A stretch of DNA of 64,000 bases, from IMG/VR virus record IMGVR_UViG_3300028805_003982; one strand, given 5' to 3'. Positions 1-64,000 of this stretch are shown here, piece after piece. The stretch comes from a virus (Duplodnaviria > Caudoviricetes). Numbering within the stretch: the stretch's first letter is position 1; every line of letters starts with the position of its first letter. A model generated the notes under the pieces. The model saw nothing but the letters and a program-made list of their open reading frames with translations. It had not been told where the DNA came from and ran no database searches. A program made the position numbers and the translations under genes.

Positions 1-543
1 TTAAGCATCTATGTTGATCTGCACGACGAGTTCAAGGTAGTTCAGGTTAAAGAGGATGTTAGCGCCGATATAATCTTTGAAATGGATCTTGTTAAACAGA
101 TTGTGGTTAATATCGACTATATTCTTCAGTTAATTGAGCAGTATAAGGGTTCTTTGAAGAAGGATAAGGAGATCCCGGTCGATGTTATTTATCGTGCTAT
201 TGATGCCAATCCTGAATTAAGACCCAAAAAAGAATTGATTGAGAGATTCATAGCTACCATTGATAATGTAAATGATATTTATTCTTCTTGGGTAGAGTTC
301 AAAGAAAAGCAGAAAGAAGCCGATTTTACATTTCTTATTAATAAAGAAGATTTAAAAATGCCTGAGACGCAGTTGCTTGTGGAGAAGATATTTAGACTGA
401 ACACATTCGAAGTGTCCGATGCGGATCTTTCTGATATCATACCGCCTATGCCGAGATTTGGCGGTGGTATGGCTAAGAGACTGGAAAAGAAAACAAGAGT
501 CTTAGAATTGTTAAATGAGTTCTTCATTAAGTACAGTGATTGA
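1..543 (+). CDS. hsdR: Type I restriction enzyme R subunit, C-terminal part (5' truncated by window)
   Basis: Frame open from base 1; ...DIIFEMDLVKQIVVNIDYILQLI...ELRPKKELIERFI resembles the EcoR124-type HsdR C-terminus. Confidence 0.75.
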   Translation, partial: LSIYVDLHDEFKVVQVKEDVSADIIFEMDLVKQIVVNIDYILQLIEQYKGSLKKDKEIPVDVIYRAIDANPELRPKKELIERFIATIDNVNDIYSSWVEFKEKQKEADFTFLINKEDLKMPETQLLVEKIFRLNTFEVSDADLSDIIPPMPRFGGGMAKRLEKKTRVLELLNEFFIKYSD

Positions 544-557
544 TATAGGAGAGTAAT

Positions 558-749
558 ATGCCCAGACCCAGAAAAGAAGGTAAAGTAATAAATTATTATG
601 TACGGAAGGACTTGGTTGACCGTCTTGATGCTTATTCTGAGAAGTCGTTGATACCGAAAACTTCCATTATTGAGGTTGCTCTTAAGGAGTACCTGGATAA
701 GGTTGATCCAATCGAAGAAGAAAATAAAAAAATGAAGCAAGTTACTTAG
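558..749 (+). CDS. Ribbon-helix-helix DNA-binding protein
   Basis: 63 aa; INYYVRKDLVDRLDAYS..IPKTSIIEVALKEYL fits the RHH pattern; RBS AGGAG. Confidence 0.75.
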   Translation: MPRPRKEGKVINYYVRKDLVDRLDAYSEKSLIPKTSIIEVALKEYLDKVDPIEEENKKMKQVT

Positions 750-765
750 TGATGAGGAGATAAAA

Positions 766-1230
766 ATGACTGATTTAAATGAATTGTTTTGTGTCATTTC
801 ACAATCAAGTATGTCCGATGAAGATAAAAGAAAATCAACGGAAAAGGTATTGAGTTCTGTTAATTTGTTTATAGATTATGTGAGTCATGTCTGCAGAATG
901 GATGCTTTTATTGCTTCTGTTACAGATTATAATTCTATGACAGACGCAAAGGTCAACAGTATGGATAGAACTCGCACTCAAATTCACAACAACTGTATCC
1001 AGGCTTGCCGAGACTTAAACAAATTGTGTGCAGAGCTTAAAATAGACCCTGTTTGCAATTTCCCTCTGGAAAATCGTTACCAAGTCGCAGATTTTTGCGG
1101 GGCTGTTGTCGGTGCAATATTTTTAAAAGACAGAGATCTTGGCAGTTTTGATGAAATAATTAACAGATTTGAGTTTACAAACACCTATCTTCGTCACGTT
1201 ACAGAAAAGGATTTTAACCATGGAATGTAA
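766..1230 (+). CDS. Hypothetical protein (DUF3232-like)
   Basis: 154 aa, MDRTRTQIHN motif; RBS GAGGAG. Confidence 0.55.
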   Translation: MTDLNELFCVISQSSMSDEDKRKSTEKVLSSVNLFIDYVSHVCRMDAFIASVTDYNSMTDAKVNSMDRTRTQIHNNCIQACRDLNKLCAELKIDPVCNFPLENRYQVADFCGAVVGAIFLKDRDLGSFDEIINRFEFTNTYLRHVTEKDFNHGM

Positions 1231-1570
1231 GATTGTTGAACCTAATAAGCACATTATATATATGTTCGAATACTTCCAAATAGAAGTGTATTTACTGGAT
1301 CTTTCTAACACAAATACAACTATTCCGGTCATCAAAGTCCGATCCAACGACGAAATAGCCGGAACCTTTTCGGGTGTGCTTTACCCTGATATAATCTATA
1401 TGGAAGGTAGTGGTGAGTTTGCCATTAACACCCGAATGAGCCCTCTGTATCTTTTAGAAGAGGATTTTGAAATGAATAAGCTTGCTTTTGAAAGAAGTAT
1501 GGCTTTTGTCCGCGAAGCTAATGCTTTCTTTGCAGCACATGATTGGTTCGGAAACGAAAAGACCAAATAA
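1220..1570 (+). CDS. Hypothetical protein
   Basis: ORF; ATG at 1220 overlaps the upstream gene end. Confidence 0.6.
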   Translation: MECKIVEPNKHIIYMFEYFQIEVYLLDLSNTNTTIPVIKVRSNDEIAGTFSGVLYPDIIYMEGSGEFAINTRMSPLYLLEEDFEMNKLAFERSMAFVREANAFFAAHDWFGNEKTK

Positions 1571-1795
1571 TACCTGTCATAGATCCATCAACTATCTTTA
1601 GCCCTTTCTAACAGCCTGCTGCAAAGCAGGTTGTGCTTGCGTGCGAAAAAATCTCAAAAACGCCTCTTTTTTAATTTTTTGCTGTCATAATTAAAAATAA
1701 TGGTTTAATAGCGGTAATACTTACGGTTTAACAACGGGTATATGTTATAATGAACCTGTAAGTAACATACGTCTGTTCATTAAAGGAGGCAAAGT

Positions 1796-2668
1796 ATGAA
1801 ATTGATCAAAGCTAATAAGCACGGATTTACGTTAATGGAGATCGTTATTGTCGTTGCGATTATCGTCATCCTTACCGGTTTGGTCGGCGGACTTACTATC
1901 AGCCAAATCAAGCAGTACCGTGAATGGAATGATTATGCCAAAGAGCATTTTGGCGAGAACTGGGAGAAGGAAGCCCGTCTTCAGATCGATAATATGATGA
2001 AGAACCCCGGTGCAGGCGGCGGCAGTGGCGGAAGCGGCGGCGGTTCAGGAGAAGGCAGCCCTGAAGACCCCAGGATCGCTATAGACCAGTCTATCAGGGC
2101 AAAGTATCAGGAACTGATCGATAAGGGTGTTCCTGAATCGGATATCCACGTAACGATCGACGGTGACGGTTATTGGACAGCTATCACATGGGCATCAGAC
2201 AATCCTATTTCTGATGATCCTACGCCTGCAGACCCTACCAAGGAGCCTACCAAGCCGGCTGATCCAACAACACCACCTACAACGCCGCCTACGACTCCGC
2301 CTACGCAGACACCGACGACACCGCCTACGTCAACTCCTACTCAGGCACCCAGCAATACTGGAATTGCCCCTTCAAGTGGCGTAAGCGCCGACGGTAAGTT
2401 TAAGGTAACATCTACAGGTGCTAACAGCGTTCATCTGGTCAATGCCACCAATTCCGGTGATACAGTCGATTTCAGCATTGCCAATAACGGTGGTAAGTAT
2501 ACCCTTACGATCACCGGCGGTAACAAGTGGGTGCTCGCCAATAACTCAAACGGCATCTTTGACCGTGAAGGCATTTACTTCTGGGCATACAATACTCCTA
2601 CATTTTCAGTAGAGTTAACACCTAATCTTGTTAATTATTTCCGTAACACTTTAGGTTTTAATATCTGA
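1796..2668 (+). CDS. Type IV pilin-like protein with prepilin cleavage/methylation motif, Gly-rich and Pro/Thr-rich linkers
   Basis: KHG|FTLMEIVIVVAIIVIL class III signal; GGGSGG and PTTPPT repeats; own promoter TGTTATAAT at ~1743 and RBS AAGGAGG. Confidence 0.85.
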   Translation: MKLIKANKHGFTLMEIVIVVAIIVILTGLVGGLTISQIKQYREWNDYAKEHFGENWEKEARLQIDNMMKNPGAGGGSGGSGGGSGEGSPEDPRIAIDQSIRAKYQELIDKGVPESDIHVTIDGDGYWTAITWASDNPISDDPTPADPTKEPTKPADPTTPPTTPPTTPPTQTPTTPPTSTPTQAPSNTGIAPSSGVSADGKFKVTSTGANSVHLVNATNSGDTVDFSIANNGGKYTLTITGGNKWVLANNSNGIFDREGIYFWAYNTPTFSVELTPNLVNYFRNTLGFNI

Positions 2669-2768
2669 GCATAGCTGTTTGGCAGTTGGCATATCATCTT
2701 AACAGATAACTCATAAAAGCCCCGTCCTTAACCGGGCGGGGTTTCTTAAATAACAGGAAGGGAATAGT

Positions 2769-2975
2769 GTGGAATCCAAAATGAGTATTGTCAAACCTTA
2801 TTTGTGGCTGCCGGTTAATGACCCGCAGCTTTTCACGCCCGGCGGTGATCCGCTTTACAGATGCCCTAAGTGCGGCAAAGGCGTGCATTGTAACGGGGTC
2901 GAATTCCCGAACCGTCTTGACAGTTGTCCCGATTGCGGGGTTTCCATTGACGGTTATGCAGATGATCACGCCTGA
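2769..2975 (+). CDS. Small zinc-ribbon protein
   Basis: CPKCG and CPDCG motifs. Confidence 0.6.
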   Translation: MESKMSIVKPYLWLPVNDPQLFTPGGDPLYRCPKCGKGVHCNGVEFPNRLDSCPDCGVSIDGYADDHA

Positions 2976-3007
2976 GGTAACCGTTTGTATGAAGGAGATT
3001 TAAGAAA

Positions 3008-3301
3008 ATGGTCGTAAAAGCATTAAAGTGCGATGATGATACTCCGAACTGTACTGAGTTTGTTTATCTTCACGGAAGGTTCGAAGATGATAACGGATAT
3101 GATCTCATCTATTGTGAGCAGCTGCCCGCAAAGGACGGCATCTATGATTGCGACGTTGTGATAAACGATGTGGCGGCTCCCGGGAAACTTTTCTTCTGGA
3201 GGGTAGGGAAGACTAACAGAGGTCTTGTGGTAAGTCTTGATGATCCGGAGCATTTGAAAGATGCAAAGGCGAAGTTCGATAAAAGATCGGTTTGGCTTTG
3301 A
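3008..3301 (+). CDS. Hypothetical protein
   Basis: 97 aa ORF with RBS AAGGAG. Confidence 0.65.
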   Translation: MVVKALKCDDDTPNCTEFVYLHGRFEDDNGYDLIYCEQLPAKDGIYDCDVVINDVAAPGKLFFWRVGKTNRGLVVSLDDPEHLKDAKAKFDKRSVWL

Positions 3302-3344
3302 TCTGCAGGTGTTGTAACACTGTTAAAGAAAGGGAAAATAATTA

Positions 3345-4688
3345 ATGTCAGGTGTTGTGAAAGCAGTTTCTAAGGCGTTTGAAGTGGAGTCGGTAAGGAA
3401 AAGGCTCCTTTATACTTTAGGCATACTGGCTCTTTTTATGTTAGGCGGACTGATCCCGGTTCCCGGTCTGGACGGAGCTAAGTTTACGGAGCTTATAAGG
3501 CAGTGGGGGCAGCTCGGGTCCATTATGGACTTTGTATCAGGCGGAGGCCTTTATCACGCAACCATCTTTGCTCTCGGAGTTTCACCCTACATCAATGCGT
3601 CTATCATAATCCAGCTTCTTCAGGTAGTGATCCCCCGGTTGGAGGAGCTTTCTAAAGAAGGGGAAGCAGGAAGGAAGACGATCACACGCATTACACGAGT
3701 ATCTGCTGTATGTCTTGCTTTTATTCAGTCCTGTTTGTTCTGCTATTCAACCAGAAGTGCAATGGTGCCTTCGCTGCCCGCATGGCTTAACGCAATGCTC
3801 GTGATCGTTTCGTTTACGGCAGGTTCCTGCCTTGTTGTCTGGTTGGGTGAGAAGATCAATGACAAGGGTATCGGAAACGGCGTATCCCTTATCATCTTCG
3901 CAGGCATCGTAACAAGACTCCCTGATATGGCAAGGAGTTTATATGTAAAATGTACCGACATCGCAGTTTCTTTCGATAACCGGGTAATAGGAACGGTACT
4001 CGGCATTTTGACTTTTATCGGGATTTCCGTTATAAGTGTCGGCATCATCGTGTTTGTTTTGTATGTTCAGTGTGCGGAAAGGCGCATTCCCGTTCAGTAT
4101 TCCAAGAAGGTCGTTGGCAGATCTCAACGGGGCGGCAATAAGGACTACATTCCTTTGAAGGTCAACCAGTCAGGTGTTATGCCCGTAATCTTTGCGATGA
4201 GCATCCTGGCAGTACCTTCCATGATCGTAATGCTGTTTTTCAAGAACAGCGAAAGTCCCGTTGCCAAGTTCTTTGCCGGGGCATTTACAGGCAGCGTATG
4301 GTACTACATAGCGTATTTCCTGTTCATCATCGGATTTACATTCTTTTATTCGTCGATACAGTTTCACCCGACGGAGATCGCCAACAATCTCGCCAAGAAC
4401 GGCGGCAGTATAAGCGGAATAAGACCCGGAAAACCCACGGCTGATTTTATTAAGAGAACGGCTTTCCGTCTTAATTGGGCTGATGCAGCCTTTTTATCTT
4501 TAGTTTGCATTGTTCCGACGGTTATCGGCATCTTAACCGGTTTTCAGAACGTCTGGTTTGCGGGAACATCTGTCCTCATTCTTACGGGTGTGGCTAACGA
4601 TATGTCTATGCAGATAGACAGTGAAGTGGAAGTAAGAAGTCCCAAGGGCTTCTTGGACAATATATTGATCAAGACAGTAAAAGCATAA
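3345..4688 (+). CDS. secY: Preprotein translocase subunit SecY
   Basis: IFALGVSPYINASIIIQLL, GIGNGVSLIIFAGI, YIPLKVNQSGVMPVIFA, GIRPGKPT motifs; multiple TM segments. Confidence 0.97.
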   Translation: MSGVVKAVSKAFEVESVRKRLLYTLGILALFMLGGLIPVPGLDGAKFTELIRQWGQLGSIMDFVSGGGLYHATIFALGVSPYINASIIIQLLQVVIPRLEELSKEGEAGRKTITRITRVSAVCLAFIQSCLFCYSTRSAMVPSLPAWLNAMLVIVSFTAGSCLVVWLGEKINDKGIGNGVSLIIFAGIVTRLPDMARSLYVKCTDIAVSFDNRVIGTVLGILTFIGISVISVGIIVFVLYVQCAERRIPVQYSKKVVGRSQRGGNKDYIPLKVNQSGVMPVIFAMSILAVPSMIVMLFFKNSESPVAKFFAGAFTGSVWYYIAYFLFIIGFTFFYSSIQFHPTEIANNLAKNGGSISGIRPGKPTADFIKRTAFRLNWADAAFLSLVCIVPTVIGILTGFQNVWFAGTSVLILTGVANDMSMQIDSEVEVRSPKGFLDNILIKTVKA

Positions 4689-4737
4689 ATGCTGTTAAGG
4701 GTTAGGAAATTACATTGCGAATGGAAAGGAAAGAACT

Positions 4738-5160
4738 ATGGGGCTTACATTGACAGCTAACAAATCTAATTATTCTTTTGATATGGGAGCCGGCGGGTTT
4801 TTTAATCTTAGAGCGAACATAGCGGATCTGTTTGACGAACAGTTCGGTGAACATTACAGAAAATTATTGAAATGCTATTACCAGAAAGATTACGAAGAGC
4901 ACGACCGTATAGCAAATGAGATTCTGTCGCACCCAAGATTTAAAGAGGAAGACGAAGACATTTTGGATTTCCTGTACGCCTCTGATTGTGATGGGAAGAT
5001 CAGTTATAAGACTTGCGGAAAGCTGTACAACCTGATAAAAGATCATGATTTCAGCAATGAATGCTTCCGCTATGCGGCATATGCGCACAACGATTACGAA
5101 GAGCTAAAGGGGTTTCTTAAAGAATGTTATTCGCACAGAAGAAACGCATATTGGAGGTAG
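4738..5160 (+). CDS. Hypothetical protein
   Basis: 140 aa ORF, FLYASDCDGKI motif. Confidence 0.7.
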   Translation: MGLTLTANKSNYSFDMGAGGFFNLRANIADLFDEQFGEHYRKLLKCYYQKDYEEHDRIANEILSHPRFKEEDEDILDFLYASDCDGKISYKTCGKLYNLIKDHDFSNECFRYAAYAHNDYEELKGFLKECYSHRRNAYWR

Positions 5161-5166
5161 GGGATT

Positions 5167-6384
5167 ATGGAAAACAAATGGATCAGAGCGGCAGTGCCTG
5201 CACTTTTGATACACTGTTCCATCGGCACGGTGTATTGCTGGAGCACTTTTAAGGAGGCTATCGCCACAGCGATAGGGATGAGCCCTTTCGCAATTGGCTG
5301 GGCGTTTTCCTTTGCGATATTCTTCCTCGGTATGTCCGCAGCCTTTGCGGGCAAGCTGGTCGAGCTGAATATCCACAAGTCGTCTCTTGTATCCGCGATC
5401 TGTTTCACGGTCGGAATGATCGGCACGGGTCTTACGATCAATTATTGCAAAGGCGTATTGGCATTGATACTTATCTATCTGTTTTACGGTTGTATTATGG
5501 GTATCGGTCTTGGCGTCGGATATTTAACGCCGGTCAAGACGCTGATGTTATGGTTTAAGGATAATAAAGGTCTTGCCACGGGTATCTCGATAATGGGGTT
5601 TGGGCTTGCCAAAGCGATCGCAACACCCGTTATGGAGCTTTTGCAGAAAAAGTGCGGAATATCTGCAATGTTTATCGTTTTAGGCGGTTGCTATTTTGTT
5701 CTGATGATGTTAGGCCATCTGCTTCTGAAAAAGCCTTCCGGCTGGGTTGAAGACAATGCAACGAACAATGAGTTCAAAGTCAGCTCCATGCTCAAAGACA
5801 AGACATTCATCGGCATCTGGCTTATCTTCTATATCAACATCCACTGCGGTCTGATGCTCATTACCTATGAAAAACAATTGCTTAACGAGAAGTTTGCAGG
5901 TCTTGCGATACTTACTGCGATAGTCAGCGTCGTGCCTTCTGTAACTGCCGTATGTAACGCCCTCGGCCGTATAGGGTATTCTACCATTTCCGATAAGATG
6001 AAAGACCGTGCGACGGTTTACGGTATCATATTCCTGTCCTGTATCCTGATCTGCTGCGCAGGCACTCTTGTCGGCAACGGTTATGTGATAATTGCGCTGC
6101 TCATGATAATCAACCTTGGCTACGGCGGCGGTTTCTCAACGCTTCCGGCTCTTCTTGAGTCGCGTTTCGGCATGAAGAACATATCAAAGATACACGGCCT
6201 CGCCCTGTCCGCGTGGGCTATCGCAGGATTGACCGGCAACAATACTTCTGAGTTGCTCTTAAAGAGCACAAACAATAATTATGGATATATCATAGCGACA
6301 GCTACGATGCTATATTCGATAGCTTGGTTCATATATTTCATGATGGTTAGGACAGGCGCGGATAGAAAGCAGGCCGGATCATGA
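5167..6384 (+). CDS. MFS transporter, oxalate/formate antiporter (OFA) family
   Basis: SIGTVYCWSTF, GIGLGVGYLTPVKTLMLWFKDNKGLATG, YGGGFSTLPALL; about 12 TM segments. Confidence 0.9.
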   Translation: MENKWIRAAVPALLIHCSIGTVYCWSTFKEAIATAIGMSPFAIGWAFSFAIFFLGMSAAFAGKLVELNIHKSSLVSAICFTVGMIGTGLTINYCKGVLALILIYLFYGCIMGIGLGVGYLTPVKTLMLWFKDNKGLATGISIMGFGLAKAIATPVMELLQKKCGISAMFIVLGGCYFVLMMLGHLLLKKPSGWVEDNATNNEFKVSSMLKDKTFIGIWLIFYINIHCGLMLITYEKQLLNEKFAGLAILTAIVSVVPSVTAVCNALGRIGYSTISDKMKDRATVYGIIFLSCILICCAGTLVGNGYVIIALLMIINLGYGGGFSTLPALLESRFGMKNISKIHGLALSAWAIAGLTGNNTSELLLKSTNNNYGYIIATATMLYSIAWFIYFMMVRTGADRKQAGS

Positions 6385-8669
6385 CGTCGCAAACGTTCTA
6401 CACTACGATCTTTTGGCTCCTCGCCTTTTTACAGGCGGGGTGTGCCTTTTTGGCGTTCCGGTCGGAAAAGTCGATAGGTAAGCACACCGGATGGCTTAAT
6501 CTCGCACTTATTGCGCCAATCGTATCCAATATCGCAATAACCGATTCACATTCTTTTGATGTGTCCCGTTTGGGGTATTATGCTTCTTACATCGGCATGA
6601 CCTGCGTCATGATCGCAGTAGTCAATTTTACCGTCAGCTACTGCCAGAAGGAGAGCGGGCTTCGGTATAAAGGCCTGATACTGATGTACGTTATCGGGGT
6701 CTTTGACATAGTGCAGATCCTGTCAGGCTTTATCTTCGACCACGTCTTTTCTATGGAAACGGTAATGCTGGACGGGCTTCCTTTCATTGCAGACGTACCT
6801 AAATACGGACTGACCATACACAGGGTCTTGTCCTATGTAATGTATTCTTATGCGTTGGTGATCCTTATCATCAACATAGCAAAGACAGCAAAGCTATACA
6901 GAGAAAAATTCGTTGTGATCCTTATAACCCTGCTGGCTGCGGGGATCGCACAGTTTATGTTTATATTTTCGAGAACACCCATAGATAAATCAGTCATATT
7001 ACACGGCATCTTTGGTTTGGTAGTCTACTATTTTTCAATCCATTATCGTCCGTTAAAGCTTCTAGACGCCGTATTGTCCACTGTAGCCTCCGACATGAAC
7101 GATGCCGTCTATGTCTTTGATGCCGACAACAAATGCGTTTGGGCAAACGATCCGGGGTATAAGCTCATCGGCGTTCCGGCGGGGAAGACCGGTCTGGTCA
7201 AAGCGGCTCTCTTTCAGATGTTCGGAGATTTTTCTGACAAAGGAAAGGCTTGGGCGGATGATATATACATTCCTTCGGTTCATGGATATTACATTCTTGA
7301 ACGTAAGGCCGTGGAGACGTCAAGGCTTCAGAACGGTTCGTTCCTTGTTATTAAGGACAGTACGGAGCGGCATAGGGCTTTGGAAAAGGAGTTGTACGCC
7401 TCAACTCACGACGGTCTTACGGGGCTTCACAATATGAGATATCTTTATCAGTGTATAGAAGATATCTTGAAAAAAGAATCTGCCGAGTATTGTGTGCTGT
7501 ATTTGAACCTGAAGAACTTTAAGATCGTAAATGATATATTCGGGAAAAAGTTCGGGGATAAGGTGCTGGTCGAATTGGCACAGTGGATCAAGACCAATCT
7601 TACTGATGAAAGGATCTTGTACGGAAGGCTTATAGGCGATACTTTCGGTATCTTTATGCCGATTGAACTTTTTAATGAAGACATGTTTTTAAAGGATCTG
7701 GCGAATTTTTCCGTCGATAATCAGGTTCATCATCAGATCTGCATCCATACCGGCGTCTATTTCATATCAGACCCCACTGTCGAAGTGTCGGTATTGTTTG
7801 ACCGGGCACATCTTGCCTTAAACAACATAACGGGTAACTATAAGACATATGTGGCTTATTATAATGATGAGCTGCGCAGGTCCCTTATAGAAGAACAGCA
7901 GCTGGTCTCTGACCTCAACGAAGCATTGGCCAATGATCAGATAAAGGCTTATCTGCAGCCCATAGCAGATGTCAACGGCGTTGTAGTCGGCGCAGAGGCC
8001 CTGGCGCGGTGGGAGCATCCTTCATTGGGGTTCTTGTCGCCGTCTAAGTTTATACCCATGTTTGAGAAAAACGGCATGATAATCGAAGTCGACAAGCATA
8101 TCTGGGAATATGTATGTAAGATCCTCAGGCGGTGGAAAGGGGTATACGACAACCTTTTTATATCTTTCAATGTATCGCCTAAGGATTTTTATTACATAGA
8201 TGTCGTAGACGTCATTAAAGGACTCGTCGCAAGATATGAGATAGATCCCGCCAAGCTCAGGATCGAGATCACGGAAACTGCCATGATGTCTGATCCCGAA
8301 GAGAAGATCAAGATCTTTAATGCTCTGAGAAATGCCGGATTCGTGGTTGAAATGGACGATTTCGGCAGCGGATATTCCTCTCTTAATCTCTTAAAGGATA
8401 TGCCGGTCGATGTCTTAAAGATAGATATGGCGTTTCTGTCGTCGGAAGAAAATGACAAATCGGAAACCATTATCCGCAACGTGCTGAACTTATCCAATGA
8501 TCTTAAGATAACCGCTTTGACCGAAGGTGTTGAGACTAAGCAGCAGTATGCCCAATTAGTCGATCTCGGGTGTTCCTTGTTCCAGGGATATTACTTTGCC
8601 AAACCGATGTCAGCAGAAGATTTTGATAAGTTTATAGAAGCTAGGTCATCCGATCCCGGGTCCAAGTAA
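6381..8669 (+). CDS. 7TM-PAS-GGDEF(degenerate)-EAL c-di-GMP phosphodiesterase
   Basis: N-terminal TM helices; HDGLTGLHN; GGDEF replaced by IGDTF; intact EAL, EITE, DDFGSGYSS, KID, EGVE, QGY motifs. Confidence 0.9.
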   Translation: MTSQTFYTTIFWLLAFLQAGCAFLAFRSEKSIGKHTGWLNLALIAPIVSNIAITDSHSFDVSRLGYYASYIGMTCVMIAVVNFTVSYCQKESGLRYKGLILMYVIGVFDIVQILSGFIFDHVFSMETVMLDGLPFIADVPKYGLTIHRVLSYVMYSYALVILIINIAKTAKLYREKFVVILITLLAAGIAQFMFIFSRTPIDKSVILHGIFGLVVYYFSIHYRPLKLLDAVLSTVASDMNDAVYVFDADNKCVWANDPGYKLIGVPAGKTGLVKAALFQMFGDFSDKGKAWADDIYIPSVHGYYILERKAVETSRLQNGSFLVIKDSTERHRALEKELYASTHDGLTGLHNMRYLYQCIEDILKKESAEYCVLYLNLKNFKIVNDIFGKKFGDKVLVELAQWIKTNLTDERILYGRLIGDTFGIFMPIELFNEDMFLKDLANFSVDNQVHHQICIHTGVYFISDPTVEVSVLFDRAHLALNNITGNYKTYVAYYNDELRRSLIEEQQLVSDLNEALANDQIKAYLQPIADVNGVVVGAEALARWEHPSLGFLSPSKFIPMFEKNGMIIEVDKHIWEYVCKILRRWKGVYDNLFISFNVSPKDFYYIDVVDVIKGLVARYEIDPAKLRIEITETAMMSDPEEKIKIFNALRNAGFVVEMDDFGSGYSSLNLLKDMPVDVLKIDMAFLSSEENDKSETIIRNVLNLSNDLKITALTEGVETKQQYAQLVDLGCSLFQGYYFAKPMSAEDFDKFIEARSSDPGSK

Positions 8670-8756
8670 CAGGTCCAGGGTAAACCTGACCCTAAATCCG
8701 GGTTATAACGTCATACTTTCTGTAGATTAAATCTATCGGCAAAGGAGAAGAGTGTT

Positions 8757-9662
8757 ATGACTATATACAGCCTGGAAGGTTTTTCGTCCCGATTGACAGA
8801 ACGTCTTAAAATGCTTGAGCCGTCGCTTAAAGACTATAATTTCAGGATAGATACCATTGTAAAACAGAATCAGCCGACTTATACCGGTCTTATATGTGAG
8901 CAAAAGGATCATAATCCGGGTAAATATCCGATCTTGGATCTCGATGAAATGTACGAAGCGTATTGTGAAGGCACGTCTATTCAGGAGATCGCAGAGTATT
9001 CGCTGAAATTGATTCATCGCGTCGATAAGGAAACTCCCGATAAATATGAATTTCTCTTGGATTATGAACAGTGCAAAGGTATGTTGTATGTACAGCTTAT
9101 GGCAAAAGATAATGTTATGGGAGAGGTTCCTTATCAGATGCTTGATGACCTGGCCGTAGTCTGCTATGTCCACATTGATCTGGGGCCGGACCGCTACGGA
9201 CGCACCGCCGTTAATGATTCTTTGATCAAGTTATGGGGCGTGTCGCCCAAAGAAGTATTCGATCAGGCGTTCAAAAACTCGCCTAAAATCGACCCTGCCG
9301 TTGCTGTTCCCATGGCAGACATCCTTCCTTCCGGCGTTCCGGATGAATTGGGTATGGTAATCCTTTCCAATCGTCAGACCCGTTGCGGATGCGGCGTTAT
9401 CTGCCAGCAGGGTTTTCTTGATAAGGTAGATAAAGAGTTCTTTGACGGCAAGGGAATGATCCTCATTCCGGAAAGCGTTGATTCTTTCCTTGCACTGCCT
9501 TTAGATATCGACATCGAGTCGGAGGCTATCAAAGCGATTATAGATCATTGCAATCGTGGTCTTGACCCGAGTCAGGTGCTTTCCAACCATCTTTACACAT
9601 ATAGTAAGGATCTTGGGTTCCAGAGTCTTGAAAACAGCGGACTTGATGGTTTTTCGAGGTGA
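8757..9662 (+). CDS. DUF5688-like protein
   Basis: IVKQN..YTGL, LDDLAVVCY, MVILSN, ILIPES, LSNHLYTY pattern. Confidence 0.65.
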   Translation: MTIYSLEGFSSRLTERLKMLEPSLKDYNFRIDTIVKQNQPTYTGLICEQKDHNPGKYPILDLDEMYEAYCEGTSIQEIAEYSLKLIHRVDKETPDKYEFLLDYEQCKGMLYVQLMAKDNVMGEVPYQMLDDLAVVCYVHIDLGPDRYGRTAVNDSLIKLWGVSPKEVFDQAFKNSPKIDPAVAVPMADILPSGVPDELGMVILSNRQTRCGCGVICQQGFLDKVDKEFFDGKGMILIPESVDSFLALPLDIDIESEAIKAIIDHCNRGLDPSQVLSNHLYTYSKDLGFQSLENSGLDGFSR

Positions 9663-9667
9663 TCAAA

Positions 9668-10021
9668 ATGGCTAAAAAGAAAGATTACGGCGGAGCTTGG
9701 GATGTAGATCCTGAAATGTACTGGAGTATGGAAGACCTTAGAGAACTTTCTTCTTCAGTAGCTGAAGCAATGTGTGGCATAGACGGGCTGGAGAGTTTTT
9801 GTGTCACCGATGTCTATTGTGATGCCGATAACAATCTGACCATTGAAGGAGAGTCTTCTTGCGGTACTGTTTCGGTAACTGAAAAGATCGACCTTCGTAA
9901 GGCCAAGACCTGCAAGGAGCTCGTGGATAAGTACACGTCTGTTTTTGTTGAAAGTCTTTTGGCAGGAACGGAATCAAACAAGATCGATATGGCTGAGTAT
10001 TACTCAGGGTTGGGGGAATAA
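9668..10021 (+). CDS. Hypothetical protein
   Basis: ORF with RBS GAGGTG. Confidence 0.7.
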   Translation: MAKKKDYGGAWDVDPEMYWSMEDLRELSSSVAEAMCGIDGLESFCVTDVYCDADNNLTIEGESSCGTVSVTEKIDLRKAKTCKELVDKYTSVFVESLLAGTESNKIDMAEYYSGLGE

Positions 10022-10023
10022 TC

Positions 10024-10773
10024 ATGTCTGATGTAAATGGCGAGAGTTTTAAGGCTCAGATATCTGAAAAGTTTAACGTAGTACCTTCGGCAAATATTGC
10101 CGGGCGCTATGTTATTGTGTACAGACAGACAGGAGCCGTTGCAGACGACGCTGACGGACACGGCTATACTTCTCCTGCAGCTGCTTGGAAAAGTCTTTAT
10201 CATAAGGTCAATGAGCATGAAATCACTTTAACCGATACCAAAAGTCCCGACGCTTTTCGTCTTGAGCGTATCAGTAATTATAAAGAGCACAAGAAAGCTG
10301 TTGATCAGGAAGCAAAACATAATATAAACAAACAGTTCAGGACTCTGATGCCCAGGATCGAAAGGGCTTTGGTGACTTTGGATGCCGCGATTACTGCAGG
10401 GGTTGTTTCTGCAAACCGGTATTATGCCAGAAGTGTAGGAAACTATTCTACTATTCATTTTATACCTTCTAACGGTGATGCGGGAGCTTTTCTCGTTATG
10501 ACTAATACTTCTATGACGCAGTCTCTGGAAAGCGATATTCCGTGCGGTGTGAGTGTCGATGCTAAAGGGGCCAAGTTTGTTTCTTTTGATCATACTACGG
10601 GTGAAAGAGCCGTTTTAAAAAATCTGCACGTCTGCGTAGCACAGCGTTGTACGAATGCTTTTATGAAGGTATACGACGAGTGGGAGAAAACAGTTTTATC
10701 TGAAATAGATGCCGAATTGGACAGAGTCTACGGTAAATCAAGTGAAACCGGCCCGGAAGGGACCTCATTATAA
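10024..10773 (+). CDS. Hypothetical protein
   Basis: 249 aa ORF in tightly packed operon. Confidence 0.75.
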   Translation: MSDVNGESFKAQISEKFNVVPSANIAGRYVIVYRQTGAVADDADGHGYTSPAAAWKSLYHKVNEHEITLTDTKSPDAFRLERISNYKEHKKAVDQEAKHNINKQFRTLMPRIERALVTLDAAITAGVVSANRYYARSVGNYSTIHFIPSNGDAGAFLVMTNTSMTQSLESDIPCGVSVDAKGAKFVSFDHTTGERAVLKNLHVCVAQRCTNAFMKVYDEWEKTVLSEIDAELDRVYGKSSETGPEGTSL

Positions 10774-10797
10774 AATAAACAGGAGGCTTGTTGCAAA

Positions 10798-11376
10798 ATG
10801 GAAAACAACAATTATTTTAAAGAAATCTATGACAGACTTTATGAGCTTGGTAAAGACTTTATCCCGTCGACTAAGCAGGAATGGGAGAATGACTGGGCAA
10901 AAAGCACATGCGGAGAAGACGACAGAGGTCTTTTCTTGTTAGAGGATTCCATGGCTTTTGTGGCAGGTAAGTTGCATATTACAAAAGGCATGTCTCCTGA
11001 AGATATCATCTGTGAGATCGAGTCGTGGCCGGAAGTCAAAAAGTCTTCTTCAGTTGACAGTGTGCTGGTTTCATACAGGGTATATGAAGGCGTAAAGGAA
11101 TGGAAGGTCAGAGGTGACTGGAAGACCGCTTTAGACGGGGTTAGTGCAGGGCATAGGCTGTCCTCCGTTATCGGATACGGATTCTATAAAGAGGATATTA
11201 CCGAACTGGCCAAGCTTTATAAGAGCGATGGCGTAAATGAATACGGGCATCTTACGGAGCGGCAGCAGAAGATCTACGACCTTTTGGAGGATTGCAATTT
11301 CCATAAAGAGTGCGGTGACTTCATTGATGGCCGGTTTGATGAATACATTACCGATTCTAATGATCTCGGAGTTTAA
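10798..11376 (+). CDS. Hypothetical protein
   Basis: 192 aa; RBS AGGAGG; LLEDCNFHKE motif. Confidence 0.75.
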   Translation: MENNNYFKEIYDRLYELGKDFIPSTKQEWENDWAKSTCGEDDRGLFLLEDSMAFVAGKLHITKGMSPEDIICEIESWPEVKKSSSVDSVLVSYRVYEGVKEWKVRGDWKTALDGVSAGHRLSSVIGYGFYKEDITELAKLYKSDGVNEYGHLTERQQKIYDLLEDCNFHKECGDFIDGRFDEYITDSNDLGV

Positions 11377-11391
11377 AGGAGGATATGGATA

Positions 11392-11823
11392 ATGGATAGA
11401 AACGAAGCTTACAGCAGGTTCTGCAAAGAGGAAAAGAAGAATAAGGAAGACCTTGTTACTTCCTTTAACAACAGAGCTGCAGAGACAGTTGATTTTTGCA
11501 GTATGCTTTTAGACATTGAGAGTAGAGGCTACGACGTCAGACCCATTATTCCCAAGTTTGAGATCAATGTATATAACATACCTGGCAGGGAAGGAAACAC
11601 TGCTTTCATTACGTATATCAAGAATCCTGAGAATGCTCAGGTCGAGCGTTTCGCTTGGAATTCGGATGAAATGCGCTTTTATAAGCCTCAGCAGGACGAT
11701 AAGGTCCTGTCTGCCAAGACGATCGAAGATTTTATCACAGAATTTGACGGCTTTAAGGCAGTATGTCTTCGCGGTATTGATCAGATCATCGGTTACGATG
11801 ACCGTCCCGCACACGGCATGTAA
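11392..11823 (+). CDS. Hypothetical protein
   Basis: 143 aa, RBS AAGGAGG. Confidence 0.75.
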   Translation: MDRNEAYSRFCKEEKKNKEDLVTSFNNRAAETVDFCSMLLDIESRGYDVRPIIPKFEINVYNIPGREGNTAFITYIKNPENAQVERFAWNSDEMRFYKPQQDDKVLSAKTIEDFITEFDGFKAVCLRGIDQIIGYDDRPAHGM

Positions 11824-11834
11824 GGAGGTTTGAT

Positions 11835-12080
11835 ATGGCTTCGAAAAAGAATACAAAGAAAAAATCCGCGAAAACTGCTGAGCTCGGCGAGACTTTTTTA
11901 GTTCTTCGGGTTCCCAAAGACACCGTGCGCATCGATCTGAAAGCGACTGTCCTGCAGGACGATTCCAGTCTGCTTAAAGTGAGCAGGAAGTTCGGCCCGG
12001 GGGAGATAGCACAGATGCGAAGTGATTTTTTGATCATGAGTCCGGCGGAAAACGAGGGGTTTTTACCTTTTGAACTGTAA
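11835..12080 (+). CDS. Hypothetical protein
   Basis: 81 aa, RBS AAGGAGG. Confidence 0.7.
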   Translation: MASKKNTKKKSAKTAELGETFLVLRVPKDTVRIDLKATVLQDDSSLLKVSRKFGPGEIAQMRSDFLIMSPAENEGFLPFEL

Positions 12081-12099
12081 TTAGAGGAGAATAACCAGT

Positions 12100-12534
12100 A
12101 TGGATAATGGTTTTGAGAACAAGTATAAGCTTTTGAACGCTTCTGCGGTCCGCGGTGTGGTCGAGGGGCTTTGCAAAGAAGCCGGGATCAGTGAAGATGC
12201 TATGAAAAAGCTTTTAAACACGATAGACGAGATGCCCGACATGTCAGTTATGAATGTGGGTAAGGGAAGGCTCAGGTTATATGCGTTAAACGACGCAGAT
12301 GAAAAAGAGTGCGGCATTGTATATGAAAACGCTAACGGCGATATTGCCGATCTTTTCTATGTCAAAGGTCGTACGGACCCTGAAGACCTTGTGTTTAAGC
12401 ATGAGCCTGACAGCGCGGATATGAGATGTTATGTGTATTCAGATCCTCTGACCGAGGATTACTCAGAGGATTTTAATATGAGCTCTGCCGATTTTGAAAA
12501 GGGCTTTGGAAATGATCATATAGAAGGACTTTAA
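12100..12534 (+). CDS. Hypothetical protein
   Basis: 144 aa, RBS GAGGAG. Confidence 0.75.
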   Translation: MDNGFENKYKLLNASAVRGVVEGLCKEAGISEDAMKKLLNTIDEMPDMSVMNVGKGRLRLYALNDADEKECGIVYENANGDIADLFYVKGRTDPEDLVFKHEPDSADMRCYVYSDPLTEDYSEDFNMSSADFEKGFGNDHIEGL

Positions 12535-12546
12535 CGGAGGTGTGTT

Positions 12547-12843
12547 ATGGAACTTGGTGAATCTAAGTTTGAGCTTGGTACAACCTTGGTTACCGGCGGG
12601 GTATCTCAGATAATGGAAAGCAACCCCGTTTTTGCTAAGGAAGTATATGAGTGCTTGAGCAGGTACGCGCAAGGCGATTGGGGCGTCGTTGATCCTGAGG
12701 ATGCCAAGATGAATGATGCTGCGTTAGACCCTGAAGAGCCCGATCGCATTCTGGCGGCTTATAACACTTCAGCAGGGAAGATATGGATAATTACCGAATG
12801 GGATCGTTCCGCTACAACGGTTCTTTTCCCGAATGAATACTGA
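12547..12843 (+). CDS. Conserved plasmid/phage small protein
   Basis: CLSRYAQGDWG...IWIITEWDRSATTVLFPNEY, a motif I recognise from small proteins of mobile elements. Confidence 0.75.
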   Translation: MELGESKFELGTTLVTGGVSQIMESNPVFAKEVYECLSRYAQGDWGVVDPEDAKMNDAALDPEEPDRILAAYNTSAGKIWIITEWDRSATTVLFPNEY

Positions 12844-12869
12844 CATAAGATCAGTAAAGGAGTAATAAA

Positions 12870-13199
12870 ATGGACAGAGTTTATGATTTTACTTTGACTA
12901 AAGTCGGCGAAGATCTTTACTCTTTGGATTGCAACAGCCTTAAAATGCCTGACGGTTCTTTAAAGTTGCTTCACAATGAAGTTGCGGTTGATTTTAAAGT
13001 AACCGAAGACGGGTTTCAGATACTTTCCGGATGGCACATAGGTACAGAGGATTTTGATTTTGAAGAAGGCGATTCCTGGGATGATTATGTAGAATATTAT
13101 CACCCCGGAATAACTGAGCAGGTAAGATCTGAAATGAAAAGAATGGAAGAGTGCGGAGTGGATTGTAATAGAAAGACAAATGACGGACAGAGTCTTTGA
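12870..13199 (+). CDS. Hypothetical protein
   Basis: 109 aa, RBS AAGGAG. Confidence 0.7.
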   Translation: MDRVYDFTLTKVGEDLYSLDCNSLKMPDGSLKLLHNEVAVDFKVTEDGFQILSGWHIGTEDFDFEEGDSWDDYVEYYHPGITEQVRSEMKRMEECGVDCNRKTNDGQSL

Positions 13200-13213
13200 A
13201 GGAGGGATTTAAT

Positions 13214-14317
13214 ATGGGTCAATTCTCATGGCTTGATTGTTGTGATCATCGGCAGCAGATCTTAGACGGATTTGCAAAGACTTCATATCTTTTGGTGCCT
13301 CAGGAGTTCCAGGATGAATACGGTTCCAGTATTGAAGAATCCTGTTATGACGGGTACGGCATCTTTGGAAAATATGATGTCTATGACCTTGTTGCCGACT
13401 GGAATAAAAAGTACATCAATCTGGATAATTTTACCAGTAAGGGCCTTGATATAGGCTCTCCCGAAAGCTATGGCGGACTCTGGCCTTTTGAAAAAGAAAA
13501 GCTTGTTAAATCGGGTTTATCACCTGAAGAGATAGCGAATTTAGATAAAGAGGCAAAACAGATGCACTACGACGCCGCTAAACAGCGTGCGGAACATGAT
13601 CTGAAGCAGATCAAAGATTTCTGCGAAGGCAAGCCTGATTCATATATGAGGAAAACATACGGCGATGATTACAAGCGTCTTATTGGCATTACGCTTGCCT
13701 GCTGGGACGAGGATAATTTCAAGCTTAAATATCCCATTAAGATAACATATTATTCAGGTGCGATCTACGAAAACTGCGGGCCGTCTCCTTCAGACCCCAA
13801 TCAGGGTTGGTTTGACGCTGACAGGCAGATAAAACCGATAGTTGCAGAGTGGCTTGGCCGTCAGGAAGACGCGCTGATCGAGGCGATGGACGATCTGGAC
13901 GCTGACGATGCTTCGTTCGAGAATGTGGATTGCGAGGATCTTCTGGTCTGGATAGGTGAGCATCCCCGCCTTTGTAAGAGTATGATGAATTACTTGGATT
14001 TTGACGTTCGCTCCTGGATCTGGGAGATAACCGGAGATTACGACTTCGGTGATTACGGAAGATATAAGATCACGAATCTTTCATGGCAGCAGGGCGGCAA
14101 ACAGCACGCGTTGACCTTGATCGCTGAAGGTCCGTCAGAGATCATACTTCCTGAGAGATTTAATTATCTTGTCGAAGGTACATCCTGTGGTGATATGGAC
14201 GACTTGTACGACCGTATCAGTGAATATGTGCATAGCAAAACGGGGATGTCTTGTGACAAGTCTTTTAAGATTGAGGGTTTTGATATCAATAATGGCCCTG
14301 ACAGACCTTCTTTATAA
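13214..14317 (+). CDS. Hypothetical protein (MGQFSW N-terminus)
   Basis: ORF with RBS GGAGGG; YDGYGIFGKYDVYDLVADWN. Confidence 0.8.
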   Translation: MGQFSWLDCCDHRQQILDGFAKTSYLLVPQEFQDEYGSSIEESCYDGYGIFGKYDVYDLVADWNKKYINLDNFTSKGLDIGSPESYGGLWPFEKEKLVKSGLSPEEIANLDKEAKQMHYDAAKQRAEHDLKQIKDFCEGKPDSYMRKTYGDDYKRLIGITLACWDEDNFKLKYPIKITYYSGAIYENCGPSPSDPNQGWFDADRQIKPIVAEWLGRQEDALIEAMDDLDADDASFENVDCEDLLVWIGEHPRLCKSMMNYLDFDVRSWIWEITGDYDFGDYGRYKITNLSWQQGGKQHALTLIAEGPSEIILPERFNYLVEGTSCGDMDDLYDRISEYVHSKTGMSCDKSFKIEGFDINNGPDRPSL

Positions 14318-14339
14318 GCAGTGGAAAGGGGATACCGAT

Positions 14340-14807
14340 ATGCAGTTATCTGTCTTTGATGATCCTGAGTTTGATCCTTCAACGACTTTTGTTCCGGGCT
14401 ACGAATTACAGCCCGGCGATCTTCATATAGGAGAGGCTTTGTCTTTTGATTCTTTAGCAGACCTTGTAGGGAAGAACGTTGTCTTGGATGACGGGAATAC
14501 CATAAGGGTCGTTCATATAACTTGGTTTGCCAAGGATATTAATCCGGTCTACGGGTGCGGAAATAATCCGCCTGACAAGAAATACGGACCGATCGTCAAC
14601 TCATACGTTTATGATGACTTGAATGCAAAAGTGGTTATCCCCGATTACTATTCCCAGGTCGGGCTTGAATCCCGGGTAGGTTATGAAGACAACCGTAAAG
14701 AATGGTTTATTTCTTCTGAGTTGTGGACTTACGGCGGCAGGTGGGATGATTTTGTTCAGGCCGGCAACCGTTTCTATGCGTTAGACCTTTCGCCCGACAA
14801 TTCCTGA
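14340..14807 (+). CDS. Hypothetical protein
   Basis: ATG at 14340 after AAGGGGG; MQLSVFD N-terminus. Confidence 0.7.
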   Translation: MQLSVFDDPEFDPSTTFVPGYELQPGDLHIGEALSFDSLADLVGKNVVLDDGNTIRVVHITWFAKDINPVYGCGNNPPDKKYGPIVNSYVYDDLNAKVVIPDYYSQVGLESRVGYEDNRKEWFISSELWTYGGRWDDFVQAGNRFYALDLSPDNS

Positions 14808-14859
14808 TTTTTGCGTTATAATATGTAGTATAACTTTAAGGTATACCAGGAGTGTGAAT

Positions 14860-15855
14860 ATGACTGAGTCTCAGATTAATGAAACCCGCCTCATTTTGGC
14901 GGCCGTTGAACGGGGGTGCCCTAACCCTATGCTGATAGGGTATGGCGGCAGCATTGCCTATGGAACGTCTACTGATACTTCGGACGTTGATATACGCGGG
15001 ATCTATGTTAATCCGATAGAAGAATTTATTGGTCTTTATCCTGATTCAGAACAGTTCATGCTTCAGGAATACGATGTTACCATATATAGCCTTAAGAAAA
15101 TGATGAAGCTCCTGGCAGACTGTAATCCCAATACGATAGAGCTGTTAGGTCTTAAGCCTGACCAGTATCTGTTTATAAGCGGAGCAGGTAAGCACCTTCT
15201 TGATCATTCGGATCTGTTCCTTTCTAAGAAGGCCGGATATACATTCGGCTGTTATGCACGTTCTCAGCTTAACAGATTAATGAATAAATCCGGACGGGCC
15301 GTTTCTGCCGTCGTCTCCAACGAAGCACGGTCTCTTACCAACGCGTTAGCGTCGCTTAAACAGAAGGAAGGCATAGAGGGGGTTACGGTCAATACAGATG
15401 ACAAGAACGGCGTTGTACTGACTATTAACGGGTCTTTTTCTATAGATAAGGCCACCCGTTTATTCGGAGAGATAAACAACATCCATTCGGATTACAAAAA
15501 GAGTCATCGCAACGATAAGGCTGTTGCGCACAACAAGATCGGTAAGCACATGATGCATCTTGTCAGGCTGTATCTGATGGGCATCGACATCCTTAAAGAC
15601 CACAAGATCGTTACTTATCGTCCTGAGCATGACCTTTTGATGGATATAAGAAACGGCAGATACTTTGAATCAGACGGAGTCACACCAAACGCGGCATTTA
15701 ACCGTCTGGTATCAGATCTGTCAAAACAGTTCGATGACGCTTGGAAAAACTCAACTCTTCCCGAGTATCCGGATAATGATAAGCTTAATGCGCTTATGAT
15801 GAATTGTGTATGCGAAAGTTTAGGTATTGAAATAAATGAACTCGATCTCTTCTGA
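14860..15855 (+). CDS. Pol-beta superfamily nucleotidyltransferase (RlaP/YcgL-like)
   Basis: GGSIAYGTSTDTSDVDIRGIY, LADCNPNTIELL, KHMMHLVRLY. Confidence 0.85.
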   Translation: MTESQINETRLILAAVERGCPNPMLIGYGGSIAYGTSTDTSDVDIRGIYVNPIEEFIGLYPDSEQFMLQEYDVTIYSLKKMMKLLADCNPNTIELLGLKPDQYLFISGAGKHLLDHSDLFLSKKAGYTFGCYARSQLNRLMNKSGRAVSAVVSNEARSLTNALASLKQKEGIEGVTVNTDDKNGVVLTINGSFSIDKATRLFGEINNIHSDYKKSHRNDKAVAHNKIGKHMMHLVRLYLMGIDILKDHKIVTYRPEHDLLMDIRNGRYFESDGVTPNAAFNRLVSDLSKQFDDAWKNSTLPEYPDNDKLNALMMNCVCESLGIEINELDLF

Positions 15856-17230
15856 CGTTGTCATTAATATACCGACAGGTGCCGATCAGCTGCTTCGTGT
15901 TTTGCAGGAGGAGGGCTTTGACGCGTTCGTTGTCGGAGGCTGCGTAAGGGATGGCCTTCTGGGTATAACGCCTCACGATTGGGATATAACGACTTCGGCC
16001 ACACCCGAAGAAGTGCATTCGGTCCTTTCTTCTTTTAGCATATACGATACGGGTATAAAGCACGGAACGGTTTCCGTTCGTGCGTCTGACGGGGAACTGT
16101 ATGAAGTTACGACGTTCCGCATGGATGGAGAATATCTTGATAACAGGCATCCTGAAAGCGTAAGCTTTGTCCGGGATATAGTAAAAGACCTTGCCCGTCG
16201 TGATTTTACCGTTAATGCCATGGCGTATAGTCCTAAAACAGGGCTTATAGACCCCTTTGGCGGAAGATCGGATCTTGAAAACAACATCTTAAGATGTGTC
16301 GGAAATCCCGACAAAAGATTTAACGAGGATGGATTAAGGATACTTCGGGCTTTGCGGTTTGCATCCGTATATTGTTTTGATATCGAAGCGGACACTGCTG
16401 TTTCGCTCATCAAGAACAGGGCTTTGCTGAATAACATCTCTGCAGAAAGGGTATCCTCCGAATTGGTAAAACTCTTATGCGGAGACAGGGCATTTAAGAT
16501 CCTGGTAGGATATAAGGATGTTATCTTACAGATCATACCTGAACTGTGGCCTTGTGTTCATTTTGCGCAGCACAGCAAATGGCACGATTATTCTGTCTAT
16601 ACCCACATTGCTCATTCGGTTGCTGCATATCAAGGTGATGATCCTGTCATAAAGCTTACAATGCTTTTACACGACATAGCAAAACCCGATTGCTTTGTTC
16701 TCGATGAGCAGGGAAGAGGGCATTTTCCTTATCATGCTGAGAACGGCGAGAAGATCGCTTACGACATCCTGACCAGACTGAAGTTTGATTCATATACCAG
16801 AGATACCGTCTGTCAGCTGATAAGACTTCACGACCGTCAGATAGATCCGACCAGGAGAGCCTGCAGGCGTCTGTTGAATCAGACAGGGGCTGATCTAGCG
16901 TATAAACTCCTGGAAGTGAAAAAGGCTGATACATTGGCTCAGTCAGAATATGCAAAAGATCAGAAAATACCTGAATTTAAGAAAGTACGAGAGCTGATAG
17001 GAGATATATTAAGTGCAGGAAACTGTTTTTCGATAAAGGATCTTCAGATCAACGGCAGTGATCTTATATCAGAGCTGGGAATGGCTCCCGGTAAAGAGAT
17101 AGGCGTTGTACTGCAAAAGCTTCTGGACGGGGTTATCGATGAGAAGGTTGAAAACGCGCACGACGCTTTGCTCTCGGAAGCTGAAAAGATAATAGGTGTT
17201 GATTCTGTATCCGGAACGAACAATCTGTAA
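15836..17230 (+). CDS. cca: CCA-adding tRNA nucleotidyltransferase with HD domain
   Basis: VVGGCVRDGLLG..PHDWDITT, DLARRDFTVNAMA, EDGLRILRALRFA, LLHDIAKP. Confidence 0.9.
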   Translation: MNSISSDVVINIPTGADQLLRVLQEEGFDAFVVGGCVRDGLLGITPHDWDITTSATPEEVHSVLSSFSIYDTGIKHGTVSVRASDGELYEVTTFRMDGEYLDNRHPESVSFVRDIVKDLARRDFTVNAMAYSPKTGLIDPFGGRSDLENNILRCVGNPDKRFNEDGLRILRALRFASVYCFDIEADTAVSLIKNRALLNNISAERVSSELVKLLCGDRAFKILVGYKDVILQIIPELWPCVHFAQHSKWHDYSVYTHIAHSVAAYQGDDPVIKLTMLLHDIAKPDCFVLDEQGRGHFPYHAENGEKIAYDILTRLKFDSYTRDTVCQLIRLHDRQIDPTRRACRRLLNQTGADLAYKLLEVKKADTLAQSEYAKDQKIPEFKKVRELIGDILSAGNCFSIKDLQINGSDLISELGMAPGKEIGVVLQKLLDGVIDEKVENAHDALLSEAEKIIGVDSVSGTNNL

Positions 17231-17251
17231 AGAAAGGGCGGGTAATCTAAT

Positions 17252-17773
17252 ATGACTGAAGGTGTTTGGATCTCGATATTATCCGGCGATACCATAATCC
17301 TTAAGGAAGAGGATGTTGTCACGTTTGATATCTATAAGGCTTGTATAAGTGCGGGTAAGGATATGCAAGAATTGATGCGCACGATCCTTAACGCTAACCG
17401 TGAGGGAGATTCGATCTTTCTTGAGGACCGCGAGTTCGTGGCGCTTTTTAATTTTGCCAAGAACGGTGACCAGATCAAGCTTTATGAGCTCAACAGGCGG
17501 CACACCGAAGATTTTGAGGGTATCTTAAGAGGTATATATAAGTTCGGCAGCAAAGTATGTCTTGATGTCTCGTCCTACAGGGCCGTAAAGCTCGTAAAAG
17601 AGCTCCCCTTAGACGCCGCGGTGCCCAAGCTGCGCGAATGTGTGGCGGAGCTGAAAGATCAGGAACGTCAGATTTTGGAAAATATCGGTAAAAAAGAGGA
17701 GCCTGCTGCTGACGAAACGCTGCAGAAGCAGGCTGAAGATCCGCTTGATGAGTTAAACGAGATGTTCGGCTGA
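17252..17773 (+). CDS. Hypothetical protein
   Basis: 173 aa ORF. Confidence 0.7.
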   Translation: MTEGVWISILSGDTIILKEEDVVTFDIYKACISAGKDMQELMRTILNANREGDSIFLEDREFVALFNFAKNGDQIKLYELNRRHTEDFEGILRGIYKFGSKVCLDVSSYRAVKLVKELPLDAAVPKLRECVAELKDQERQILENIGKKEEPAADETLQKQAEDPLDELNEMFG

Positions 17774-17913
17774 TAATTTAAAGACAGTCGGGCAAGACAG
17801 TTCTAAAAAGGTTCTCCGATGTCATTCTTATATAAAGAATGTGTCGGGGGCTTTTTTATGGCTGCTTTTTGTTTATGACACGACGCCCCGGAACGCATGA
17901 TGAGGAGAACACT

Positions 17914-18483
17914 ATGAATAAAGAAATTACTATGTATGAATCCTTTGAAACCAGCGGGTTTATGTCGCTTCTGATCGATCAGGATGCTGTTGTTTCTGAA
18001 GATAAGCTTACCAAGCTCGTGTATCTTGCCAGAAAACAGTTTGATCAGGTCATCTCTGAATTGACCGGCGGAGAATCGTATCACATTTCCGTTGAAGCAC
18101 GAAGCGTTTTATCAAGGGTATTGCCCGGCAGCTTTGTCGGGCTTGAGTATTACGCCGAAGGAAGTTTTAAATTGACCGATTATGTTCCCGGCGAAAAAGG
18201 GGATAGGGATTATCCCGGGGCGAAGCCTTTCTTCGGCGATTATAAAGAAGAATCAGATATCGATCAGACTATTCATCAAGCCTTTTCCGAGGGATTGGCA
18301 GAACTTTGCAAGACGGAGCTGCCTGATATGTTGGGGCGTATCAGCATGAAAACGGATACTATCTCCTGTACTGCTTTGGATTCGATCATGGAAGACCTCG
18401 CGTATTCCATGTCAGCCGAGCAGGACGCAGCTTTGGAAAAGAAAGCCGAATGGCAGCGAAAGATCGATAGGGAGGGATTGTAA
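17914..18483 (+). CDS. Hypothetical protein
   Basis: ATG at 17914 after GAGGAG. Confidence 0.7.
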   Translation: MNKEITMYESFETSGFMSLLIDQDAVVSEDKLTKLVYLARKQFDQVISELTGGESYHISVEARSVLSRVLPGSFVGLEYYAEGSFKLTDYVPGEKGDRDYPGAKPFFGDYKEESDIDQTIHQAFSEGLAELCKTELPDMLGRISMKTDTISCTALDSIMEDLAYSMSAEQDAALEKKAEWQRKIDREGL

Positions 18484-18484
18484 G

Positions 18485-18955
18485 ATGAGCAGAGACTGGA
18501 CGCCTTTTACACACCACCAGATAGACAAAGATGTTACGCGTTTATCCGAACGCGGTATTAAGTTTGTTAATTCCAACGGTGAAAAGTTTGTCCTGTACGA
18601 CCCTGAGTCGCCTTTTTCCAAGCGCTGCCCCAACTTGTCGTTTTTGTTGGGCGAAAACGAGTGCAAAGCGCTTTTAGAGCGTTCCAAATGTATGGAAGCT
18701 GTCCTTGACAGTGTAGAGGTTAAACTGGATCTGATCATTAAGACCAGGGATACAGTAGGACCTGTAGATACTTCCTGGTATGACAAAGACCCTGATGCCT
18801 TATTTTTGTTAACCGATAAATGGTATACGGGTAATCTTGACCCCGGATTTTATTACAACACGCTTAATCACGGGCGTTTCATTGAGGGCTTGACTGATTA
18901 TGCACGGGAATTGGAAAAAGTATTTCCGAAAACAGGCGTAAAGCCGGAATTATAA
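18485..18955 (+). CDS. Hypothetical protein
   Basis: 156 aa ORF. Confidence 0.7.
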   Translation: MSRDWTPFTHHQIDKDVTRLSERGIKFVNSNGEKFVLYDPESPFSKRCPNLSFLLGENECKALLERSKCMEAVLDSVEVKLDLIIKTRDTVGPVDTSWYDKDPDALFLLTDKWYTGNLDPGFYYNTLNHGRFIEGLTDYARELEKVFPKTGVKPEL

Positions 18956-18968
18956 GGAGGGCGGATAA

Positions 18969-19457
18969 ATGGCTGAATATGGTTTTGAAGAGATGAAGAT
19001 GTCAGGAACCATTGATATCAGACTGTCTGAAGGTATCTCTGTTCACGATCCGATGAAGCTCACGCTCCTTTTCGGCGTTAAGGACAGCCTTTCTCAGGCT
19101 GCTGCAATCGTTTATGGCACGCCTGATTGGGGCAGCAGAGTAACAGATACTTTTGATGACCTTTCTCCGAAGGAATCTTTGGATAAAGCGTTGGCAAAGC
19201 CTGTTATTGATGTCATTACTTACCGGTTTGATATCCGCGGTGAACGTGATGCTTCAAAAGATTATATGGACAGCAACAGGTTTAAAAAATCCTTATGTGA
19301 TGCCTGGGCTGAACAGCTTATTAAATATTGTTCCGAAGTTATGCTGAAGACTCTTGATATGGTCGAGATCAACCCCTCCGAGATCAGCTGTACTGATCAG
19401 GCGGATATCTTTAAGAGCCCGGAAGAGGAAGTCTTTGAGATAAGGTCGGGGCTTTGA
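18969..19457 (+). CDS. Hypothetical protein
   Basis: 162 aa, RBS AAGGAGG. Confidence 0.7.
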   Translation: MAEYGFEEMKMSGTIDIRLSEGISVHDPMKLTLLFGVKDSLSQAAAIVYGTPDWGSRVTDTFDDLSPKESLDKALAKPVIDVITYRFDIRGERDASKDYMDSNRFKKSLCDAWAEQLIKYCSEVMLKTLDMVEINPSEISCTDQADIFKSPEEEVFEIRSGL

Positions 19458-19484
19458 TATTTTGTTGTGAAGGAGCTGAAATAA

Positions 19485-20102
19485 GTGAGTTACAGCATTA
19501 AGACTGATAATACGAATTTTTATTATACCGGCGGAGGTATCTTTGAATACTCCGGTGCTTGCGAACAGAATAAGGCGTGGTTCATGACATCCGACAACTG
19601 GATGAGTGAAGGAAATCCCTATGTTCTCATCGTTAATGAAAACCCTGCTAAAACAGATATGCCGTTTACGGATTCCTGGTGTAACGAACATCAGGTTGCC
19701 GAATTAAACGGTGATGACGCGGGAAGGTTCATTTCAGAGATGTTTAAGGATCTTATCCTTCAGGTACAGTCCGGAAAGCTTGCCATGCTGCCTTCCATTC
19801 TTTATGAAAAGAAGGAACGCTATTCCTTCGGAGGACCTGTAATGTACCAGCCTTCCGGAAATCTGCCGGAAGATACCGTCTTTGCTCCGGACAGCGCAGG
19901 TTCTGCTTTGTTCTGGGTCAAGACCATGGCACTGCAGCTTATAAGCGATGGATTGCTGAATTCGAAGAAGTCCCAGGACTTCAGCGAACAGAAGGCGATC
20001 TACAAGATCCTGGAGATAGGGGAAGAAGAATTCCTTAACGCCGAGGGTGCCGTGTGGGGGATACAGTTTCACCCCATTGACATTGCAAACATAGATTTTT
20101 GA
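19485..20102 (+). CDS. Hypothetical protein
   Basis: 205 aa, GTG start after AAGGAG; YYTGGGI motif. Confidence 0.7.
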   Translation: MSYSIKTDNTNFYYTGGGIFEYSGACEQNKAWFMTSDNWMSEGNPYVLIVNENPAKTDMPFTDSWCNEHQVAELNGDDAGRFISEMFKDLILQVQSGKLAMLPSILYEKKERYSFGGPVMYQPSGNLPEDTVFAPDSAGSALFWVKTMALQLISDGLLNSKKSQDFSEQKAIYKILEIGEEEFLNAEGAVWGIQFHPIDIANIDF

Positions 20103-20119
20103 CTGAAGGAGGATCTGAT

Positions 20120-20578
20120 ATGAAACACTATTGGCTTGGCGTTCCGGGGGAACCCGTTTCATTGGCTCTTTTGCTTAATATATGCGTCGATGAATGCATC
20201 GACAAGCGTCGTGACATTTCTAATTTCACCACTTTCGGGTTTCTGCAGCTGGCTACTGATTCTTTGGCTAGCGATATGCTGAACGACGCCGGGGTGACCA
20301 GTGACGACGTTATAAAGCTGTGGTCTTGTGTATCTATTTATTGGAACGAACCCGAAGGCTGTTACAAGATACAGCTCTTGAGGAGCTCTTTTGATGAAGA
20401 GCCTATAGTGTTGGCTTCAGCCGACGTTGAAACAAACGGTCGCGTACGCAACTACGGAAAGCCCGGAGAGTGGCTTATCGAAAAGGCCATAGAACTGAAA
20501 ATGCCGGGTTTTAAGAACTTGAAAGAAGAAGACAAGCGCGTTTTGTTCGGTAATCTGGACAATACTTTTAACTTGTAA
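20120..20578 (+). CDS. Hypothetical protein
   Basis: ATG at 20120 after AAGGAGG. Confidence 0.7.
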   Translation: MKHYWLGVPGEPVSLALLLNICVDECIDKRRDISNFTTFGFLQLATDSLASDMLNDAGVTSDDVIKLWSCVSIYWNEPEGCYKIQLLRSSFDEEPIVLASADVETNGRVRNYGKPGEWLIEKAIELKMPGFKNLKEEDKRVLFGNLDNTFNL

Positions 20579-20595
20579 TATCGGAGGGGTTTGAT

Positions 20596-22551
20596 ATGGG
20601 GCAGCATTACGACAGATTATTAACTGAGATAGGTCAGAATCACGCGCCTTTTATCGTGTATGATCTTGAAACGACCGGAAGGATGAACGGGCATGACAAC
20701 CGCATTACCCAGATAGCTTTAACAGCCTATCTGTGGAACCTTGCATCGGACAGATATGAACTCAGGGATCACATGTTCATTCTGGCAAAGCCCGATCCCG
20801 ATAATCTCAGATCGCTTATAAAGCGTGCAGAACCTACCAGAGAAAATGCCAGAGAAGAGCTTCGTTCGGAGTTCATGTTTAAATACGGCAGGGCAGAGAA
20901 GGAAGCATACGAAAAATGCAAAGAACAGCACGCTAAATATAAAGCATTGATAGAAGATTACAGAAACGGCACATATACAGGACGCTTCTCTTTGGATCTG
21001 TTAAAGAAAAGATCTCATGAATATGCTGCCAGAGCGCCATATTTAAAGAAGCTTTGGGATGAGAAAACGGCAAAGCTTGCCAATAATGATCCTTCTATGC
21101 AGGCGGAATGCAATAAATACATTGCAGACCATCTGGACGAAAAGATAGATGCCATGAAGAAGACTCCGTCTTTGAAAGAAGAACTGGCGCTTCAGGGCAT
21201 TACTCTTGATACCTATATTGCCGGTAATCTTGGGCTGACCGGAAGCGAGATGCAGACCGGTATAATGGAGTTTTTGTCCAAGTATGACAGTCCGGATACC
21301 ATCTTTATTACAAACGGTACCTATTATCAGAAGCATTATCTTGCCAAGGCCGGCATGGGCATTACAAAGGACTGGGATCACATAGTTGACTATGCACATA
21401 TCCTCAAAGAAAACATAAAGGACCCCAGCAAGATCCGTCTCAGTTCTTTTGTTGAAGAGTATCAGAAAAAGACCGGGAAACAGATCAAGACGTTCGACTC
21501 GTTTACCAAAGCGTTATGCTTTGCCGAGATGGCTGCAAGCACTTGCGGCGTCAAGATCTCCAATAGAAGTCTTGAGCAGCTGACAAACGCCGTTAAGACC
21601 GAGGCCTTTAAGAATGATGAGAATTATGTCATGTCTTTGTCCGCCATGGCAAACCACAACTGGATCAGTATAGATAAAGCCATTTCTGCTACATACACCT
21701 TCAGCTCTTTGGAGTTTGTCCAGTTCGGCAACGACAGAAGGTATGTGGATCTTGATAAGATGTTTGAAGTAAATGACAATTTCGAGATCACCTTGGAAGG
21801 CGAGAAGGAACCTATCAAGACATGGGACGAGCTTGAAGCGAAGATAAAAGCTCTTAACAGCCACATTTCAAATGACCTTCTGGAAAAGATAAAGACTAAG
21901 TATGAAGAACTTGAGGTCGAGGTCAATTTAAAGAAACAGAACGCTTCGGCCCATATCAAAGAGCATGACGCGGATAATGAAGACGTAGAGGTCAGGAAAG
22001 AACGCGAAAAGATACGGGACAACCTTGATGCCAAAGACAATGTCAGACAGGATTCCCCTGAGGTCGATAAGGTAAAGGATCTCGAAAAGAGAGCCGCTGC
22101 AGTTACCGGGCAGCTGTCTGACAATGCACATAAGGCCGCAGCCAAGATAGTAAAGCAGATGCTTAATATCGAACAGTATCTTGCTCCTGAGGCGTCCGCA
22201 TTAAACGACCTCGAAAAGAAATATAAGATCTCACCGGGCCGTTCGGACGATGTCCGCATCTGCGGGTACCTGATCGACGGCGGTAAGTTCGCCATCCTCG
22301 GCGCATGGTCTCAGCGCTCGGACAAGAGTTTAGAAAAGGGTACTGAGCAGATAGAAGATACTCTCTTGAAGAGGGGTTTTAATCCGTTTAAGCCTTTGTT
22401 TGATCCCTCTTACATCGATTCTGTTAAGCGGGATATGTCCGGGCTTGCGTGCAGCCTTTTGGAGAAGTACATCGACGATCAGACAAAGACATTGAACTCA
22501 ATCCCTGCAGATCTGGATATTACCGACTTCGGCGATCATTCAGGGCTGTAA
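20596..22551 (+). CDS. Large protein with DnaQ/DEDD-like 3'-5' exonuclease N-terminus and long insertions
   Basis: FIVYDLETTG..D.RITQIA Exo I motif; later Exo motifs not clearly seen. Confidence 0.6.
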   Translation: MGQHYDRLLTEIGQNHAPFIVYDLETTGRMNGHDNRITQIALTAYLWNLASDRYELRDHMFILAKPDPDNLRSLIKRAEPTRENAREELRSEFMFKYGRAEKEAYEKCKEQHAKYKALIEDYRNGTYTGRFSLDLLKKRSHEYAARAPYLKKLWDEKTAKLANNDPSMQAECNKYIADHLDEKIDAMKKTPSLKEELALQGITLDTYIAGNLGLTGSEMQTGIMEFLSKYDSPDTIFITNGTYYQKHYLAKAGMGITKDWDHIVDYAHILKENIKDPSKIRLSSFVEEYQKKTGKQIKTFDSFTKALCFAEMAASTCGVKISNRSLEQLTNAVKTEAFKNDENYVMSLSAMANHNWISIDKAISATYTFSSLEFVQFGNDRRYVDLDKMFEVNDNFEITLEGEKEPIKTWDELEAKIKALNSHISNDLLEKIKTKYEELEVEVNLKKQNASAHIKEHDADNEDVEVRKEREKIRDNLDAKDNVRQDSPEVDKVKDLEKRAAAVTGQLSDNAHKAAAKIVKQMLNIEQYLAPEASALNDLEKKYKISPGRSDDVRICGYLIDGGKFAILGAWSQRSDKSLEKGTEQIEDTLLKRGFNPFKPLFDPSYIDSVKRDMSGLACSLLEKYIDDQTKTLNSIPADLDITDFGDHSGL

Positions 22552-22584
22552 CAAAAACACATAACAGGTAAAGGAGGGACAAAG

Positions 22585-23016
22585 ATGGACAAGCGTGAAA
22601 AGCAGCGTCAGATAGCTGAACAGATGCTGGCAGGTGCCGCCATTGAGTGGGGCTCCCAGTTCTTTGAGATCAAAGAAGATAATGTTAAATATGAAAGAGG
22701 TCTGGTACTTACCGTTTATAACGACAAGGAACACAAATGCAGGGAATGGAGTCACTGCATCGATCTGGATACCATCGAAGTGGAAGACCTTCCCGAATTC
22801 AGTGAAGCTGTTGTTCAGAAAAGAACTCTTGATAACATCATGGACGCTGTTGAAGACGCCGTTTATGACATCAGGGAAGATTATGACATCCCACAGCCTG
22901 ATAAGGAAACGAGACTGCCTGCTGACGTACAGCGTTCCGCAGAGCAGTTGGCTTCTTCAGTCGCGAGATCATTAGTTAAGGAAAAAGAGATAGATGACAG
23001 CAGAAAGAGTCTTTGA
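22585..23016 (+). CDS. Hypothetical protein
   Basis: 143 aa, RBS AAGGAGG. Confidence 0.7.
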   Translation: MDKREKQRQIAEQMLAGAAIEWGSQFFEIKEDNVKYERGLVLTVYNDKEHKCREWSHCIDLDTIEVEDLPEFSEAVVQKRTLDNIMDAVEDAVYDIREDYDIPQPDKETRLPADVQRSAEQLASSVARSLVKEKEIDDSRKSL

Positions 23017-23033
23017 CCGTAAGGAGGTAAGTT

Positions 23034-23378
23034 ATGACTATTGAATTTGATTGTGTGAGCAATGATACCAGCACCGTTTATGTTAATTCGGCAAGTTTTA
23101 AGCTGGATTGCGGAAAGATCGTAACCGTTGACAGAGATTTAACAAGAATATCCAGATCAGATAACGGTCACATATCAATGGCTTGGAGCGAGATCTATAT
23201 ATGGGACGGTGAAAACGAAATCCGGGATATAGAAGACCTGTTTTCGAAGGGAGCTACCTTGGTTGGTATTGAAATTGAAGACGACGCGCCCGACGGATAT
23301 AACATAGAGGCAATTTCCTGTAAGGTGTACGGAAAAGACTTCGAACTTAATGCTTGTAGCGACGGGATCGGAATGTAA
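23034..23378 (+). CDS. Hypothetical protein
   Basis: 114 aa, RBS AAGGAGGT. Confidence 0.7.
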   Translation: MTIEFDCVSNDTSTVYVNSASFKLDCGKIVTVDRDLTRISRSDNGHISMAWSEIYIWDGENEIRDIEDLFSKGATLVGIEIEDDAPDGYNIEAISCKVYGKDFELNACSDGIGM

Positions 23379-23487
23379 AACGCGGGTTTTTTATACTATT
23401 TTCAAGAATCGCTGTTATATATTAAATATGGGTAGTTAATACGGAAGTATTACCGCCAGTATAATTTTGGCAAAGGAAAATAGAGGT

Positions 23488-24318
23488 ATGTCTGATTTTA
23501 ATAACAAGTTCATCATCGTCGGCAAGAGTGGCGTAGGTAAGGATTACATTACCAAGATATTCGAAGACCTGGGCAAAGAGAGGCTGGTTACTTATACGAC
23601 CAGGCCTCAGCGTTATCCCGGGGAAGATACACATAAGTTCATAACAGAACAGGAGGCTGCTTCTTTTGCCAACTCCGAAAAGTATCTGCGTACGTCAGTT
23701 GCGCAACACGAGTATTTTACGACCTTGGAAGACGTGAAAAAGGCGGATGTAATTATCTTAGATCCGGCAGGCGTTAAGGAGATCTTATCCAGAATGCCCG
23801 ATCAGACATTTCATCTGATCTACATTAATGCAGATCCCGCAGAGCGTATGCGGGCTGCCCTTTTAAGACAGGACAGACGTTTTGACAGGGCTTGTCCGGT
23901 TCTTTCGGATAAACTGGACTACATCATGCACAAGACCCGTTCATCCAAAGTGGTTGATTCGTACAACAACGCTGTAAGCGAAGCTATCGAAACGATCGGT
24001 AAGTTCAGTAAGTATACCAGTTTTACTGATGAGGATAAAAATACGCTGGCTAAGGAAGTGGGTATCGTCTACTCGCGTTTCGTTGATGAAGAGCAGGCGT
24101 TTGATGACTTTGAGCATGTTTTTTACGGATATGTGGGAAGAAGGGTTGAAACCCCCGATAACGTAGTCTTTGTCTGGGATATTACGAATAATTTTGACCC
24201 TTCGGACATCAGAGAAAAGGTTCAGGAGATCGTCCGTACCGATGAAATGGCCAAGAAAATGTGCGAAAAGAATTTTTGCGGCATTAACGATAAGGGCGAT
24301 GGCGACAGGGGGTTATGA
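23488..24318 (+). CDS. Guanylate kinase-like protein
   Basis: IIVGKSGVGKD P-loop, VTYTTRPQR..E..HKFIT, ILDPAG. Confidence 0.8.
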   Translation: MSDFNNKFIIVGKSGVGKDYITKIFEDLGKERLVTYTTRPQRYPGEDTHKFITEQEAASFANSEKYLRTSVAQHEYFTTLEDVKKADVIILDPAGVKEILSRMPDQTFHLIYINADPAERMRAALLRQDRRFDRACPVLSDKLDYIMHKTRSSKVVDSYNNAVSEAIETIGKFSKYTSFTDEDKNTLAKEVGIVYSRFVDEEQAFDDFEHVFYGYVGRRVETPDNVVFVWDITNNFDPSDIREKVQEIVRTDEMAKKMCEKNFCGINDKGDGDRGL

Positions 24319-24319
24319 T

Positions 24320-25126
24320 ATGGATTACGCAAAACTCAGGCTCAGCGCTTTGATAGATCTGTATAAGTCCGGGGATAAGGAAGCCGGGGCTGCTCTTGTT
24401 GAAAAGAAGATCCCTTCAATTACCAAACTTGCCGAATCTTTTGGCAATACCGGTGTTGTCACCGTTGATGATTTGGTGCAGGTAGGGTGCCTGGGTCTTC
24501 TCAAAGCTCTCGATAAGTTCGACAGATCCAAGGGTGAAAACTTTAACGCATACGCTTCTTTCTGGATCAGGCGTGAAATGCAGCACGAGCTTGAAGAGAA
24601 TGTAAGGACCATTCATGTTCCGCTTCAGGTTCAGAACGACATCCGTAAGATCGCCGAGTATCAGGAAGACTGTTATGGAGCGGCAGACGAAATCCCGACC
24701 GTCAGGAATATAGCAGAGCATTTCGATTTTACCGAGGATTACGTACGCGAGTGCATAAAGCTTATGGACCATACAGACCCGTTAAATAAACATAAGGAAG
24801 TATTGAGTGATCTGGGCAATGATTATATCGAAACGACCCCTGAGCAGCTCAGCAGACAAGGGGTTTTGAAAGATGAATTGATCAAAGCCATAAATAAAAC
24901 ACTGACACCCCGCGAGGCTTTTGTTATCCGTGAGCGTTATTTGAATGAAGATGAATCGCTCGTGCCGTTTGAAAAAATAGGCAAAAAGATCGGCCTCACA
25001 AGAGAACGCGTAAGACAGATAGAGGCCAGAGCTTTATATAAACTGCGCCACTATAACAAAAATCTGCAGTTTTTAGGGGATTCGAACGGCGTTCCGCTGG
25101 AACCCGATCACAGCAGAAAGCTCTAA
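24320..25126 (+). CDS. Sigma-70 family RNA polymerase sigma factor
   Basis: DDLVQVGCLGLLKALDKFD, FNAYASFWIR, GLTRERVRQIEARALYKLR. Confidence 0.92.
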   Translation: MDYAKLRLSALIDLYKSGDKEAGAALVEKKIPSITKLAESFGNTGVVTVDDLVQVGCLGLLKALDKFDRSKGENFNAYASFWIRREMQHELEENVRTIHVPLQVQNDIRKIAEYQEDCYGAADEIPTVRNIAEHFDFTEDYVRECIKLMDHTDPLNKHKEVLSDLGNDYIETTPEQLSRQGVLKDELIKAINKTLTPREAFVIRERYLNEDESLVPFEKIGKKIGLTRERVRQIEARALYKLRHYNKNLQFLGDSNGVPLEPDHSRKL

Positions 25127-25144
25127 AAAAGGAACGGAAAGGAA

Positions 25145-26164
25145 ATGAAATACATGACACCTGAAGAATACTGGCACATTCCTGCCGAAGAAATGGAAGT
25201 TTTATCTCCCGAAAGGGAACAGGACCTTGCAAGACGCGCCCGCAACGGGGACAGTACTGCAAGGGATGAGTTGGTCTCGCATAATTTAAGGCTTGTAATG
25301 TCGCTGGCCAATAAAGCCACGTCTTCCGGAGTAGGCGTCGACCAAGACGATAAGATCCAGGATGGCATGATGGGGCTGATGCGTGCGATAGAATCCTTTG
25401 ACCCGGATCTGGGTTTCAAATTTTCAACCTATGCCGTTTGGTGGATCAATCAGGCGATCGGAAGAGGCATCGCTAATGGAGACAGAGCCATAAGGATTCC
25501 CGTTCATGCATTGGATCGTCTTAACGCCATGAATAAGTTCCGCAAACAGTACCAGCAGGAAACCGGTGAGATCCCGGATAGGGAAACGATGCGAAACGCT
25601 TTTTCGGACCTGTCTGAAGATACTTTCAACCTGTTGTACAGCGGCTGCGTGGAACCGTTATCTCTTGATAATGTCGTAAGGCCCGACGAAGGAGAAGACG
25701 GAACCGTCGGCGATCTGATAGCTTTTTATAATGCGGATATAATGGCCGGGGATACCGTGTCTTCCGTAGAACGTGACAATGAATTGGAAGATCTGAAACG
25801 CAGAGTCCTCTTTGCTGTTGAAACATATCTCGATCCCAGAGAGCAGGAAGTCATCAAATGCAGATTCGGCCTTTGCGGCAGACCCATCTCGACTTTACAG
25901 GATGTCGGCGAAAAGATGGGCATCACACGGGAGCGAATCCGTCAGATAGAAAACAAGGCCCTGCGCAAACTCCGTATGAAAGGGTATAACATGCTTAACG
26001 GCCTCGATGGACACGAATTTCCGAAGATCAGGGTCGAGTCAAAACAGGACTTCAACAATATCCAGGTCGGTACCGGAGGGGGCTATGCAGGTATGTCAAA
26101 AGGGGAGAGGATCGAGCGCCCCTCTGACGGTCAACATAGTTTCGGTTCCGGTTCAAACTTGTGA
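25145..26164 (+). CDS. Sigma-70 family (RpoD-like) sigma factor
   Basis: LVSHNLRLV, GFKFSTYAVWWINQAI, IRIPVH, GITRERIRQIENKALRKLR. Confidence 0.95.
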   Translation: MKYMTPEEYWHIPAEEMEVLSPEREQDLARRARNGDSTARDELVSHNLRLVMSLANKATSSGVGVDQDDKIQDGMMGLMRAIESFDPDLGFKFSTYAVWWINQAIGRGIANGDRAIRIPVHALDRLNAMNKFRKQYQQETGEIPDRETMRNAFSDLSEDTFNLLYSGCVEPLSLDNVVRPDEGEDGTVGDLIAFYNADIMAGDTVSSVERDNELEDLKRRVLFAVETYLDPREQEVIKCRFGLCGRPISTLQDVGEKMGITRERIRQIENKALRKLRMKGYNMLNGLDGHEFPKIRVESKQDFNNIQVGTGGGYAGMSKGERIERPSDGQHSFGSGSNL

Positions 26165-26310
26165 AAATTCATAAAATCGAAAGAAAATTAAGAAAAAAAG
26201 TTGCGAAACTTCGGTTTTTGCCCCCGGGTTCTTTAGATGCGTGTGTTATTTTATAAGTAAGAACAACAATTTCTTGCCGGGATGGTCCGGAGAGAAAGGA
26301 GGCAAAGACT

Positions 26311-26517
26311 ATGAAGAGCATGTTATGGGTAATCCTGGTATACGACAAATGTATGCGTATGGAAGAGACACAGAGGGAAAGAGAGTTCAAAGATACTCCC
26401 GATCTCAAGCGTTACTGCCAGATGGCCGCAGACCTGATCGATACTTCCGATTATCACAGGAATTTTTATTCCAGGTTATCCGAGGATCGCTTGGCTTCTG
26501 CCGGACGTGAGATGTGA
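26311..26517 (+). CDS. Small hypothetical protein
   Basis: 68 aa, RBS AAAGGAGG. Confidence 0.55.
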   Translation: MKSMLWVILVYDKCMRMEETQREREFKDTPDLKRYCQMAADLIDTSDYHRNFYSRLSEDRLASAGREM

Positions 26518-26578
26518 CATGGACAATTACCGGGGCAGATCCGGATTGTATATATTTGAATAAAGGAGACATAAATCT

Positions 26579-27019
26579 ATGAATTGTGTTATGCTTACCG
26601 GACGTCTTACTAAGGACGTCGAGCTGATCGTTAAGGATGAGAACCGTTGTCATACATCGTTTGACATCGCCGTTGACCGCAGGTTTCCGGACAAGGAAGG
26701 CAACAAGAAGTGTGACTTTATCAAGTGCATGGCCTTCGGCAGCAGAGCGAAGTTTCTCAGTAACTACTGCAAGCAGGGCGACCTTGTTCTTCTTTCCGGA
26801 ACTTTGGAGACTTCTACTTATGAGAAGGACGGAGTTAAGGTAAAGTCTTACTGCGTAGTCATCGACGGGATCGAACCCCTGTCTAAGAAGAAGAGTCCTT
26901 CTGTCAGCGGAGAGGATTCCGAAGATGCTGATGAGGCGACTTCTGATGCAGCTCCTGCTGAGGGTGATATCAATACCGATACCGGCAGCGATGATGACGG
27001 CACTCTTTTCCAGGTATGA
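26579..27019 (+). CDS. ssb: Single-stranded DNA-binding protein
   Basis: MNCVMLTGRLTKDVEL, IAVDRRF, DFIKCMAFG; acidic tail. Confidence 0.92.
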   Translation: MNCVMLTGRLTKDVELIVKDENRCHTSFDIAVDRRFPDKEGNKKCDFIKCMAFGSRAKFLSNYCKQGDLVLLSGTLETSTYEKDGVKVKSYCVVIDGIEPLSKKKSPSVSGEDSEDADEATSDAAPAEGDINTDTGSDDDGTLFQV

Positions 27020-27063
27020 CGTTTTCTGGTATAATCCAACGTATAATTTTTCGGGGGTGATCT

Positions 27064-27276
27064 ATGGATAAGCTGTTTATTCAGATCGGTTTATTTAAGA
27101 TCTGGTATGATCCTGACCTCATTAACATCTCCGACCCGGAGGTAGTCAAGGTTATTGAGGAGTTCAGAAGTAAGTATGCCTGTCTGACTGAGAAGGATCT
27201 GAGCGAGTATGAGGAGAGAGATCTCAGTATCTGGCCGTATCCTTATGACGGCGAGAAATACAGGATCGCTCCGTAA
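27064..27276 (+). CDS. Hypothetical protein
   Basis: 70 aa ORF with RBS GGGGGTG. Confidence 0.6.
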   Translation: MDKLFIQIGLFKIWYDPDLINISDPEVVKVIEEFRSKYACLTEKDLSEYEERDLSIWPYPYDGEKYRIAP

Positions 27277-27353
27277 GTGCTGATATAAAGTTCTAAACTC
27301 CCGTTTAGATGTGATACTTAAGATATTGGTATCTTCAAACGGGAGGAACTTTT

Positions 27354-27848
27354 ATGTTAAGCGTATATGAACTCAGACCCGGCATGATCTTAAGCGGCAG
27401 GCTGCCGTTTCCCAATGGTGAAATGCCCTGCAAGGACAGGTTTTATATTGTAGCCGCCGTAGAGGATCGCAAAGCATACGTTTGGTATTGTAATTCTCAA
27501 AAACCGTGGCGGCAGCCGGGCCAGTACAATAACGAGTTCTGGTATGGAACTAACGAAGCACCGGTTCCGCCATTCCATAAGGGAGGCGTTTTACAGCTGC
27601 AGAATATAAGAAGGCTTTCCGGTGAGGATCTGGGAAATCTCTCCATCGCTTACGGGGGAAATACGATCCCGTATTCATTATTGATAGATTTTAAGGAAGC
27701 TTTCATAGAAGGCATGGTCTTAGGTAAGTGGCAGATCACCAACCCCAAAAGGATACCGCAGGAGTTTCAGAGAATGATAGATCTTGTGAACAGTCACAGG
27801 ATGGATGTTGAAAAAGAAATGCTAAGTACGTCAAAACGGATGGATTAA
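27354..27848 (+). CDS. Possible PemK/MazF-fold protein
   Basis: RPGMIL..RLPFPNG...KDRFYIVA..YCNS resembles the PemK-like N-terminus. Confidence 0.4.
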   Translation: MLSVYELRPGMILSGRLPFPNGEMPCKDRFYIVAAVEDRKAYVWYCNSQKPWRQPGQYNNEFWYGTNEAPVPPFHKGGVLQLQNIRRLSGEDLGNLSIAYGGNTIPYSLLIDFKEAFIEGMVLGKWQITNPKRIPQEFQRMIDLVNSHRMDVEKEMLSTSKRMD

Positions 27849-28628
27849 AGATGACAAGCAAAAGAAAAAGAGAAGAGATCAGGCTTAAAGACGAGGGGAA
27901 GATAAGGGAGTTTAAAAGAAAACCGCCCATTCCTCCGAATAAAGTCGTTCCTTTGAAAAACAAGGAGAAACTGGAACAGATCATCAGAAAGGAAGCGGAA
28001 AGAGAATTATGATGAAGAACATAAACAATCTGAAACTGAATAAGCGTGAGGAATACGTCAAGACATACAATAAACTGTGCAGCGCTCTGTTCGTGGTTTG
28101 TTTACTCGGTGTGGGTGTTTTTCTGTTTCCCATCATCGTGGGTTTCTTTGTCGGGTTCTTCGGTGGTTAAGACCAGATCCATTTTAGCGCTTTTACTAAC
28201 GGGTCATTAAGACCCGTTTATTTTTTTTTCTTGTATAACACGTTTTGTAAAAAACACTGTTATAATAATAATTGTAGGAAAACAACGGTAATTCCTACGA
28301 CAATTCGCTTGATAAGATCGATTGACTGTTCATTGACATTACCGTGCTTTGCCAACCTTATACCTCTAACGGTCTTGTACGGTCATCGATTTCATACTTT
28401 CTTCTTTCAACGGGCTTCTATTACACCAACCTCTCATTTGTTTTTTATCACCTCAGAAGCCCGTTTTTTAATGCCCGGATTTTTGAGAAAAACTGATTAT
28501 TAAAATGTTCTGGAACGGGTCGTAAAAAATCCCTGAAACGTCGGTAAAACAAGGTTTTGCTGGGTGTTTAGGTGGTATAATAACAGTGTAGGAAAACAAC
28601 ACGAAACTGGTTTTTAAAGGAGATTTTT

Positions 28629-30062
28629 ATGGCACAGATTACACCCGTTCAGATCAGCATGAATTTCGATATCGCTTCAGAGGTTAAGGCAGGTTCTGCA
28701 TCAACCGTTCTTTCCGCTTTGGCAAAAGAAGGCAAGGCTCTTCAGGAGGCTGCCGATGAAGCCGCCAAGAAGGAAGAGGAAGTTACGAAGGAGAAGACGA
28801 AGAAGGAAGCAGTTGTAGTCAAGACTGTTAAGTTGGCATTAGCGGATTATCCCGATTTCATTTTGGAGAGGGATTATGCACACAAGGTCGTTCAGTTCGT
28901 CTATCTTGTTTCCGCAGGAACCTGTTTCCTTAAAACGATAAACAAGAAGTCCGGCGAGAGCACGACAGAACTCTACACTGATCCTGTTCAGTACACACGC
29001 CTGTTTGACAGGGCTTCGGATAAGGTAGAGTTTTCTGAAGGTTTTTGGATCGGCAAGATCGACGGCAGTATGGATAGTGCCCGTTGGCTTCTGAGCGTTA
29101 TTCGGTCTGAAGATGACCGTAATGTCATCGTTCACAAGGCCGCCAAGTGTAACTATGCAGAGTTTGGTTTTGAGCCTTCCCGTCAGCCTTCGGGCAAGAT
29201 CTACATAGCATTTCCGAAGTTGTTTGATCTTATAATGAAGCTGGTCAACGAAGCCGGTTCTGATCAAAATCTGGTAAGATGTTTTGATTACAATTGCGGA
29301 CGTGCTTTTATTGGTTGGTTGCTTTCAGAGTATGGTCTTGATAATACAAGGGATTACATCAGCTGTGTATTCCAGACCCCGTTGATAACAACAGGCAATT
29401 TCGGTTTCCCCAATGTTTATTCTTGTTCATATCGGATGGACCAAACGGTTGAGGAATTGCGTGAATTCTGCCGTATCAACGCAGATTACAAGCGCTTTAA
29501 GGAGTATACTCTCTATCAGTCAGTGCAGATGGGGTATGGATGGAAGTGGGATGATTTCTTTACGGAATGGGATGATACATTGCGTATGCAGACCTATGTA
29601 TATGGCAAGGTTACTGACAAGTATCCCACATGTCTTCCTATGACCCACAGGCAGCTTTCCACAATGACACAGATCAGGAAGATCGACATTGACGAGATGA
29701 AGTTGGCTAAAGCGTTTGAGACTTGTAAGGTTTTTGAGGGCTTTGTTTGGGACACGGATCTTAAGGTGGTAGCACCCGCAAGCCGTCAGGACATCCTGAA
29801 CGAAGCAACCCGTCAGAGCAACTGTCTGGCAAGTTATATGAATAATATCATCGACGGCAGATCGATAATCCTGTTTGTCCGTAAGAAGGACGATATCGAA
29901 GCATCACACATCACGATGGAACTCGATCCTGTTAACTACACTATCGTACAGTGTAAATATGCGTTTAACCGTGAAGTACCCGTTGATATTCAGAGGAAGA
30001 TCGCCGAACACATCCGTAAGCGTTTGGCAAAGGGAGACGAACAGCAGCAGGCGGTTTGCTGA
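28629..30062 (+). CDS. PcfJ-like domain protein
   Basis: C-terminal YP..L..H, EATRQSNCLASY, ILFVRK, TMEL..IVQCK..FN pattern. Confidence 0.75.
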   Translation: MAQITPVQISMNFDIASEVKAGSASTVLSALAKEGKALQEAADEAAKKEEEVTKEKTKKEAVVVKTVKLALADYPDFILERDYAHKVVQFVYLVSAGTCFLKTINKKSGESTTELYTDPVQYTRLFDRASDKVEFSEGFWIGKIDGSMDSARWLLSVIRSEDDRNVIVHKAAKCNYAEFGFEPSRQPSGKIYIAFPKLFDLIMKLVNEAGSDQNLVRCFDYNCGRAFIGWLLSEYGLDNTRDYISCVFQTPLITTGNFGFPNVYSCSYRMDQTVEELREFCRINADYKRFKEYTLYQSVQMGYGWKWDDFFTEWDDTLRMQTYVYGKVTDKYPTCLPMTHRQLSTMTQIRKIDIDEMKLAKAFETCKVFEGFVWDTDLKVVAPASRQDILNEATRQSNCLASYMNNIIDGRSIILFVRKKDDIEASHITMELDPVNYTIVQCKYAFNREVPVDIQRKIAEHIRKRLAKGDEQQQAVC

Positions 30063-30217
30063 TATATGAGCCCGCCGGTACAAAAAGTATCGGCGGGAAT
30101 ATTTCTTCTAATTTGTTGTTCAAACGGCGGTAAAACAAGCATTTTTCGGAGTAACGGCTGTTATAATTAAATTATAGGTAAACAACATAAAAACCCACAT
30201 TTTTCAGGAGGTCTATT

Positions 30218-30472
30218 ATGGCAAGGATAATCAACTCCATCGAATATGATACCCCGACGGTTATGGGCAATGTCTCTACGCTCGGATGCTGCGTGGAAGC
30301 TGACAGCTATGAGGAAGCAAAGGCTTTGGCTGTAAAGTTTGCTCAGGAGCATTTCCAGAACAAGATGGAACAGATGCTGGCAACACAGCTTCTTTTGCAG
30401 TCTCTTGAAGAAGAGTATGACACGCCTACGTTTGATGGCTCGGAAGATGACGGTTGGGACGATGATTGGTGA
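30218..30472 (+). CDS. Acidic hypothetical protein
   Basis: 84 aa; own promoter and RBS AGGAGG. Confidence 0.65.
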   Translation: MARIINSIEYDTPTVMGNVSTLGCCVEADSYEEAKALAVKFAQEHFQNKMEQMLATQLLLQSLEEEYDTPTFDGSEDDGWDDDW

Positions 30473-31116
30473 TATGAGATTTGTTTACGATCAGTAATAT
30501 AAAGGAGGTTTTAGCGCAGGGTGCGGAGGGGTCTCCGCACTCTATCCGTTAAAAGCCGGATGCGCCAAGATTGTGCAAGGTCATTAAGTTAAGGGAAAGG
30601 AAATCGAAAGTGAAAATATCTGAAGTAAAACGCATCATAGAAGGTCTTGAAAGATTATCAAGAAATTTGGAAAATTTGCGAGCTCTATCAACAGGTGTTA
30701 TGGCTTCCCTGCCCGATAAAGATAAAGCTTGTGAATGGAGTGAGAAAATAGCAGATATGGCGAATGTAGATTCTTCACTTCCTAATATTTTTCAGGAAGC
30801 AAAAAATGTTACCGATAATGAAATCAATCGGTTGAATGAATTGATTGACAATGCAGACGTGAATCTTTAATTAAATGCCATTGCAAGATTATGTGGGGTA
30901 TATTTCTATGAGCGAAGAAGAAATGATCCTTTTGTTGGCGATCCTTGAAGCACTGTTTGGTGGCGGGGAACAGTTTCCGGACGGTAACGGGTATTCCAAT
31001 AGGGATAAAGAGAAGAACAGCGGGTGTTTCTGCTGTCTGTTTTGCGATGAATGCCCTGACGCTTTCTGCGATAATGCGGTACATTGTGGAAATTACGGTT
31101 ATGAGGTAGAACGCTG

Positions 31117-31788
31117 ATGAAAACACCAAGAGGCGACATGGCCGCTCCAACACACGTCGAAAAATTAACTAAAGCCAAGTGGGCCGATCTGAATAAATAC
31201 AGAAAAGAAATGTCCGGCAAGAACGTAAATGTCAAACCTGCTTCTTTTGTAAAGGCAGGGGCTTACCGGGATGCTTCTGACAAAAATGCGTGGTCTGAAA
31301 CAAGAAATATTCGGGTTCGCAGGGGCGTTCTTCATAAGGTGATCAAGAAACCTTTTGTTTTTTGTATTTCGTGGCATTTTGCAGGTCAAGGTACTTTTGT
31401 CAGCGATGACGGCAGATATATTATCTCCAAAGCAGGAAGGCTCTGGAGATTGCACGATAATATTTCCCAAGACCTGAGAACTTCAGATTATGAAGCCCGA
31501 TCCTGTTACGGCTGTAAAATCCAGGCTGAACGTCTCATTCAGCGGGAAAAGTATTGTTTAACCCGGTTGTGCCGTATTGTCTGGAGCAAAACGGAAGACG
31601 GATTTGCCAGTCAGCCGGAAGGACGGTTTTTGATATTAAAGGAAAAGAACGGGTACTCGTTATATGACAGTTGGGCAAGAACAAGGAACAAGCCCATCTT
31701 AAAAGGCGTTTCTTTTAAGGATTGTTTTTACCGGGCAGATGACGAGACTGAAATGGAAAAGAAGACCGGAAATTTTGGAAGGAGTTAA
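31117..31788 (+). CDS. Hypothetical protein with internal repeat
   Basis: DGRYII..W.LHD / EGRFLI..Y.LYD duplicated module. Confidence 0.6.
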   Translation: MKTPRGDMAAPTHVEKLTKAKWADLNKYRKEMSGKNVNVKPASFVKAGAYRDASDKNAWSETRNIRVRRGVLHKVIKKPFVFCISWHFAGQGTFVSDDGRYIISKAGRLWRLHDNISQDLRTSDYEARSCYGCKIQAERLIQREKYCLTRLCRIVWSKTEDGFASQPEGRFLILKEKNGYSLYDSWARTRNKPILKGVSFKDCFYRADDETEMEKKTGNFGRS

Positions 31789-31916
31789 AACAGATTATGC
31801 AATGATTTCGTAATCGTTGCATTTTTGTTACATCAATACTATCCGTGGGTATATAATAGGGTTATCTGATAGTTATACTGTATGATGTAATCATATAACT
31901 GATCCAGAAAGGAGAT

Positions 31917-32162
31917 ATGAATATGGATGCAGGAACTAATCAGATAAGCATTTTCGATTTGATGCCTTCGCAGGAACTGACACCTTCTGTAAAGGCCGTT
32001 AAGTCGGAAGAAACAACAAAGAACGATGCTAAACCGGCAAAGGCCGCAAGCGGTATCAGAAAGCTGGATGAGAAAGTCAACAAGCGTTTGATCAGACTTG
32101 TGAACAGACTTGTAGCCGGCAAGACGGCAAAACCCGCCGTTTTAGAGAAGGGTGTCGCTTAA
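31917..32162 (+). CDS. Hypothetical protein
   Basis: 81 aa; NQISIFDL near N-terminus. Confidence 0.6.
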   Translation: MNMDAGTNQISIFDLMPSQELTPSVKAVKSEETTKNDAKPAKAASGIRKLDEKVNKRLIRLVNRLVAGKTAKPAVLEKGVA

Positions 32163-32183
32163 TCTTATCTTGGGGGTTTTTTA

Positions 32184-32627
32184 ATGGGCGCAGATCTTAA
32201 TTTAAGATTTGAGTATAAGGGCAGGGACGGCAAATGGCTGCCCCTGTGCCTTTATACTAAAGAGGGAAGGTCGTATATTCCTGCATGGCCTGATGTTGGC
32301 CGTGATTGTAACATGTGGGAAGCTTTAGATCCGTTTATATGCAACAGACTTCCTGACGACTGCAGCAAACAGATTTCTTCGGATCATCGGTCGTTTGGGT
32401 GCGGGGCATATCATGAAGGGTGGGCCTCTTATGCAACCCTTTATTACATGAGCAAAGAAGCTCCACACGATGTTATTACAGATGACGAAGGCAAAGAGAT
32501 AAAAGTTAAAAGCCCTTACACAGAGTTTTTGGAATACCTTGATATGTACATTAGTCTTTCAGGCTTATATTTCACGCCGGAAGAGAAGATAGTAAGCACC
32601 CGTATGGTGTTCTGGTTTGATAACTGA
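32184..32627 (+). CDS. Hypothetical protein
   Basis: MGAD...RMVFWFDN; this C-terminus is common in phage proteins. Confidence 0.75.
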   Translation: MGADLNLRFEYKGRDGKWLPLCLYTKEGRSYIPAWPDVGRDCNMWEALDPFICNRLPDDCSKQISSDHRSFGCGAYHEGWASYATLYYMSKEAPHDVITDDEGKEIKVKSPYTEFLEYLDMYISLSGLYFTPEEKIVSTRMVFWFDN

Positions 32628-32888
32628 CCTGTATGAAGTTGCAACAAATGGGCTTATTGGAACTTATTGAAAAGTCTTTGTATGAAGATCCTGTTGAGAC
32701 GGGTCAAAAACTTGTATTCGGTGATATAACAAGACCGGATGATTTGTCGCTGGCTTGTTTTGGCATACGCAGATTATCCGCTGAAGAAAATAACCGTTTG
32801 GCTGCTCTTGTCCGGTTTAAGACAACTGAGGTCTGTGGTTCTTATAGATTTCAAGCCACTGTGGCTTAATAAATACAGGAGGGTAGGT

Positions 32889-33362
32889 ATGGGTAAAGAG
32901 AAGGAAAAGCTCTATTTGGTTCAGATCTCGGATAATGAGGGGGCTGAATATGTGTGGGATACACATTTGATAAAATGCACCGAAAAGCAGGCTCTCAAAT
33001 ATTGCGAAGCCAAAGCTAATGAATATATGGCCGAAAACGGGGATGAACCGGATGAGCTTGTTGTAAATGAGTGCAGTGACATGTTCGGTGCAATAGGCTT
33101 TTTTGTTCAGTACCACGATCATCATGTGGCGGTATTTGCCACGGAGTTCTCTCTTGATATTGAACATCCGTTGTCCGGCAATGATTTGCAGCAGAAGATA
33201 AATGAAGGAAACTCTAAATATAGAGAGTTTATTGCTGATATGTGTGAAGATGACCCCGGTTTTAGATCACAGATCAAAAGAGAGTTTAAAGAGAAGATGC
33301 GGCCTTTTACCGAGTTTGAAGCCGTAATTACGCCCTTAAATTCAGACAGTTCCGATCTTTGA
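32889..33362 (+). CDS. Hypothetical protein
   Basis: ATG at 32889 after AGGAGG. Confidence 0.7.
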   Translation: MGKEKEKLYLVQISDNEGAEYVWDTHLIKCTEKQALKYCEAKANEYMAENGDEPDELVVNECSDMFGAIGFFVQYHDHHVAVFATEFSLDIEHPLSGNDLQQKINEGNSKYREFIADMCEDDPGFRSQIKREFKEKMRPFTEFEAVITPLNSDSSDL

Positions 33363-33383
33363 TCGTTATTAGGAGGAAGATAA

Positions 33384-33659
33384 ATGAGTGCGATAATTAC
33401 CAAATTTTCAAAAGAGGATATCGTTGAGATGAGTGGAGTTATGAGCGAAATGAACGCAGAAATGAATAACATTAAATCTGTAGATGGATTGATAGATGAA
33501 ATTAAAAAATTTGGTGGTGACGATATCATAAGAGTATCTGATGTTATAAAAATTATAAAAGAATATTGTGAGGAATGCCGCAAGACGTGTGAACATTCGT
33601 CATGCGACGACGAGCTGGATGATCTTGAAGACAATGATGAGGAACTCGGAGGCGATTGA
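33384..33659 (+). CDS. Acidic hypothetical protein
   Basis: 91 aa, RBS AGGAGG. Confidence 0.6.
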   Translation: MSAIITKFSKEDIVEMSGVMSEMNAEMNNIKSVDGLIDEIKKFGGDDIIRVSDVIKIIKEYCEECRKTCEHSSCDDELDDLEDNDEELGGD

Positions 33660-33712
33660 TCACTCTGACCGCATTCTTGCTTTAGAGAGGGAAAAATTAG
33701 GAGGAAGATATT

Positions 33713-33991
33713 ATGAATGAGTATGATACCAAAAAGGCAGCCGAGATAAGCCGCGTGTTTAACTGCTCACCCATCGGACACAGCACCATTGAGGAACTTT
33801 CCAAAACGCACAGAACGATCCAGCAGAACATCACCCGTTTTGCTCTGGACTGGATCAGATATATCGGCACTGAGTATGATCCGTCCTTTGTTGACGGACG
33901 GAATGAAGACAGCGTGCAGAAGTGCCGTGACCTCATGGAGATTCATGAGGTTAAGGAAGTTTTGGACTGGGGCGGAATACCGTTTATTTAA
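33713..33991 (+). CDS. Hypothetical protein
   Basis: HRTIQQN..DGRNE.S..IPFI motif. Confidence 0.7.
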   Translation: MNEYDTKKAAEISRVFNCSPIGHSTIEELSKTHRTIQQNITRFALDWIRYIGTEYDPSFVDGRNEDSVQKCRDLMEIHEVKEVLDWGGIPFI

Positions 33992-34230
33992 GGAGATGGC
34001 ATGTCAGATTCAGACTTAAACGAATATATTTTTATAATCTCCGGCGAAACATTGCCGGTACATGTTAAGGCTCGGGATGTAATTGCAGCCGAAAATGAAG
34101 TCCGGGCAGTCTATCCGGGCTGTAAGGTGTTCAAGATAACAGAAGAATACCCGTCACTCTAAGATAGGTCTATCATATCCTTTCGCTGTTATATTTAATT
34201 CAGATATTGCAGTGAAAGGATGTTGTTTAT

Positions 34231-34794
34231 ATGGTCGGAACGATCAGCAATGAAACCGAACTTATGAAGGCTGCCGAGCAGTTTGTTTTTTGTGCTGTTG
34301 ACAGGGCAATCGGTGCAAGGAAGGTCGTTTCCGCAGAAGAAGCACGGGATCTTTTAGGTGATTCCTTATTGATGTTCTTTATGAATACAACCAAGGATAG
34401 TTGGCGTAAAGAGACTAATAAGAACCCGGCTGTATTTGTCCCTCAAACATTCGAAAGATTTTCCGTTATGGCTTTTTCCGGGATAGAACCGGCCAAACGT
34501 TATGAAAACATTCAAAGCGACATCGTAAAAGAGATCATGGATTTTCGCAGCGTGCCTCATTTCAGGGCTGCTGAGATCGCCTGGGACCCTGAGTTTGATT
34601 TTGAAGCCAAATATCTGCCTGAGTACTATGAGCTGCCTAATGACAGAGCTTGGAACAGGGAAGAGGCTAAGAAATATATTTCCGGTCTGTTCGATGCGGA
34701 GGTGCTGTCTTTCAGACTGGAATGCACCTTCAGTAAAGATGCGATGCTGGCATTCTTTGAAAGGGCTAAAGAAAAAGATCTGCCGGGCCTATAA
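34231..34794 (+). CDS. Hypothetical protein
   Basis: 187 aa ORF with promoter and RBS. Confidence 0.7.
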   Translation: MVGTISNETELMKAAEQFVFCAVDRAIGARKVVSAEEARDLLGDSLLMFFMNTTKDSWRKETNKNPAVFVPQTFERFSVMAFSGIEPAKRYENIQSDIVKEIMDFRSVPHFRAAEIAWDPEFDFEAKYLPEYYELPNDRAWNREEAKKYISGLFDAEVLSFRLECTFSKDAMLAFFERAKEKDLPGL

Positions 34795-34899
34795 AAAGTC
34801 TGCCAAAGCTCGGTTTTATCGGGATTTTGCAGGGTGGTGCGTGCTATAATATGTGTAGGATAACAACAAGTAAATATCAGTGTTTCGGAGGTATTACAA

Positions 34900-37101
34900 A
34901 TGAAGATTTTGAAGAGAAATAAGGTTGAGGTGGAGTTTGATTCTTCCAAGATCGTTAACGCCATTACCAAGGCCAATAATTCCGTTCTTGAGGCGGAGAG
35001 GCTCGGCAGTGAGTGCATTAATAAGATAGCTTCTGAGGTCGTTTCTGACTGCGAGGCTCTTGACCGTGTCGTTTCCGTTGAGGAAGTACAGGACATGGTT
35101 GAGAAGAAGATCATGGAAGCCGGCGCTTATCAGGTTGCCAAGAACTATATCACATATCGTTACACAAGGCAGCTTCAGCGTCAGAAGAACACGACGGATG
35201 ATGCTATCCTTTCTCTCGTAGCTCATAAGAATGAAGAGGCGAAGGAAGAGAACGCCAATAAGAACCCCATCATCGCTTCTACGCAGCGTGATTACGTTGC
35301 CGGCGAGGTTTCCAAGGATCTTACCATGAGAGTCCTTCTTAACGATCCTGAGATCGCTGAGGCTCACGAGAACGGTATTATTCATTTCCACGATGCGGAC
35401 TACTTCCTGCAGACGATCCATAACTGTGATATCTGGAATCTTGATGATATGCTCCAGAACGGAACTGTCATTTCCGGTGTCATGATCGATAAGCCCAAGT
35501 CTTTTGCAACGGCCTGCAATATCGCAACCCAGATCGTTGCGCAGGTAGCTTCTTCTCAGTACGGGGGTCAGACTTTCTCTTTAGCTCATCTTGCTCCTTT
35601 TGTTGATGTATCGCGTCAGAAGTGGGCTAAGAAGATCAGGAAGGATATGGAAGAGGCAGGCGTGTCTTACACGGATGCTCAGTTTGACCAGCTGGTAGAG
35701 AACAGGGTCAGGGAAGAGATACAGAACGGCGTTCAGACCATTCAGTATCAGCTCGTAACTCTGATGACCACTAATGGTCAGACACCTTTCGTTTCCGTAT
35801 TCATGTATCTGGACGAGGTTCCTGAAGGCAGGACAAGGGATGACCTGGCAATGATCATTGAAGAGGTTCTTGTCCAGCGTAAGAAGGGTCTTAAGAACAA
35901 GGTCGGGCATTGGGTAGTAACAGCTTTCCCTAAGCTGCTCTATGTTCTTGACGAGGATAACATCTATCCCGATTCCAAGTATTACTATCTGACCAAGCTG
36001 GCTGCTGAATGCACCGCCAAGACAATGGTTCCTGATTACATCTCAGCTAAGAAGATGCGTGAGTTCAAGGGTGACGTATATGCCTGCATGGGCTGCCGTT
36101 CATTCCTTACTCCCGACAGGTTCACCGATGCCGGCGTGGGCAACATCGCCAAGGCTAAGAATTATGTTCCCGGCCAGCACAAGTATTACGGCAGATTCAA
36201 TCAGGGTGTTGTTACCATTAACCTTGTTGATGTAGCTTGTTCCTCATATAAGGACATGGATAAGTTCTGGCAGATCCTTAACGACCGCCTTGAGCTTTGT
36301 CACAGGGCTTTGCAGAAGAGGCATAAGAGACTTAAGGGAACTTTGTCTGATGTTGCTCCTATCCTCTGGCAGTACGGCGCTCTTGCAAGACTTGAACCCG
36401 GTGAGGTTATCGATCCGCTGCTCTATGACGGATATTCAACGATCTCCCTGGGCTACGCGGGTGTTTATGAGATGACACGTTATATGACCGGTGAATCTCA
36501 TACAGAGCCTAACGGACAGGCTTTCGCTCTTAAGGTCATGAACGCTCTCAATGACGCTTGCGCCAAGTGGAAGAAGGAAGAGAATATTGATTATTCTCTG
36601 TACGGCACTCCCATGGAGTCAACGACATACAAGTTTGCCAAGTGTCTGCAGAAGAGGTTCGGTATCATTCCCGAGGTTACAGACCACAGCTACATTACCA
36701 ACTCTTATCACATCTGCGTCCGTGAGCCTATCGACGCTTTTGAGAAGCTTTCCAAGGAAGCAGAGTTCCAGCGGCTGTCTCCCGGCGGTGCTATCTCTTA
36801 TGTAGAGGTGCCTAACATGCAGAACAACATCCCTGCAGTTCTTGCCGTCATGACTCACATCTACAATACGATCATGTATGCAGAGCTTAATACTAAGGCT
36901 GATTACTGTCAGGTTTGCGGATATGAAGGTGAGATCGATCTTGTAAATCAGGAAGGTAAGTGGATATGGAAGTGTCCTCAGTGCGGTTGTACCGATCATT
37001 CTAAGATGAACATCGCAAGGCGTGTCTGCGGCTATATCTCTACCAATGATATGAACAACGGCCGTAAGCATGAGATCGCAGAGAGGGTGCTGCATCTTTG
37101 A
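34900..37101 (+). CDS. nrdD: Anaerobic (class III) ribonucleoside-triphosphate reductase with ATP cone
   Basis: N-terminal ATP cone, IHFHDADY, MGCRSF, YITNSYH, CxxC/CxxC, RRVCGY glycyl-radical loop. Confidence 0.97.
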   Translation: MKILKRNKVEVEFDSSKIVNAITKANNSVLEAERLGSECINKIASEVVSDCEALDRVVSVEEVQDMVEKKIMEAGAYQVAKNYITYRYTRQLQRQKNTTDDAILSLVAHKNEEAKEENANKNPIIASTQRDYVAGEVSKDLTMRVLLNDPEIAEAHENGIIHFHDADYFLQTIHNCDIWNLDDMLQNGTVISGVMIDKPKSFATACNIATQIVAQVASSQYGGQTFSLAHLAPFVDVSRQKWAKKIRKDMEEAGVSYTDAQFDQLVENRVREEIQNGVQTIQYQLVTLMTTNGQTPFVSVFMYLDEVPEGRTRDDLAMIIEEVLVQRKKGLKNKVGHWVVTAFPKLLYVLDEDNIYPDSKYYYLTKLAAECTAKTMVPDYISAKKMREFKGDVYACMGCRSFLTPDRFTDAGVGNIAKAKNYVPGQHKYYGRFNQGVVTINLVDVACSSYKDMDKFWQILNDRLELCHRALQKRHKRLKGTLSDVAPILWQYGALARLEPGEVIDPLLYDGYSTISLGYAGVYEMTRYMTGESHTEPNGQAFALKVMNALNDACAKWKKEENIDYSLYGTPMESTTYKFAKCLQKRFGIIPEVTDHSYITNSYHICVREPIDAFEKLSKEAEFQRLSPGGAISYVEVPNMQNNIPAVLAVMTHIYNTIMYAELNTKADYCQVCGYEGEIDLVNQEGKWIWKCPQCGCTDHSKMNIARRVCGYISTNDMNNGRKHEIAERVLHL

Positions 37102-37173
37102 TCAGTAATCACACGATCGGAAGCGCGGGGGTAACCCCGTGCTGTCCCTTCGATAACACAGGAGGATCGGTTT

Positions 37174-37611
37174 ATGACGGAACAGGAAAGACTAATTGCA
37201 ACGGCAGCAAAATACAAGGAACTGAAGGAGATGGAGCTGCCTTCTCAGATCAGCGCATCAACGGTCGCTGCTTTTGTTAAGGATGCTTATAAAGCTGTCG
37301 GAGGAACGGTCAGCACAAGGCCCGGCGGCTACAGCTCGGTTTCAACAGACGGGTATATTCCGTGTCCGGACAATGAAAGAATGAAGCATCCCGGTAAGTG
37401 GAATGACGGGCTTTGGACTGCCGGTAATCTGATATGTTTTGACGAGCAGAAGATCTCTTCCGGAGATCTTAACAGGTTTTTGGAAGATCTTACCATGGGG
37501 TATTACTGTTCTCTTAACGGTACTGAGATCGGTTATACACCCAGCCTGATCGATAAAGTTACCGAATTGCTGAAGGGTCCGGAAATAACCGATAAAAGTG
37601 TTGATGTATAA
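37174..37611 (+). CDS. Hypothetical protein between nrdD and nrdG
   Basis: 145 aa, RBS AGGAGG. Confidence 0.7.
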   Translation: MTEQERLIATAAKYKELKEMELPSQISASTVAAFVKDAYKAVGGTVSTRPGGYSSVSTDGYIPCPDNERMKHPGKWNDGLWTAGNLICFDEQKISSGDLNRFLEDLTMGYYCSLNGTEIGYTPSLIDKVTELLKGPEITDKSVDV

Positions 37612-37623
37612 AGAGGTCACAGA

Positions 37624-38166
37624 ATGTATTTTGGCGCGATCAAGAATAACGACATAGCCAACGGAACGGGAGTAAGAGTATCGCTCTTTGTTTCAGGATG
37701 CCGCAACCATTGCGAAGGGTGTTTTCAGCCGGAGACGTGGTCTTTCAAGTACGGCAAGGAGTTCACAAGAGAAACCGAAGACAGTATCATCGAAATGCTC
37801 AGGCCCGGCCACATTCAGGGTTTAACGATCCTTGGCGGCGACCCGTTTGAACCGGAGAATCAGAAGGTGCTTCTGCCTTTTCTTAACCGTGTCAGGGAAG
37901 AGTTCAAAGATTCCCGGGACATCTGGATGTATTCCGGATACACTTTTGAAGAACTGACCGGTAAAAATCCCCATTGTTCTACTGAGAATACTCTTGATAT
38001 ATTGAAAGACATCGATGTTTTGGTGGACGGACGTTTTGTAAAGGAGCTTAAGAACCTTTCCTTGGCGTTCAGGGGTTCGTCCAATCAGAGGATTTTAGAC
38101 GTTCAGGAGTCGCTTAGATTGTCAGAAGCTACAGAATATGATCTTAATAAACGGATAGATTTATAA
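37624..38166 (+). CDS. nrdG: Anaerobic RNR activating radical-SAM protein
   Basis: NGTGVRVSLFVSGCRNHCEGCF, GGDPFEPEN, FRGSSNQR. Confidence 0.96.
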   Translation: MYFGAIKNNDIANGTGVRVSLFVSGCRNHCEGCFQPETWSFKYGKEFTRETEDSIIEMLRPGHIQGLTILGGDPFEPENQKVLLPFLNRVREEFKDSRDIWMYSGYTFEELTGKNPHCSTENTLDILKDIDVLVDGRFVKELKNLSLAFRGSSNQRILDVQESLRLSEATEYDLNKRIDL

Positions 38167-38178
38167 GGAGAGTGTTTT

Positions 38179-39033
38179 ATGGCTTTAAGATTAGGTAAAG
38201 AAAGTAAGATAGCCTTGGATTCAAACAGGTGTGTTCATACGTTGCACCGTTTGTATGACGGTGATCGTCAGGGAGGATGGGTTGAAGATCTTGACAACAT
38301 CAAGAACGGTTCCTGGGTAGCGGATGAAGCAGAAGTGTACGGAGATGCCGTTATAGATAATGGGTCGATCGTTGCAGGACGTGCCAGAGTATTTGACGAG
38401 GCCATTGTTGCGGGAGACGCCTGGGGCAATGCGATAATTGAAGGCGAGGCGGTTGTTTGTGAAAAAGGCAGGGTTGTTTGCGGCCGCGTAGACGGCTATG
38501 CCAGGGTGTGCGGAAGCGCATTGACCTTTCACGGCCAGGTATCAGGTAATGCCTGCATAAAAGATAATGCTGTTGTATGCGGACATGGTTTTATCTTGAG
38601 TGACGGGGCGGTAGTATCCGGCAATGCGTACGTATGTGAAAGTATTGTTGCCGGGAACTGTCAGATAAGCGGTAACGCAAAAGTAGATCGTGCTTATATA
38701 TGCGGAGACGCCGTGATTACGGAAGAGGCCCAGGTTAGGGGCACGATTTTCTTTAAGTCTGATCTGCAGGTGGTCAACGTAGTTATTAAAGACGCTGCGG
38801 TAATCGATGGAGATGCCTGCGTAGGGGCTATCTCGAAAGAGGTGGTATTAAATAAGGGCGTTGTGGTCGGTGGCAATGCGCACATAAGTTCAGGGGACAT
38901 TATCCAAGACAGTATTATGGGGTTACCCGATACGGAGCGAGAATGGAATGTCGCATTTTCAGCCGCTGTTGATAGGATAAAGGATTTTTATGACTGTTCC
39001 GGCTCGATCTCAGATCCCGGATTGGAAACTTAA
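38179..39033 (+). CDS. Left-handed beta-helix hexapeptide-repeat protein
   Basis: GGWVE...WVADEAEVYGDAVI and many (V/I)xGxAx repeats. Confidence 0.85.
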   Translation: MALRLGKESKIALDSNRCVHTLHRLYDGDRQGGWVEDLDNIKNGSWVADEAEVYGDAVIDNGSIVAGRARVFDEAIVAGDAWGNAIIEGEAVVCEKGRVVCGRVDGYARVCGSALTFHGQVSGNACIKDNAVVCGHGFILSDGAVVSGNAYVCESIVAGNCQISGNAKVDRAYICGDAVITEEAQVRGTIFFKSDLQVVNVVIKDAAVIDGDACVGAISKEVVLNKGVVVGGNAHISSGDIIQDSIMGLPDTEREWNVAFSAAVDRIKDFYDCSGSISDPGLET

Positions 39034-39045
39034 GGAGGTGGTATC

Positions 39046-39480
39046 ATGAAAGAATACGAAAAGATCGAGTATTCCGAAGCGCTGAAAGAAGCAGTAAGTA
39101 AAGCCGGATGGTCCATCACTAATATATGTTTTACTGATGACGGATCTAAAAAGCCTTTTTACATTGAGTTCTCATCATACTCCCCTGCGGGAGAGGACTT
39201 AAGCGGTGAATGTGTCTGGTTTGACGGAACAGATGAAGGATTAAAGGCAGCTTTAACTGAACATGCCAACAATTTTGATGCGGATGAACTTGCAGAACTC
39301 TGGTTTAATTCCCTCAAATTAACCTGTGTGCCTTCCACGCTCAGAGAACTCATTAATGACGCTAGAGAAATCGTTAATGACGCCGATGCTGTCGGAGGGA
39401 TGCTGCAAGTTCTCGCTAAGGAAGTTAACAAGGTTAACGAACCCATGATCGCCTTAGGTAAAGATTTTAGAAACCTCTAA
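39046..39480 (+). CDS. Hypothetical protein
   Basis: 144 aa, YSPAGED motif; RBS AAGGAGG. Confidence 0.7.
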   Translation: MKEYEKIEYSEALKEAVSKAGWSITNICFTDDGSKKPFYIEFSSYSPAGEDLSGECVWFDGTDEGLKAALTEHANNFDADELAELWFNSLKLTCVPSTLRELINDAREIVNDADAVGGMLQVLAKEVNKVNEPMIALGKDFRNL

Positions 39481-39522
39481 ACTTCTTCATTTTAAAGGTA
39501 TAACGAATGGAGGAATTATATT

Positions 39523-39876
39523 ATGTCCTATTGTGCAACAGGTTACGGATTTGTAAATCTTAAGAAATCAGAAGATTCTGGCCAGGTTTCAAACTGGGTA
39601 AAAGACGCGCTCGATGCTTCGATCTGCGTTGATATCGTGGATCACGATTCGTTCGAGTTCACTTTTGACGGCAGATATGATGAGGATGATCTGTTTGAGT
39701 TCTATAAAGAAATATCAGACAAAATTTCTTCCGCATCGGTCTCGTTTAAAGGTGAAGACGGCACCCTCTGGAGGCATGACTTTAAAGACGGGATCTGGTC
39801 CGAGTCAATAGGCGAGATTGTGTATTCAGATCCTAAAACGGTTGTTGATGTTAACAGCCCCGACAAGGCGTTGTAA
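39523..39876 (+). CDS. Hypothetical protein
   Basis: 117 aa, FKGEDGTLWR motif. Confidence 0.7.
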   Translation: MSYCATGYGFVNLKKSEDSGQVSNWVKDALDASICVDIVDHDSFEFTFDGRYDEDDLFEFYKEISDKISSASVSFKGEDGTLWRHDFKDGIWSESIGEIVYSDPKTVVDVNSPDKAL

Positions 39877-40493
39877 TTTTAGTTGTTAAATGAAAACATA
39901 AAGATCCAACGTCATTAAGTTAAGGTTCGATGCTCAGATTACGGTTTGATTGTTACCTTAACCGAAATACGTACATGGGTAATTGGGGAAAACGGTGTGT
40001 CTAACACAATAAAAGAAATCGTTGAGGACGCGGAAGCAATCAAAGACACGTTAAAAAGTTTGGCCGACGAAGTTAATAACGTTGAAGAACCATTAATCGC
40101 TCTCGGGGAAGAGAAGGGAACTTAAATGGACAATCTAAATTTTACAGAAGCTATAAAGGAATGCCCGTCCAATATAAAAGGAAACTGCAAAGCACTACCG
40201 GGCAATAAAACTTGTGTACAACATGTTAATACCGGGCGTTGTCCTATAAAGCAATTGGAGAAAAAACAGAAACGCTTATTTGAAGGAAAGAAAGTATAAT
40301 ATGGGATTCTTTAAACCTTTCCGTCAAAAGAAACTTACTGATCCTGATTCAATTCCTGACAATGATATGGTTTGTCCGTATAAAGACCCACCAAGAATAA
40401 AACAGAAGGAAGATGGCTCTGTAATTATCATTCATTTCAATGAGGATAACTAACGTAAGATATTTGTTTACAGAGCTTTTTGGAGAAAAAGGT

Positions 40494-40670
40494 ATGACTG
40501 AACGAAAAACAGAAATTCTAAAAATAGTTATAATGCTGTCGATTTACGAGATAGTAATGGCTATAACAATATGCGCAGTGTTTCACGGTACGTTAAAGGC
40601 ATATTTGTTCTTTATAGGTATGGCTGTTACACACTGCGTCATAAATATAATCTCAGTGAGGTATAGGTAG
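40494..40670 (+). CDS. Small membrane protein (cassette cargo)
   Basis: Two hydrophobic segments; ATG after GGAG. Confidence 0.55.
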   Translation: MTERKTEILKIVIMLSIYEIVMAITICAVFHGTLKAYLFFIGMAVTHCVINIISVRYR

Positions 40671-40673
40671 ATT

Positions 40674-40982
40674 ATGGAAAGATTTATAGCAATATTAAGA
40701 TATCTGCCCATGTTAGAAGCTGTTCCGTATCTTCTTTTTTATTACGGTGCTTCGGTTGTGAGAATGCTTAAAACAAAGTCATCTAACGATGTCTCCATAA
40801 TAGGATGGGGAGTAGCGACAACTGTACAGGTTTGTTACATTTTTTATGGTTTATTTATTGTAAAAGAATGGCAGTATATAGCATCGTGTGTATGCGCCAC
40901 AACGGGAACTGCTGCGGTACTCATAACGGCTTTATATTATAGATACAGACGAAATCAGGATGTCGAGATCCAAGAAAGATAA
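40674..40982 (+). CDS. PQ-loop/SemiSWEET-like 3-TM protein (cassette cargo)
   Basis: 102 aa, 3 TM segments, MLKTKSSNDVSI..W...YIFYG pattern; the PQ dipeptide itself is absent. Confidence 0.55.
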   Translation: MERFIAILRYLPMLEAVPYLLFYYGASVVRMLKTKSSNDVSIIGWGVATTVQVCYIFYGLFIVKEWQYIASCVCATTGTAAVLITALYYRYRRNQDVEIQER

Positions 40983-41134
40983 TGATTTTCTCTTAACTTA
41001 ATGACATTGCATAAAGATCGGAGTTTTTTCTCCGGTTTTTTTATTTTTATTTCGAAAAGAGGGTATAGTGCCGTCGAAAAGTATTATCTGCTGTTATACT
41101 AATGGTAATACACAATATATTCGAGGAGACTATT

Positions 41135-41458
41135 ATGGCAAAAATCATTACTAATTCTGAGGCCGGGATCAGCTACATGGATTATTTGATATCCAAGGAA
41201 TTCAAGGATTGGCCGCTTGGCGTGCCTTTGGCACTTTACCGCCCGTTCGGGTATGACAGCGTAGTAATCGTTACCAAGGATCAGGAAGAAAACGGTGACG
41301 GCGTCTTAAGCTCTTCAATGTTTGAGCTTGGTACTAATGACGGCATTGGGCAATTCGCACTGGTGCATTCCGATTTCTCTTTTGAGAATGAGTCAGACAT
41401 TGTCCTGTTCTGTTCCGGTTGCATGGTCTCCGGGTATTCGGTGGTGGAGGAGAGATAA
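41135..41458 (+). CDS. Hypothetical protein
   Basis: ATG at 41135 after GAGGAG. Confidence 0.65.
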   Translation: MAKIITNSEAGISYMDYLISKEFKDWPLGVPLALYRPFGYDSVVIVTKDQEENGDGVLSSSMFELGTNDGIGQFALVHSDFSFENESDIVLFCSGCMVSGYSVVEER

Positions 41459-41875
41459 ATGTTAAGTCAGATATATCTCAAGTTCAAGATAACAGGATCA
41501 GCAAACGATATCATATCCTTTAATCCCGAGTGTTTCTGTTTTAGTGACGGTGTCCCTTTCAGCTTCGGTTTCAACCATTGTGAGTTCGGCTATAATGCTG
41601 CCGATGATGTTTTGGATGTTCACATGTGGGGGCTTGATACAGCAACTTTCCCGTCTTCCGTAAACGATATAACGCCTATGAGGATCGTTAATACCGAGAG
41701 TATAGAGGCGATCAACGTTTCTGTTGTATCCGACAGCCCTCTTACGGAAGCCGTGCTTGATGCAGCCTTTTGCGTGTTTGATAACGGCGGTGTTTGGGCG
41801 GTTCCTTTTGATGTCTTTATGAATGATGACGTGAGGGCGGTCTTGATCGAGCCGTCGCAGGAGCTTGCGATCTAG
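41459..41875 (+). CDS. Hypothetical protein
   Basis: 138 aa ORF. Confidence 0.65.
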   Translation: MLSQIYLKFKITGSANDIISFNPECFCFSDGVPFSFGFNHCEFGYNAADDVLDVHMWGLDTATFPSSVNDITPMRIVNTESIEAINVSVVSDSPLTEAVLDAAFCVFDNGGVWAVPFDVFMNDDVRAVLIEPSQELAI

Positions 41876-42605
41876 GAGGTTTTCCTTGCGGAAATTAGAT
41901 AAGTATAAATATAAGAACAACGTCTTCGCGGCTTGCGGAGTATGTCTTATCTTTGTCAGCACGGTCATGACCGTGTCGCCTAACGCGGCAGCAGTTGACG
42001 GATTTGAATACTACGATTCTTTCAGCAAGAGCCTGAAGCGTAAGATTATTGAAGTTCCTTCCATCATTTTAAACCGGCCTATGCCGGGTCCCGTAACGGA
42101 AGATATGGGCCTGGTCTTTGATGATTCTGCAATGAAAAGGTCGGTATCAGCCGATAATGGCAGAGAACTGATCAAACTCGAAAATGCTGAAGAACATGAG
42201 CAGGAACTTAAAAGTGTTCTTACTTCGGTTAAGCAGCAGATGCACCGGGCTAACAATCCTTACTGGTATATGGAAGAACCGGTAGTATATCCGGGTTCCG
42301 GACATCTTACGCGTACCAGGGGCGTCTATAAGGGTCCTTCCGGCAGAGAAACGTATTACAACCTGGAAATGCGCGAGGTCGTTGCCAGGATGCGTCGTAT
42401 GGGGTTTTCCGAAAAGGAATACCCGTACTGGGTAAGATCGGACGGGGTTAAGATGCTGGGCAGGTATGTTATGGTTGCAGCCAACCTGAAGATAAGGCCG
42501 AGGGGTTCAACACTGATGTGTTCTCTCGGTGAGGCGCTTGTATGCGATACCGGCGGATTTGTTAAGCATTATCCAAAAGGTCTTGATATCGCGGTTGATT
42601 GGTAA
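41865..42605 (+). CDS. Membrane-anchored/exported protein with C-terminal 3D/DPBB-like (lytic transglycosylase-like) domain
   Basis: N-terminal hydrophobic helix; ETYYN, VMVAA..RPRGS..SLG..VCDTGG..DIAVDW. Confidence 0.6.
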   Translation: MRSRRFSLRKLDKYKYKNNVFAACGVCLIFVSTVMTVSPNAAAVDGFEYYDSFSKSLKRKIIEVPSIILNRPMPGPVTEDMGLVFDDSAMKRSVSADNGRELIKLENAEEHEQELKSVLTSVKQQMHRANNPYWYMEEPVVYPGSGHLTRTRGVYKGPSGRETYYNLEMREVVARMRRMGFSEKEYPYWVRSDGVKMLGRYVMVAANLKIRPRGSTLMCSLGEALVCDTGGFVKHYPKGLDIAVDW

Positions 42606-42684
42606 CCGTCTGCGGATCATCGGCAACAGTTGGCTGGATAAGTTAGAAGCGGAAAACAGCAATCGAATTCGGAGGTAAAAACGC

Positions 42685-43077
42685 ATGATTATTGACGAGT
42701 CTTTGTTAACACTCTTGGCAATCCTTGGTATCGCAATTATTCCCGCAATTATGGGAGTAGTTGGGTTGGTTAATCTATACGATAACCTCTCTATATATAA
42801 TGCCAAAGAAAATGTTGCTACTGTTTTGTGGGGGCTACTGATTGTCTGCGGGTTCTTTTTATGTGTTTTGTCATTCGCAAATTTCCATTGCGAAGAATTC
42901 CGTACAGATAAATATGATCTCGGTCGTATGGCTGTTGATTTTAAGATATCTCCGGAACCGACAAACGGAAGAGAACATATTACACATATGACCTTTTACA
43001 ATTTAGAATCTTGGTCATACTACGTCAAAGAGTACGATCCGGCTATGTCGGAATACCTTTTGGAGAACGAATCATGA
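42685..43077 (+). CDS. Membrane protein
   Basis: Two TM segments; RBS GGAGG. Confidence 0.65.
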   Translation: MIIDESLLTLLAILGIAIIPAIMGVVGLVNLYDNLSIYNAKENVATVLWGLLIVCGFFLCVLSFANFHCEEFRTDKYDLGRMAVDFKISPEPTNGREHITHMTFYNLESWSYYVKEYDPAMSEYLLENES

Positions 43078-43220
43078 AGGTTTTCCGCAAGACACGGGTA
43101 GTAGAGAAAACTGAGTTGATCCGAAAGATGGAAAGCAATCCATAAAATATTTTTCCTAAAACGACGGTTTTGGGGCCGCGTTTTCAAAATACCGATGTTA
43201 TACTAATGGTATACCAACGT

Positions 43221-43400
43221 CAACGACATTAAGTTAAGGGGTTGAGTAGCTCGACGAGGCGTAAGAGTTGCGGATAAGATGCTCCTAATAATAGCCGGAA
43301 TTGCTGTTTGAACCAGCCTTTGTAAGTTGCATCACTGATAAGCTCCGGCATCGCTGCAAGGTTCGAATCCTTGTCTTGACCCTTTAGCTTAATGACATTG
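43221..43400. mobile_element. MITE of the same TIR family (180 bp) enclosing a tRNA-like RNA
   Basis: CAACGACATTAAGTTAAG (43221-43238) and TTTAGCTTAATGACATTG (43383-43400); flanks ATACCAACGT / ATACCCACAT (8/10, decayed TSD). Confidence 0.7.
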
Positions 43401-43428
43401 ATACCCACATAAAACAGGAGACAATCAG

Positions 43429-44733
43429 GTGAAGAAGAGCCGTTTAAAGAAGGGTTATACGAAAAAGGGTTATGTGTTCAGACTGTACCCTGACGATTCA
43501 CAAAAACATTTCATCAAGCGGTGCTGCAACGCAGCTGCCATTGTGTATAACATAGCTCTTCAAAACGATAAAGAAAAGCGAAAGAAGGCCCGCGAAGAAG
43601 GCGCAAAATACAGGTATAGCGCATTTGATGCGGCTAAAGAGATCAGGGTGCTGAAAGACACTCCTGATGAAAACGGGAACTTCCCTTATGGTTGGTTCAA
43701 CGAATTAGACAGCCGTTTGTTCGGTTTCGCGGCAGCTGATCTTGAATTTGCGTGGGATCGTTATTATGCGAATAAAAAAGAGCACGGATTTGATCGTAAG
43801 CATCCGAATAAATATAAACCCAAATTTAAAGATATTAAGTCTTGTGAAAAATCATACTCGACCAATAGTCATATTAAAATCATTGACGGTCAGTATATCC
43901 AGCTTCCCAAGATGAGTCCGATACGCATGATCATGCATCGTCCGTTGCCTGAGGGGGCTGCCATTACCAAGGTGACAGTATCCATTACTAAGTCCGGAGA
44001 GTATTATGCGTCGATCTCATTAACGCTGCCTGAACAGATCCTGCCTAATGACGGTGGAATGGTCGGTGTTGATGTGGGTATCAAGGAATACTATTGTGAC
44101 AGTAATGGAAACCAAGTCGATAATCCTAAGTTTTTAGCAAAAGCTGATAAGATAATGCGCCGCAGACAGAGAATGCTTTCCCGTAAAGAAAGGCTGCATA
44201 TTATCGGGTACACCTGTAAAAAGGGTGACTTGTCTGATATGGTGCCGAAGCAGGATAAGAAACATAAGTATCCGGTATATGATAGGCCTCTTGAAGAATG
44301 CAGGAACTATCAGAAGGATAAGCAGAAGGTTGCGAAGACACATGCAAAAGTGACCAGACAGCGTGCTTATTTCCAGGATATCGAAAGCCTTAAACTTGCA
44401 AAGGAAAACCAGTTGGTCTGTATGGAACATTTAAGAATACAGAATATGCAGAAGAATCATAAGCTGGCAGGAGCTATCTCAGACGCGGCATGGTACCAGT
44501 TTAAATCCAAGGTGGAATATAAGGTTAAAGAGCATGGCGGAGTACTTGTGTCGATCCCTACTTTTTATCCTTCTTCTCAAACCTGTTCTGAGTGCGGGTA
44601 CCGTAATCCGCTGGTTAAGAACCTGAGTGTTCGTAAATGGACATGTCCTACGTGCGGTACAAAGCACGATCGCGACATAAACGCCGGGAAGAATATCCTG
44701 GCAAAGGGTTTGGAAATGCTTGAGGGCGCGTAA
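43429..44733 (+). CDS. tnpB: TnpB-like RNA-guided RuvC endonuclease associated with CRISPR mini-arrays (candidate type V / TranC-like effector)
   Basis: GYVFRLYP HTH start; RuvC-I VGVDVGIKE, RuvC-II CMEHL, SSQTCSECG/CPTCG zinc finger, RuvC-III HDRDINAGKNI; GTG start after AGGAG. Confidence 0.92.
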   Translation: MKKSRLKKGYTKKGYVFRLYPDDSQKHFIKRCCNAAAIVYNIALQNDKEKRKKAREEGAKYRYSAFDAAKEIRVLKDTPDENGNFPYGWFNELDSRLFGFAAADLEFAWDRYYANKKEHGFDRKHPNKYKPKFKDIKSCEKSYSTNSHIKIIDGQYIQLPKMSPIRMIMHRPLPEGAAITKVTVSITKSGEYYASISLTLPEQILPNDGGMVGVDVGIKEYYCDSNGNQVDNPKFLAKADKIMRRRQRMLSRKERLHIIGYTCKKGDLSDMVPKQDKKHKYPVYDRPLEECRNYQKDKQKVAKTHAKVTRQRAYFQDIESLKLAKENQLVCMEHLRIQNMQKNHKLAGAISDAAWYQFKSKVEYKVKEHGGVLVSIPTFYPSSQTCSECGYRNPLVKNLSVRKWTCPTCGTKHDRDINAGKNILAKGLEMLEGA

Positions 44734-44778
44734 CCCGGGCATTTATCACAAACCATTGAAACTTGAAAATCAAATAAC

Positions 44779-44930
44779 AGTGTAGGGAGGTTGGCCCCCG
44801 AACACTATAAAAGAACTCAAACCTTAACGGTTTGAAAAACGCTTGCGGAGACTCTAACATTGTAGCCGTACACCAAGGGCAGTGCCCGTACGGAGCGAGG
44901 TAGTCGATGAAACAAGAATCTATGTGTAAA
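44779..44930 (+). ncRNA. omegaRNA/tracrRNA-like scaffold, copy 1
   Basis: GTAGGG..CCCGAA..ACGCTTG.GGAGA..GTCGATGAAACAAGAATC layout resembles IS605 TnpB reRNA; stems covary with copy 2; 3' TGTGTAAA pairs with array A repeat. Confidence 0.8.
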
Positions 44931-44938
44931 TAATTGAC

Positions 44939-45039
44939 GGTTCAGACCTATTTGGTTTTGCACAGTTGTCAAACAAACGCGAGGTAAATCTTAAGTTCTT
45001 TAGGGTTCAGACCTGTTTGGTTTTGTAAAGTTGTCGAAC
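44939..45039 (+). CRISPR. CRISPR mini-array A: 2 repeats (36 nt), 1 spacer (29 nt)
   Basis: GGTTCAGACCTATTTGGTTTTGCACAGTTGTCAAAC (44939-44974) and a variant at 45004-45039; spacer 44975-45003. Confidence 0.8.
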
Positions 45040-45085
45040 AAACCACTGTTAATAAAATACGAAACTTGATAATTGAATAACGATC

Positions 45086-45220
45086 AGAGTAGGGAGGTTG
45101 GCCCCCGAACTCTTTAAAAGAAAACGCCTGCAGAGATTCTAACATTGCAGCTATACATCATGGACTTTGTCTGTATAGAGCGAGGTAGTCGATGAAGCAG
45201 GAATCAAGTGTAAACCAAAC
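45086..45220 (+). ncRNA. omegaRNA/tracrRNA-like scaffold, copy 2
   Basis: Paralog of 44779-44930 with compensatory changes; 3' AGTGTAAA complementary to array B repeat TTTACACT. Confidence 0.8.
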
Positions 45221-45227
45221 CGTTGAG

Positions 45228-45461
45228 GTTTGAGAACATCATGTTTTTACACTGTTGTCAAACAGAGTGATTGCGTTCTTGATTTCTTCAGCAGTTTGAG
45301 AACATCATGTTTTTACACTGTTGTCAAACCTCTCCTGAACTTCGCGTGTCTCGGCCTGAGTTTGAGAACATCATGTTTTTACACTGTTGTCAAACCTGTG
45401 CCGCTTACCGCCCAGCCAGCAAGTTGTTTGAGAACATTATGTTTTTACACTGTTATCAAAC
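45228..45461 (+). CRISPR. CRISPR mini-array B: 4 repeats (36 nt), 3 spacers (30 nt)
   Basis: GTTTGAGAACATCATGTTTTTACACTGTTGTCAAAC at 45228, 45294, 45360 and a degenerate copy (2 mismatches) at 45426; three unique 30-nt spacers. Confidence 0.96.
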
Positions 45462-45534
45462 AAACCGTGTTATAATAATTAAGTAGGTAACCAACAAGGA
45501 TACCTACAAAAGAACCTTGATAATTATCATATAT

Positions 45535-45707
45535 CCTCCGCGCTAGTGCATTGTTTATGCTTAAACTCAGTTTGTTAGACTGTATTATCCCCTTTCAATT
45601 CTATTGCAAAGCGTTTATTACTAATATCATAGTGGTTTACATTGTTTTGTATTTAATTGATCTATCTTGCGTAAACAAGCCCGGTGCGATTCCGGGGCGG
45701 AGGACCA
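45535..45707 (+). ncRNA. tRNA-like RNA with about 105-nt insert in place of the anticodon arm
   Basis: Acceptor CCTCCGC/GCGGAGG + A-CCA, T-arm CCCGG-TGCGATT-CCGGG, 10-bp inner stem TTGTTTATGC/GCGTAAACAA. Confidence 0.6.
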
Positions 45708-45894
45708 TTGGGGTTACAGCTCTTGCCATAAGTTGTAAGTCTCCAGTTTTATGTTGTTGTTGTGTAATTCTTTAGTTTCTTTTTACGATCCTCTTGCCAT
45801 GGGATTGTGCCTTCTAAATAATAGGGAATACCGCCTAAAGGATTATTACGTAACCAATCGTACCCTTTGCGCCGGGGATAGAGGCGTTTTGATA

Positions 45895-45969
45895 CGCAGG
45901 GATGTGCAGCGGATGCATAACGGGCCCATAACCCGAAGGCGGCAGGTTCGACTCCTGCTCCTGCAACCA
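45895..45969 (+). tRNA. tRNA-fMet(CAT)
   Basis: C1:A72 mismatch, GGG/CCC anticodon stem, CCA. Confidence 0.85.
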
Positions 45970-45976
45970 GATGCAT

Positions 45977-46052
45977 GGGTCAGAAGGCACAATGGGGTGC
46001 CGCGTGCCTTGCAAGCATGAAATGGCGGGTTCGATTCCCGTGTGATCCACCA
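45977..46052 (+). tRNA. tRNA-Ala(TGC)
   Basis: Cloverleaf, G3:U70, CCA. Confidence 0.85.
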
Positions 46053-46182
46053 AGGAAGTGAGGATCAAAGTGTGCAACAAACCGTAAGGGTTTATAGGAA
46101 GGTGGCTTGTCCTTATAGACGTGAGATCTTCCGACTTAGCAGTTCTGATGCCGTTCGCGGCGGTGCACACGCTGCCAAATCC

Positions 46183-46258
46183 ACCCGTATAGCTCAGCCG
46201 GGAGAGCGCCTGCCTTACAAGCAGGATGTCGGGGGTTCGAACCCCTCTGCGGGTACCA
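46183..46258 (+). tRNA. tRNA-Val(TAC)
   Basis: Cloverleaf, CCA. Confidence 0.92.
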
Positions 46259-46448
46259 GATGCATCATACGGAAGGTTTCGTCACCCGTATGTAAAAACC
46301 TGAGGGTAAGGTCCTAAGTGAAACGAAACCGCTTAGGAATAGCGCAGGACAGTTAGCCCAGGTGTGGCCTATTCTCCGCGGAGATATAAAGCCCGTGCTT
46401 ATAGATTCCGCTGCGCATTTAATAATACAGAAATAAGGAGCATTCATT

Positions 46449-46757
46449 ATGTATTGCAAGCAATTCCAAGATATCATCGATTGCATAGGCATTGATGAAC
46501 CCTTTTATGTCATAAACGGAATGTATGAAGCACGTCTTATGGAAACCCGTGAAGGTGATATCCGCCTTGACATGTATGTCGTACTTGAGAAGCAACAAAA
46601 TGAAGTCATATCACGCGTAGTCAACCCATCTGATACATGTGATCTTGATATTGAACCTATGAAGAAAACGCAAAGACGGAGTTATTTCAATCAGTGGAAG
46701 CATCCGAATGAAAGACATGGCTTTTCTGAAGATACTTCTTCAAATATTTCTTTATAA
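46449..46757 (+). CDS. Hypothetical protein
   Basis: 102 aa, RBS AAGGAG. Confidence 0.6.
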   Translation: MYCKQFQDIIDCIGIDEPFYVINGMYEARLMETREGDIRLDMYVVLEKQQNEVISRVVNPSDTCDLDIEPMKKTQRRSYFNQWKHPNERHGFSEDTSSNISL

Positions 46758-46812
46758 GTCTTATTCAAACGTCTTTAAGTATTTCCAAAACACATGATAG
46801 GAGAAGACTGAA

Positions 46813-47145
46813 ATGAATGAAGTTTTGAGTTATGATCAGTTAACCGACGAAGCGTTAGATCTGGATTCTTTTGATAACTTTCTGGTTAAGGACAAGAAGC
46901 GTATTGCCAGACGCCGGAAGAACATTACAAAGGCTCTCCGTAAGCGTTCGATCACTCGTCAATATGGTGTTTATGACGGCACTGACTGGTACAACAATCT
47001 GCACCAGTACAGCAAGAATAAGATACATTGTTCCTGCCAGATGTGTGCTTTCAATAACAAGAGGGCTCGTCGTAAGGAGTATACCTTGAGTGACCTCAAA
47101 AAGCTCGAATATGTAAGGTCACAGTTGGACGACTGGGCTTGTTAA
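46813..47145 (+). CDS. Basic hypothetical protein with HCSCxxC motif
   Basis: 110 aa, YSKNKIHCSCQMC. Confidence 0.7.
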   Translation: MNEVLSYDQLTDEALDLDSFDNFLVKDKKRIARRRKNITKALRKRSITRQYGVYDGTDWYNNLHQYSKNKIHCSCQMCAFNNKRARRKEYTLSDLKKLEYVRSQLDDWAC

Positions 47146-47187
47146 CAAATAACGTTTGGAGAATGCCGCTGTCGGAGGGTTTTAAAC

Positions 47188-47685
47188 ATGAAGAACCGTA
47201 ATGTTAATAAGTACAATCGTGGCCTTCTTTCAGTAAGAAGATTAAAGCCGAATGATGATGCTGTTTGTATGCCGAATGCCAAAACAGATCATCTGAAGAT
47301 GTCCAAACGAAGAAGGGCGCAGCTTGAAAGCCAGAGAAGAAGATTCGGTTTTACTGATACCGAGACTTATGATCTGGATTATACGGCAAGTGTCTGGCTC
47401 TACATGCATCTTAAGATGTTCCTTGACGTCGGCGGGAAGATAGTTAATTTCGAATGGGAAGGGAACTGGTCTGATGAATTAAGAAAAGATCTTAAAGAAG
47501 TCGGTGTTGACGTTGAAAAATATCATAACGACAAACTCGTGTTTGAATACATCTGTACTCTGCTTGAGGAGGCGGACCGCATCTTTTGTAAAAGTTCTTC
47601 TCTTGAAGAAGACGACAAAGGACACAAGCTTCAGACCAAGGCTTTTAAGATCTTTGCGGTTATGATGCCGTACGCGTGGTGGTAA
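47188..47685 (+). CDS. Hypothetical protein
   Basis: RFGF...ETYDLDYT...WW C-terminus. Confidence 0.7.
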   Translation: MKNRNVNKYNRGLLSVRRLKPNDDAVCMPNAKTDHLKMSKRRRAQLESQRRRFGFTDTETYDLDYTASVWLYMHLKMFLDVGGKIVNFEWEGNWSDELRKDLKEVGVDVEKYHNDKLVFEYICTLLEEADRIFCKSSSLEEDDKGHKLQTKAFKIFAVMMPYAWW

Positions 47686-47686
47686 C

Positions 47687-48433
47687 ATGTCAAAATTATT
47701 TCCCAATTTCAGAAAGCCCCAAATTAAGATTCAAATGCCGGCTATTAACAGCCCTGAACTGAAACTGTTATCCAGGTTTGACCTTCATTTCATTTCGATA
47801 ACCGGGCTTAAGATCTTAGCGATCATCTCGATGCTGACAGACCATATCGGAGTAGCTCTTTTCCCGGATGTGCAGCTTTTAAGGATTATAGGCAGGATCG
47901 CGATGCCCTTATTTGCATTCTGCATTGCCGAAGGGTATATCCATACCCGGAACAAGCTGCATTATCTGGCCAGGCTCTGCATCTTTGCAGCCATAAGCGA
48001 GGTGCCTTATGATCTGATGAACTACGGACATATCGAGTTTGAAAACCAAAATATACTGTTTACTTTTGCCATTGCCGTATTAACCTTGGTAACGTTCGAG
48101 GCTCTTCGTAAAGAGAAGAGGGAAAACAGGATCATCTTTACCTTCCTGGTTTCGTTCCTCGCGTTCGGGATTGGGGGAGAATATCATGTGCTGGCAGTAG
48201 GACTTGTCTTTATATTCTACATGCTCCAAGCATATTCAACTGTCTTCAAAACCTTCGCGGGTATCTTTTATTCCTTTTTCTTTTTTGATTCAAGCATATA
48301 CGGATTTTCGCTGCTGGGCTTTGTGCCGATCCTGTTTTATAACGGTAAAAGAGGGAAGGGGCTGAAATGGTTGTTCTACATTTTTTATCCGGCTCACATG
48401 CTGATCTTATACCTTTTAAGTATCTTCTTTTGA
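47687..48433 (+). CDS. TraX-family membrane protein
   Basis: LKILAIISMLTDHIG, GRIAMPLFAFCIAEGYIHT, QNILFT, YNGKRG...FYIFYPAHM. Confidence 0.85.
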   Translation: MSKLFPNFRKPQIKIQMPAINSPELKLLSRFDLHFISITGLKILAIISMLTDHIGVALFPDVQLLRIIGRIAMPLFAFCIAEGYIHTRNKLHYLARLCIFAAISEVPYDLMNYGHIEFENQNILFTFAIAVLTLVTFEALRKEKRENRIIFTFLVSFLAFGIGGEYHVLAVGLVFIFYMLQAYSTVFKTFAGIFYSFFFFDSSIYGFSLLGFVPILFYNGKRGKGLKWLFYIFYPAHMLILYLLSIFF

Positions 48434-48655
48434 AATTTAGGTAACAAATCTAAATTTTTATGTTATAATGCAATTGATGAAATAGAAAAGGAGAAGATGC
48501 ATGAGACACTTTGTATCGCAGTCAAGTTCATTGCAGCGCTGTCAAACCGGCAGTTCTGTATTGCCGCGGTCACGGTGATCTTCTCCTTGTCTTCATTACT
48601 GCTTTCTTTTAATGAGTGAGGGTCGTCATTGTGATGACCCTTTCAGTTTTTATAC

Positions 48656-48741
48656 GCCGTGTGTCCGGGATGGTGAGGAGGGCGCCTTGAAAGCGTTTGA
48701 CCGGGAACGGTTTGCAGGTTCGAATCCTGTGCACGGCGCCA
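48656..48741 (+). tRNA. tRNA-Ser(TGA)
   Basis: Cloverleaf with long variable arm, G-CCA. Confidence 0.9.
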
Positions 48742-48745
48742 AAAC

Positions 48746-48838
48746 GATCATGTAAGCCTAACTGGTAAGGCACCCGCTTGGAAAGCGGGGAGTAACCGGG
48801 CAACCGGCGTGAAGGTTCAAGTCCTTCCGTGATCGCCA
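48746..48838 (+). tRNA. tRNA-Ser(GGA)
   Basis: Long variable arm, G-CCA. Confidence 0.9.
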
Positions 48839-48842
48839 AAAC

Positions 48843-48931
48843 GGCAGATAAATCCGGACGGCTCCGGACCCTGTTTCGAAAACAGGTGGTACTTAACAAA
48901 GTATGAGGATCGTCACCTCTGTCTGTCGCCA
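48843..48931 (+). tRNA. tRNA-Ser(CGA)
   Basis: Long variable arm; atypical T-loop ATCGTCA. Confidence 0.8.
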
Positions 48932-48936
48932 AATAT

Positions 48937-49012
48937 GCCTTCATAGCTCAGCAGGCAGAGCGCATCCATGGTAAGGATGAGGTCGCCGGTTCGATCCCGG
49001 CTGGAGGCTCCA
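48937..49012 (+). tRNA. tRNA-Thr(GGT)
   Basis: Cloverleaf, CCA. Confidence 0.92.
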
Positions 49013-49016
49013 ACAC

Positions 49017-49091
49017 AGGCCGGTGGTATAATCGGTAACACGTCGGACTCTGACTCCGAAGTTCAAGGTTCAAGTCCTTGTCGGCCTGCCA
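49017..49091 (+). tRNA. tRNA-Gln(CTG)
   Basis: Cloverleaf, CCA. Confidence 0.9.
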
Positions 49092-49096
49092 ATCAT

Positions 49097-49171
49097 GCCG
49101 AGTTAGTCTATCGGATAGAATCCCCGGCTACGAACCGGGGGAGACAGGTTCGACTCCTGTACTCGGTGCCA
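49097..49171 (+). tRNA. tRNA-Arg(ACG)
   Basis: Cloverleaf, CCA. Confidence 0.9.
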
Positions 49172-49175
49172 ATAC

Positions 49176-49249
49176 TGTCGTGTGGTGAAGCGGTATCACA
49201 TCTGACTTTGACTCAGAGATCGCAGGTTCGACCCCTGCCACGACAACCA
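49176..49249 (+). tRNA. tRNA-Gln(TTG)
   Basis: Cloverleaf, CCA. Confidence 0.9.
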
Positions 49250-49253
49250 ATAT

Positions 49254-49343
49254 GCGGATGTGGTGTAACAGGTATCACAACGGATTGCTAATCCGTCCTA
49301 CCCATTAAGGGTAGTGCACGTTCGAGTCGTGTCGTCCGCGCCA
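49254..49343 (+). tRNA. tRNA-Ser(GCT)
   Basis: Long variable arm, G-CCA. Confidence 0.9.
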
Positions 49344-49430
49344 TACAGGTCAGAGGGTTCGGGAGCGCCGGGCAACACCTCTGTACAAGGTGCTTTGGGA
49401 AGATTGCCCTTATCTCTGGCCTGTTAATGT

Positions 49431-49504
49431 GCATCCGTGGCAGCGGTCTGCCGTGCGGTCTGCAAAACCGCATAAAGTGAGTTCGACTCTCACCGGATGC
49501 TCCA
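49431..49504 (+). tRNA. tRNA-Cys(GCA)
   Basis: Cloverleaf, U73-CCA. Confidence 0.85.
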
Positions 49505-49575
49505 TTTGTTAATAGTGTTCTATATGTGTTTTTTGCGGTCATAATCTACCTAATCGTATGAATAGGAGGCTGGTT

Positions 49576-50601
49576 ATGAGCGAGTTCAAGAAGATAGATC
49601 TGTTTAAGACTTTTCCTTGGTTAAATCAGGAAGGTACCAGAGATCTGAAGTATAACGATGTTTACACTCTGGACGATAAGGCATACGTTGCTTTTGAAAA
49701 ACGCGGCGATTCAACTAATGCTTTTATGCTTCTCGCGGGGGATAAGAACATTCTCGATGAGATCAATCCCGTTGATGGTGTGGGCGGATGGATCAGAGAC
49801 TGCATTGATGTTCAGGACGAGTTCGAGGATTACGTTGATGAATATGTGGAAGCCAGTGAAATGGATGACCCCAGACCTTATTGGGCAGACCGGGGGGCAC
49901 GTATCGCTGATTTCCTTGGCGACGAGGATTATAAAGAAATTGAAAAGGAGTTCTTTGAGGAGTGGTGCAGAAACCCCGAAAATGCCAGAATGTTTACGAT
50001 CCTGACTTTGGCAGTCGATCCTGACAACGTTAACATGTTCGGTAAGAACGCCGACGGTGAAGTGTGTTTGCTGGACCCCGACAGAAGATTTTATTCCGAG
50101 AACTGGGAAGAAGAGAATCTGACTGAAGCTGATCTGCCCAAGATGCAGAAGATAGTTGAAGAGGTTTTGAAAAAGGGCGTTAAGCAGGTATATCGCGACA
50201 CGGATTCTGAAATTAAAGAGGTCGATTTTACCAAAGGTGAATTAACCGCCTACAACGATTTTGCGATCATCGTTAGCCGTTTGTGTTCTCACGGAAGCAT
50301 GATGGGTTCTGTTATAAGGCCTTTGGAAGACGGCAGGTTTGAAGTAACCGGTTGCCGCGTAGTTAAAATGATAACCAGACAGGATTTCGATACGGATCTT
50401 GAATACGACAAGGCAGTTGATGAAATGATGAAGACTGCCGACGGAGTAACGGGGGAGTTCGTTACCGACGATCTTATCGCTTACGTTGAAGTAAAAGAGT
50501 TCCCCGATTCTTCTTATACGATAGATAAAGTAACCTTTTTTGGTAAGCCTTTGACGTTCCCCGATAATGACGTTGACGGCAACGGCAGGAATATGGACTA
50601 A
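49576..50601 (+). CDS. Acidic hypothetical protein
   Basis: ATG at 49576 after AGGAGG. Confidence 0.75.
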   Translation: MSEFKKIDLFKTFPWLNQEGTRDLKYNDVYTLDDKAYVAFEKRGDSTNAFMLLAGDKNILDEINPVDGVGGWIRDCIDVQDEFEDYVDEYVEASEMDDPRPYWADRGARIADFLGDEDYKEIEKEFFEEWCRNPENARMFTILTLAVDPDNVNMFGKNADGEVCLLDPDRRFYSENWEEENLTEADLPKMQKIVEEVLKKGVKQVYRDTDSEIKEVDFTKGELTAYNDFAIIVSRLCSHGSMMGSVIRPLEDGRFEVTGCRVVKMITRQDFDTDLEYDKAVDEMMKTADGVTGEFVTDDLIAYVEVKEFPDSSYTIDKVTFFGKPLTFPDNDVDGNGRNMD

Positions 50602-50614
50602 AGGAGATCAGACC

Positions 50615-51334
50615 ATGGACGATAAATACTTATACACAGGTAATTGGTACAAAACAGAAGACGGCAAGATCCTTCACATTGCTCAGGATGACTGCCCTCA
50701 AAACCCCCGTGAATGGGACGGGTGGCTTGGTAAGATTTTTTCCGTTTCCCGTTACGTGACAGGTGAAACCGATAAGGAAGGCCTTAAGTGCTGGGACGAT
50801 CTGTTACAGAAATACGGGGTAGAACAGAGCGGTACTGATATGCAGAAGGATTTTCCCGTTGACTGCAGAAATCTCATAGAAGCAGCAAAAGAGAAGGGAG
50901 ACGTTCTCCTTCCTATGTCCATATATGACCACAGCGGAATAACCCTTTATGTCGGTCTTCCCAGCGACCATTTTGACGGGCGTTGGGATTGTTCGTTTGT
51001 AGGTTTCATGATCGCGGACGGCAAGGATCTTGCTGAGCGTAAGCTTTCTTACGATGACGCTGTACAGATTCTTGAAGGCGAAGTAGCCATCTTGGACTGC
51101 TATTATACCGGTTCCGTTTACGGATATATTCTTTATGACGCGGAGTCCTTAGATGAGATCGATTCCTGCTGGGGCTTTTTCGGCAGCGAGATCAAGTCTT
51201 TTGAAGAGAGTGTTGGTCTGAAGATAACAGAAAATCTCGGCAGCGGCTATTCCGACGTCAACGAGTGTTTCGAGAGCAACAGGGAGTCCTTTGAGGAAGA
51301 AGCGAATCTTCGTAATATCAGGGGGTTTGAGTAA
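50615..51334 (+). CDS. Hypothetical protein
   Basis: NPREWD, YDHSGITL, WD..VGF, DSCWGFFG motifs, which I recognise from mobile-element proteins. Confidence 0.75.
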   Translation: MDDKYLYTGNWYKTEDGKILHIAQDDCPQNPREWDGWLGKIFSVSRYVTGETDKEGLKCWDDLLQKYGVEQSGTDMQKDFPVDCRNLIEAAKEKGDVLLPMSIYDHSGITLYVGLPSDHFDGRWDCSFVGFMIADGKDLAERKLSYDDAVQILEGEVAILDCYYTGSVYGYILYDAESLDEIDSCWGFFGSEIKSFEESVGLKITENLGSGYSDVNECFESNRESFEEEANLRNIRGFE

Positions 51335-51963
51335 TGGACGTGATCGACGGCAGATTTGAACCAGTTAAGCGTACTGCCGTGGACGGAAAGACCTGGTGGG
51401 TAGTATATGACAATAAAAGGCATGGTTACAGCTCTTACATTTGCCATGGTAAGTACGAAACCAGGAAACAGTGCGAGCAGGCGATAAAAGCGTCGTATAA
51501 GTATTTTTGCGGTGTCTCCGGGGAAGCCGGCAGATCTGTAGAAAGGAGAGAAAAAATGACAAACTATAATGACCTGAGAGACGGTCAAGAGTTCTATGCT
51601 AATGGTTACAAGAAAGGCTACGAGGACGCAAAGAAAGAGTTTGAAAGTAAGATTATTACAAAGGCTATCAGCGAAGAATTAGAAGCATTACCCAAAGAAA
51701 TTGATGGTGATAAGTTATTGATGCTATCAACGTTTGGGGCAGGAGTTAGATTTAATATCCTTGGTAAATTAAAAGAAAGTAAGAAAGATGACATGTCTCC
51801 TGATGTGATAAGCAAGATCTTAGCAGATTTCATATTGGATGACATTGAGAACGCCGATGAGGATTTTGTTAAAGAAAAGTTTGAAACCTTAGGGGTTACA
51901 CAGGAATTGTTAGATACGTTAGGCGTCGATTACCGCCTGGAAGGGGAAAAACCTAGTCTTTAA
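51334..51963 (+). CDS. Hypothetical two-module protein
   Basis: 209 aa; possible internal start at 51556. Confidence 0.65.
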   Translation: MDVIDGRFEPVKRTAVDGKTWWVVYDNKRHGYSSYICHGKYETRKQCEQAIKASYKYFCGVSGEAGRSVERREKMTNYNDLRDGQEFYANGYKKGYEDAKKEFESKIITKAISEELEALPKEIDGDKLLMLSTFGAGVRFNILGKLKESKKDDMSPDVISKILADFILDDIENADEDFVKEKFETLGVTQELLDTLGVDYRLEGEKPSL

Positions 51964-51978
51964 GAAGATGGGTGCGAT

Positions 51979-52761
51979 ATGGGGGATAATATGAGCAATC
52001 AAAAATATGTTGCGATACTCTGTAAGAGCAGTGAAAACGACGAAAGCATTGTCCTTGTTTCTTCTGATGAGCTGTTGGAGGTCATTCAAAATCCCGGCAG
52101 CTACAGATACAGTCCATCTAACGGGATAATGTACGGGGATGAAGAGATCAATAAATGCTTTAATCTTAATAAGATCAAAGATTTTGTCCTCATTGATTCT
52201 AACAGTCTTCCGGGCAAGTCCTCCGGATGGCCTAACGTAGTCCCGTCCTGGGCTAAGGTTTCCACTAAGATCAACAATCCTCAGTATATTAAGCTGGATT
52301 CTTTGGCTCCTTACGTCGAGATAGTTGCCATGGACCCGATAGAATTTGACATCAAGTCAATGGAATCGGTTAAGAAGGCAGCCAAACAGGTTATCGATAA
52401 CATTGCTGCTTTAGAGGATACTTGTTCGGAGATTTGTTATAAGTACGATCCTTACGACAACATAGACCCGAATGAATTAAGACGGATCTTATTCGATGAT
52501 ATTGTTCTTGTATCAAACCCCAGATTTGTTCCCATGCAGATAACATCCGAAGACGGATCTTTCTGGTGGCAGATCTACGATGCCAAGAACAGGGAGTTTA
52601 ATCATCTCGGGGGCACCAAGCACTATCCAACAAAAGAAAAATGTCAGGCGGCTATTGATTATTCTCAGGCACACGGGCTCCTGGCAACTGTTGATAAAGA
52701 CATATTTACCTGGGCTCCGAAACAGCCGGAAGAAGTAGATGAACCGGGACACGATCTGTGA
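51979..52761 (+). CDS. Hypothetical protein
   Basis: 260 aa ORF. Confidence 0.7.
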   Translation: MGDNMSNQKYVAILCKSSENDESIVLVSSDELLEVIQNPGSYRYSPSNGIMYGDEEINKCFNLNKIKDFVLIDSNSLPGKSSGWPNVVPSWAKVSTKINNPQYIKLDSLAPYVEIVAMDPIEFDIKSMESVKKAAKQVIDNIAALEDTCSEICYKYDPYDNIDPNELRRILFDDIVLVSNPRFVPMQITSEDGSFWWQIYDAKNREFNHLGGTKHYPTKEKCQAAIDYSQAHGLLATVDKDIFTWAPKQPEEVDEPGHDL

Positions 52762-52789
52762 TCATAATAAAAGTAAAGGAGATAATATT

Positions 52790-53485
52790 ATGTACGTTTC
52801 TCAGAATAATCAGAAGTTATACTTAAATCATTGGGGATTTAATGCCTGCAGGCTTATGAGTATGTTGGCTACAGTCATCGAAGCTGCCGGCGGAGTGGTT
52901 GATTACAGATATCAGAAGACAGCGCTTGTCTGCGACAGGACCGTTTATGATAAAGCTCGTGAAAAGCTGGATATGTTAGATCACTTTAAGCAGGTTCTTG
53001 ATAAGAATCCTGAAATGAAAGATCAGATCCAGCCTAAGCTCGAAGTGCTTGAAAAGGAAGCTGAAGAGCTTGCAGGAACACCTGAAGTGTTTGTTCCTTG
53101 TGAGTTCCAGACGCATCTTAAATTCATGATCAACGACACTTTATATTATTATCAGGTTGACGACAATCCTTTTATGGAGTTCTATTATCAGAAGACTCCG
53201 ATCGTTAATGGAAGATACAGTAAAGATGCTTGTCTTATGGAAGCTTCAAAGCTCTGGTACGATGATTCCTTCTTAAAGGGCGGAGTTTCAGATGCAGATA
53301 TCAAGAAGGCAGCTGAAACGCTTGCGGGCGCATTGTTCAATGCACCCGAGTCTGAGATCATCCGCAGCAAGAAAACGATCAGCGTGCCCAACGCACATAA
53401 TAACGGGCATCACAAGGAAGTTGTTTTTGAGCCTGAACGTTTTTCCACGGAGCTGCCGCAGGGAAGAGAGACGCCGTCTTTGTAA
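52790..53485 (+). CDS. Hypothetical protein
   Basis: ATG at 52790 after AAAGGAG. Confidence 0.7.
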   Translation: MYVSQNNQKLYLNHWGFNACRLMSMLATVIEAAGGVVDYRYQKTALVCDRTVYDKAREKLDMLDHFKQVLDKNPEMKDQIQPKLEVLEKEAEELAGTPEVFVPCEFQTHLKFMINDTLYYYQVDDNPFMEFYYQKTPIVNGRYSKDACLMEASKLWYDDSFLKGGVSDADIKKAAETLAGALFNAPESEIIRSKKTISVPNAHNNGHHKEVVFEPERFSTELPQGRETPSL

Positions 53486-53577
53486 GGCAAAAAACACCTG
53501 TTGAAAAATAAAATTTAGAAAATTACGATTTTTCTGTTGTATTTTTAAAATGTGGTGTTATAATAGTAAGTGATGAA

Positions 53578-53788
53578 GGAAGTGCCTGTCCGACATCTGA
53601 TTACAAAAGACCTAAGGGCTGAAACGGGTCAGGTCCAATCGCCCGGTTAGGTGTGTGAGGGAAGTGAGGTTGGTCGCCGCAAGGTGTAAAGTCCTCCGCA
53701 CTCAAAGTGATGATGAAACATGCATCCGCCTAATCTTTAACCTGAAGGGTCCCCAAGATTGTAATCAGTTGTGAGATAAGGGCTTCCT
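53578..53788 (+). ncRNA. Putative structured ncRNA (about 210 nt)
   Basis: Follows promoter TGTTATAAT; closing stems GGAAG/CTTCC and CTGATTACAA/TTGTAATCAG; T-run after. Confidence 0.55.
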
Positions 53789-54103
53789 CTTTTTATACTT
53801 AAACGAAAGGATAAAAGACTATGGTTACTGTTGTTATGAAGAGACATAACGATCTGATGCCCAAGGCGTATGAGAATGATACGCTCGGTTTCGCATGGTC
53901 TTTAGTTCCGGCTATATTCGTACGTACATTGGGTACAGGCAAAGAATATATCGGAAGCAAGGGGCGATTAAGATGTTAATCACAGCTTTTGTTTAAGCTC
54001 AAACAGAATAGAGAAGCATCAAGGATCGCCCGAAGAGAATAAAATCGGACGATCCTTTTTAATTCTCGTGAACATTGACAACTGAATATTTTCTTTTAAA
54101 CAT

Positions 54104-54177
54104 TCCCCTGTCATTTAAAGGTAGGATGGCTGACTGTTAATCAGTTTATGGAAGTTCGATTCTTCCCGGGGGAGCCA
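54104..54177 (+). tRNA. tRNA-Asn(GTT)
   Basis: Cloverleaf, G-CCA. Confidence 0.9.
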
Positions 54178-54181
54178 ATAT

Positions 54182-54256
54182 ATCCGCATGGTGTAATCGG
54201 TAGCACGGCAGTCTCCAAAACTGCTTGTCGGGGTTCGAGTCCTCGTGCGGGTGCCA
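54182..54256 (+). tRNA. tRNA-Trp(CCA)
   Basis: Cloverleaf, CCA. Confidence 0.9.
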
Positions 54257-54352
54257 TATGAAAAGTAAAAAGGAAAAAGTCAAGGATACATTGTTGACCA
54301 AGGTGAAGTCCGGAATGATCTGAGGAAGAGAATGTAACACCGATAAGTATTC

Positions 54353-54420
54353 TGAGCAATGGTGTAAGCGGAAGCACGCAGAGTGATGGCCGGAAGTGCA
54401 GGTTCAAGTCCCGCTTGCTC
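54353..54420 (+). pseudogene. Degenerate tRNA
   Basis: Acceptor TGAGCAA/TTGCTCA, D and T arms present; anticodon stem unpaired; no CCA. Confidence 0.55.
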
Positions 54421-54435
54421 ACTTTTCATTCTTAT

Positions 54436-54510
54436 GCCCCTGTGGTGTAACCGGTAACATGACTGACTCTGACTCAGTTATTCAAGGTTCAAATCCTTGC
54501 GGGGGTGCCA
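54436..54510 (+). tRNA. tRNA-Gln(CTG)
   Basis: Cloverleaf, CCA. Confidence 0.9.
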
Positions 54511-54596
54511 TTAGAAGGTTAGTAAAGAAAACAGGCACTCTTTACGGATCTTCTGCGGGGATGATGAAAAACAGGCACTTTCTTCATCCCTTACAT

Positions 54597-54683
54597 GGGT
54601 CGGTAAACCGTAACTGGTAGCGGGACGGACTGTAAATCCGTTGTCGAGAGACTCTGTAGGTTCAAGTCCTACCCGGCCCACCA
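54597..54683 (+). tRNA. tRNA-Tyr(GTA)
   Basis: Long variable arm, CCA. Confidence 0.9.
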
Positions 54684-54692
54684 TTTTAAAAC

Positions 54693-54768
54693 GGATCGGT
54701 AGCTCAGTCGGTAGAGCGAGGGACTGAAAATCCCTGCGTCACAGGTTCGATTCCTGTCCCTTCCACCA
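54693..54768 (+). tRNA. tRNA-Phe(GAA)
   Basis: Cloverleaf, CCA. Confidence 0.9.
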
Positions 54769-54771
54769 GAT

Positions 54772-54846
54772 GTTCTCCTAGTTCAACGGCAGAACAACGG
54801 ACTCTTAATCCGTGAGATCGGGGTTCAAATCCCCGGGGGAGCACCA
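54772..54846 (+). tRNA. tRNA-Lys(CTT)
   Basis: Cloverleaf, CCA. Confidence 0.9.
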
Positions 54847-54914
54847 TAACCATTAAAGAGAAAGGAGAAGACACATGTTGCACAAACAGAAGTTAAACGT
54901 AGGTGTATTGACAA

Positions 54915-54989
54915 GCGTCTATAGTTTAACGGTAGAACAGCGGACTTTTACTCCGTAAGATGAGGGTTCGAATCCCTCTGGGCGTACCA
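54915..54989 (+). tRNA. tRNA-Lys(TTT)
   Basis: Loop CTTTTAC, CCA. Confidence 0.85.
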
Positions 54990-55062
54990 TATATGGGTCT
55001 GTAGCTCAACCAGGAGAGTTATCTCTAAAGAGTTGCAAAACTCCCGCAGCGCCGTTTTATAA

Positions 55063-55140
55063 CACGCGTTGGAGAAGAGGTCTAACTCGCCGGCCTTTCA
55101 AGTCGGTATTCGCTGGGTTCAAATCCCGCACGCGTGGCCA
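55063..55140 (+). tRNA. tRNA-Glu(TTC)
   Basis: Cloverleaf, G-CCA. Confidence 0.85.
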
Positions 55141-55266
55141 AAGAAACTCTAAGTGAAACGAGTAGGTCGTGTCTTGACACTAAGGCGATAACGATGCATC
55201 TGACTAAACTGAAGTGACGAAAGAAGTAACTGAAAAGGAGTCGCTCTCCCTGAGTTTCTGATCTAT

Positions 55267-55340
55267 GGCCCTTTCTTCTATCGGCAGGAAAGCAGGTTCT
55301 CAGCCTGACAAGCAGGGTTCAACTCCCTGAAGGGTCACCA
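55267..55340 (+). tRNA. tRNA-Glu(CTC)
   Basis: Cloverleaf, CCA. Confidence 0.85.
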
Positions 55341-55436
55341 ATGGGCAGCGGTTGTCCGGCGGCATAGAAAGGGTTCAAGTCCTGCACGCGCGGGTTCGAC
55401 TCCCGGCGTACATGGTGTCGAAATGCCGCATTTCAT

Positions 55437-55513
55437 ATCCTCGTGGCGGAACGGGCAGACGCAGACGGTTCAGAGCCGTAAAGTTACAGGTTCAAATCCT
55501 GTCGGGGATACCA
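55437..55513 (+). tRNA. tRNA-Leu(CAG), short variable loop
   Basis: Leu-type D arm, loop TTCAGAG, A-CCA. Confidence 0.8.
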
Positions 55514-55517
55514 AAAT

Positions 55518-55595
55518 GGCCTCGTAGCAGAATCTGGCATATGCACTGCACTAAGGATGCAGGGTTTGCGGGTTCGAATCCCGCCGGGGCTACCA
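55518..55595 (+). tRNA. tRNA-Leu(AAG), short variable loop
   Basis: CTGCA-CTAAGGA-TGCAG, A-CCA. Confidence 0.85.
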
Positions 55596-55599
55596 ATAT

Positions 55600-55673
55600 C
55601 CGGGTGTAGCGTAATGGCAGCGTTCGTGCCTTGGGAGCATGAGGTGTGGGTTCAACTCCCGCCACTCGGACCA
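55600..55673 (+). tRNA. tRNA-Pro(TGG)
   Basis: Cloverleaf, CCA. Confidence 0.9.
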
Positions 55674-55678
55674 TTTAT

Positions 55679-55752
55679 CGTAGCTTCTTCTAATGGTAGG
55701 AAGACCGTCTGATACGCGGTTAATGTCTGTTCGATTCAGTCAGCTACGACCA
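55679..55752 (+). tRNA. tRNA-Ile(GAT)
   Basis: Cloverleaf, CCA. Confidence 0.8.
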
Positions 55753-55829
55753 TGGGGCATAGCTCAACAGGTCAGAGCTCCGGCCTTATAAGCCGGCGGT
55801 TCAGGGTTCGAGTCCCTGTGCCCCTACCA
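55753..55829 (+). tRNA. tRNA-Ile(TAT)
   Basis: CCGGC-CTTATAA-GCCGG, CCA. Confidence 0.85.
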
Positions 55830-55832
55830 AAT

Positions 55833-55909
55833 GTCTGATTGGCGCAACTGGCAGACGCGGCTGACTCAAAATCAGTTTCTTCAGGGTTCGAGTCCCTGAT
55901 CAGACACCA
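55833..55909 (+). tRNA. tRNA-Leu(CAA), short variable loop
   Basis: Cloverleaf, A-CCA. Confidence 0.85.
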
Positions 55910-56074
55910 GTCGGGAGTACACGCGAGAATCACAAGCGGGCCGACGGTACATCGGCAGCCTGAACAGGATTAGGTGCACATGAGTCCTTAAGGGCAACGG
56001 CGGGGTAGTGTCCGTCCTCCCACACCAACGAGTTCTTTGCCTTTTTCTCTCCAAAAGAAATCGGTGACCGGTAT

Positions 56075-56151
56075 GCTTCCGTAGCTCCAATTGGCAGAGC
56101 GGGTGCCTTGTAATCACCAGGTTGTGAGTTCGAGTCTCACCGGAAGCTCCA
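56075..56151 (+). tRNA. tRNA-Thr(TGT)
   Basis: Cloverleaf, CCA. Confidence 0.9.
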
Positions 56152-56155
56152 ACAT

Positions 56156-56230
56156 ACTCCTGTCGTTCAACTGAAAGGACAGCACTCTTCTAAAGTGTCG
56201 ATCAAGGTTTGAGTCCTTGCAGGAGTACCA
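56156..56230 (+). tRNA. tRNA-Arg(TCT)
   Basis: Cloverleaf, CCA. Confidence 0.85.
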
Positions 56231-56355
56231 TTAAAAAACACGATAGCTTGGTAATTTGCTGAAGTTAGCTGCAAGGATAGGATATCGGGTAATCAGCAAA
56301 ACCTTAGTCCGAAAGTAGCAGAGAGGGTTTTTGAAGCCGTGTTTCCCTCATTTAT

Positions 56356-56432
56356 GGGGCCATAGCTCAGTTTGGGAGAGCGCCTGCCCTGCAAGCAGGA
56401 GGTCGCGGGTTCGATGCCCGCTGGTTCCACCA
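56356..56432 (+). tRNA. tRNA-Ala(TGC)
   Basis: Cloverleaf, G3:U70, CCA. Confidence 0.9.
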
Positions 56433-56720
56433 TTGCAAATTAAGCTGCCGGAATGAACCATTCCTATATCAGCGGTCCTGCTGATGAAACTAAACGATTG
56501 AAAGAACAACCAGGCAGCAGGAATTTCTGCAAAGCCTTTATTTACAAGGCTTTAGCAAAAACCGGGAAGGGAGGGACTGTATATAAAAGTATTATTTTGT
56601 ATTGCTTTGTATTGTGATGTACCGATTAAATAATACGTATTTATTTGTATGTCTTTGTATTGCTGTATAGTGTCAAACACAGTTATATATTTACAAAACA
56701 ATACGCGATCTTTGATAAAT

Positions 56721-56797
56721 GCCCGTATAGCTCAGCTGGGATGAGCATCTGCCTTACAAGCAGGAGGCCCAAGGTTCGAACCCTTGTGCGGGCACCA
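56721..56797 (+). tRNA. tRNA-Val(TAC)
   Basis: Cloverleaf, CCA. Confidence 0.9.
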
Positions 56798-56802
56798 AAT
56801 AT

Positions 56803-56877
56803 GCAGGTATTGTATAACGGCTATTACGCTACCTTGCCAAGGTAGAGATGAGGGTTCGATTCCCTCTACTTGCTCCA
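56803..56877 (+). tRNA. tRNA-Gly(GCC)
   Basis: Cloverleaf, U-CCA. Confidence 0.9.
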
Positions 56878-56882
56878 AATAT

Positions 56883-56969
56883 GGGTGAGTATCCCGTAAC
56901 AGGCAGCGGACCAGACTGTAAATCTGGTGTCATTCGACTCAGGGGGTTCGAGTCCCTCGTCACCCACCA
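56883..56969 (+). tRNA. tRNA-Tyr(GTA)
   Basis: Long variable arm, CCA. Confidence 0.9.
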
Positions 56970-56976
56970 ATCATAC

Positions 56977-57051
56977 GGCCCTATGGTATAACGGCTATTA
57001 TGCCGGACTGTCTATCCGGAGACCGGGGTTCAACTCCCCGTGGGGTCGCCA
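56977..57051 (+). tRNA. tRNA-Asp(GTC)
   Basis: Cloverleaf, G-CCA. Confidence 0.9.
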
Positions 57052-57056
57052 ATTAT

Positions 57057-57131
57057 GTGCCATTGGTGTAATCGGCAGCACCTTAGTCTTCCAAACTAAC
57101 GGTACGGGTTCAAGTCCCGTATGGCACTCCA
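57057..57131 (+). tRNA. tRNA-Gly(TCC)
   Basis: Cloverleaf, U-CCA. Confidence 0.9.
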
Positions 57132-57135
57132 GTAT

Positions 57136-57210
57136 CGCGGCGTATTTTAATGGTAGAATGCGATCCTCATAAGATCGTCGGTACGGGTTCAAGTCCCGTC
57201 GCCGCCACCA
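57136..57210 (+). tRNA. tRNA-Met or Ile2 (CAT)
   Basis: CGATC-CTCATAA-GATCG, CCA; identity not resolvable by eye. Confidence 0.8.
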
Positions 57211-57214
57211 AAAT

Positions 57215-57289
57215 GTGGTTATTAGTGTAACGGCAGCACGGCAGATTGTGGCTCTGCAAGCATAGGTTCGACCCCTGTATTTCCACCCA
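57215..57289 (+). tRNA. tRNA-His(GTG)
   Basis: GCAGA-TTGTGGC-TCTGC, C-CCA. Confidence 0.8.
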
Positions 57290-57292
57290 AAT

Positions 57293-57366
57293 GCTTCTAT
57301 CGTTCAAGGGAAGGACAGCACTCTTCGAAAGTGCTTATCGGGGTTCGAATCCCTGTGGAAGCACCA
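57293..57366 (+). tRNA. tRNA-Arg(TCG)
   Basis: Cloverleaf, CCA. Confidence 0.9.
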
Positions 57367-57378
57367 ATTCCTTAACAT

Positions 57379-57454
57379 GCTTCCGTAGCTCAGCCGGCAG
57401 AGCGGCGGTATCGTAAACCGCAGGTCGTGAGTTCGATCCTCGCCGGAAGCTCCA
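57379..57454 (+). tRNA. tRNA-Thr(CGT)
   Basis: Cloverleaf, CCA. Confidence 0.9.
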
Positions 57455-57634
57455 ATTATTTTTGCTTATACGGCGGTCTACGCGGCACCTTTTGGATTAT
57501 CCGCGGTTATAATTAAATCATAATGATGCCCTCCGAAGTCTTCGGACTGACGGTTAAAGACGAGCGTTTTCGAACGTGAGCAAAGTAGGTGATAAGTCAT
57601 CCAACTGCGAGTCGCAAAAGGCAGATTTATAAAT

Positions 57635-57710
57635 GCTCCTGTAGCTCAGTCGGTAGAGCACGTGACTTTTAATCACGGGGCCAAGAGTTCGAACCTCTTC
57701 AGGGGCACCA
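57635..57710 (+). tRNA. tRNA-Lys(TTT)
   Basis: Cloverleaf, CCA. Confidence 0.92.
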
Positions 57711-57714
57711 TTAT

Positions 57715-57791
57715 CTCCCGGTACCAGAACTGGCATATGGACCGGACTTAAAATCCGGGGTTTGCGGGTTCGACCCCCGCGCGGGAGACCA
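57715..57791 (+). tRNA. tRNA-Leu(TAA), short variable loop
   Basis: CCGGA-CTTAAAA-TCCGG, A-CCA. Confidence 0.85.
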
Positions 57792-57971
57792 TAACCGCAG
57801 GAAGTGTATAGCGGTATAACAAGCGGTAAACATCTTCTGGCAGGGCGCAGACTCATGAGAAAAGAACAGCCACTGCCGTCGAATCCTATAGCCCTTGGTG
57901 TGACAGGACTATGCGTGAGAAAACACACCGATCATCGCTAGGTATTTTATTAATAAGAAAGGAGAGACATT

Positions 57972-58463
57972 ATGTTCAGATCGGCAAGCGGTCAGGAAAT
58001 GACTGTGGACGAGATAATCAATAAGATCGCCCGTTACATAGCATCTGACCCTGAAGCATCTTACGAGTTTACGGTGGGTACGGACAGCCAGAACCACGAC
58101 AGGACAAAGATGGTCGAGGTTATCGCGGTACACCGGAAGGGAAGGGGCGGAATATATTTCTATAACGTCGAGTATGTCCGCCGCATTAACAGTTTAAAGC
58201 AGAAGATCAATGAAGAAACGGCAAGAAGCCTTAACATCGCAAACGGGCTTATCGACAGGCTTGAATTAAGGCTTTATGAAGATAACATTGATCTGACGAC
58301 TTTAGATGTTTCTTTCCAGATCCACTGCGATATAGGGCCTTGCGGCAAGACGTCCATGCTCATCCAGGAGATCGTAGGATGGGTAACAAGCTGCGGCTAT
58401 ATCTGTCTTATCAAGCCTGACAGTTATGCAGCAAGCGGCATTGCCGATAAGCACAGTAAATGA
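57972..58463 (+). CDS. RNase H-like YkuK family protein
   Basis: VGTDSQ, AVHRKGRGG, ET.RS, IHCDIG..GKT, IKPDSYAAS.IAD. Confidence 0.85.
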   Translation: MFRSASGQEMTVDEIINKIARYIASDPEASYEFTVGTDSQNHDRTKMVEVIAVHRKGRGGIYFYNVEYVRRINSLKQKINEETARSLNIANGLIDRLELRLYEDNIDLTTLDVSFQIHCDIGPCGKTSMLIQEIVGWVTSCGYICLIKPDSYAASGIADKHSK

Positions 58464-58502
58464 TACCAGTTCCTTAACTTTATTTGGTTAAGGAGCTTTT
58501 AT

Positions 58503-58577
58503 ACTTCCGTCGTTCAACAGGAAGGACAGCAGTTTCCTAAACTGCCGATCAAGGTTCGAGCCCTTGCGGGAGTGCCA
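58503..58577 (+). tRNA. tRNA-Arg(CCT)
   Basis: Cloverleaf, CCA. Confidence 0.9.
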
Positions 58578-58651
58578 TTTATATACAAAACGACCCTATA
58601 CAGGCGGTTAAAAGGGTCCAAATAAGGTATAATATAAAAAGGAGGAAGGTT

Positions 58652-59017
58652 ATGGACTTTGAGGTATACAAAAGTGCGGTTTGTCAACAAGTCAAAACTC
58701 TGGGCGCACAAGAGTTTATTAAACGCACGCTGATAACGGATGAAATAACTGGGCTCATGGAAGATCGGCAGTATTGCGAAGCGTTGTATTTGTTGGCCAT
58801 GGTGGACTATTTATCCAATAAATTGCAAATCCCTTTATATTCTAAATATGAGTCCTTTCGCAGTGCAAAGCTGGATCACAGAATATATCCTCGTGATATA
58901 GAGTTGTTGTCCCGCTTGTTTCATGACGATTCTCTTAAGCAACATGCATGGGATCAGGCTATTCCTGAATTTAAGAGACATAACATTGTCGAAAGTGAGG
59001 TGGAAGATGTCTGCTAA
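58652..59017 (+). CDS. Putative antitoxin partner of the downstream nucleotidyltransferase
   Basis: EALYLLAMVDY...AIPEFKRHNIVE; overlaps the next gene. Confidence 0.55.
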   Translation: MDFEVYKSAVCQQVKTLGAQEFIKRTLITDEITGLMEDRQYCEALYLLAMVDYLSNKLQIPLYSKYESFRSAKLDHRIYPRDIELLSRLFHDDSLKQHAWDQAIPEFKRHNIVESEVEDVC

Positions 59018-59726
59018 AAAGATGTTAACAAAAGCTGAGTTTGACTTTTATCTCGCTAAGTTAGCTACCCTCCTTAAGAAAGAATACGGCAAAGGCTTTG
59101 AAGGCGAACTAATTGTTGTGGGCGGTGCGGCGATTTTGGCAAACTATCATTTTCGGACTATGTCCGCGGATATAGATGCCATTATTCGGGCAAATGCAAG
59201 AATAAAAGATGCCATAAACAAAATAAGCGATGTGTATGATTTGCCTAGCGATTGGCTTAACTCGGATTTTGTGAAAACAACATCGTTTTCGGGAAAATTG
59301 GCAGAAGTATCTCGATATTATCGTTCATTCTGTAATGGTGTGTTAACAGTCCGAACGGTTAATGCTGAATACTTAATCGCGATGAAATTAAGGTCTTTTC
59401 GACCCTATAAAAAGGATCTTTCTGACATCGTAGGCATTATTGGTGAACATGACAAAGAAGGTAACAGCATAACAATTGAGAGTATTATAAAAGCATACAA
59501 ATACTTATATGACGCCGAGTTGCCAGACAAAGCTCTCTTGTTTTTACAATCCGTGTTTGATAATAATGATATTTTGGGGTTATATCAAAACATAAGTGAA
59601 CAAGAACGAAAAGATAAAATAAAGTTAATCGATTTTGAGAATAAATATCCCGGAGTTCTATCAGAAGACAACTTAGAAGATATTTTGCAAAATCTTAATA
59701 ATCATAATTCGGGCATTGCCGATTAA
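59007..59726 (+). CDS. DUF6036/AbiEii-like nucleotidyltransferase (putative toxin)
   Basis: IVVGGAAI...R.MSADID, WLNSDF, YLIAMKL.S.R..KDLSDI. Confidence 0.75.
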   Translation: MSAKKMLTKAEFDFYLAKLATLLKKEYGKGFEGELIVVGGAAILANYHFRTMSADIDAIIRANARIKDAINKISDVYDLPSDWLNSDFVKTTSFSGKLAEVSRYYRSFCNGVLTVRTVNAEYLIAMKLRSFRPYKKDLSDIVGIIGEHDKEGNSITIESIIKAYKYLYDAELPDKALLFLQSVFDNNDILGLYQNISEQERKDKIKLIDFENKYPGVLSEDNLEDILQNLNNHNSGIAD

Positions 59727-59748
59727 TACATTTTCTCTCTAATTATGT

Positions 59749-59824
59749 GCCCGATTGGCGCAATTGGCAGAGCAACGGTATCGTAAACCGTAGGTTGCGG
59801 GTTCAAATCCCACATCCGGCTCCA
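59749..59824 (+). tRNA. tRNA-Thr(CGT)
   Basis: Cloverleaf with acceptor mismatch, CCA. Confidence 0.75.
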
Positions 59825-59882
59825 CTACCTCAACGGGGCGTCGGTTTTCTTTTAGAGGTCTATACTATAACCGTTATAATAA

Positions 59883-59959
59883 CTCTCGGTGGCGGAATTG
59901 GCATACGCAGCGGACTTAAAATCTGTAAGTTACGGGTTTGACTCCCGTTCGAGAGACCA
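59883..59959 (+). tRNA. tRNA-Leu(TAA), short variable loop
   Basis: Leu D arm, loop CTTAAAA, A-CCA. Confidence 0.8.
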
Positions 59960-59992
59960 AAAATATACAAAATGTCTATGAAAGGAGTTCTT

Positions 59993-60727
59993 ATGAAGGT
60001 TTTGGTAATTCCTGATGTACACTTAAAACCTGTCATGTTTGACAGAGCAGATCAGCTTTTTAAAAGTGAGAATATCGATCGCTGCGTCTGTCTGATGGAT
60101 ATCCCGGATGACTGGAATAAGCAGTTTAATATATCTTTGTATGAGGAAACTTTCAAAGCCGCCATAAAGTTCCAGAAAGACCATCCGGATACTCTCTGGT
60201 GCTGGGGAAATCATGATCTCAGTTATGTTTGGGGGATGTCCGAATCGGGCTATTCCAAGGTTGCAGAATACACTGTCCGTAAATATATCGACAAGCTTCT
60301 CGATATTGTACCCGATGATCAGATAGAGTACATCCATCGTATAGACGATGTTTTGTTCATGCACGGGGGTTTATCAGCGCTCTTTGTTAAGACTCATCTG
60401 GAAGATCTGGGTCTTTATGACGATGTAGATACCATCATAAGCTGGATCAACAGTCTCGGCCCCGAATACATGTGGACAAACGCTTCTCCTATCTGGTATC
60501 GGCCTCAGCTGGACTTTCGAGCTTTATATAAGCAGGATACTCTTTTACAGGTAGTAGGGCACACTCCTGTCAGGAAAGTAAATACCGACACCGTAAGAAA
60601 CTTTATTTCCTGCGATGTGTTTTCCACGGAAAGCAACGGAACCCGGTATGGGGAAGAGAAGTTCCCGGTAATAGACACCAAAAGGAAGAGTTTGTGCAAT
60701 CTGCACGAAATGGAAAGGAATTTATAA
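59993..60727 (+). CDS. Calcineurin-like metallophosphoesterase
   Basis: DVH, MDIPD, GNHD, HGG, GHT motifs. Confidence 0.88.
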   Translation: MKVLVIPDVHLKPVMFDRADQLFKSENIDRCVCLMDIPDDWNKQFNISLYEETFKAAIKFQKDHPDTLWCWGNHDLSYVWGMSESGYSKVAEYTVRKYIDKLLDIVPDDQIEYIHRIDDVLFMHGGLSALFVKTHLEDLGLYDDVDTIISWINSLGPEYMWTNASPIWYRPQLDFRALYKQDTLLQVVGHTPVRKVNTDTVRNFISCDVFSTESNGTRYGEEKFPVIDTKRKSLCNLHEMERNL

Positions 60728-60732
60728 ACAAC

Positions 60733-61581
60733 ATGAACAAACAAGAAAGAATCAGGGTGTTTGAAGATACCAAAAGCCTTTATAATTCAGATCCGTTTTT
60801 ACGGGCGTCCATAGCAGATTCCCGGGAAAAGACCCGGATCATACCGGAGACTGAAAAGATCTTATTTTCCGGAGTTCCTGAGTATTCCGGCCGTGCTGAC
60901 ATAGTAATATCCCGCAAAAGGTCTTTTGAGGCTGCAGAAGCGTACGCCAAGCAGGGTTTGCATGTTGCAGTGCATAATTTTGCATCTGCCACAAATCCCG
61001 GTGGGGGAGTGGTGAACGGCGCGACGGCTCAAGAGGAGTGTTTGTGTCGTTGCTCCACTTTGTATCCCTGTCTTAACGTCAATGATGCTTGGAACAATTT
61101 TTACGGTCCTCACAGAGAAGCGGGCGATCCTCTTCATAACGGCGACATCATTTACACGCCCGGGGTAACCGTCTTCAAAACAGATACCGACATTCCTGTA
61201 TTAATGAAAAGAAACGACTGGTTTAATGTGGACGTAATAACATGTGCAGCGCCCAATCTACGTAATAAGCCTTCCAATCAGTATAATCCTGCGGACGGCA
61301 ACTTTAAAGCTGACATCAGCGAAAGAGAACTTCGTACGATCCATGAGCAGCGGCTTGGCAGGATCTTGTCGGCAGCGCTTGCTGGCAGCTGCGACGTAGT
61401 AATCCTCGGCGCTTTTGGCTGCGGGGCTTTTTGCAATCCGCCGCAAGTCGTAGCCGAAGCTGCTAAAAATGTGATCTCCCGATATCTTGATCATTTTAAG
61501 GTTATCGAGTTTGCTGTTTATTGTCCTCCTGATGATGACAGCAACTTCAGGACTTTCTCAAAGATCCTGAAAACCCGTTAA
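60733..61581 (+). CDS. TIGR02452 family macrodomain (microbial PARG-like ADP-ribose glycohydrolase)
   Basis: NFASATNPGGG..NGATAQEE.LCRCS, TCAAPN, LGAFGCGAF.NPP. Confidence 0.9.
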   Translation: MNKQERIRVFEDTKSLYNSDPFLRASIADSREKTRIIPETEKILFSGVPEYSGRADIVISRKRSFEAAEAYAKQGLHVAVHNFASATNPGGGVVNGATAQEECLCRCSTLYPCLNVNDAWNNFYGPHREAGDPLHNGDIIYTPGVTVFKTDTDIPVLMKRNDWFNVDVITCAAPNLRNKPSNQYNPADGNFKADISERELRTIHEQRLGRILSAALAGSCDVVILGAFGCGAFCNPPQVVAEAAKNVISRYLDHFKVIEFAVYCPPDDDSNFRTFSKILKTR

Positions 61582-61707
61582 CGGATCTTTTCGGCTTTTT
61601 TGTAAACCTGGTTCTAAATCGGCAAAGGGAGGGAATACTATAAAAATACATCTTTGCGGAAAATACAGATTAAACGCAAAAATAGTGCAGATTACAGGAG
61701 ATTTAGC

Positions 61708-62724
61708 ATGAGCGGACACAAAATCACCGAAACCCGTTACATCGACAAAGCCAACAGCTTGATGGAAAAACTTCCCGGTTATGTGAAGAATTACATCAGG
61801 GCGATCCACAACAGGACTTCACCGAGAACTAATTACGAATATGTCAAAGACATCCAGATGTTTTTATCTTACGTCAAAGACAGATATGATCTCGAAGAAG
61901 TTTCTCTTGAGTTTCTTCAGGATCTTCCCAAAAACGTTTATGAAGATTACTTTGAATATCTTGAACATTACGAAAATGATCTCGGCGAAGTTACCAACGG
62001 CCGCAGATCCCTGTCCCGTAAGATGTCAGCCCTGAAGGCTTTCTTCAAGTATCTTTATACCAATGAGTTGATCAATACCTACGAGATCAGCAAGATTCCG
62101 CAGCCCAAGGTTCCCAAGAAAGAGATCATTAAGATGGACAAAGCGGAAACTTCTGATTTCCTTAACGCTGTTAAAGGAAACGCTCCCATGACCAAGAAGC
62201 AGCGCGAATACCACGATCTGCAGGAAAAGCGTGATCTGGCCATTGTTTACCTGATGCTCTCTTCCGGTATCCGCGTTTCCGAGTGCTCTGAGCTGGATCT
62301 GACCGACGTGGATCTTAACAAAGCCTGCGTCTACATCACCCGCAAGGGCGGCAACGAGGCCATCGTTTACTTTTCAGACGAGGCGTCTGCTTACCTGTCC
62401 GATTATATAGACTGGCGTAAATCTTATGAAAAGGTCGATAAAGACGAAAAAGCCCTGTTTTTATCGAGCAGAAACACCCGTTTATCGGTCAGGAGTATCG
62501 AAGTTATAATCAAAAAGTATGCTGCTTCTTCCCTGCCGGGCAAGCACATTACGCCCCATAAACTCCGTGCCACATACGCCACTCAGCTTTATGAGGAGAC
62601 CGGAGACATCTATCTTGTAGCCGAATCCTTGGGCCATAAAGACGTTTCTACTACTAAAAACCACTATGCAAACCTGTCTGATAAGCGTAAGGAGGCTAAC
62701 AGGAACAGGCTGAAATTTGATTAA
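61708..62724 (+). CDS. Tyrosine recombinase (clostridial XerC/XerS-like)
   Basis: SGIRVSE, RKGG, HKLR, LGH, HYA catalytic residues; ATG after AGGAG. Confidence 0.92.
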   Translation: MSGHKITETRYIDKANSLMEKLPGYVKNYIRAIHNRTSPRTNYEYVKDIQMFLSYVKDRYDLEEVSLEFLQDLPKNVYEDYFEYLEHYENDLGEVTNGRRSLSRKMSALKAFFKYLYTNELINTYEISKIPQPKVPKKEIIKMDKAETSDFLNAVKGNAPMTKKQREYHDLQEKRDLAIVYLMLSSGIRVSECSELDLTDVDLNKACVYITRKGGNEAIVYFSDEASAYLSDYIDWRKSYEKVDKDEKALFLSSRNTRLSVRSIEVIIKKYAASSLPGKHITPHKLRATYATQLYEETGDIYLVAESLGHKDVSTTKNHYANLSDKRKEANRNRLKFD

Positions 62725-62766
62725 TTCAGATCTGTTTTAATCAAATGCTGTTATACTATATAATGT

Positions 62767-63044
62767 TACCGGATAGCGGGTGGTCTTTTCGGAGGCCACG
62801 AAGGATGAAAACCTACCTTCCGTCGGGCTGTCGGCAGTAGCAAAACTCCATTCGTGGAAGAAAGCAAACAGCATTTATTAAGTGGCCGGACCGGATTCCT
62901 GTGCCTTGGGGATTTTCCTCCGTGGAATACCTGGGTAGTGTAGGTCACCAACGATAATATCCGGAAGAGGTCCACCACCCGGTACGTTAAGCCGGGGAAC
63001 TCCAGGGATATTCCCTGCCGGCGGAGGTTGTGCTCCGCTTTTTT
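62767..63044 (+). ncRNA. Putative structured ncRNA (about 280 nt) with terminator
   Basis: Promoter TGTTATACT upstream; GC-rich multi-stem region closed by TACCGG/CCGGTA; terminator GCGGAG/CTCCGC-T6. Confidence 0.55.
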
Positions 63045-63167
63045 ATTGTTTTTTATATGAATCATGGGCAAAACAAGGTCTGAAAATCCGTGAAGATGAT
63101 ATAATTAAAAGTGTAGGTTATCTGTTAGAATAACTAACAGTATAATGTTTTTGTGAAAGGTTTTAGT

Positions 63168-63665
63168 ATGAGTGATCTGATAAACAAACTGAATTACAAG
63201 GAAACTTTTATCCTGCAGCTGTTCGGCATCGGTTCTGAACGGTTATTGTTTGCGGACTCTGTTAATGCCTTAAAGAAAGAAGTCGTCAATCAGATCGTTT
63301 TGAGATCCGGCAAAAACTGGGGCGTTACAAACATTTCTATTTTTGCATATCCGAAAGACGATGGTCTGGGAATAGTAAGGAGCATCTTCCTTGAGTGTTC
63401 TTTTGACATCTCCCGTTTAGACGTGTCTGCCAGTTCCGGTGAAGGGGATCTTAAATACTTTGCCGGGCATATTAAGGAGATCGTCGGTAAACGCATTCAT
63501 TCGGAGGTCGGAAGCTCCGTCTGGGCTGCGGCAAAGGTCTGTTCTTCTGAAGGCTCAAAAATGAGCTGTAAACTGGACAGCATCGGGCCGACCGTTGTGA
63601 TCAAAGGGGATTCCGGTATTGATGAAAACATCACCTCTCCCCTTCCCCACATTAATTTTAGTTAA
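63168..63665 (+). CDS. Hypothetical protein
   Basis: ORF downstream of TATAAT promoter. Confidence 0.6.
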   Translation: MSDLINKLNYKETFILQLFGIGSERLLFADSVNALKKEVVNQIVLRSGKNWGVTNISIFAYPKDDGLGIVRSIFLECSFDISRLDVSASSGEGDLKYFAGHIKEIVGKRIHSEVGSSVWAAAKVCSSEGSKMSCKLDSIGPTVVIKGDSGIDENITSPLPHINFS

Positions 63666-63680
63666 CCAACGAGGAATACT

Positions 63681-64000
63681 ATGAAGTTTTATATATCTGA
63701 CACGCATTTTGGCCACAAGAATATCATGAGGTTTGACGGAAGACCTTGGATGGATGTTTCTGCAATGGAAGAAGACATGATCTGTCTTTGGAACAAGGCC
63801 GTCCGTAAATCCGACGAAGTCTATATTTTAGGAGACCTGTGCTGGGGCACTGCAGATGACTGGCGCAAGCTTGTTCCAAAGCTGCACGGTAAGAAGTTCC
63901 TTATTACAGGTAATCACGATCTTAAGCAGATCCCTGAAGATGTCCGTAAGATGTTTGTCGGTATTAGTGGGTATAAGGAGATCCGTGACGGCGATTATAA
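63681..64000 (+). CDS. Calcineurin-like phosphoesterase (3' truncated by window)
   Basis: MKFYISDTHFGHKNI...YILGD...GNHD read from the sequence; RBS GAGG. Confidence 0.85.
   Translation, partial: MKFYISDTHFGHKNIMRFDGRPWMDVSAMEEDMICLWNKAVRKSDEVYILGDLCWGTADDWRKLVPKLHGKKFLITGNHDLKQIPEDVRKMFVGISGYKEIRDGDY

Follow-up and report, generated by a model that had tools for sequence, protein, structure and literature searches.

The window, by which is meant the whole 64,000-nucleotide stretch of DNA analysed here, consists of a host-like block (1-8.7 kb) and an element part (8.7-64 kb), and the tagged proteins described below come from a giant conjugative element, rich in tRNAs, of gut-type Firmicutes. 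The conjugation markers of this element are PcfJ, TraX, DUF5688, ArdC and a TraC-like primase; distant relatives have a VirD4-like gene and a relaxase. No capsid genes were seen. About 40% of the element's soluble proteins share a short, exposed tail that ends in leucine. The carriers in the window, all encoded on the + strand, include a CCA-adding enzyme homologue (15836..17230; ...TNNL), P0001, a 651-aa protein with a DnaQ/RNase T-like N-terminal domain (20596..22551; ...DHSGL), a guanylate-kinase-like protein (23467..24318; ...DRGL, and ...GHSI in the orthologue from the element L002), two sigma-70 family factors (24170..25126, with a likely start ATG at 24320, ...SRKL; and 25145..26164, ...GSNL) and a metallophosphoesterase (59972..60727; ...ERNL). 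A 154-aa ORF with a weak DUF3232 match (766..1230) has the tail ...NHGM.

Tagged orphans on the same strand lie at 10024..10773 (...EGTSL; orthologues ...GHSL in L002 and ...DGLK in L005), 11392..11823 (...AHGM), 12100..12534 (...IEGL; L005 orthologue ...PNAL), 12870..13199 (...GQSL), 13196..14317 (373 aa, ...DRPSL; L002 orthologue ...GLDL), 17839..18483 (...REGL), 18485..18955 (...KPEL), 18969..19457 (...RSGL), 20099..20578 (...TFNL), 22585..23016 (...RKSL) and 23034..23378 (...GIGM, followed by a T-rich, terminator-like stretch with no adjacent gene). Further along they are found at 32739..33362 (...SSDL), 34231..34794 (...LPGL), 39046..39480 (...FRNL), 39523..39876 (...DKAL), 51334..51963 (...KPSL), 51979..52761 (...GHDL) and 52739..53485 (...TPSL; L002 orthologue ...APDL), together with tagged small ORFs at 30571..30870 (...DVNL) and 46449..46757 (...NISL).

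Leucine ends 29 of the 72 element ORFs between 8.7 and 64 kb, against a background of 8.5%, the internal Leu frequency (binomial p = 2.6e-13); the pattern that the initial annotation noticed is real. All 22 of the tails that it quoted are found at the gene ends to which it assigned them. Its count of 15 Leu ends among the 26 ORFs of 8.7-26.6 kb stands; its figure of 21 ending in L/M/V/F becomes 20 (15 L, 2 M, 2 F and 1 V). The bias of the window recurs in three related giant elements of other metagenomes (14/29, 10/34 and 21/32 L-enders); pooled over the four, 73 of 168 proteins end in Leu (p = 3e-35) and 101 in L/M/I/V, and in some operons 40-65% of genes are tagged. Among the controls, L-enders number 1/11 in the host-like block at 1-8.7 kb, 17/111 among spurious minus-strand ORFs and 2/24 among off-frame plus-strand ORFs.

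SecY, a small ORF, an MFS transporter and a 7TM-GGDEF-EAL protein (3345..8669, +) served as untagged controls; likewise untagged are the TnpB of an IS605-type insertion (43429..44733, +), whose L002 homologue also lacks the tail, and a tyrosine recombinase (61654..62724, +). Each of the five proteins that the initial annotation listed as tail-free (SecY, the MFS transporter, the EAL protein, TnpB and the recombinase) is indeed without it. SSB (26579..27019, +) retains its own acidic-hydrophobic C-terminal tip, and the DNA polymerase III delta subunit of L005 is untagged. NrdD (34900..37101, +) also ends in Leu; its Pfam domain extends to the last residue, and the final Leu is therefore rejected as a tag and taken for coincidence. 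In the pooled set membrane proteins seldom end in Leu (2/17, vs 71/151 of the others; p = 0.008).

As a short linear motif at the C-terminus, the tail is portable between proteins. It comprises a disordered linker, often acidic or rich in Gly/Ser/Pro, and a terminal Leu (in a smaller number of cases Met, Ile or Val) that follows a residue that is small or acidic. The residue preferences of the 73 pooled L-enders define it as [G/S]-[D/E]-x-[P/H/R/S]-[G/S/N/D/E]-Leu-COOH, with a linker free of hydrophobic residues. Position -2 is G/S/N/D/E in 82% of cases (33% background, p = 4e-18), with K and R depleted; position -3 is P/H in 31% (vs 5%, p = 3e-12), position -5 is D/E in 37% and position -6 is G/S in 36%; hydrophobic residues make up 12% of positions -6 to -2, vs 36% (p = 5e-24). 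As the initial annotation had noticed, the tail is added beyond conserved domains, in linkers that span 16-62 residues. The sigma factor at 25145-26164 matches RpoD and Pfam region 4 as far as residue 277 of 339, which leaves a Gly-rich extension of 62 residues; the second sigma factor continues for 24 residues past region 4 and the CCA enzyme for 16 past its last Pfam domain; ArdC is longer than its distant homologues by 25-35 acidic residues. Residues 636-651 of P0001 are predicted to be coil.

Selection on this tail operates on the peptide and not on the DNA, as mixed codons, free third positions and indifference to gene spacing jointly indicate. The terminal Leu is encoded by 37 TTR and 36 CTN codons, with all six Leu codons in use, and Ser at -2 draws on both of its families (TCN 10, AGY 4); nucleotide positions at the gene ends carry no information beyond the amino-acid requirement. 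The L-end rate is 34-57% across all classes of distance to the next gene and still 34% when the gap exceeds 100 nt, and the Shine-Dalgarno site of the next gene mostly lies past the stop codon. The initial annotation had allowed that the frequency might sink to background once overlap with ribosome-binding sites was modelled; it does not, the rate being independent of spacing. Its interpretation is upheld in part: an element-wide tag on unrelated proteins, soluble ones, is supported at the peptide level, while the uses that it proposed (co-transfer, packaging or timed proteolysis) stay candidates. A tail that selection preserves as a peptide probably serves as an address or turnover label of a kind not yet described.

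Orthologues in the four elements, at 26-49% identity, keep a terminal L/I/M on linkers that cannot be aligned, and the presence or absence of the tag is conserved within each family; one ArdC variant, with 98% identity to the ArdC of L008, has exchanged ...PSL for ...SGL. The four closest homologues of P0001 (P0002-P0005) all end in [G/S/D]-L, and in the family tree all six members with a [G/S/D]-L end group in a single clade (SH-aLRT 99); a final L occurs in only 3/49 of the other homologues. Among distant ArdC homologues 6/115 end in L, 61/115 in Ala and 43/115 in -Ala-Ala. The nearest relatives outside the tagged element clade lack the Leu tag; the tail has a single origin, within one clade of giant elements of the conjugative kind.

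In our ranking, recruitment to the conjugation machine for co-transfer with DNA comes first, as a tentative proposal; a degradation tag comes second and some other docking hub third. A single cytoplasmic reader would bind the Leu side chain and the free alpha-carboxylate, so that a large cohort of proteins would be handled alike. Under the first proposal this reader would be the element's VirD4-type coupling protein or one of its partners, an adaptor or an unfoldase, and the recruited proteins (ArdC, the TraC-like primase, nucleases, the two sigma factors, tRNA-repair and nucleotide enzymes and many orphans) would cross to the recipient together with the DNA. If so, they would act there ahead of expression of the element's genes. 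This proposal is favoured because the family bears conjugation markers, because the ArdC-MPTase (...VPSL; ...GHSL in the window's own element) and the DUF3991-Toprim primase (...RRGL) are tagged, and because neither the independently mobile TnpB nor the host-like cargo of the element is. ArdC and TraC1 are textbook examples of proteins said to move with DNA (PMC5512222), F-type T4SS transport many plasmid proteins (PMC8406263), and Dot/Icm signals are polar or acidic C-termini in which hydrophobic residues are also present (PMC9302130). Against it stand untagged SSB and integrase, which would be useful in the recipient, and a reader was not identified in the window. We know of no T4SS signal that is anchored on a single terminal residue, and of no conjugative system in which cargo comes near 40-65% of the genes of an operon.

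That the tail is a C-degron for an AAA+ protease (host ClpXP, ClpCP, Lon or FtsH) or for an element-encoded unfoldase is a somewhat doubtful alternative; establishment, anti-defence and regulatory proteins, both sigma factors among them, would on this reading be present only as a pulse and then be cleared. Degrons of the ssrA type are built in the same way, with a disordered linker and an apolar residue at the end whose carboxylate is free, and stable housekeeping and structural proteins (NrdD, SSB, the L005 delta subunit, membrane proteins, integrase) are untagged. The -Ala-Ala ends frequent among distant ArdC homologues place a ClpX-like tail there where the Leu tail stands here, which suggests that the job of the ArdC tail is turnover rather than export. 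However, [G/S/N/D/E]-Leu past an acidic linker is not known to match any bacterial degron characterised to date; since Firmicute ClpXP recognises ...LAA, Ala-Ala would be the expected end of a degron read by the host. Origin in a single clade, with the tag missing from the nearest relatives, fits a private reader that co-evolves with the tag more readily than a protease conserved among hosts, and instability of about half of a very large proteome would be costly.

It is unlikely that the tail instead plugs many proteins into one scaffold, replication-transcription factory or RNA polymerase. Sigma factors, nucleases, primase and nucleotide and tRNA enzymes would gain from proximity, and the general shape resembles the SSB tip (acidic stretch, Pro, terminal hydrophobic residue, free carboxylate), but a candidate hub was not found, PDZ, TPR and other domains that bind C-termini being absent from the window, and a need for one partner shared by dozens of orphans of unrelated fold is hard to explain. 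Least probable by far is a by-product of nucleotide constraints at gene ends (Shine-Dalgarno site and spacer, stop context, termination efficiency) with no peptide function: the 'KGEER' ends of the distant relative L007 (AAA GGA GAA GAA AGA TGA) do supply the Shine-Dalgarno site and spacer of an overlapping downstream gene, lying from a 4-nt overlap to 9 nt upstream of the next start in all 11 cases, wherever such a start is known, TTA takes a larger share of terminal Leu codons (38%) than of internal ones (18%) and one gene of the window (17839-18483) has the next gene's Shine-Dalgarno site inside its tail, yet codon freedom and an L-end rate that holds even where the next gene is absent leave this reading unsupported, as do the length of the added linkers and the conservation of tag status by family.

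Among known systems, the T4SS substrate signals (the Dot/Icm E-block read by DotM; the Arg-rich VirB/VirD4 signals of VirF and VirE2 in Agrobacterium) share with the tail an unstructured C-terminus on many unrelated soluble proteins and a setting around a conjugation-type machine. Those signals are loose compositions over ~20 residues with a free last residue, whereas in the Leu tail the last residue is the main determinant, position -2 bars Lys, Arg and hydrophobic residues, and the share of tagged genes is much larger. The SSB tip and the TraD tail are acidic, with the last hydrophobic residue and free carboxylate held in a pocket. Like the TraD tail on TraM of the F plasmid and the SSB tip, the Leu tail would be a disordered C-terminus that docks onto a partner; there one tailed protein meets one or several partners, whereas here dozens are tailed for presumably a single one, and ...[G/S/N/D/E]-L replaces the ...IPF of SSB. 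In conjugation, the contact between TraD and TraM contributes to substrate coupling (PMC8406263). With ssrA-type degrons (...LAA-COOH; ClpXP, ClpAP, FtsH) the tail has in common an exposed C-terminal peptide, an apolar end and a free carboxylate; its terminal dipeptide is [G/S/N/D/E]-L and not A-A, and it is encoded on ~40% of element genes, whereas ssrA is added by tmRNA or found on a few regulators.

PTS1 (S/A/C-K/R/H-L/M-COOH) and PDZ ligands are eukaryotic, very short and portable, with a terminal Leu or Met and a free carboxylate. The likeness is one of logic only (terminal Leu/Met, small residue upstream, portability): position -2 of the Leu tail is small or acidic where that of PTS1 is basic, and a Pex5-like TPR or PDZ reader is not seen in the window. 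Translationally coupled junctions, with a Shine-Dalgarno site inside the upstream gene end, likewise generate recurrent C-terminal peptides; the L007 tail is no more than the next gene's ribosome-binding site read as peptide, an origin that is excluded for the Leu tail. Polyvalent proteins of conjugative elements and phages have been proposed to enter the recipient with the DNA (PMC5512222; Iyer et al. 2017), and their repertoire of ArdC-N plus MPTase, SNF2, Toprim primase and nucleases (PMC5512222) is matched here; unlike those giant single polypeptides with a 'header' domain, the present proteins are products of separate genes that carry a common tail.

Leu is the last residue of 29 of the 72 ORFs in the element part of the window (8.7-64 kb), against an internal Leu frequency of 8.5% (p = 2.6e-13). 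Between 8.7 and 26.6 kb the count is 15 of 26 ORFs (p = 2.7e-10 against the same internal frequency), and every tail that the initial annotation had quoted in proposing an element-wide C-terminal L/M tail is present at its gene end. In the controls, Leu terminates 1 of the 11 proteins of the adjoining host-like block, 15% of spurious minus-strand ORFs and 2 of 24 off-frame ORFs. The bias recurs around the homologues of P0001, a 651-residue protein encoded at 20596..22551 (+), in three related giant elements from other metagenomes: 14 of 29 proteins in L002 (which has 9 further ends in I, M or V), 10 of 34 in L003 and 21 of 32 in L005. In the pool of the window and these elements, Leu is last in 73 of 168 proteins (p = 3e-35), and L, M, I or V in 101 of them. 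The preferences computed on these 73 Leu-enders extend inward from the terminus: G, S, N, D or E occupies position -2 in 82% (background 33%), with K, R and hydrophobic residues avoided; P or H occupies -3 in 31% (background 5%), D or E occupies -5 in 37% (background 15%), and G or S occupies -6 in 36% (background 12%). Hydrophobic residues are depleted from -6 to -2 (12%, background 36%), and the median run free of them before the last residue is 4 residues, as opposed to 1 for internal Leu. The tag can be written [G/S]-[D/E]-x-[P/H/R/S]-[G/S/N/D/E]-Leu-COOH.

The + strand of the window (G+C ~44%) holds nearly all of its genes. Its first 8.7 kb are host-like, encoding the C-terminal part of HsdR, a pilin-like protein, SecY, an MFS transporter and a 7TM-GGDEF-EAL protein; the mobile element starts at 8.7 kb. 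The SecY homologue (3345-4688, Pfam E = 2e-102) is full-length and lies inside the element or at its edge, and the pilin-like gene that adjoins it (1796-2668) encodes an N-terminal methylation motif. The element encodes DUF5688, RlaP, a CCA-adding enzyme, a guanylate-kinase-like protein, two sigma-70 factors, SSB, a PcfJ-like protein, NrdD/NrdG, TnpB, TraX, a metallophosphoesterase, a PARG-like protein and a tyrosine recombinase, as well as dozens of ORFs with no Pfam or PHROG match. Its contig is 234,910 bp long (ENA ERZ27256871), and the gene table lists, farther downstream, SNF2, Mrr-like nuclease, DUF3991-Toprim primase, ArdC-MPTase, HipA-like and zeta-toxin-like genes. Conjugation-associated genes (PcfJ, TraX, DUF5688, ArdC and a TraC-like primase) are spread over the window and its relatives, a Mob_Pre relaxase and a VirD4-like gene are found in distant relatives, and no capsid or terminase gene was seen among the element genes looked at. 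On this gene content we read the element as a giant conjugative one. The VirD4-like protein of the distant relative L006 found almost no relatives as a homology query. L008, a continuation of L003 with synteny to the contig of the window, has an ArdC block ending at a minus-strand integrase that adjoins a SepF gene (L008:16249-17910); this relative may be chromosomally integrated, with the integrase/SepF site as its right end.

The window also carries 43 tRNA genes, a tRNA-Ile(TAT) among them. All five of its tRNA-Leu genes (CAG, AAG, CAA and two TAA; at 55437-55909, 57715-57791 and 59883-59959) are 77-78 nt long with a variable region of ~5 nt: they have the class-I shape and lack the long variable arm, which the tRNA-Ser and tRNA-Tyr genes retain. 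A link between these unusual genes and the Leu tail was considered and dropped, because all six Leu codons end genes and several positions define the tail. TTA is over-used at the terminal Leu (38%, as against 18% internally), and TAG stops 4 of the 168 genes, none of them Leu-enders.

Overlap with ribosome-binding sites and stop codons, the objection that the initial annotation had itself raised beforehand, does not account for the tail. The terminal Leu is written with 37 TTR and 36 CTN codons, Ser at -2 with TCN (10) and AGY (4), and Gly and Pro with every codon available to them; the nucleotide positions carry no information beyond the amino-acid requirement. The Shine-Dalgarno sequence normally lies 3' of the stop codon, and Leu ends occur at 42% of genes that overlap the next one, and at 50%, 57%, 38% and 34% of those separated from it by 0-12, 13-30, 31-100 and >100 nt. 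This codon diversity and indifference to spacing establish that the Leu tail is selected as a peptide. A translated ribosome-binding site should have near-identical tail codons and be confined to gene ends that have a downstream start within ~15 nt. The Leu tail does not behave in this way; the tail of a distant relative, L007 (ENA ERZ12302851, a 105.7-kb contig; 4983-20681), does. There, Arg is the last residue of 11 of 22 genes, mostly within ...KGEER, and the codons are almost invariant: AAA GGA GAA GAA AGA TGA. This string supplies a downstream gene, overlapping or abutting, with its Shine-Dalgarno site and spacer. The -ER tails of the distant relatives had been entertained as a second, lineage-specific tag; that idea was dropped for L007 on these grounds, and is doubtful for L006. 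Recurrent C-terminal peptides on mobile elements can, in other words, be ribosome-binding sites in translation, and each case calls for a check at the level of codons.

The tail is an exposed add-on. As had been claimed for host-like enzymes, it lies beyond the conserved domain: conservation stops at residue 277 of 339 (region 4 and RpoD homology) in the sigma factor encoded at 25145-26164, at residue 294 of 318 in the sigma factor ending at 25126, and at residue 448 of 464 in the CCA-adding enzyme. (For the first sigma factor, ATG 24320 is a likelier start than TTG 24170 and would make it 268 residues long; this ATG has AGGGGG 7 nt upstream and directly follows the stop codon of the preceding gene, at 24316-24322.) P0001 as modelled by AlphaFold2 (alignment of 36 sequences, mean pLDDT 77) has its last helix running to residue 635 and residues 636-651 as coil, with pLDDT <50 at the extreme end. 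The N-terminal ~270 residues of P0001 contain a DEDD-type exonuclease motif, and their modelled fold is DnaQ/RNase T/TREX-like, interrupted by a long helical insertion; a Foldseek search with the model returned only weak DnaQ/RNase T/TREX-like matches, to this domain, and the family has no Pfam or PHROG match.

The P0001 family (55 clusters) is widespread among Firmicute conjugative elements, its members coming from metagenomes only. Each of the four homologues closest to P0001 (42-58% identity; contigs of 13-215 kb) has a [G/S/D]-Leu end, on a tail that varies in length and sequence, as opposed to Leu ends in 3 of 49 more distant ones; a quick tree built on the conserved part puts the six [G/S/D]-Leu enders in a single clade (SH-aLRT 99). 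By blastp between elements, being tagged is a property of the protein family: tagged families remain tagged although the alignments end before the tail (orthologous pairs include ...TPSL/...APDL, ...DRPSL/...GLDL, ...DRGL/...GHSI and ...IEGL/...PNAL), and TnpB and the 98-residue protein encoded at 12547-12843 are untagged across elements. A few orthologues run on for one or two residues past the tag (...DGLK, ...GLQY), which we read as decay. Such capped tags ([G/S]L plus 1-5 residues) occur in 11 of 95 non-L enders, where 6.2% is expected; the enrichment is marginal (p = 0.03), too weak to argue from. Collections of plasmids, phages and species genomes lack the element family: the P0001-type tagged protein and an 8-kb stretch of DNA have no relatives among INPHARED phages or PLSDB plasmids (one 77-nt DNA match is at chance level), the P0001 family has no match in IMG/VR, and GTDB species genomes yielded a single distant match of 3.6 kb. 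As a query against JGI metagenomes, the window element's ArdC returned no match above 35% identity.

The tag is distributed unevenly over protein classes. It is found on 2 of 17 predicted transmembrane proteins and 71 of 151 soluble ones (Fisher p = 0.008). Both sigma factors, the CCA enzyme, the guanylate-kinase-like protein, the metallophosphoesterase, the weakly DnaQ-like P0001, an RNase T-like protein, an Mrr-like nuclease, an acetyltransferase, an NT5C-like protein, DUF3846 and HD proteins and most orphans have it. SecY, the MFS transporter, the GGDEF-EAL protein, TnpB and the recombinase, from which it had been said to be missing, do indeed end without it; so do TraX, TnpA, the other recombinases, SSB, RlaP, PcfJ, DUF5688, PARG and the DNA polymerase III delta subunit. 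The terminal Leu of NrdD is part of its domain and is not taken for a tag. In L008 the DUF3991-Toprim primase ends in ...RRGL and the ArdC-MPTase in ...VPSL. Of the tagged orphans, 20 lack any PHROG match and most lack a Pfam match; for dozens of proteins outside any Pfam or PHROG family the tail is thus a first property, whether it serves transfer or degradation.

The strict last residue, the small or acidic residue at -2 and the flexible linker suggest a putative reader that would grip both the side chain of the Leu and its free carboxylate; the window encodes no PDZ, TPR or similar domain. Ranked first, though at less than even odds, is the reading that such a reader would recruit tagged proteins to the conjugation machine. 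It draws on the single origin of the tag in one element clade and its absence from the nearest relatives, which fit a private, co-evolving reader, and on the lack of the tag on independently mobile TnpB and host-like cargo. It also draws on precedent: ArdC and a TraC-like primase, both in the tagged set, are of kinds with a precedent for transfer alongside DNA (PMC5512222); F-type systems transfer many plasmid proteins, and conjugative coupling includes the docking of a disordered C-terminal tail of TraD onto TraM (PMC8406263); Dot/Icm signals are polar or acidic C-termini that include hydrophobic residues (PMC9302130). The share of genes that are tagged is without precedent, which weakens the case. 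Transfer of the two tagged sigma factors would let the element's promoters fire on arrival. A more far-reaching version, for which the chances are rather poor, is that the Leu-COOH is a private address label by which a clade of giant conjugative elements (>200 kb, with their own sigma factors and ~43 tRNAs) fill the mating channel with around a hundred different proteins, including sigma factors, tRNA-repair enzymes and anti-defence proteins, delivering a pre-made establishment proteome much as phages deliver packaged proteins. Sequence alone would then define the whole protein set that a Gram-positive conjugative element handles together, through a portable five-residue tag that can be tested directly. 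We know of no transfer signal or cargo list for Gram-positive conjugative elements of such kind.

ArdC is where the next reading, that the tail times degradation, which we favour only slightly less, has its purchase. The five closest ArdC homologues, among them P0065 of the window's own contig (...GHSL), have an acidic extension of 25-35 residues and end in [G/S]-Leu in 4 of 5 cases (the fifth in -Ala-Ile), whereas among 115 distant ArdC proteins from diverse metagenomes (P0067-P0181) a final Leu is seen in 6, a final -Ala-Ala in 43 and a final Ala in 61, with ends such as ...EAA, ...KAA, ...VAA and ...LAA. The tag has thus replaced another terminal signal on ArdC, one that, to judge by its residues, has the shape of an ssrA/ClpX-type degron. 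To our knowledge, no such end has been described for this anti-restriction family. A degradation tag accounts for these Ala-Ala tails and for the split between stable and transient proteins, and would mean that half the proteome of a mobile element can have its lifetime programmed by that element; however, the motif matches no known degron, and a version read by the host would be expected to end in ...AA, so that we hold this reading to be somewhat unlikely. The tail might also dock the tagged proteins onto some hub other than the conjugation machine, which we consider improbable. That the tail is a by-product of nucleotide sequence is, given its codons and spacing, barely credible.

No account of a Leu-ending tail shared across the proteins of a conjugative element turned up in a full-text literature search. 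In its manner of working the tail would resemble the C-terminal signals of T4SS substrates, degrons, the tips of SSB and TraD, PTS1 and PDZ ligands, yet it appears to have the defining sequence features of none of them. Where an ssrA-like C-degron ends in ...L-A-A or a related apolar tripeptide, the tail ends in the dipeptide [G/S/N/D/E]-L behind a stretch, -6 to -2, that is depleted of apolar residues; and where a sliding-clamp motif reads QL[S/D]LF or QLxLxL, the tail shows no preference for Gln and holds hydrophobic residues down to 12% of those same positions.

Follow-up and report, generated by a model that had tools for sequence, protein, structure and literature searches.

A putative TranC-type locus with two tandem guide cassettes in a large ruminant-gut phage

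The phage locus described here is probably a TranC-type single-effector system with a split guide. Its carrier is a large, tRNA-rich phage of the ruminant gut (sheep and goat), of which we examined one stretch of 64 kb (here called the window) out of a genome of about 235 kb. A gene for a 434-aa protein of the TnpB superfamily is followed on the same strand by two tandem cassettes, each read here as a leader motif, a tracrRNA-like scaffold, and a short CRISPR array. The features and the evidence used to delimit them are as follows (positions refer to the window).

43429-44733, + strand: effector gene (P0001), predicted 434-aa TnpB-fold RNA-guided nuclease (Pfam; PDB sequence matches; AF2/Foldseek; family alignment A1)
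44758-44778, + strand: leader motif copy 1 (GAAACTTGAAAATCAAATAAC), 5' of scaffold 1 (direct-repeat families D5 and D6; upstream sequences of relatives)
44777-44930, + strand: scaffold 1, tracrRNA-like (covariance model, 102.8 bits; alignment A2; consensus structure; fold)
44939-45039, + strand: array A, consisting of a repeat (44939-44974), a 29-nt spacer (44975-45003), and a degenerate repeat (45004-45039) (repeat parsing)
45061-45081, + strand: leader motif copy 2 (GAAACTTGATAATTGAATAAC) (direct repeats)
45084-45220, + strand: scaffold 2, tracrRNA-like, including the extension CCAAAC at 45215-45220 (covariance model, 123.3 bits; fold; duplex energies; compensatory changes)
45228-45461, + strand: array B, four 36-nt repeats (starting at 45228, 45294, 45360, and 45426) and three 30-nt spacers (45264-45293, 45330-45359, and 45396-45425) (repeat parsing)
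45512-45525, + strand: leader motif copy 3 (GAACCTTGATAATT), not followed by a scaffold (direct repeats; also present in the closest relative, L001)

The effector and its relatives

The effector open reading frame starts with a GTG codon, and its product matches the Pfam domains HTH_OrfB_IS605 (E = 1e-23), OrfB_IS605 (E = 3.9e-12), and Cas12f1-like_TNB (E = 1.9e-9). Residues D215, E333, and D416 align with the RuvC D/E/D residues of ISDra2 TnpB and are invariant in alignment A1; the zinc-finger cysteines C386, C389, C406, and C409 (CxxC...CxxC) are likewise invariant across the family. An AF2 model of the protein (pLDDT 85) has the ISDra2 TnpB structure 8h1j as its best Foldseek match (E = 5.8e-23). 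Both by sequence and by fold, the effector is nearer to ISDra2 TnpB (E = 1.5e-50 in PDB sequence searches; target TM-score 0.80) than to LaTranC (E = 1.3e-40; TM-score 0.56). Relative to ISDra2 TnpB, it carries an insertion of about 38 aa at about residues 255 to 293. By its domains, its D/E/D residues, and its fold, the effector is a member of the TnpB (IS200/IS605 OrfB) superfamily, which bears out an earlier prediction from the DNA alone of a 434-aa TnpB with intact D/E/D residues and zinc finger. Its sequence also predicts nuclease activity.

The effector belongs to a rare family nested among TnpBs, whose 14 clusters (P0001 to P0014) lie on one side of a branch with SH-aLRT support of 100. 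Protein relatives with more than 40% identity were absent from IMG/VR, GTDB representative genomes, and GenBank phages, and a nucleotide search of phages gave no match to the locus. We fetched nine loci carrying a family gene (L001, L162 to L164, L166, and L181 to L184; L165 and L167 are extra copies of two of them). In nine of nine, the same scaffold lies 20 to 45 nt past the stop codon and is followed by repeats; the flanking genes are otherwise unrelated. The arrays of six relatives were parsed and have repeats of 35 to 36 nt and spacers of mostly 29 to 31 nt. The number of cassettes in relatives ranges from one to three, and L166 and L183 contain further scaffold copies, including scaffolds of a third type. 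The closest relative, L001, is a syntenic phage with the effector gene at the same place as in the window; there, a single scaffold serves an array of mixed A-type and B-type repeats that bears a repeat-fusion scar. Scans with a scaffold DNA pattern yielded a sole true match, L192, which is an orphan cassette; the 13 matches in IMG/VR and 26 of 27 metagenome matches were chance hits and were rejected by the covariance model.

Pfam searches of 20 flanking and mid-size ORFs (small ORFs covered in part) detected neither tnpA nor cas1, as originally predicted. Neither Y1 nor serine transposase families turned up in the flanking ORFs, and other Cas families were absent from the 20 ORFs scanned in these 64 of about 235 kb and from the gene tables of the relatives. 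The largest ORF in the window is at most 762 aa, and an Rfam scan of the window returned tRNAs only.

Scaffolds and leader motifs

Scaffolds 1 and 2 (44777-44930 and 45084-45214) are direct repeats of one another with 80 to 92% identity, and the proposed order of scaffold 1, array A, scaffold 2, and array B is confirmed. An extra 22-nt hairpin in scaffold 1 (44814-44835) is absent from scaffold 2 and from L001. When the 34 pairs of the scaffold 2 minimum free energy structure were compared with scaffold 1, 26 were identical, 4 compensatory, 2 kept as wobble pairs, and 2 broken; the four compensatory stem changes described in the original prediction are thus real. Compensatory changes occur at 7 of the 17 pairs in the family consensus structure (alignment A2). 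Folded as single sequences, the scaffolds gain no significant stability over shuffled sequences (z = -1.1 and -1.3), and such z-scores are uninformative. Scaffold 1 retains every conserved motif. Because the fold has been kept through compensatory changes, both scaffolds are probably in use.

Two regions, 44606-44756 and 44797-44984, are covered by contigs from a sheep-gut RNA library; the second extends from inside scaffold 1 through repeat A1. Since DNA carry-over is possible, we regard these contigs as a weak hint of transcription of scaffold 1 and array A; gaps in the coverage of the locus by runs X4 and X5 are uninformative either way.

A related leader motif (TTGAC/TAAT) is found 5' of the scaffold in most of the fetched relatives and might act as a promoter or mark a processing site. 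The third copy in the window may be what is left of another cassette. Two other roles for the motif were rejected. Pairing of the leader (TTGA(C/T)AA) with the repeat end (TTGTCAA) was dismissed because the leader is unchanged where the repeat end changes (L162, L164, L181, and L184). A general phage promoter was likewise discarded, as the window shows no enrichment of the motif and a sigma-70 consensus scan was at chance level.

Origin and pairing of the split guide

The scaffold covariance model (R1) matches the + strand directly 3' of tnpB in 45 of 100 ordinary TnpB loci. In ordinary TnpB reRNAs, a closed hairpin and then AGTGTCAA come after a conserved GAAGCAGGAA motif; among the 18 R1 matches listed, most have the closed hairpin and the conserved end before the flank, and AGTGTCAA is present in 11. 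In the window, the 5' arm of this hairpin is on the scaffold, and the 3' arm and GTTGTCAAAC are in the repeat, such that the 3' half of the array A repeat (TTTGCACA plus GTTGTCAAAC) equates to the 3' hairpin arm and end of the unsplit reRNA. Because the arms of the unsplit hairpin map to the anti-repeat and to the 3' half of the repeat, the split of the reRNA, also part of the original prediction, is supported by homology, and the nine-locus family lends it further support. By this homology, the guide RNA is a reRNA whose terminal hairpin has been broken at a located point, leaving a tracr-like scaffold on one side and CRISPR repeats on the other.

The anti-repeat of scaffold 1, TGTGTAAA (44923-44930), pairs with TTTGCACA of repeat A, and that of scaffold 2, AGTGTAAA (45207-45214), is complementary to TTTACACT in repeat B. 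Repeat A is also complemented by the tail of scaffold 2, including CCAAAC (45215-45220); all of these pairings had been foreseen. Predicted duplex energies make repeat A the best partner of scaffold 2. Either repeat type can pair with the scaffold tails, and cognate specificity amounts to a single compensatory pair plus a G-U to A-U change. The pairing of each scaffold with its own repeat is only weakly specific. The idea that one effector uses two scaffolds with two repeat families therefore held in part: two cassettes are present and cross-pairing is possible, but the data do not carry cognate specificity, with predicted energies favoring scaffold 2 and repeat A. Cis folds show pairing between the anti-repeat and the first repeat. 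At 8 bp, the anti-repeat duplex is short, which counts against a TranC-type system.

The most probable reading is a TnpB-fold nuclease guided by a two-part RNA of scaffold and crRNA. The scaffold is a homolog of the TnpB reRNA lacking the 3' arm of the terminal hairpin; the crRNA repeat would provide both the missing arm (TTTGCACA or TTTACACT) and, as GTTGTCAAAC, the conserved end of the reRNA, and the spacer that follows would act as the guide. The leader may drive transcription, and the scaffold and first repeat could form one transcript, a natural single guide, with later repeats pairing with the anti-repeat in trans. The complex would then cleave DNA of competing mobile elements or host loci in a TAM/PAM-dependent manner, with spacers presumably supplied by a host adaptation module.

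Arrays and spacer targets

Both array A repeats are 36 nt long (n = 2), and the second is altered in the segment that pairs with the anti-repeat (TTTGTAAA) and at its end (GTCGAAC). In array B, the last repeat carries two changes, and the letters preceding it in a goat-gut run differ from those of the window. Among the relatives, L181 and L182 encode an identical protein and have two spacers in common, in the same order; L182 has three additional spacers on the side nearest the scaffold. The arrays are genuine and vary between samples.

A search of the window and 1.45 Mb of fetched loci, allowing up to 5 to 7 mismatches, found no protospacer for any window spacer. Spacer BLAST searches of GenBank phages and PLSDB plasmids gave chance-level matches only, and exact 22-mers of four of four window spacers and of one L181/L182 spacer were absent from IMG/VR. 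Like the short anti-repeat duplex, these blank searches, the lack of adaptation genes among the ORFs scanned, the scaffold z-scores, and the single spacer and degenerate second repeat of array A tell against a TranC-type system.

Alternative explanations

One cassette might be functional and the other a decaying tandem duplicate from unequal recombination, with one scaffold in use and no functional meaning to a set of two scaffolds and two repeat families. The single spacer and degenerate second repeat of array A would fit such decay, and so would the mixed array served by one scaffold in L001, with its fusion scar, and the ability of the scaffold tails to pair with either repeat type. We nevertheless consider this unlikely: scaffold 1, with all conserved motifs intact, reaches 102.8 bits, most of the differences between the two scaffolds preserve structure, an RNA-library contig maps to scaffold 1 and array A, and extra scaffold copies occur in L166 and L183.

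Some phages are known to carry mini-arrays that rely on Cas proteins of the host, and only 64 kb of this phage was examined; the arrays might accordingly serve another effector, in the host or elsewhere on the 235-kb phage, with tnpB an ordinary transposon passenger. This is very improbable given that gene, scaffold, and repeats occur together in nine loci with differing flanking genes, that the repeat shares homology, in its 3' half, with the 3' end of the reRNA in related TnpBs, and that the scaffold bears a matching anti-repeat; moreover, the terminal hairpin is open, tnpA was not found in the flanking ORFs, and the gene occupies the same place in the syntenic L001. Scarcely credible is an active IS605-family TnpB/reRNA homing element whose repeats are duplicated transposon ends and not a CRISPR array. 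The protein is indeed closest to ISDra2 TnpB and the scaffold is homologous to reRNA, but regular 36-mers separated by unique 29- to 31-nt spacers that turn over between samples, an open reRNA terminal hairpin, and flanking ORFs in which no TnpA was found all speak against such an element.

Within the preferred reading of a TranC-type system with a split guide, we tentatively suggest that the guide cassette is an evolutionary unit that duplicates, recombines, and can sit apart from its effector, with several co-evolving scaffolds per nuclease and possibly an unsplit reRNA in L166 and L183. If so, the change from reRNA to tracrRNA plus crRNA would be captured inside one living clade of ruminant-gut phages. 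The locus shows a guide cassette multiplied behind a single effector and offers a natural, sequence-level view of the site at which a TnpB reRNA was divided into tracrRNA and crRNA, comparable with unsplit homologs. For genome editing, it adds a rare family of 400- to 470-aa proteins and natural scaffold variants with ready-made compensatory mutations.

Comparison with known systems

The locus had been proposed as a new TnpB-to-Cas12 intermediate. According to the accessible parts of the literature, TranC is already a published class of transposon-to-CRISPR intermediates (Jin et al. 2025, Cell 188:6283, cited in PMC13565253 and PMC13639567), and phage-borne members have been reported (bioRxiv 10.64898/2026.03.27.714800); the locus is therefore a variant of the TranC kind and no new kind. 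Nor do the data carry the independent origin that was proposed; the comparison covered one TranC, LaTranC, which is more distant than ISDra2 TnpB.

As in TranC systems, a compact TnpB-like effector nested among TnpBs adjoins a short CRISPR array, with no adaptation genes found among the ORFs scanned. The guide also resembles that of TranC in its predicted division into a reRNA-derived tracrRNA and a crRNA, which together correspond to an ancestral reRNA as judged by sequence and structure homology. The 36-nt repeats, at 2 to 9 per array, fall inside the ranges given in the accessible reports. An enlarged helix after RuvC-I is common to the effector, LaTranC (structures 9jfo and 9jfq), and TranC clade 3 as far as the latter is described in the available portion of 10.64898/2026.03.27.714800. 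In contrast, the N-terminal half of the effector has no phmmer alignment to LaTranC, the carrier is a tRNA-rich large phage, and cassettes occur in tandem (two here, up to three in relatives), an arrangement of which the accessible TranC literature makes no mention.

ISDra2 TnpB (8h1j and 8exa) is the best sequence and fold match and shares the RuvC D/E/D residues and zinc finger; relatives with the same kind of scaffold have, like ISDra2 TnpB, a reRNA directly 3' of the gene. Unlike ISDra2 TnpB, the locus lacks TnpA (in the ORFs scanned) and IS ends, its scaffold begins past the stop codon, its terminal hairpin is split, and its guides would come from a CRISPR array and not from flanking DNA. 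With no transposase in the flanking ORFs, an open terminal hairpin, a CRISPR array, and the same site in L001, the gene does not behave as an IS605 or IS607 transposon gene. Cas12f (type V-F) is likewise a miniature, tracrRNA-dependent, TnpB-derived effector, but it matches only in the zinc-finger region (E = 2e-6 to 3e-4) with a TM-score of about 0.5, and the effector lacks the expanded REC/WED domains; we therefore rejected membership in type V-F.

Two phage-borne, TnpB-derived type V systems, compared by their partly accessible descriptions, also combine a TnpB-like nuclease with a short array and have a presumed role in competition between elements. CauTranC9 (10.64898/2026.03.27.714800) differs in its 38-nt repeats and is described as having no added domains, and Cas12r of Thermus Lalka phages (10.64898/2026.04.20.719267) differs in its length of 564 aa, its 29-bp repeats, and its independence of a tracrRNA. 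The large, tRNA-rich rumen phage described here would join the few phages with TnpB-derived CRISPR effectors.

P0001 belongs to a small family of TnpB-fold effectors with a shared scaffold

The locus centers on P0001, a protein that carries all three TnpB Pfam domains and is followed on the same strand by two scaffolds:

43429-44733, +, P0001 effector gene (ORF, 434 aa)
44777-44930, +, scaffold 1
45084-45214, +, scaffold 2

In a sequence search of solved structures, the best relative of P0001 was an AI-designed RNA-guided nuclease (9yyg; E 6.7e-56); ISDra2 TnpB aligned over its full length (E 1.5e-50) and LaTranC, a member of the transposon-CRISPR intermediate class TranC, over the C-terminal half only (E 1.3e-40). 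The AlphaFold model (pLDDT 85) matched ISDra2 TnpB best (TM 0.80), followed by ISFba1 TnpB and LaTranC. The RuvC triad aligns with D215, E333, and D416, and all four zinc-finger cysteines are present. Relative to ISDra2 TnpB, P0001 has an insertion of ~38 residues (roughly 255-293), a site at which LaTranC likewise carries extra residues. A more distant relative, P0016 (39% identical), shares this post-RuvC-I insertion and has no array, only reRNA-like sequence 3' of its gene (L185 5189-5360); the insertion therefore seems to be older than the CRISPR association.

Among 5.8 billion proteins, BLASTP returned only 13 other clusters at 42-76% identity to P0001; matches beyond these were at most 40% identical and mostly 363-amino-acid TnpBs. 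The 14 clusters form one side of a branch (SH-aLRT 100). We examined nine loci with a family gene, two of which were represented by a further copy. The genes beside them (phage capsid Gp23, sortase, HipA, Xis-integrase, and UvrD helicase) show no relationship to one another. All nine loci carry the same scaffold, CAGTGTAGGG..CCCGAACACT..ACGCYTRYGGAGA..GTC..GAARYARGAA, 20 to 45 nt past the stop codon and followed by repeats. In the parsed arrays of six relatives, repeats are 35 to 36 nt long, and their 3' ends mostly read ..ACACAGTnGTCAAAC or something very similar. The consensus structure from 13 scaffolds has 17 pairs, 7 of them with compensatory changes; covariation is clearest in a long-range helix, CYTR/YARG, which occurs as CTTG, CCTG, TCTG, CTTA, and CCTA, with the opposite strand complementary in every variant.

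Two paralogous cassettes follow the effector gene

Each of the two paralogous units 3' of the P0001 gene comprises a 21-nt leader motif, a structured scaffold, an 8-nt anti-repeat, and an array with 36-nt repeats and 29- to 30-nt spacers; the coordinates and stems of the original prediction for both units were correct. Array A has two repeats, the second decayed, and a single spacer; array B has four repeats. Of the 34 pairs in the scaffold 2 structure, 26 are identical in scaffold 1, 4 show compensatory changes, 2 are kept as wobble, and 2 are broken, and unpaired columns carry 10 substitutions in 63. This pair-preserving pattern argues that both scaffold RNAs are under selection. The predicted duplex energies of the scaffold 1 tail are -9.2 kcal/mol with repeat A and -9.0 kcal/mol with repeat B, and those of the scaffold 2 tail, whose CCAAAC extension matches repeat A, are -14.1 and -10.4 kcal/mol, respectively. 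Cassette-to-cassette pairing specificity is thus predicted to be weak.

The scaffold and repeat correspond to two parts of a TnpB reRNA

A search of 100 ordinary TnpB loci from phages and bacteria with R1, a covariance model built on the scaffold, yielded 45 matches, all on the gene strand and directly 3' of the gene. Past GAAGCAAGAATC, most of the 18 matches listed show a closed hairpin (e.g., CCCCCGGATT-TA-GCCGTGGGG), which was also seen in the fold of one such locus, L028. Ahead of the flanking DNA, the hairpin is followed by AGTGTCAA in 11 of these 18 and by other ends, such as GTAGTTCAC or TTCAAATCT, in the remainder. Each window scaffold ends with a single hairpin arm (TGTGTAAA or AGTGTAAA); the arm that complements it (TTTGCACA or TTTACACT) is found in the CRISPR repeat, where it makes up the 3' half together with the conserved end GTTGTCAAAC. 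Because the unsplit hairpin and its end map onto the scaffold arm plus the 3' half of the repeat, homology places the break in the terminal hairpin loop of the reRNA, whose 3' piece became the repeat. Such a split into tracrRNA and crRNA is what Jin et al. (2025) describe for TranC, as summarised in PMC13565253 and PMC13639567. Since the anti-repeat pairs with the first repeat in cis folds, scaffold, first repeat, and first spacer may together serve as a naturally fused single guide, whereas spacers farther along the array would depend on a scaffold supplied in trans.

Cassettes vary in number and arrangement

The closest relative, L001 (76% identity), lies in a syntenic phage and has one scaffold, with a body like scaffold 1 and a tail like scaffold 2; the array behind it is mixed and bears a repeat-fusion scar. 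Cassettes are thus subject to gain, loss, and recombination. At the scar (L001 6581-6622), left within the array by a deletion or by recombination, an A-type repeat runs straight into a B-type repeat of which just the 3' half is present (GTTGTCAAAC|TTTACACTGTTGTCAAAC).

Scaffold number reaches two in L166 and three in L183, the last in each being shorter and without repeats behind it. Read by eye, these last scaffolds contain both hairpin arms (ACTGAAAG ... CTTTYRGT), then ..CCAAAGC, and would therefore be candidate unsplit reRNAs. An orphan cassette, L192 513-865, has a family scaffold (106 bits) and four repeats; the 510 nt preceding the scaffold hold no effector gene, and a contig matching the cassette occurs in the window's own sheep sample. 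The cassette has an AT-rich promoter-like region to itself, an unrelated ORF also lies upstream, and sequence similar to this upstream region (TTGTATAGAAATATATTGAAAAA) is found downstream of the L164 array.

In L183, the first spacer of the second array (5684-5714; GTGAAAAATATTGCGGTCGATGAAATAAGAA) resembles a conserved scaffold segment, GTCGTTGAAATAAGAA; it may target the scaffold of a rival element or be left over from recombination. One spacer occurs twice in tandem in each of L182 5701-5796 and L163 5860-5955, a repeat-spacer unit duplication.

The locus is probably a variant of TranC

From sequence and structure homology, the window system appears to work like TranC and shows the testable defining features of that class. 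The kind of system is therefore already known, and the locus is probably a variant of it; P0001 is not close kin of LaTranC, the sole TranC sequence compared. Phage-borne TnpB-derived effectors are also known, among them CauTranC9 (10.64898/2026.03.27.714800) and Cas12r (10.64898/2026.04.20.719267). The accessible literature yielded no account of a single TnpB-like effector with tandem or orphan scaffold-plus-array cassettes, or of a scaffold-plus-array TnpB-like locus in a tRNA-rich ruminant-gut phage.

Signs of activity

Two loci, L181 and L182, encode an identical protein and have two spacers in common in the same order; L182 adds three more at the end nearest the scaffold. One goat-gut run has a sequence unlike that of the window just ahead of the final array B repeat. 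At the locus, coverage by contigs from a sheep-gut RNA library is limited to 44606-44756 and 44797-44984; the second stretch begins inside scaffold 1 and passes through repeat A1 into the spacer. The hint of transcription is weak, as DNA carry-over in the library is possible. No spacer target was found in the window, 1.45 Mb of fetched loci, GenBank phages, PLSDB plasmids, or IMG/VR (exact 22-mers). Pfam scans of 20 flanking or mid-size window ORFs revealed no tnpA or cas genes, and no window ORF exceeds 762 aa.

The carrier looks like a large phage

The window seems to come from a large phage, with all of its long ORFs on the + strand. The same strand carries 43 tRNA genes in several clusters (45895-59959); in the stretch that separates a third leader motif from the first of these tRNAs (45534-45707), ARAGORN and Rfam gave no match. 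The longest contig in the P0001 cluster record is 234,848 bp, and the locus is present in sheep-gut and goat-gut metagenome runs. Other genes include the following:

15836-17230, tRNA nucleotidyltransferase (PHROG match)
24170-26164, two adjacent sigma-70 family genes (regions 2 and 4)
34900-37101, NrdD (PHROG match)
60694-61581, PARG-like gene
61654-62724, integrase

The adjacent sigma-70 family genes suggest that the phage has promoters of its own. Between a promoter-like region and the effector RBS, ~180 nt (43229-43410) are missing at the matching place in syntenic L001 (4903-4999). This stretch contains a tRNA-like T-arm (GGTTCGAATCC) and looks like an inserted small element.
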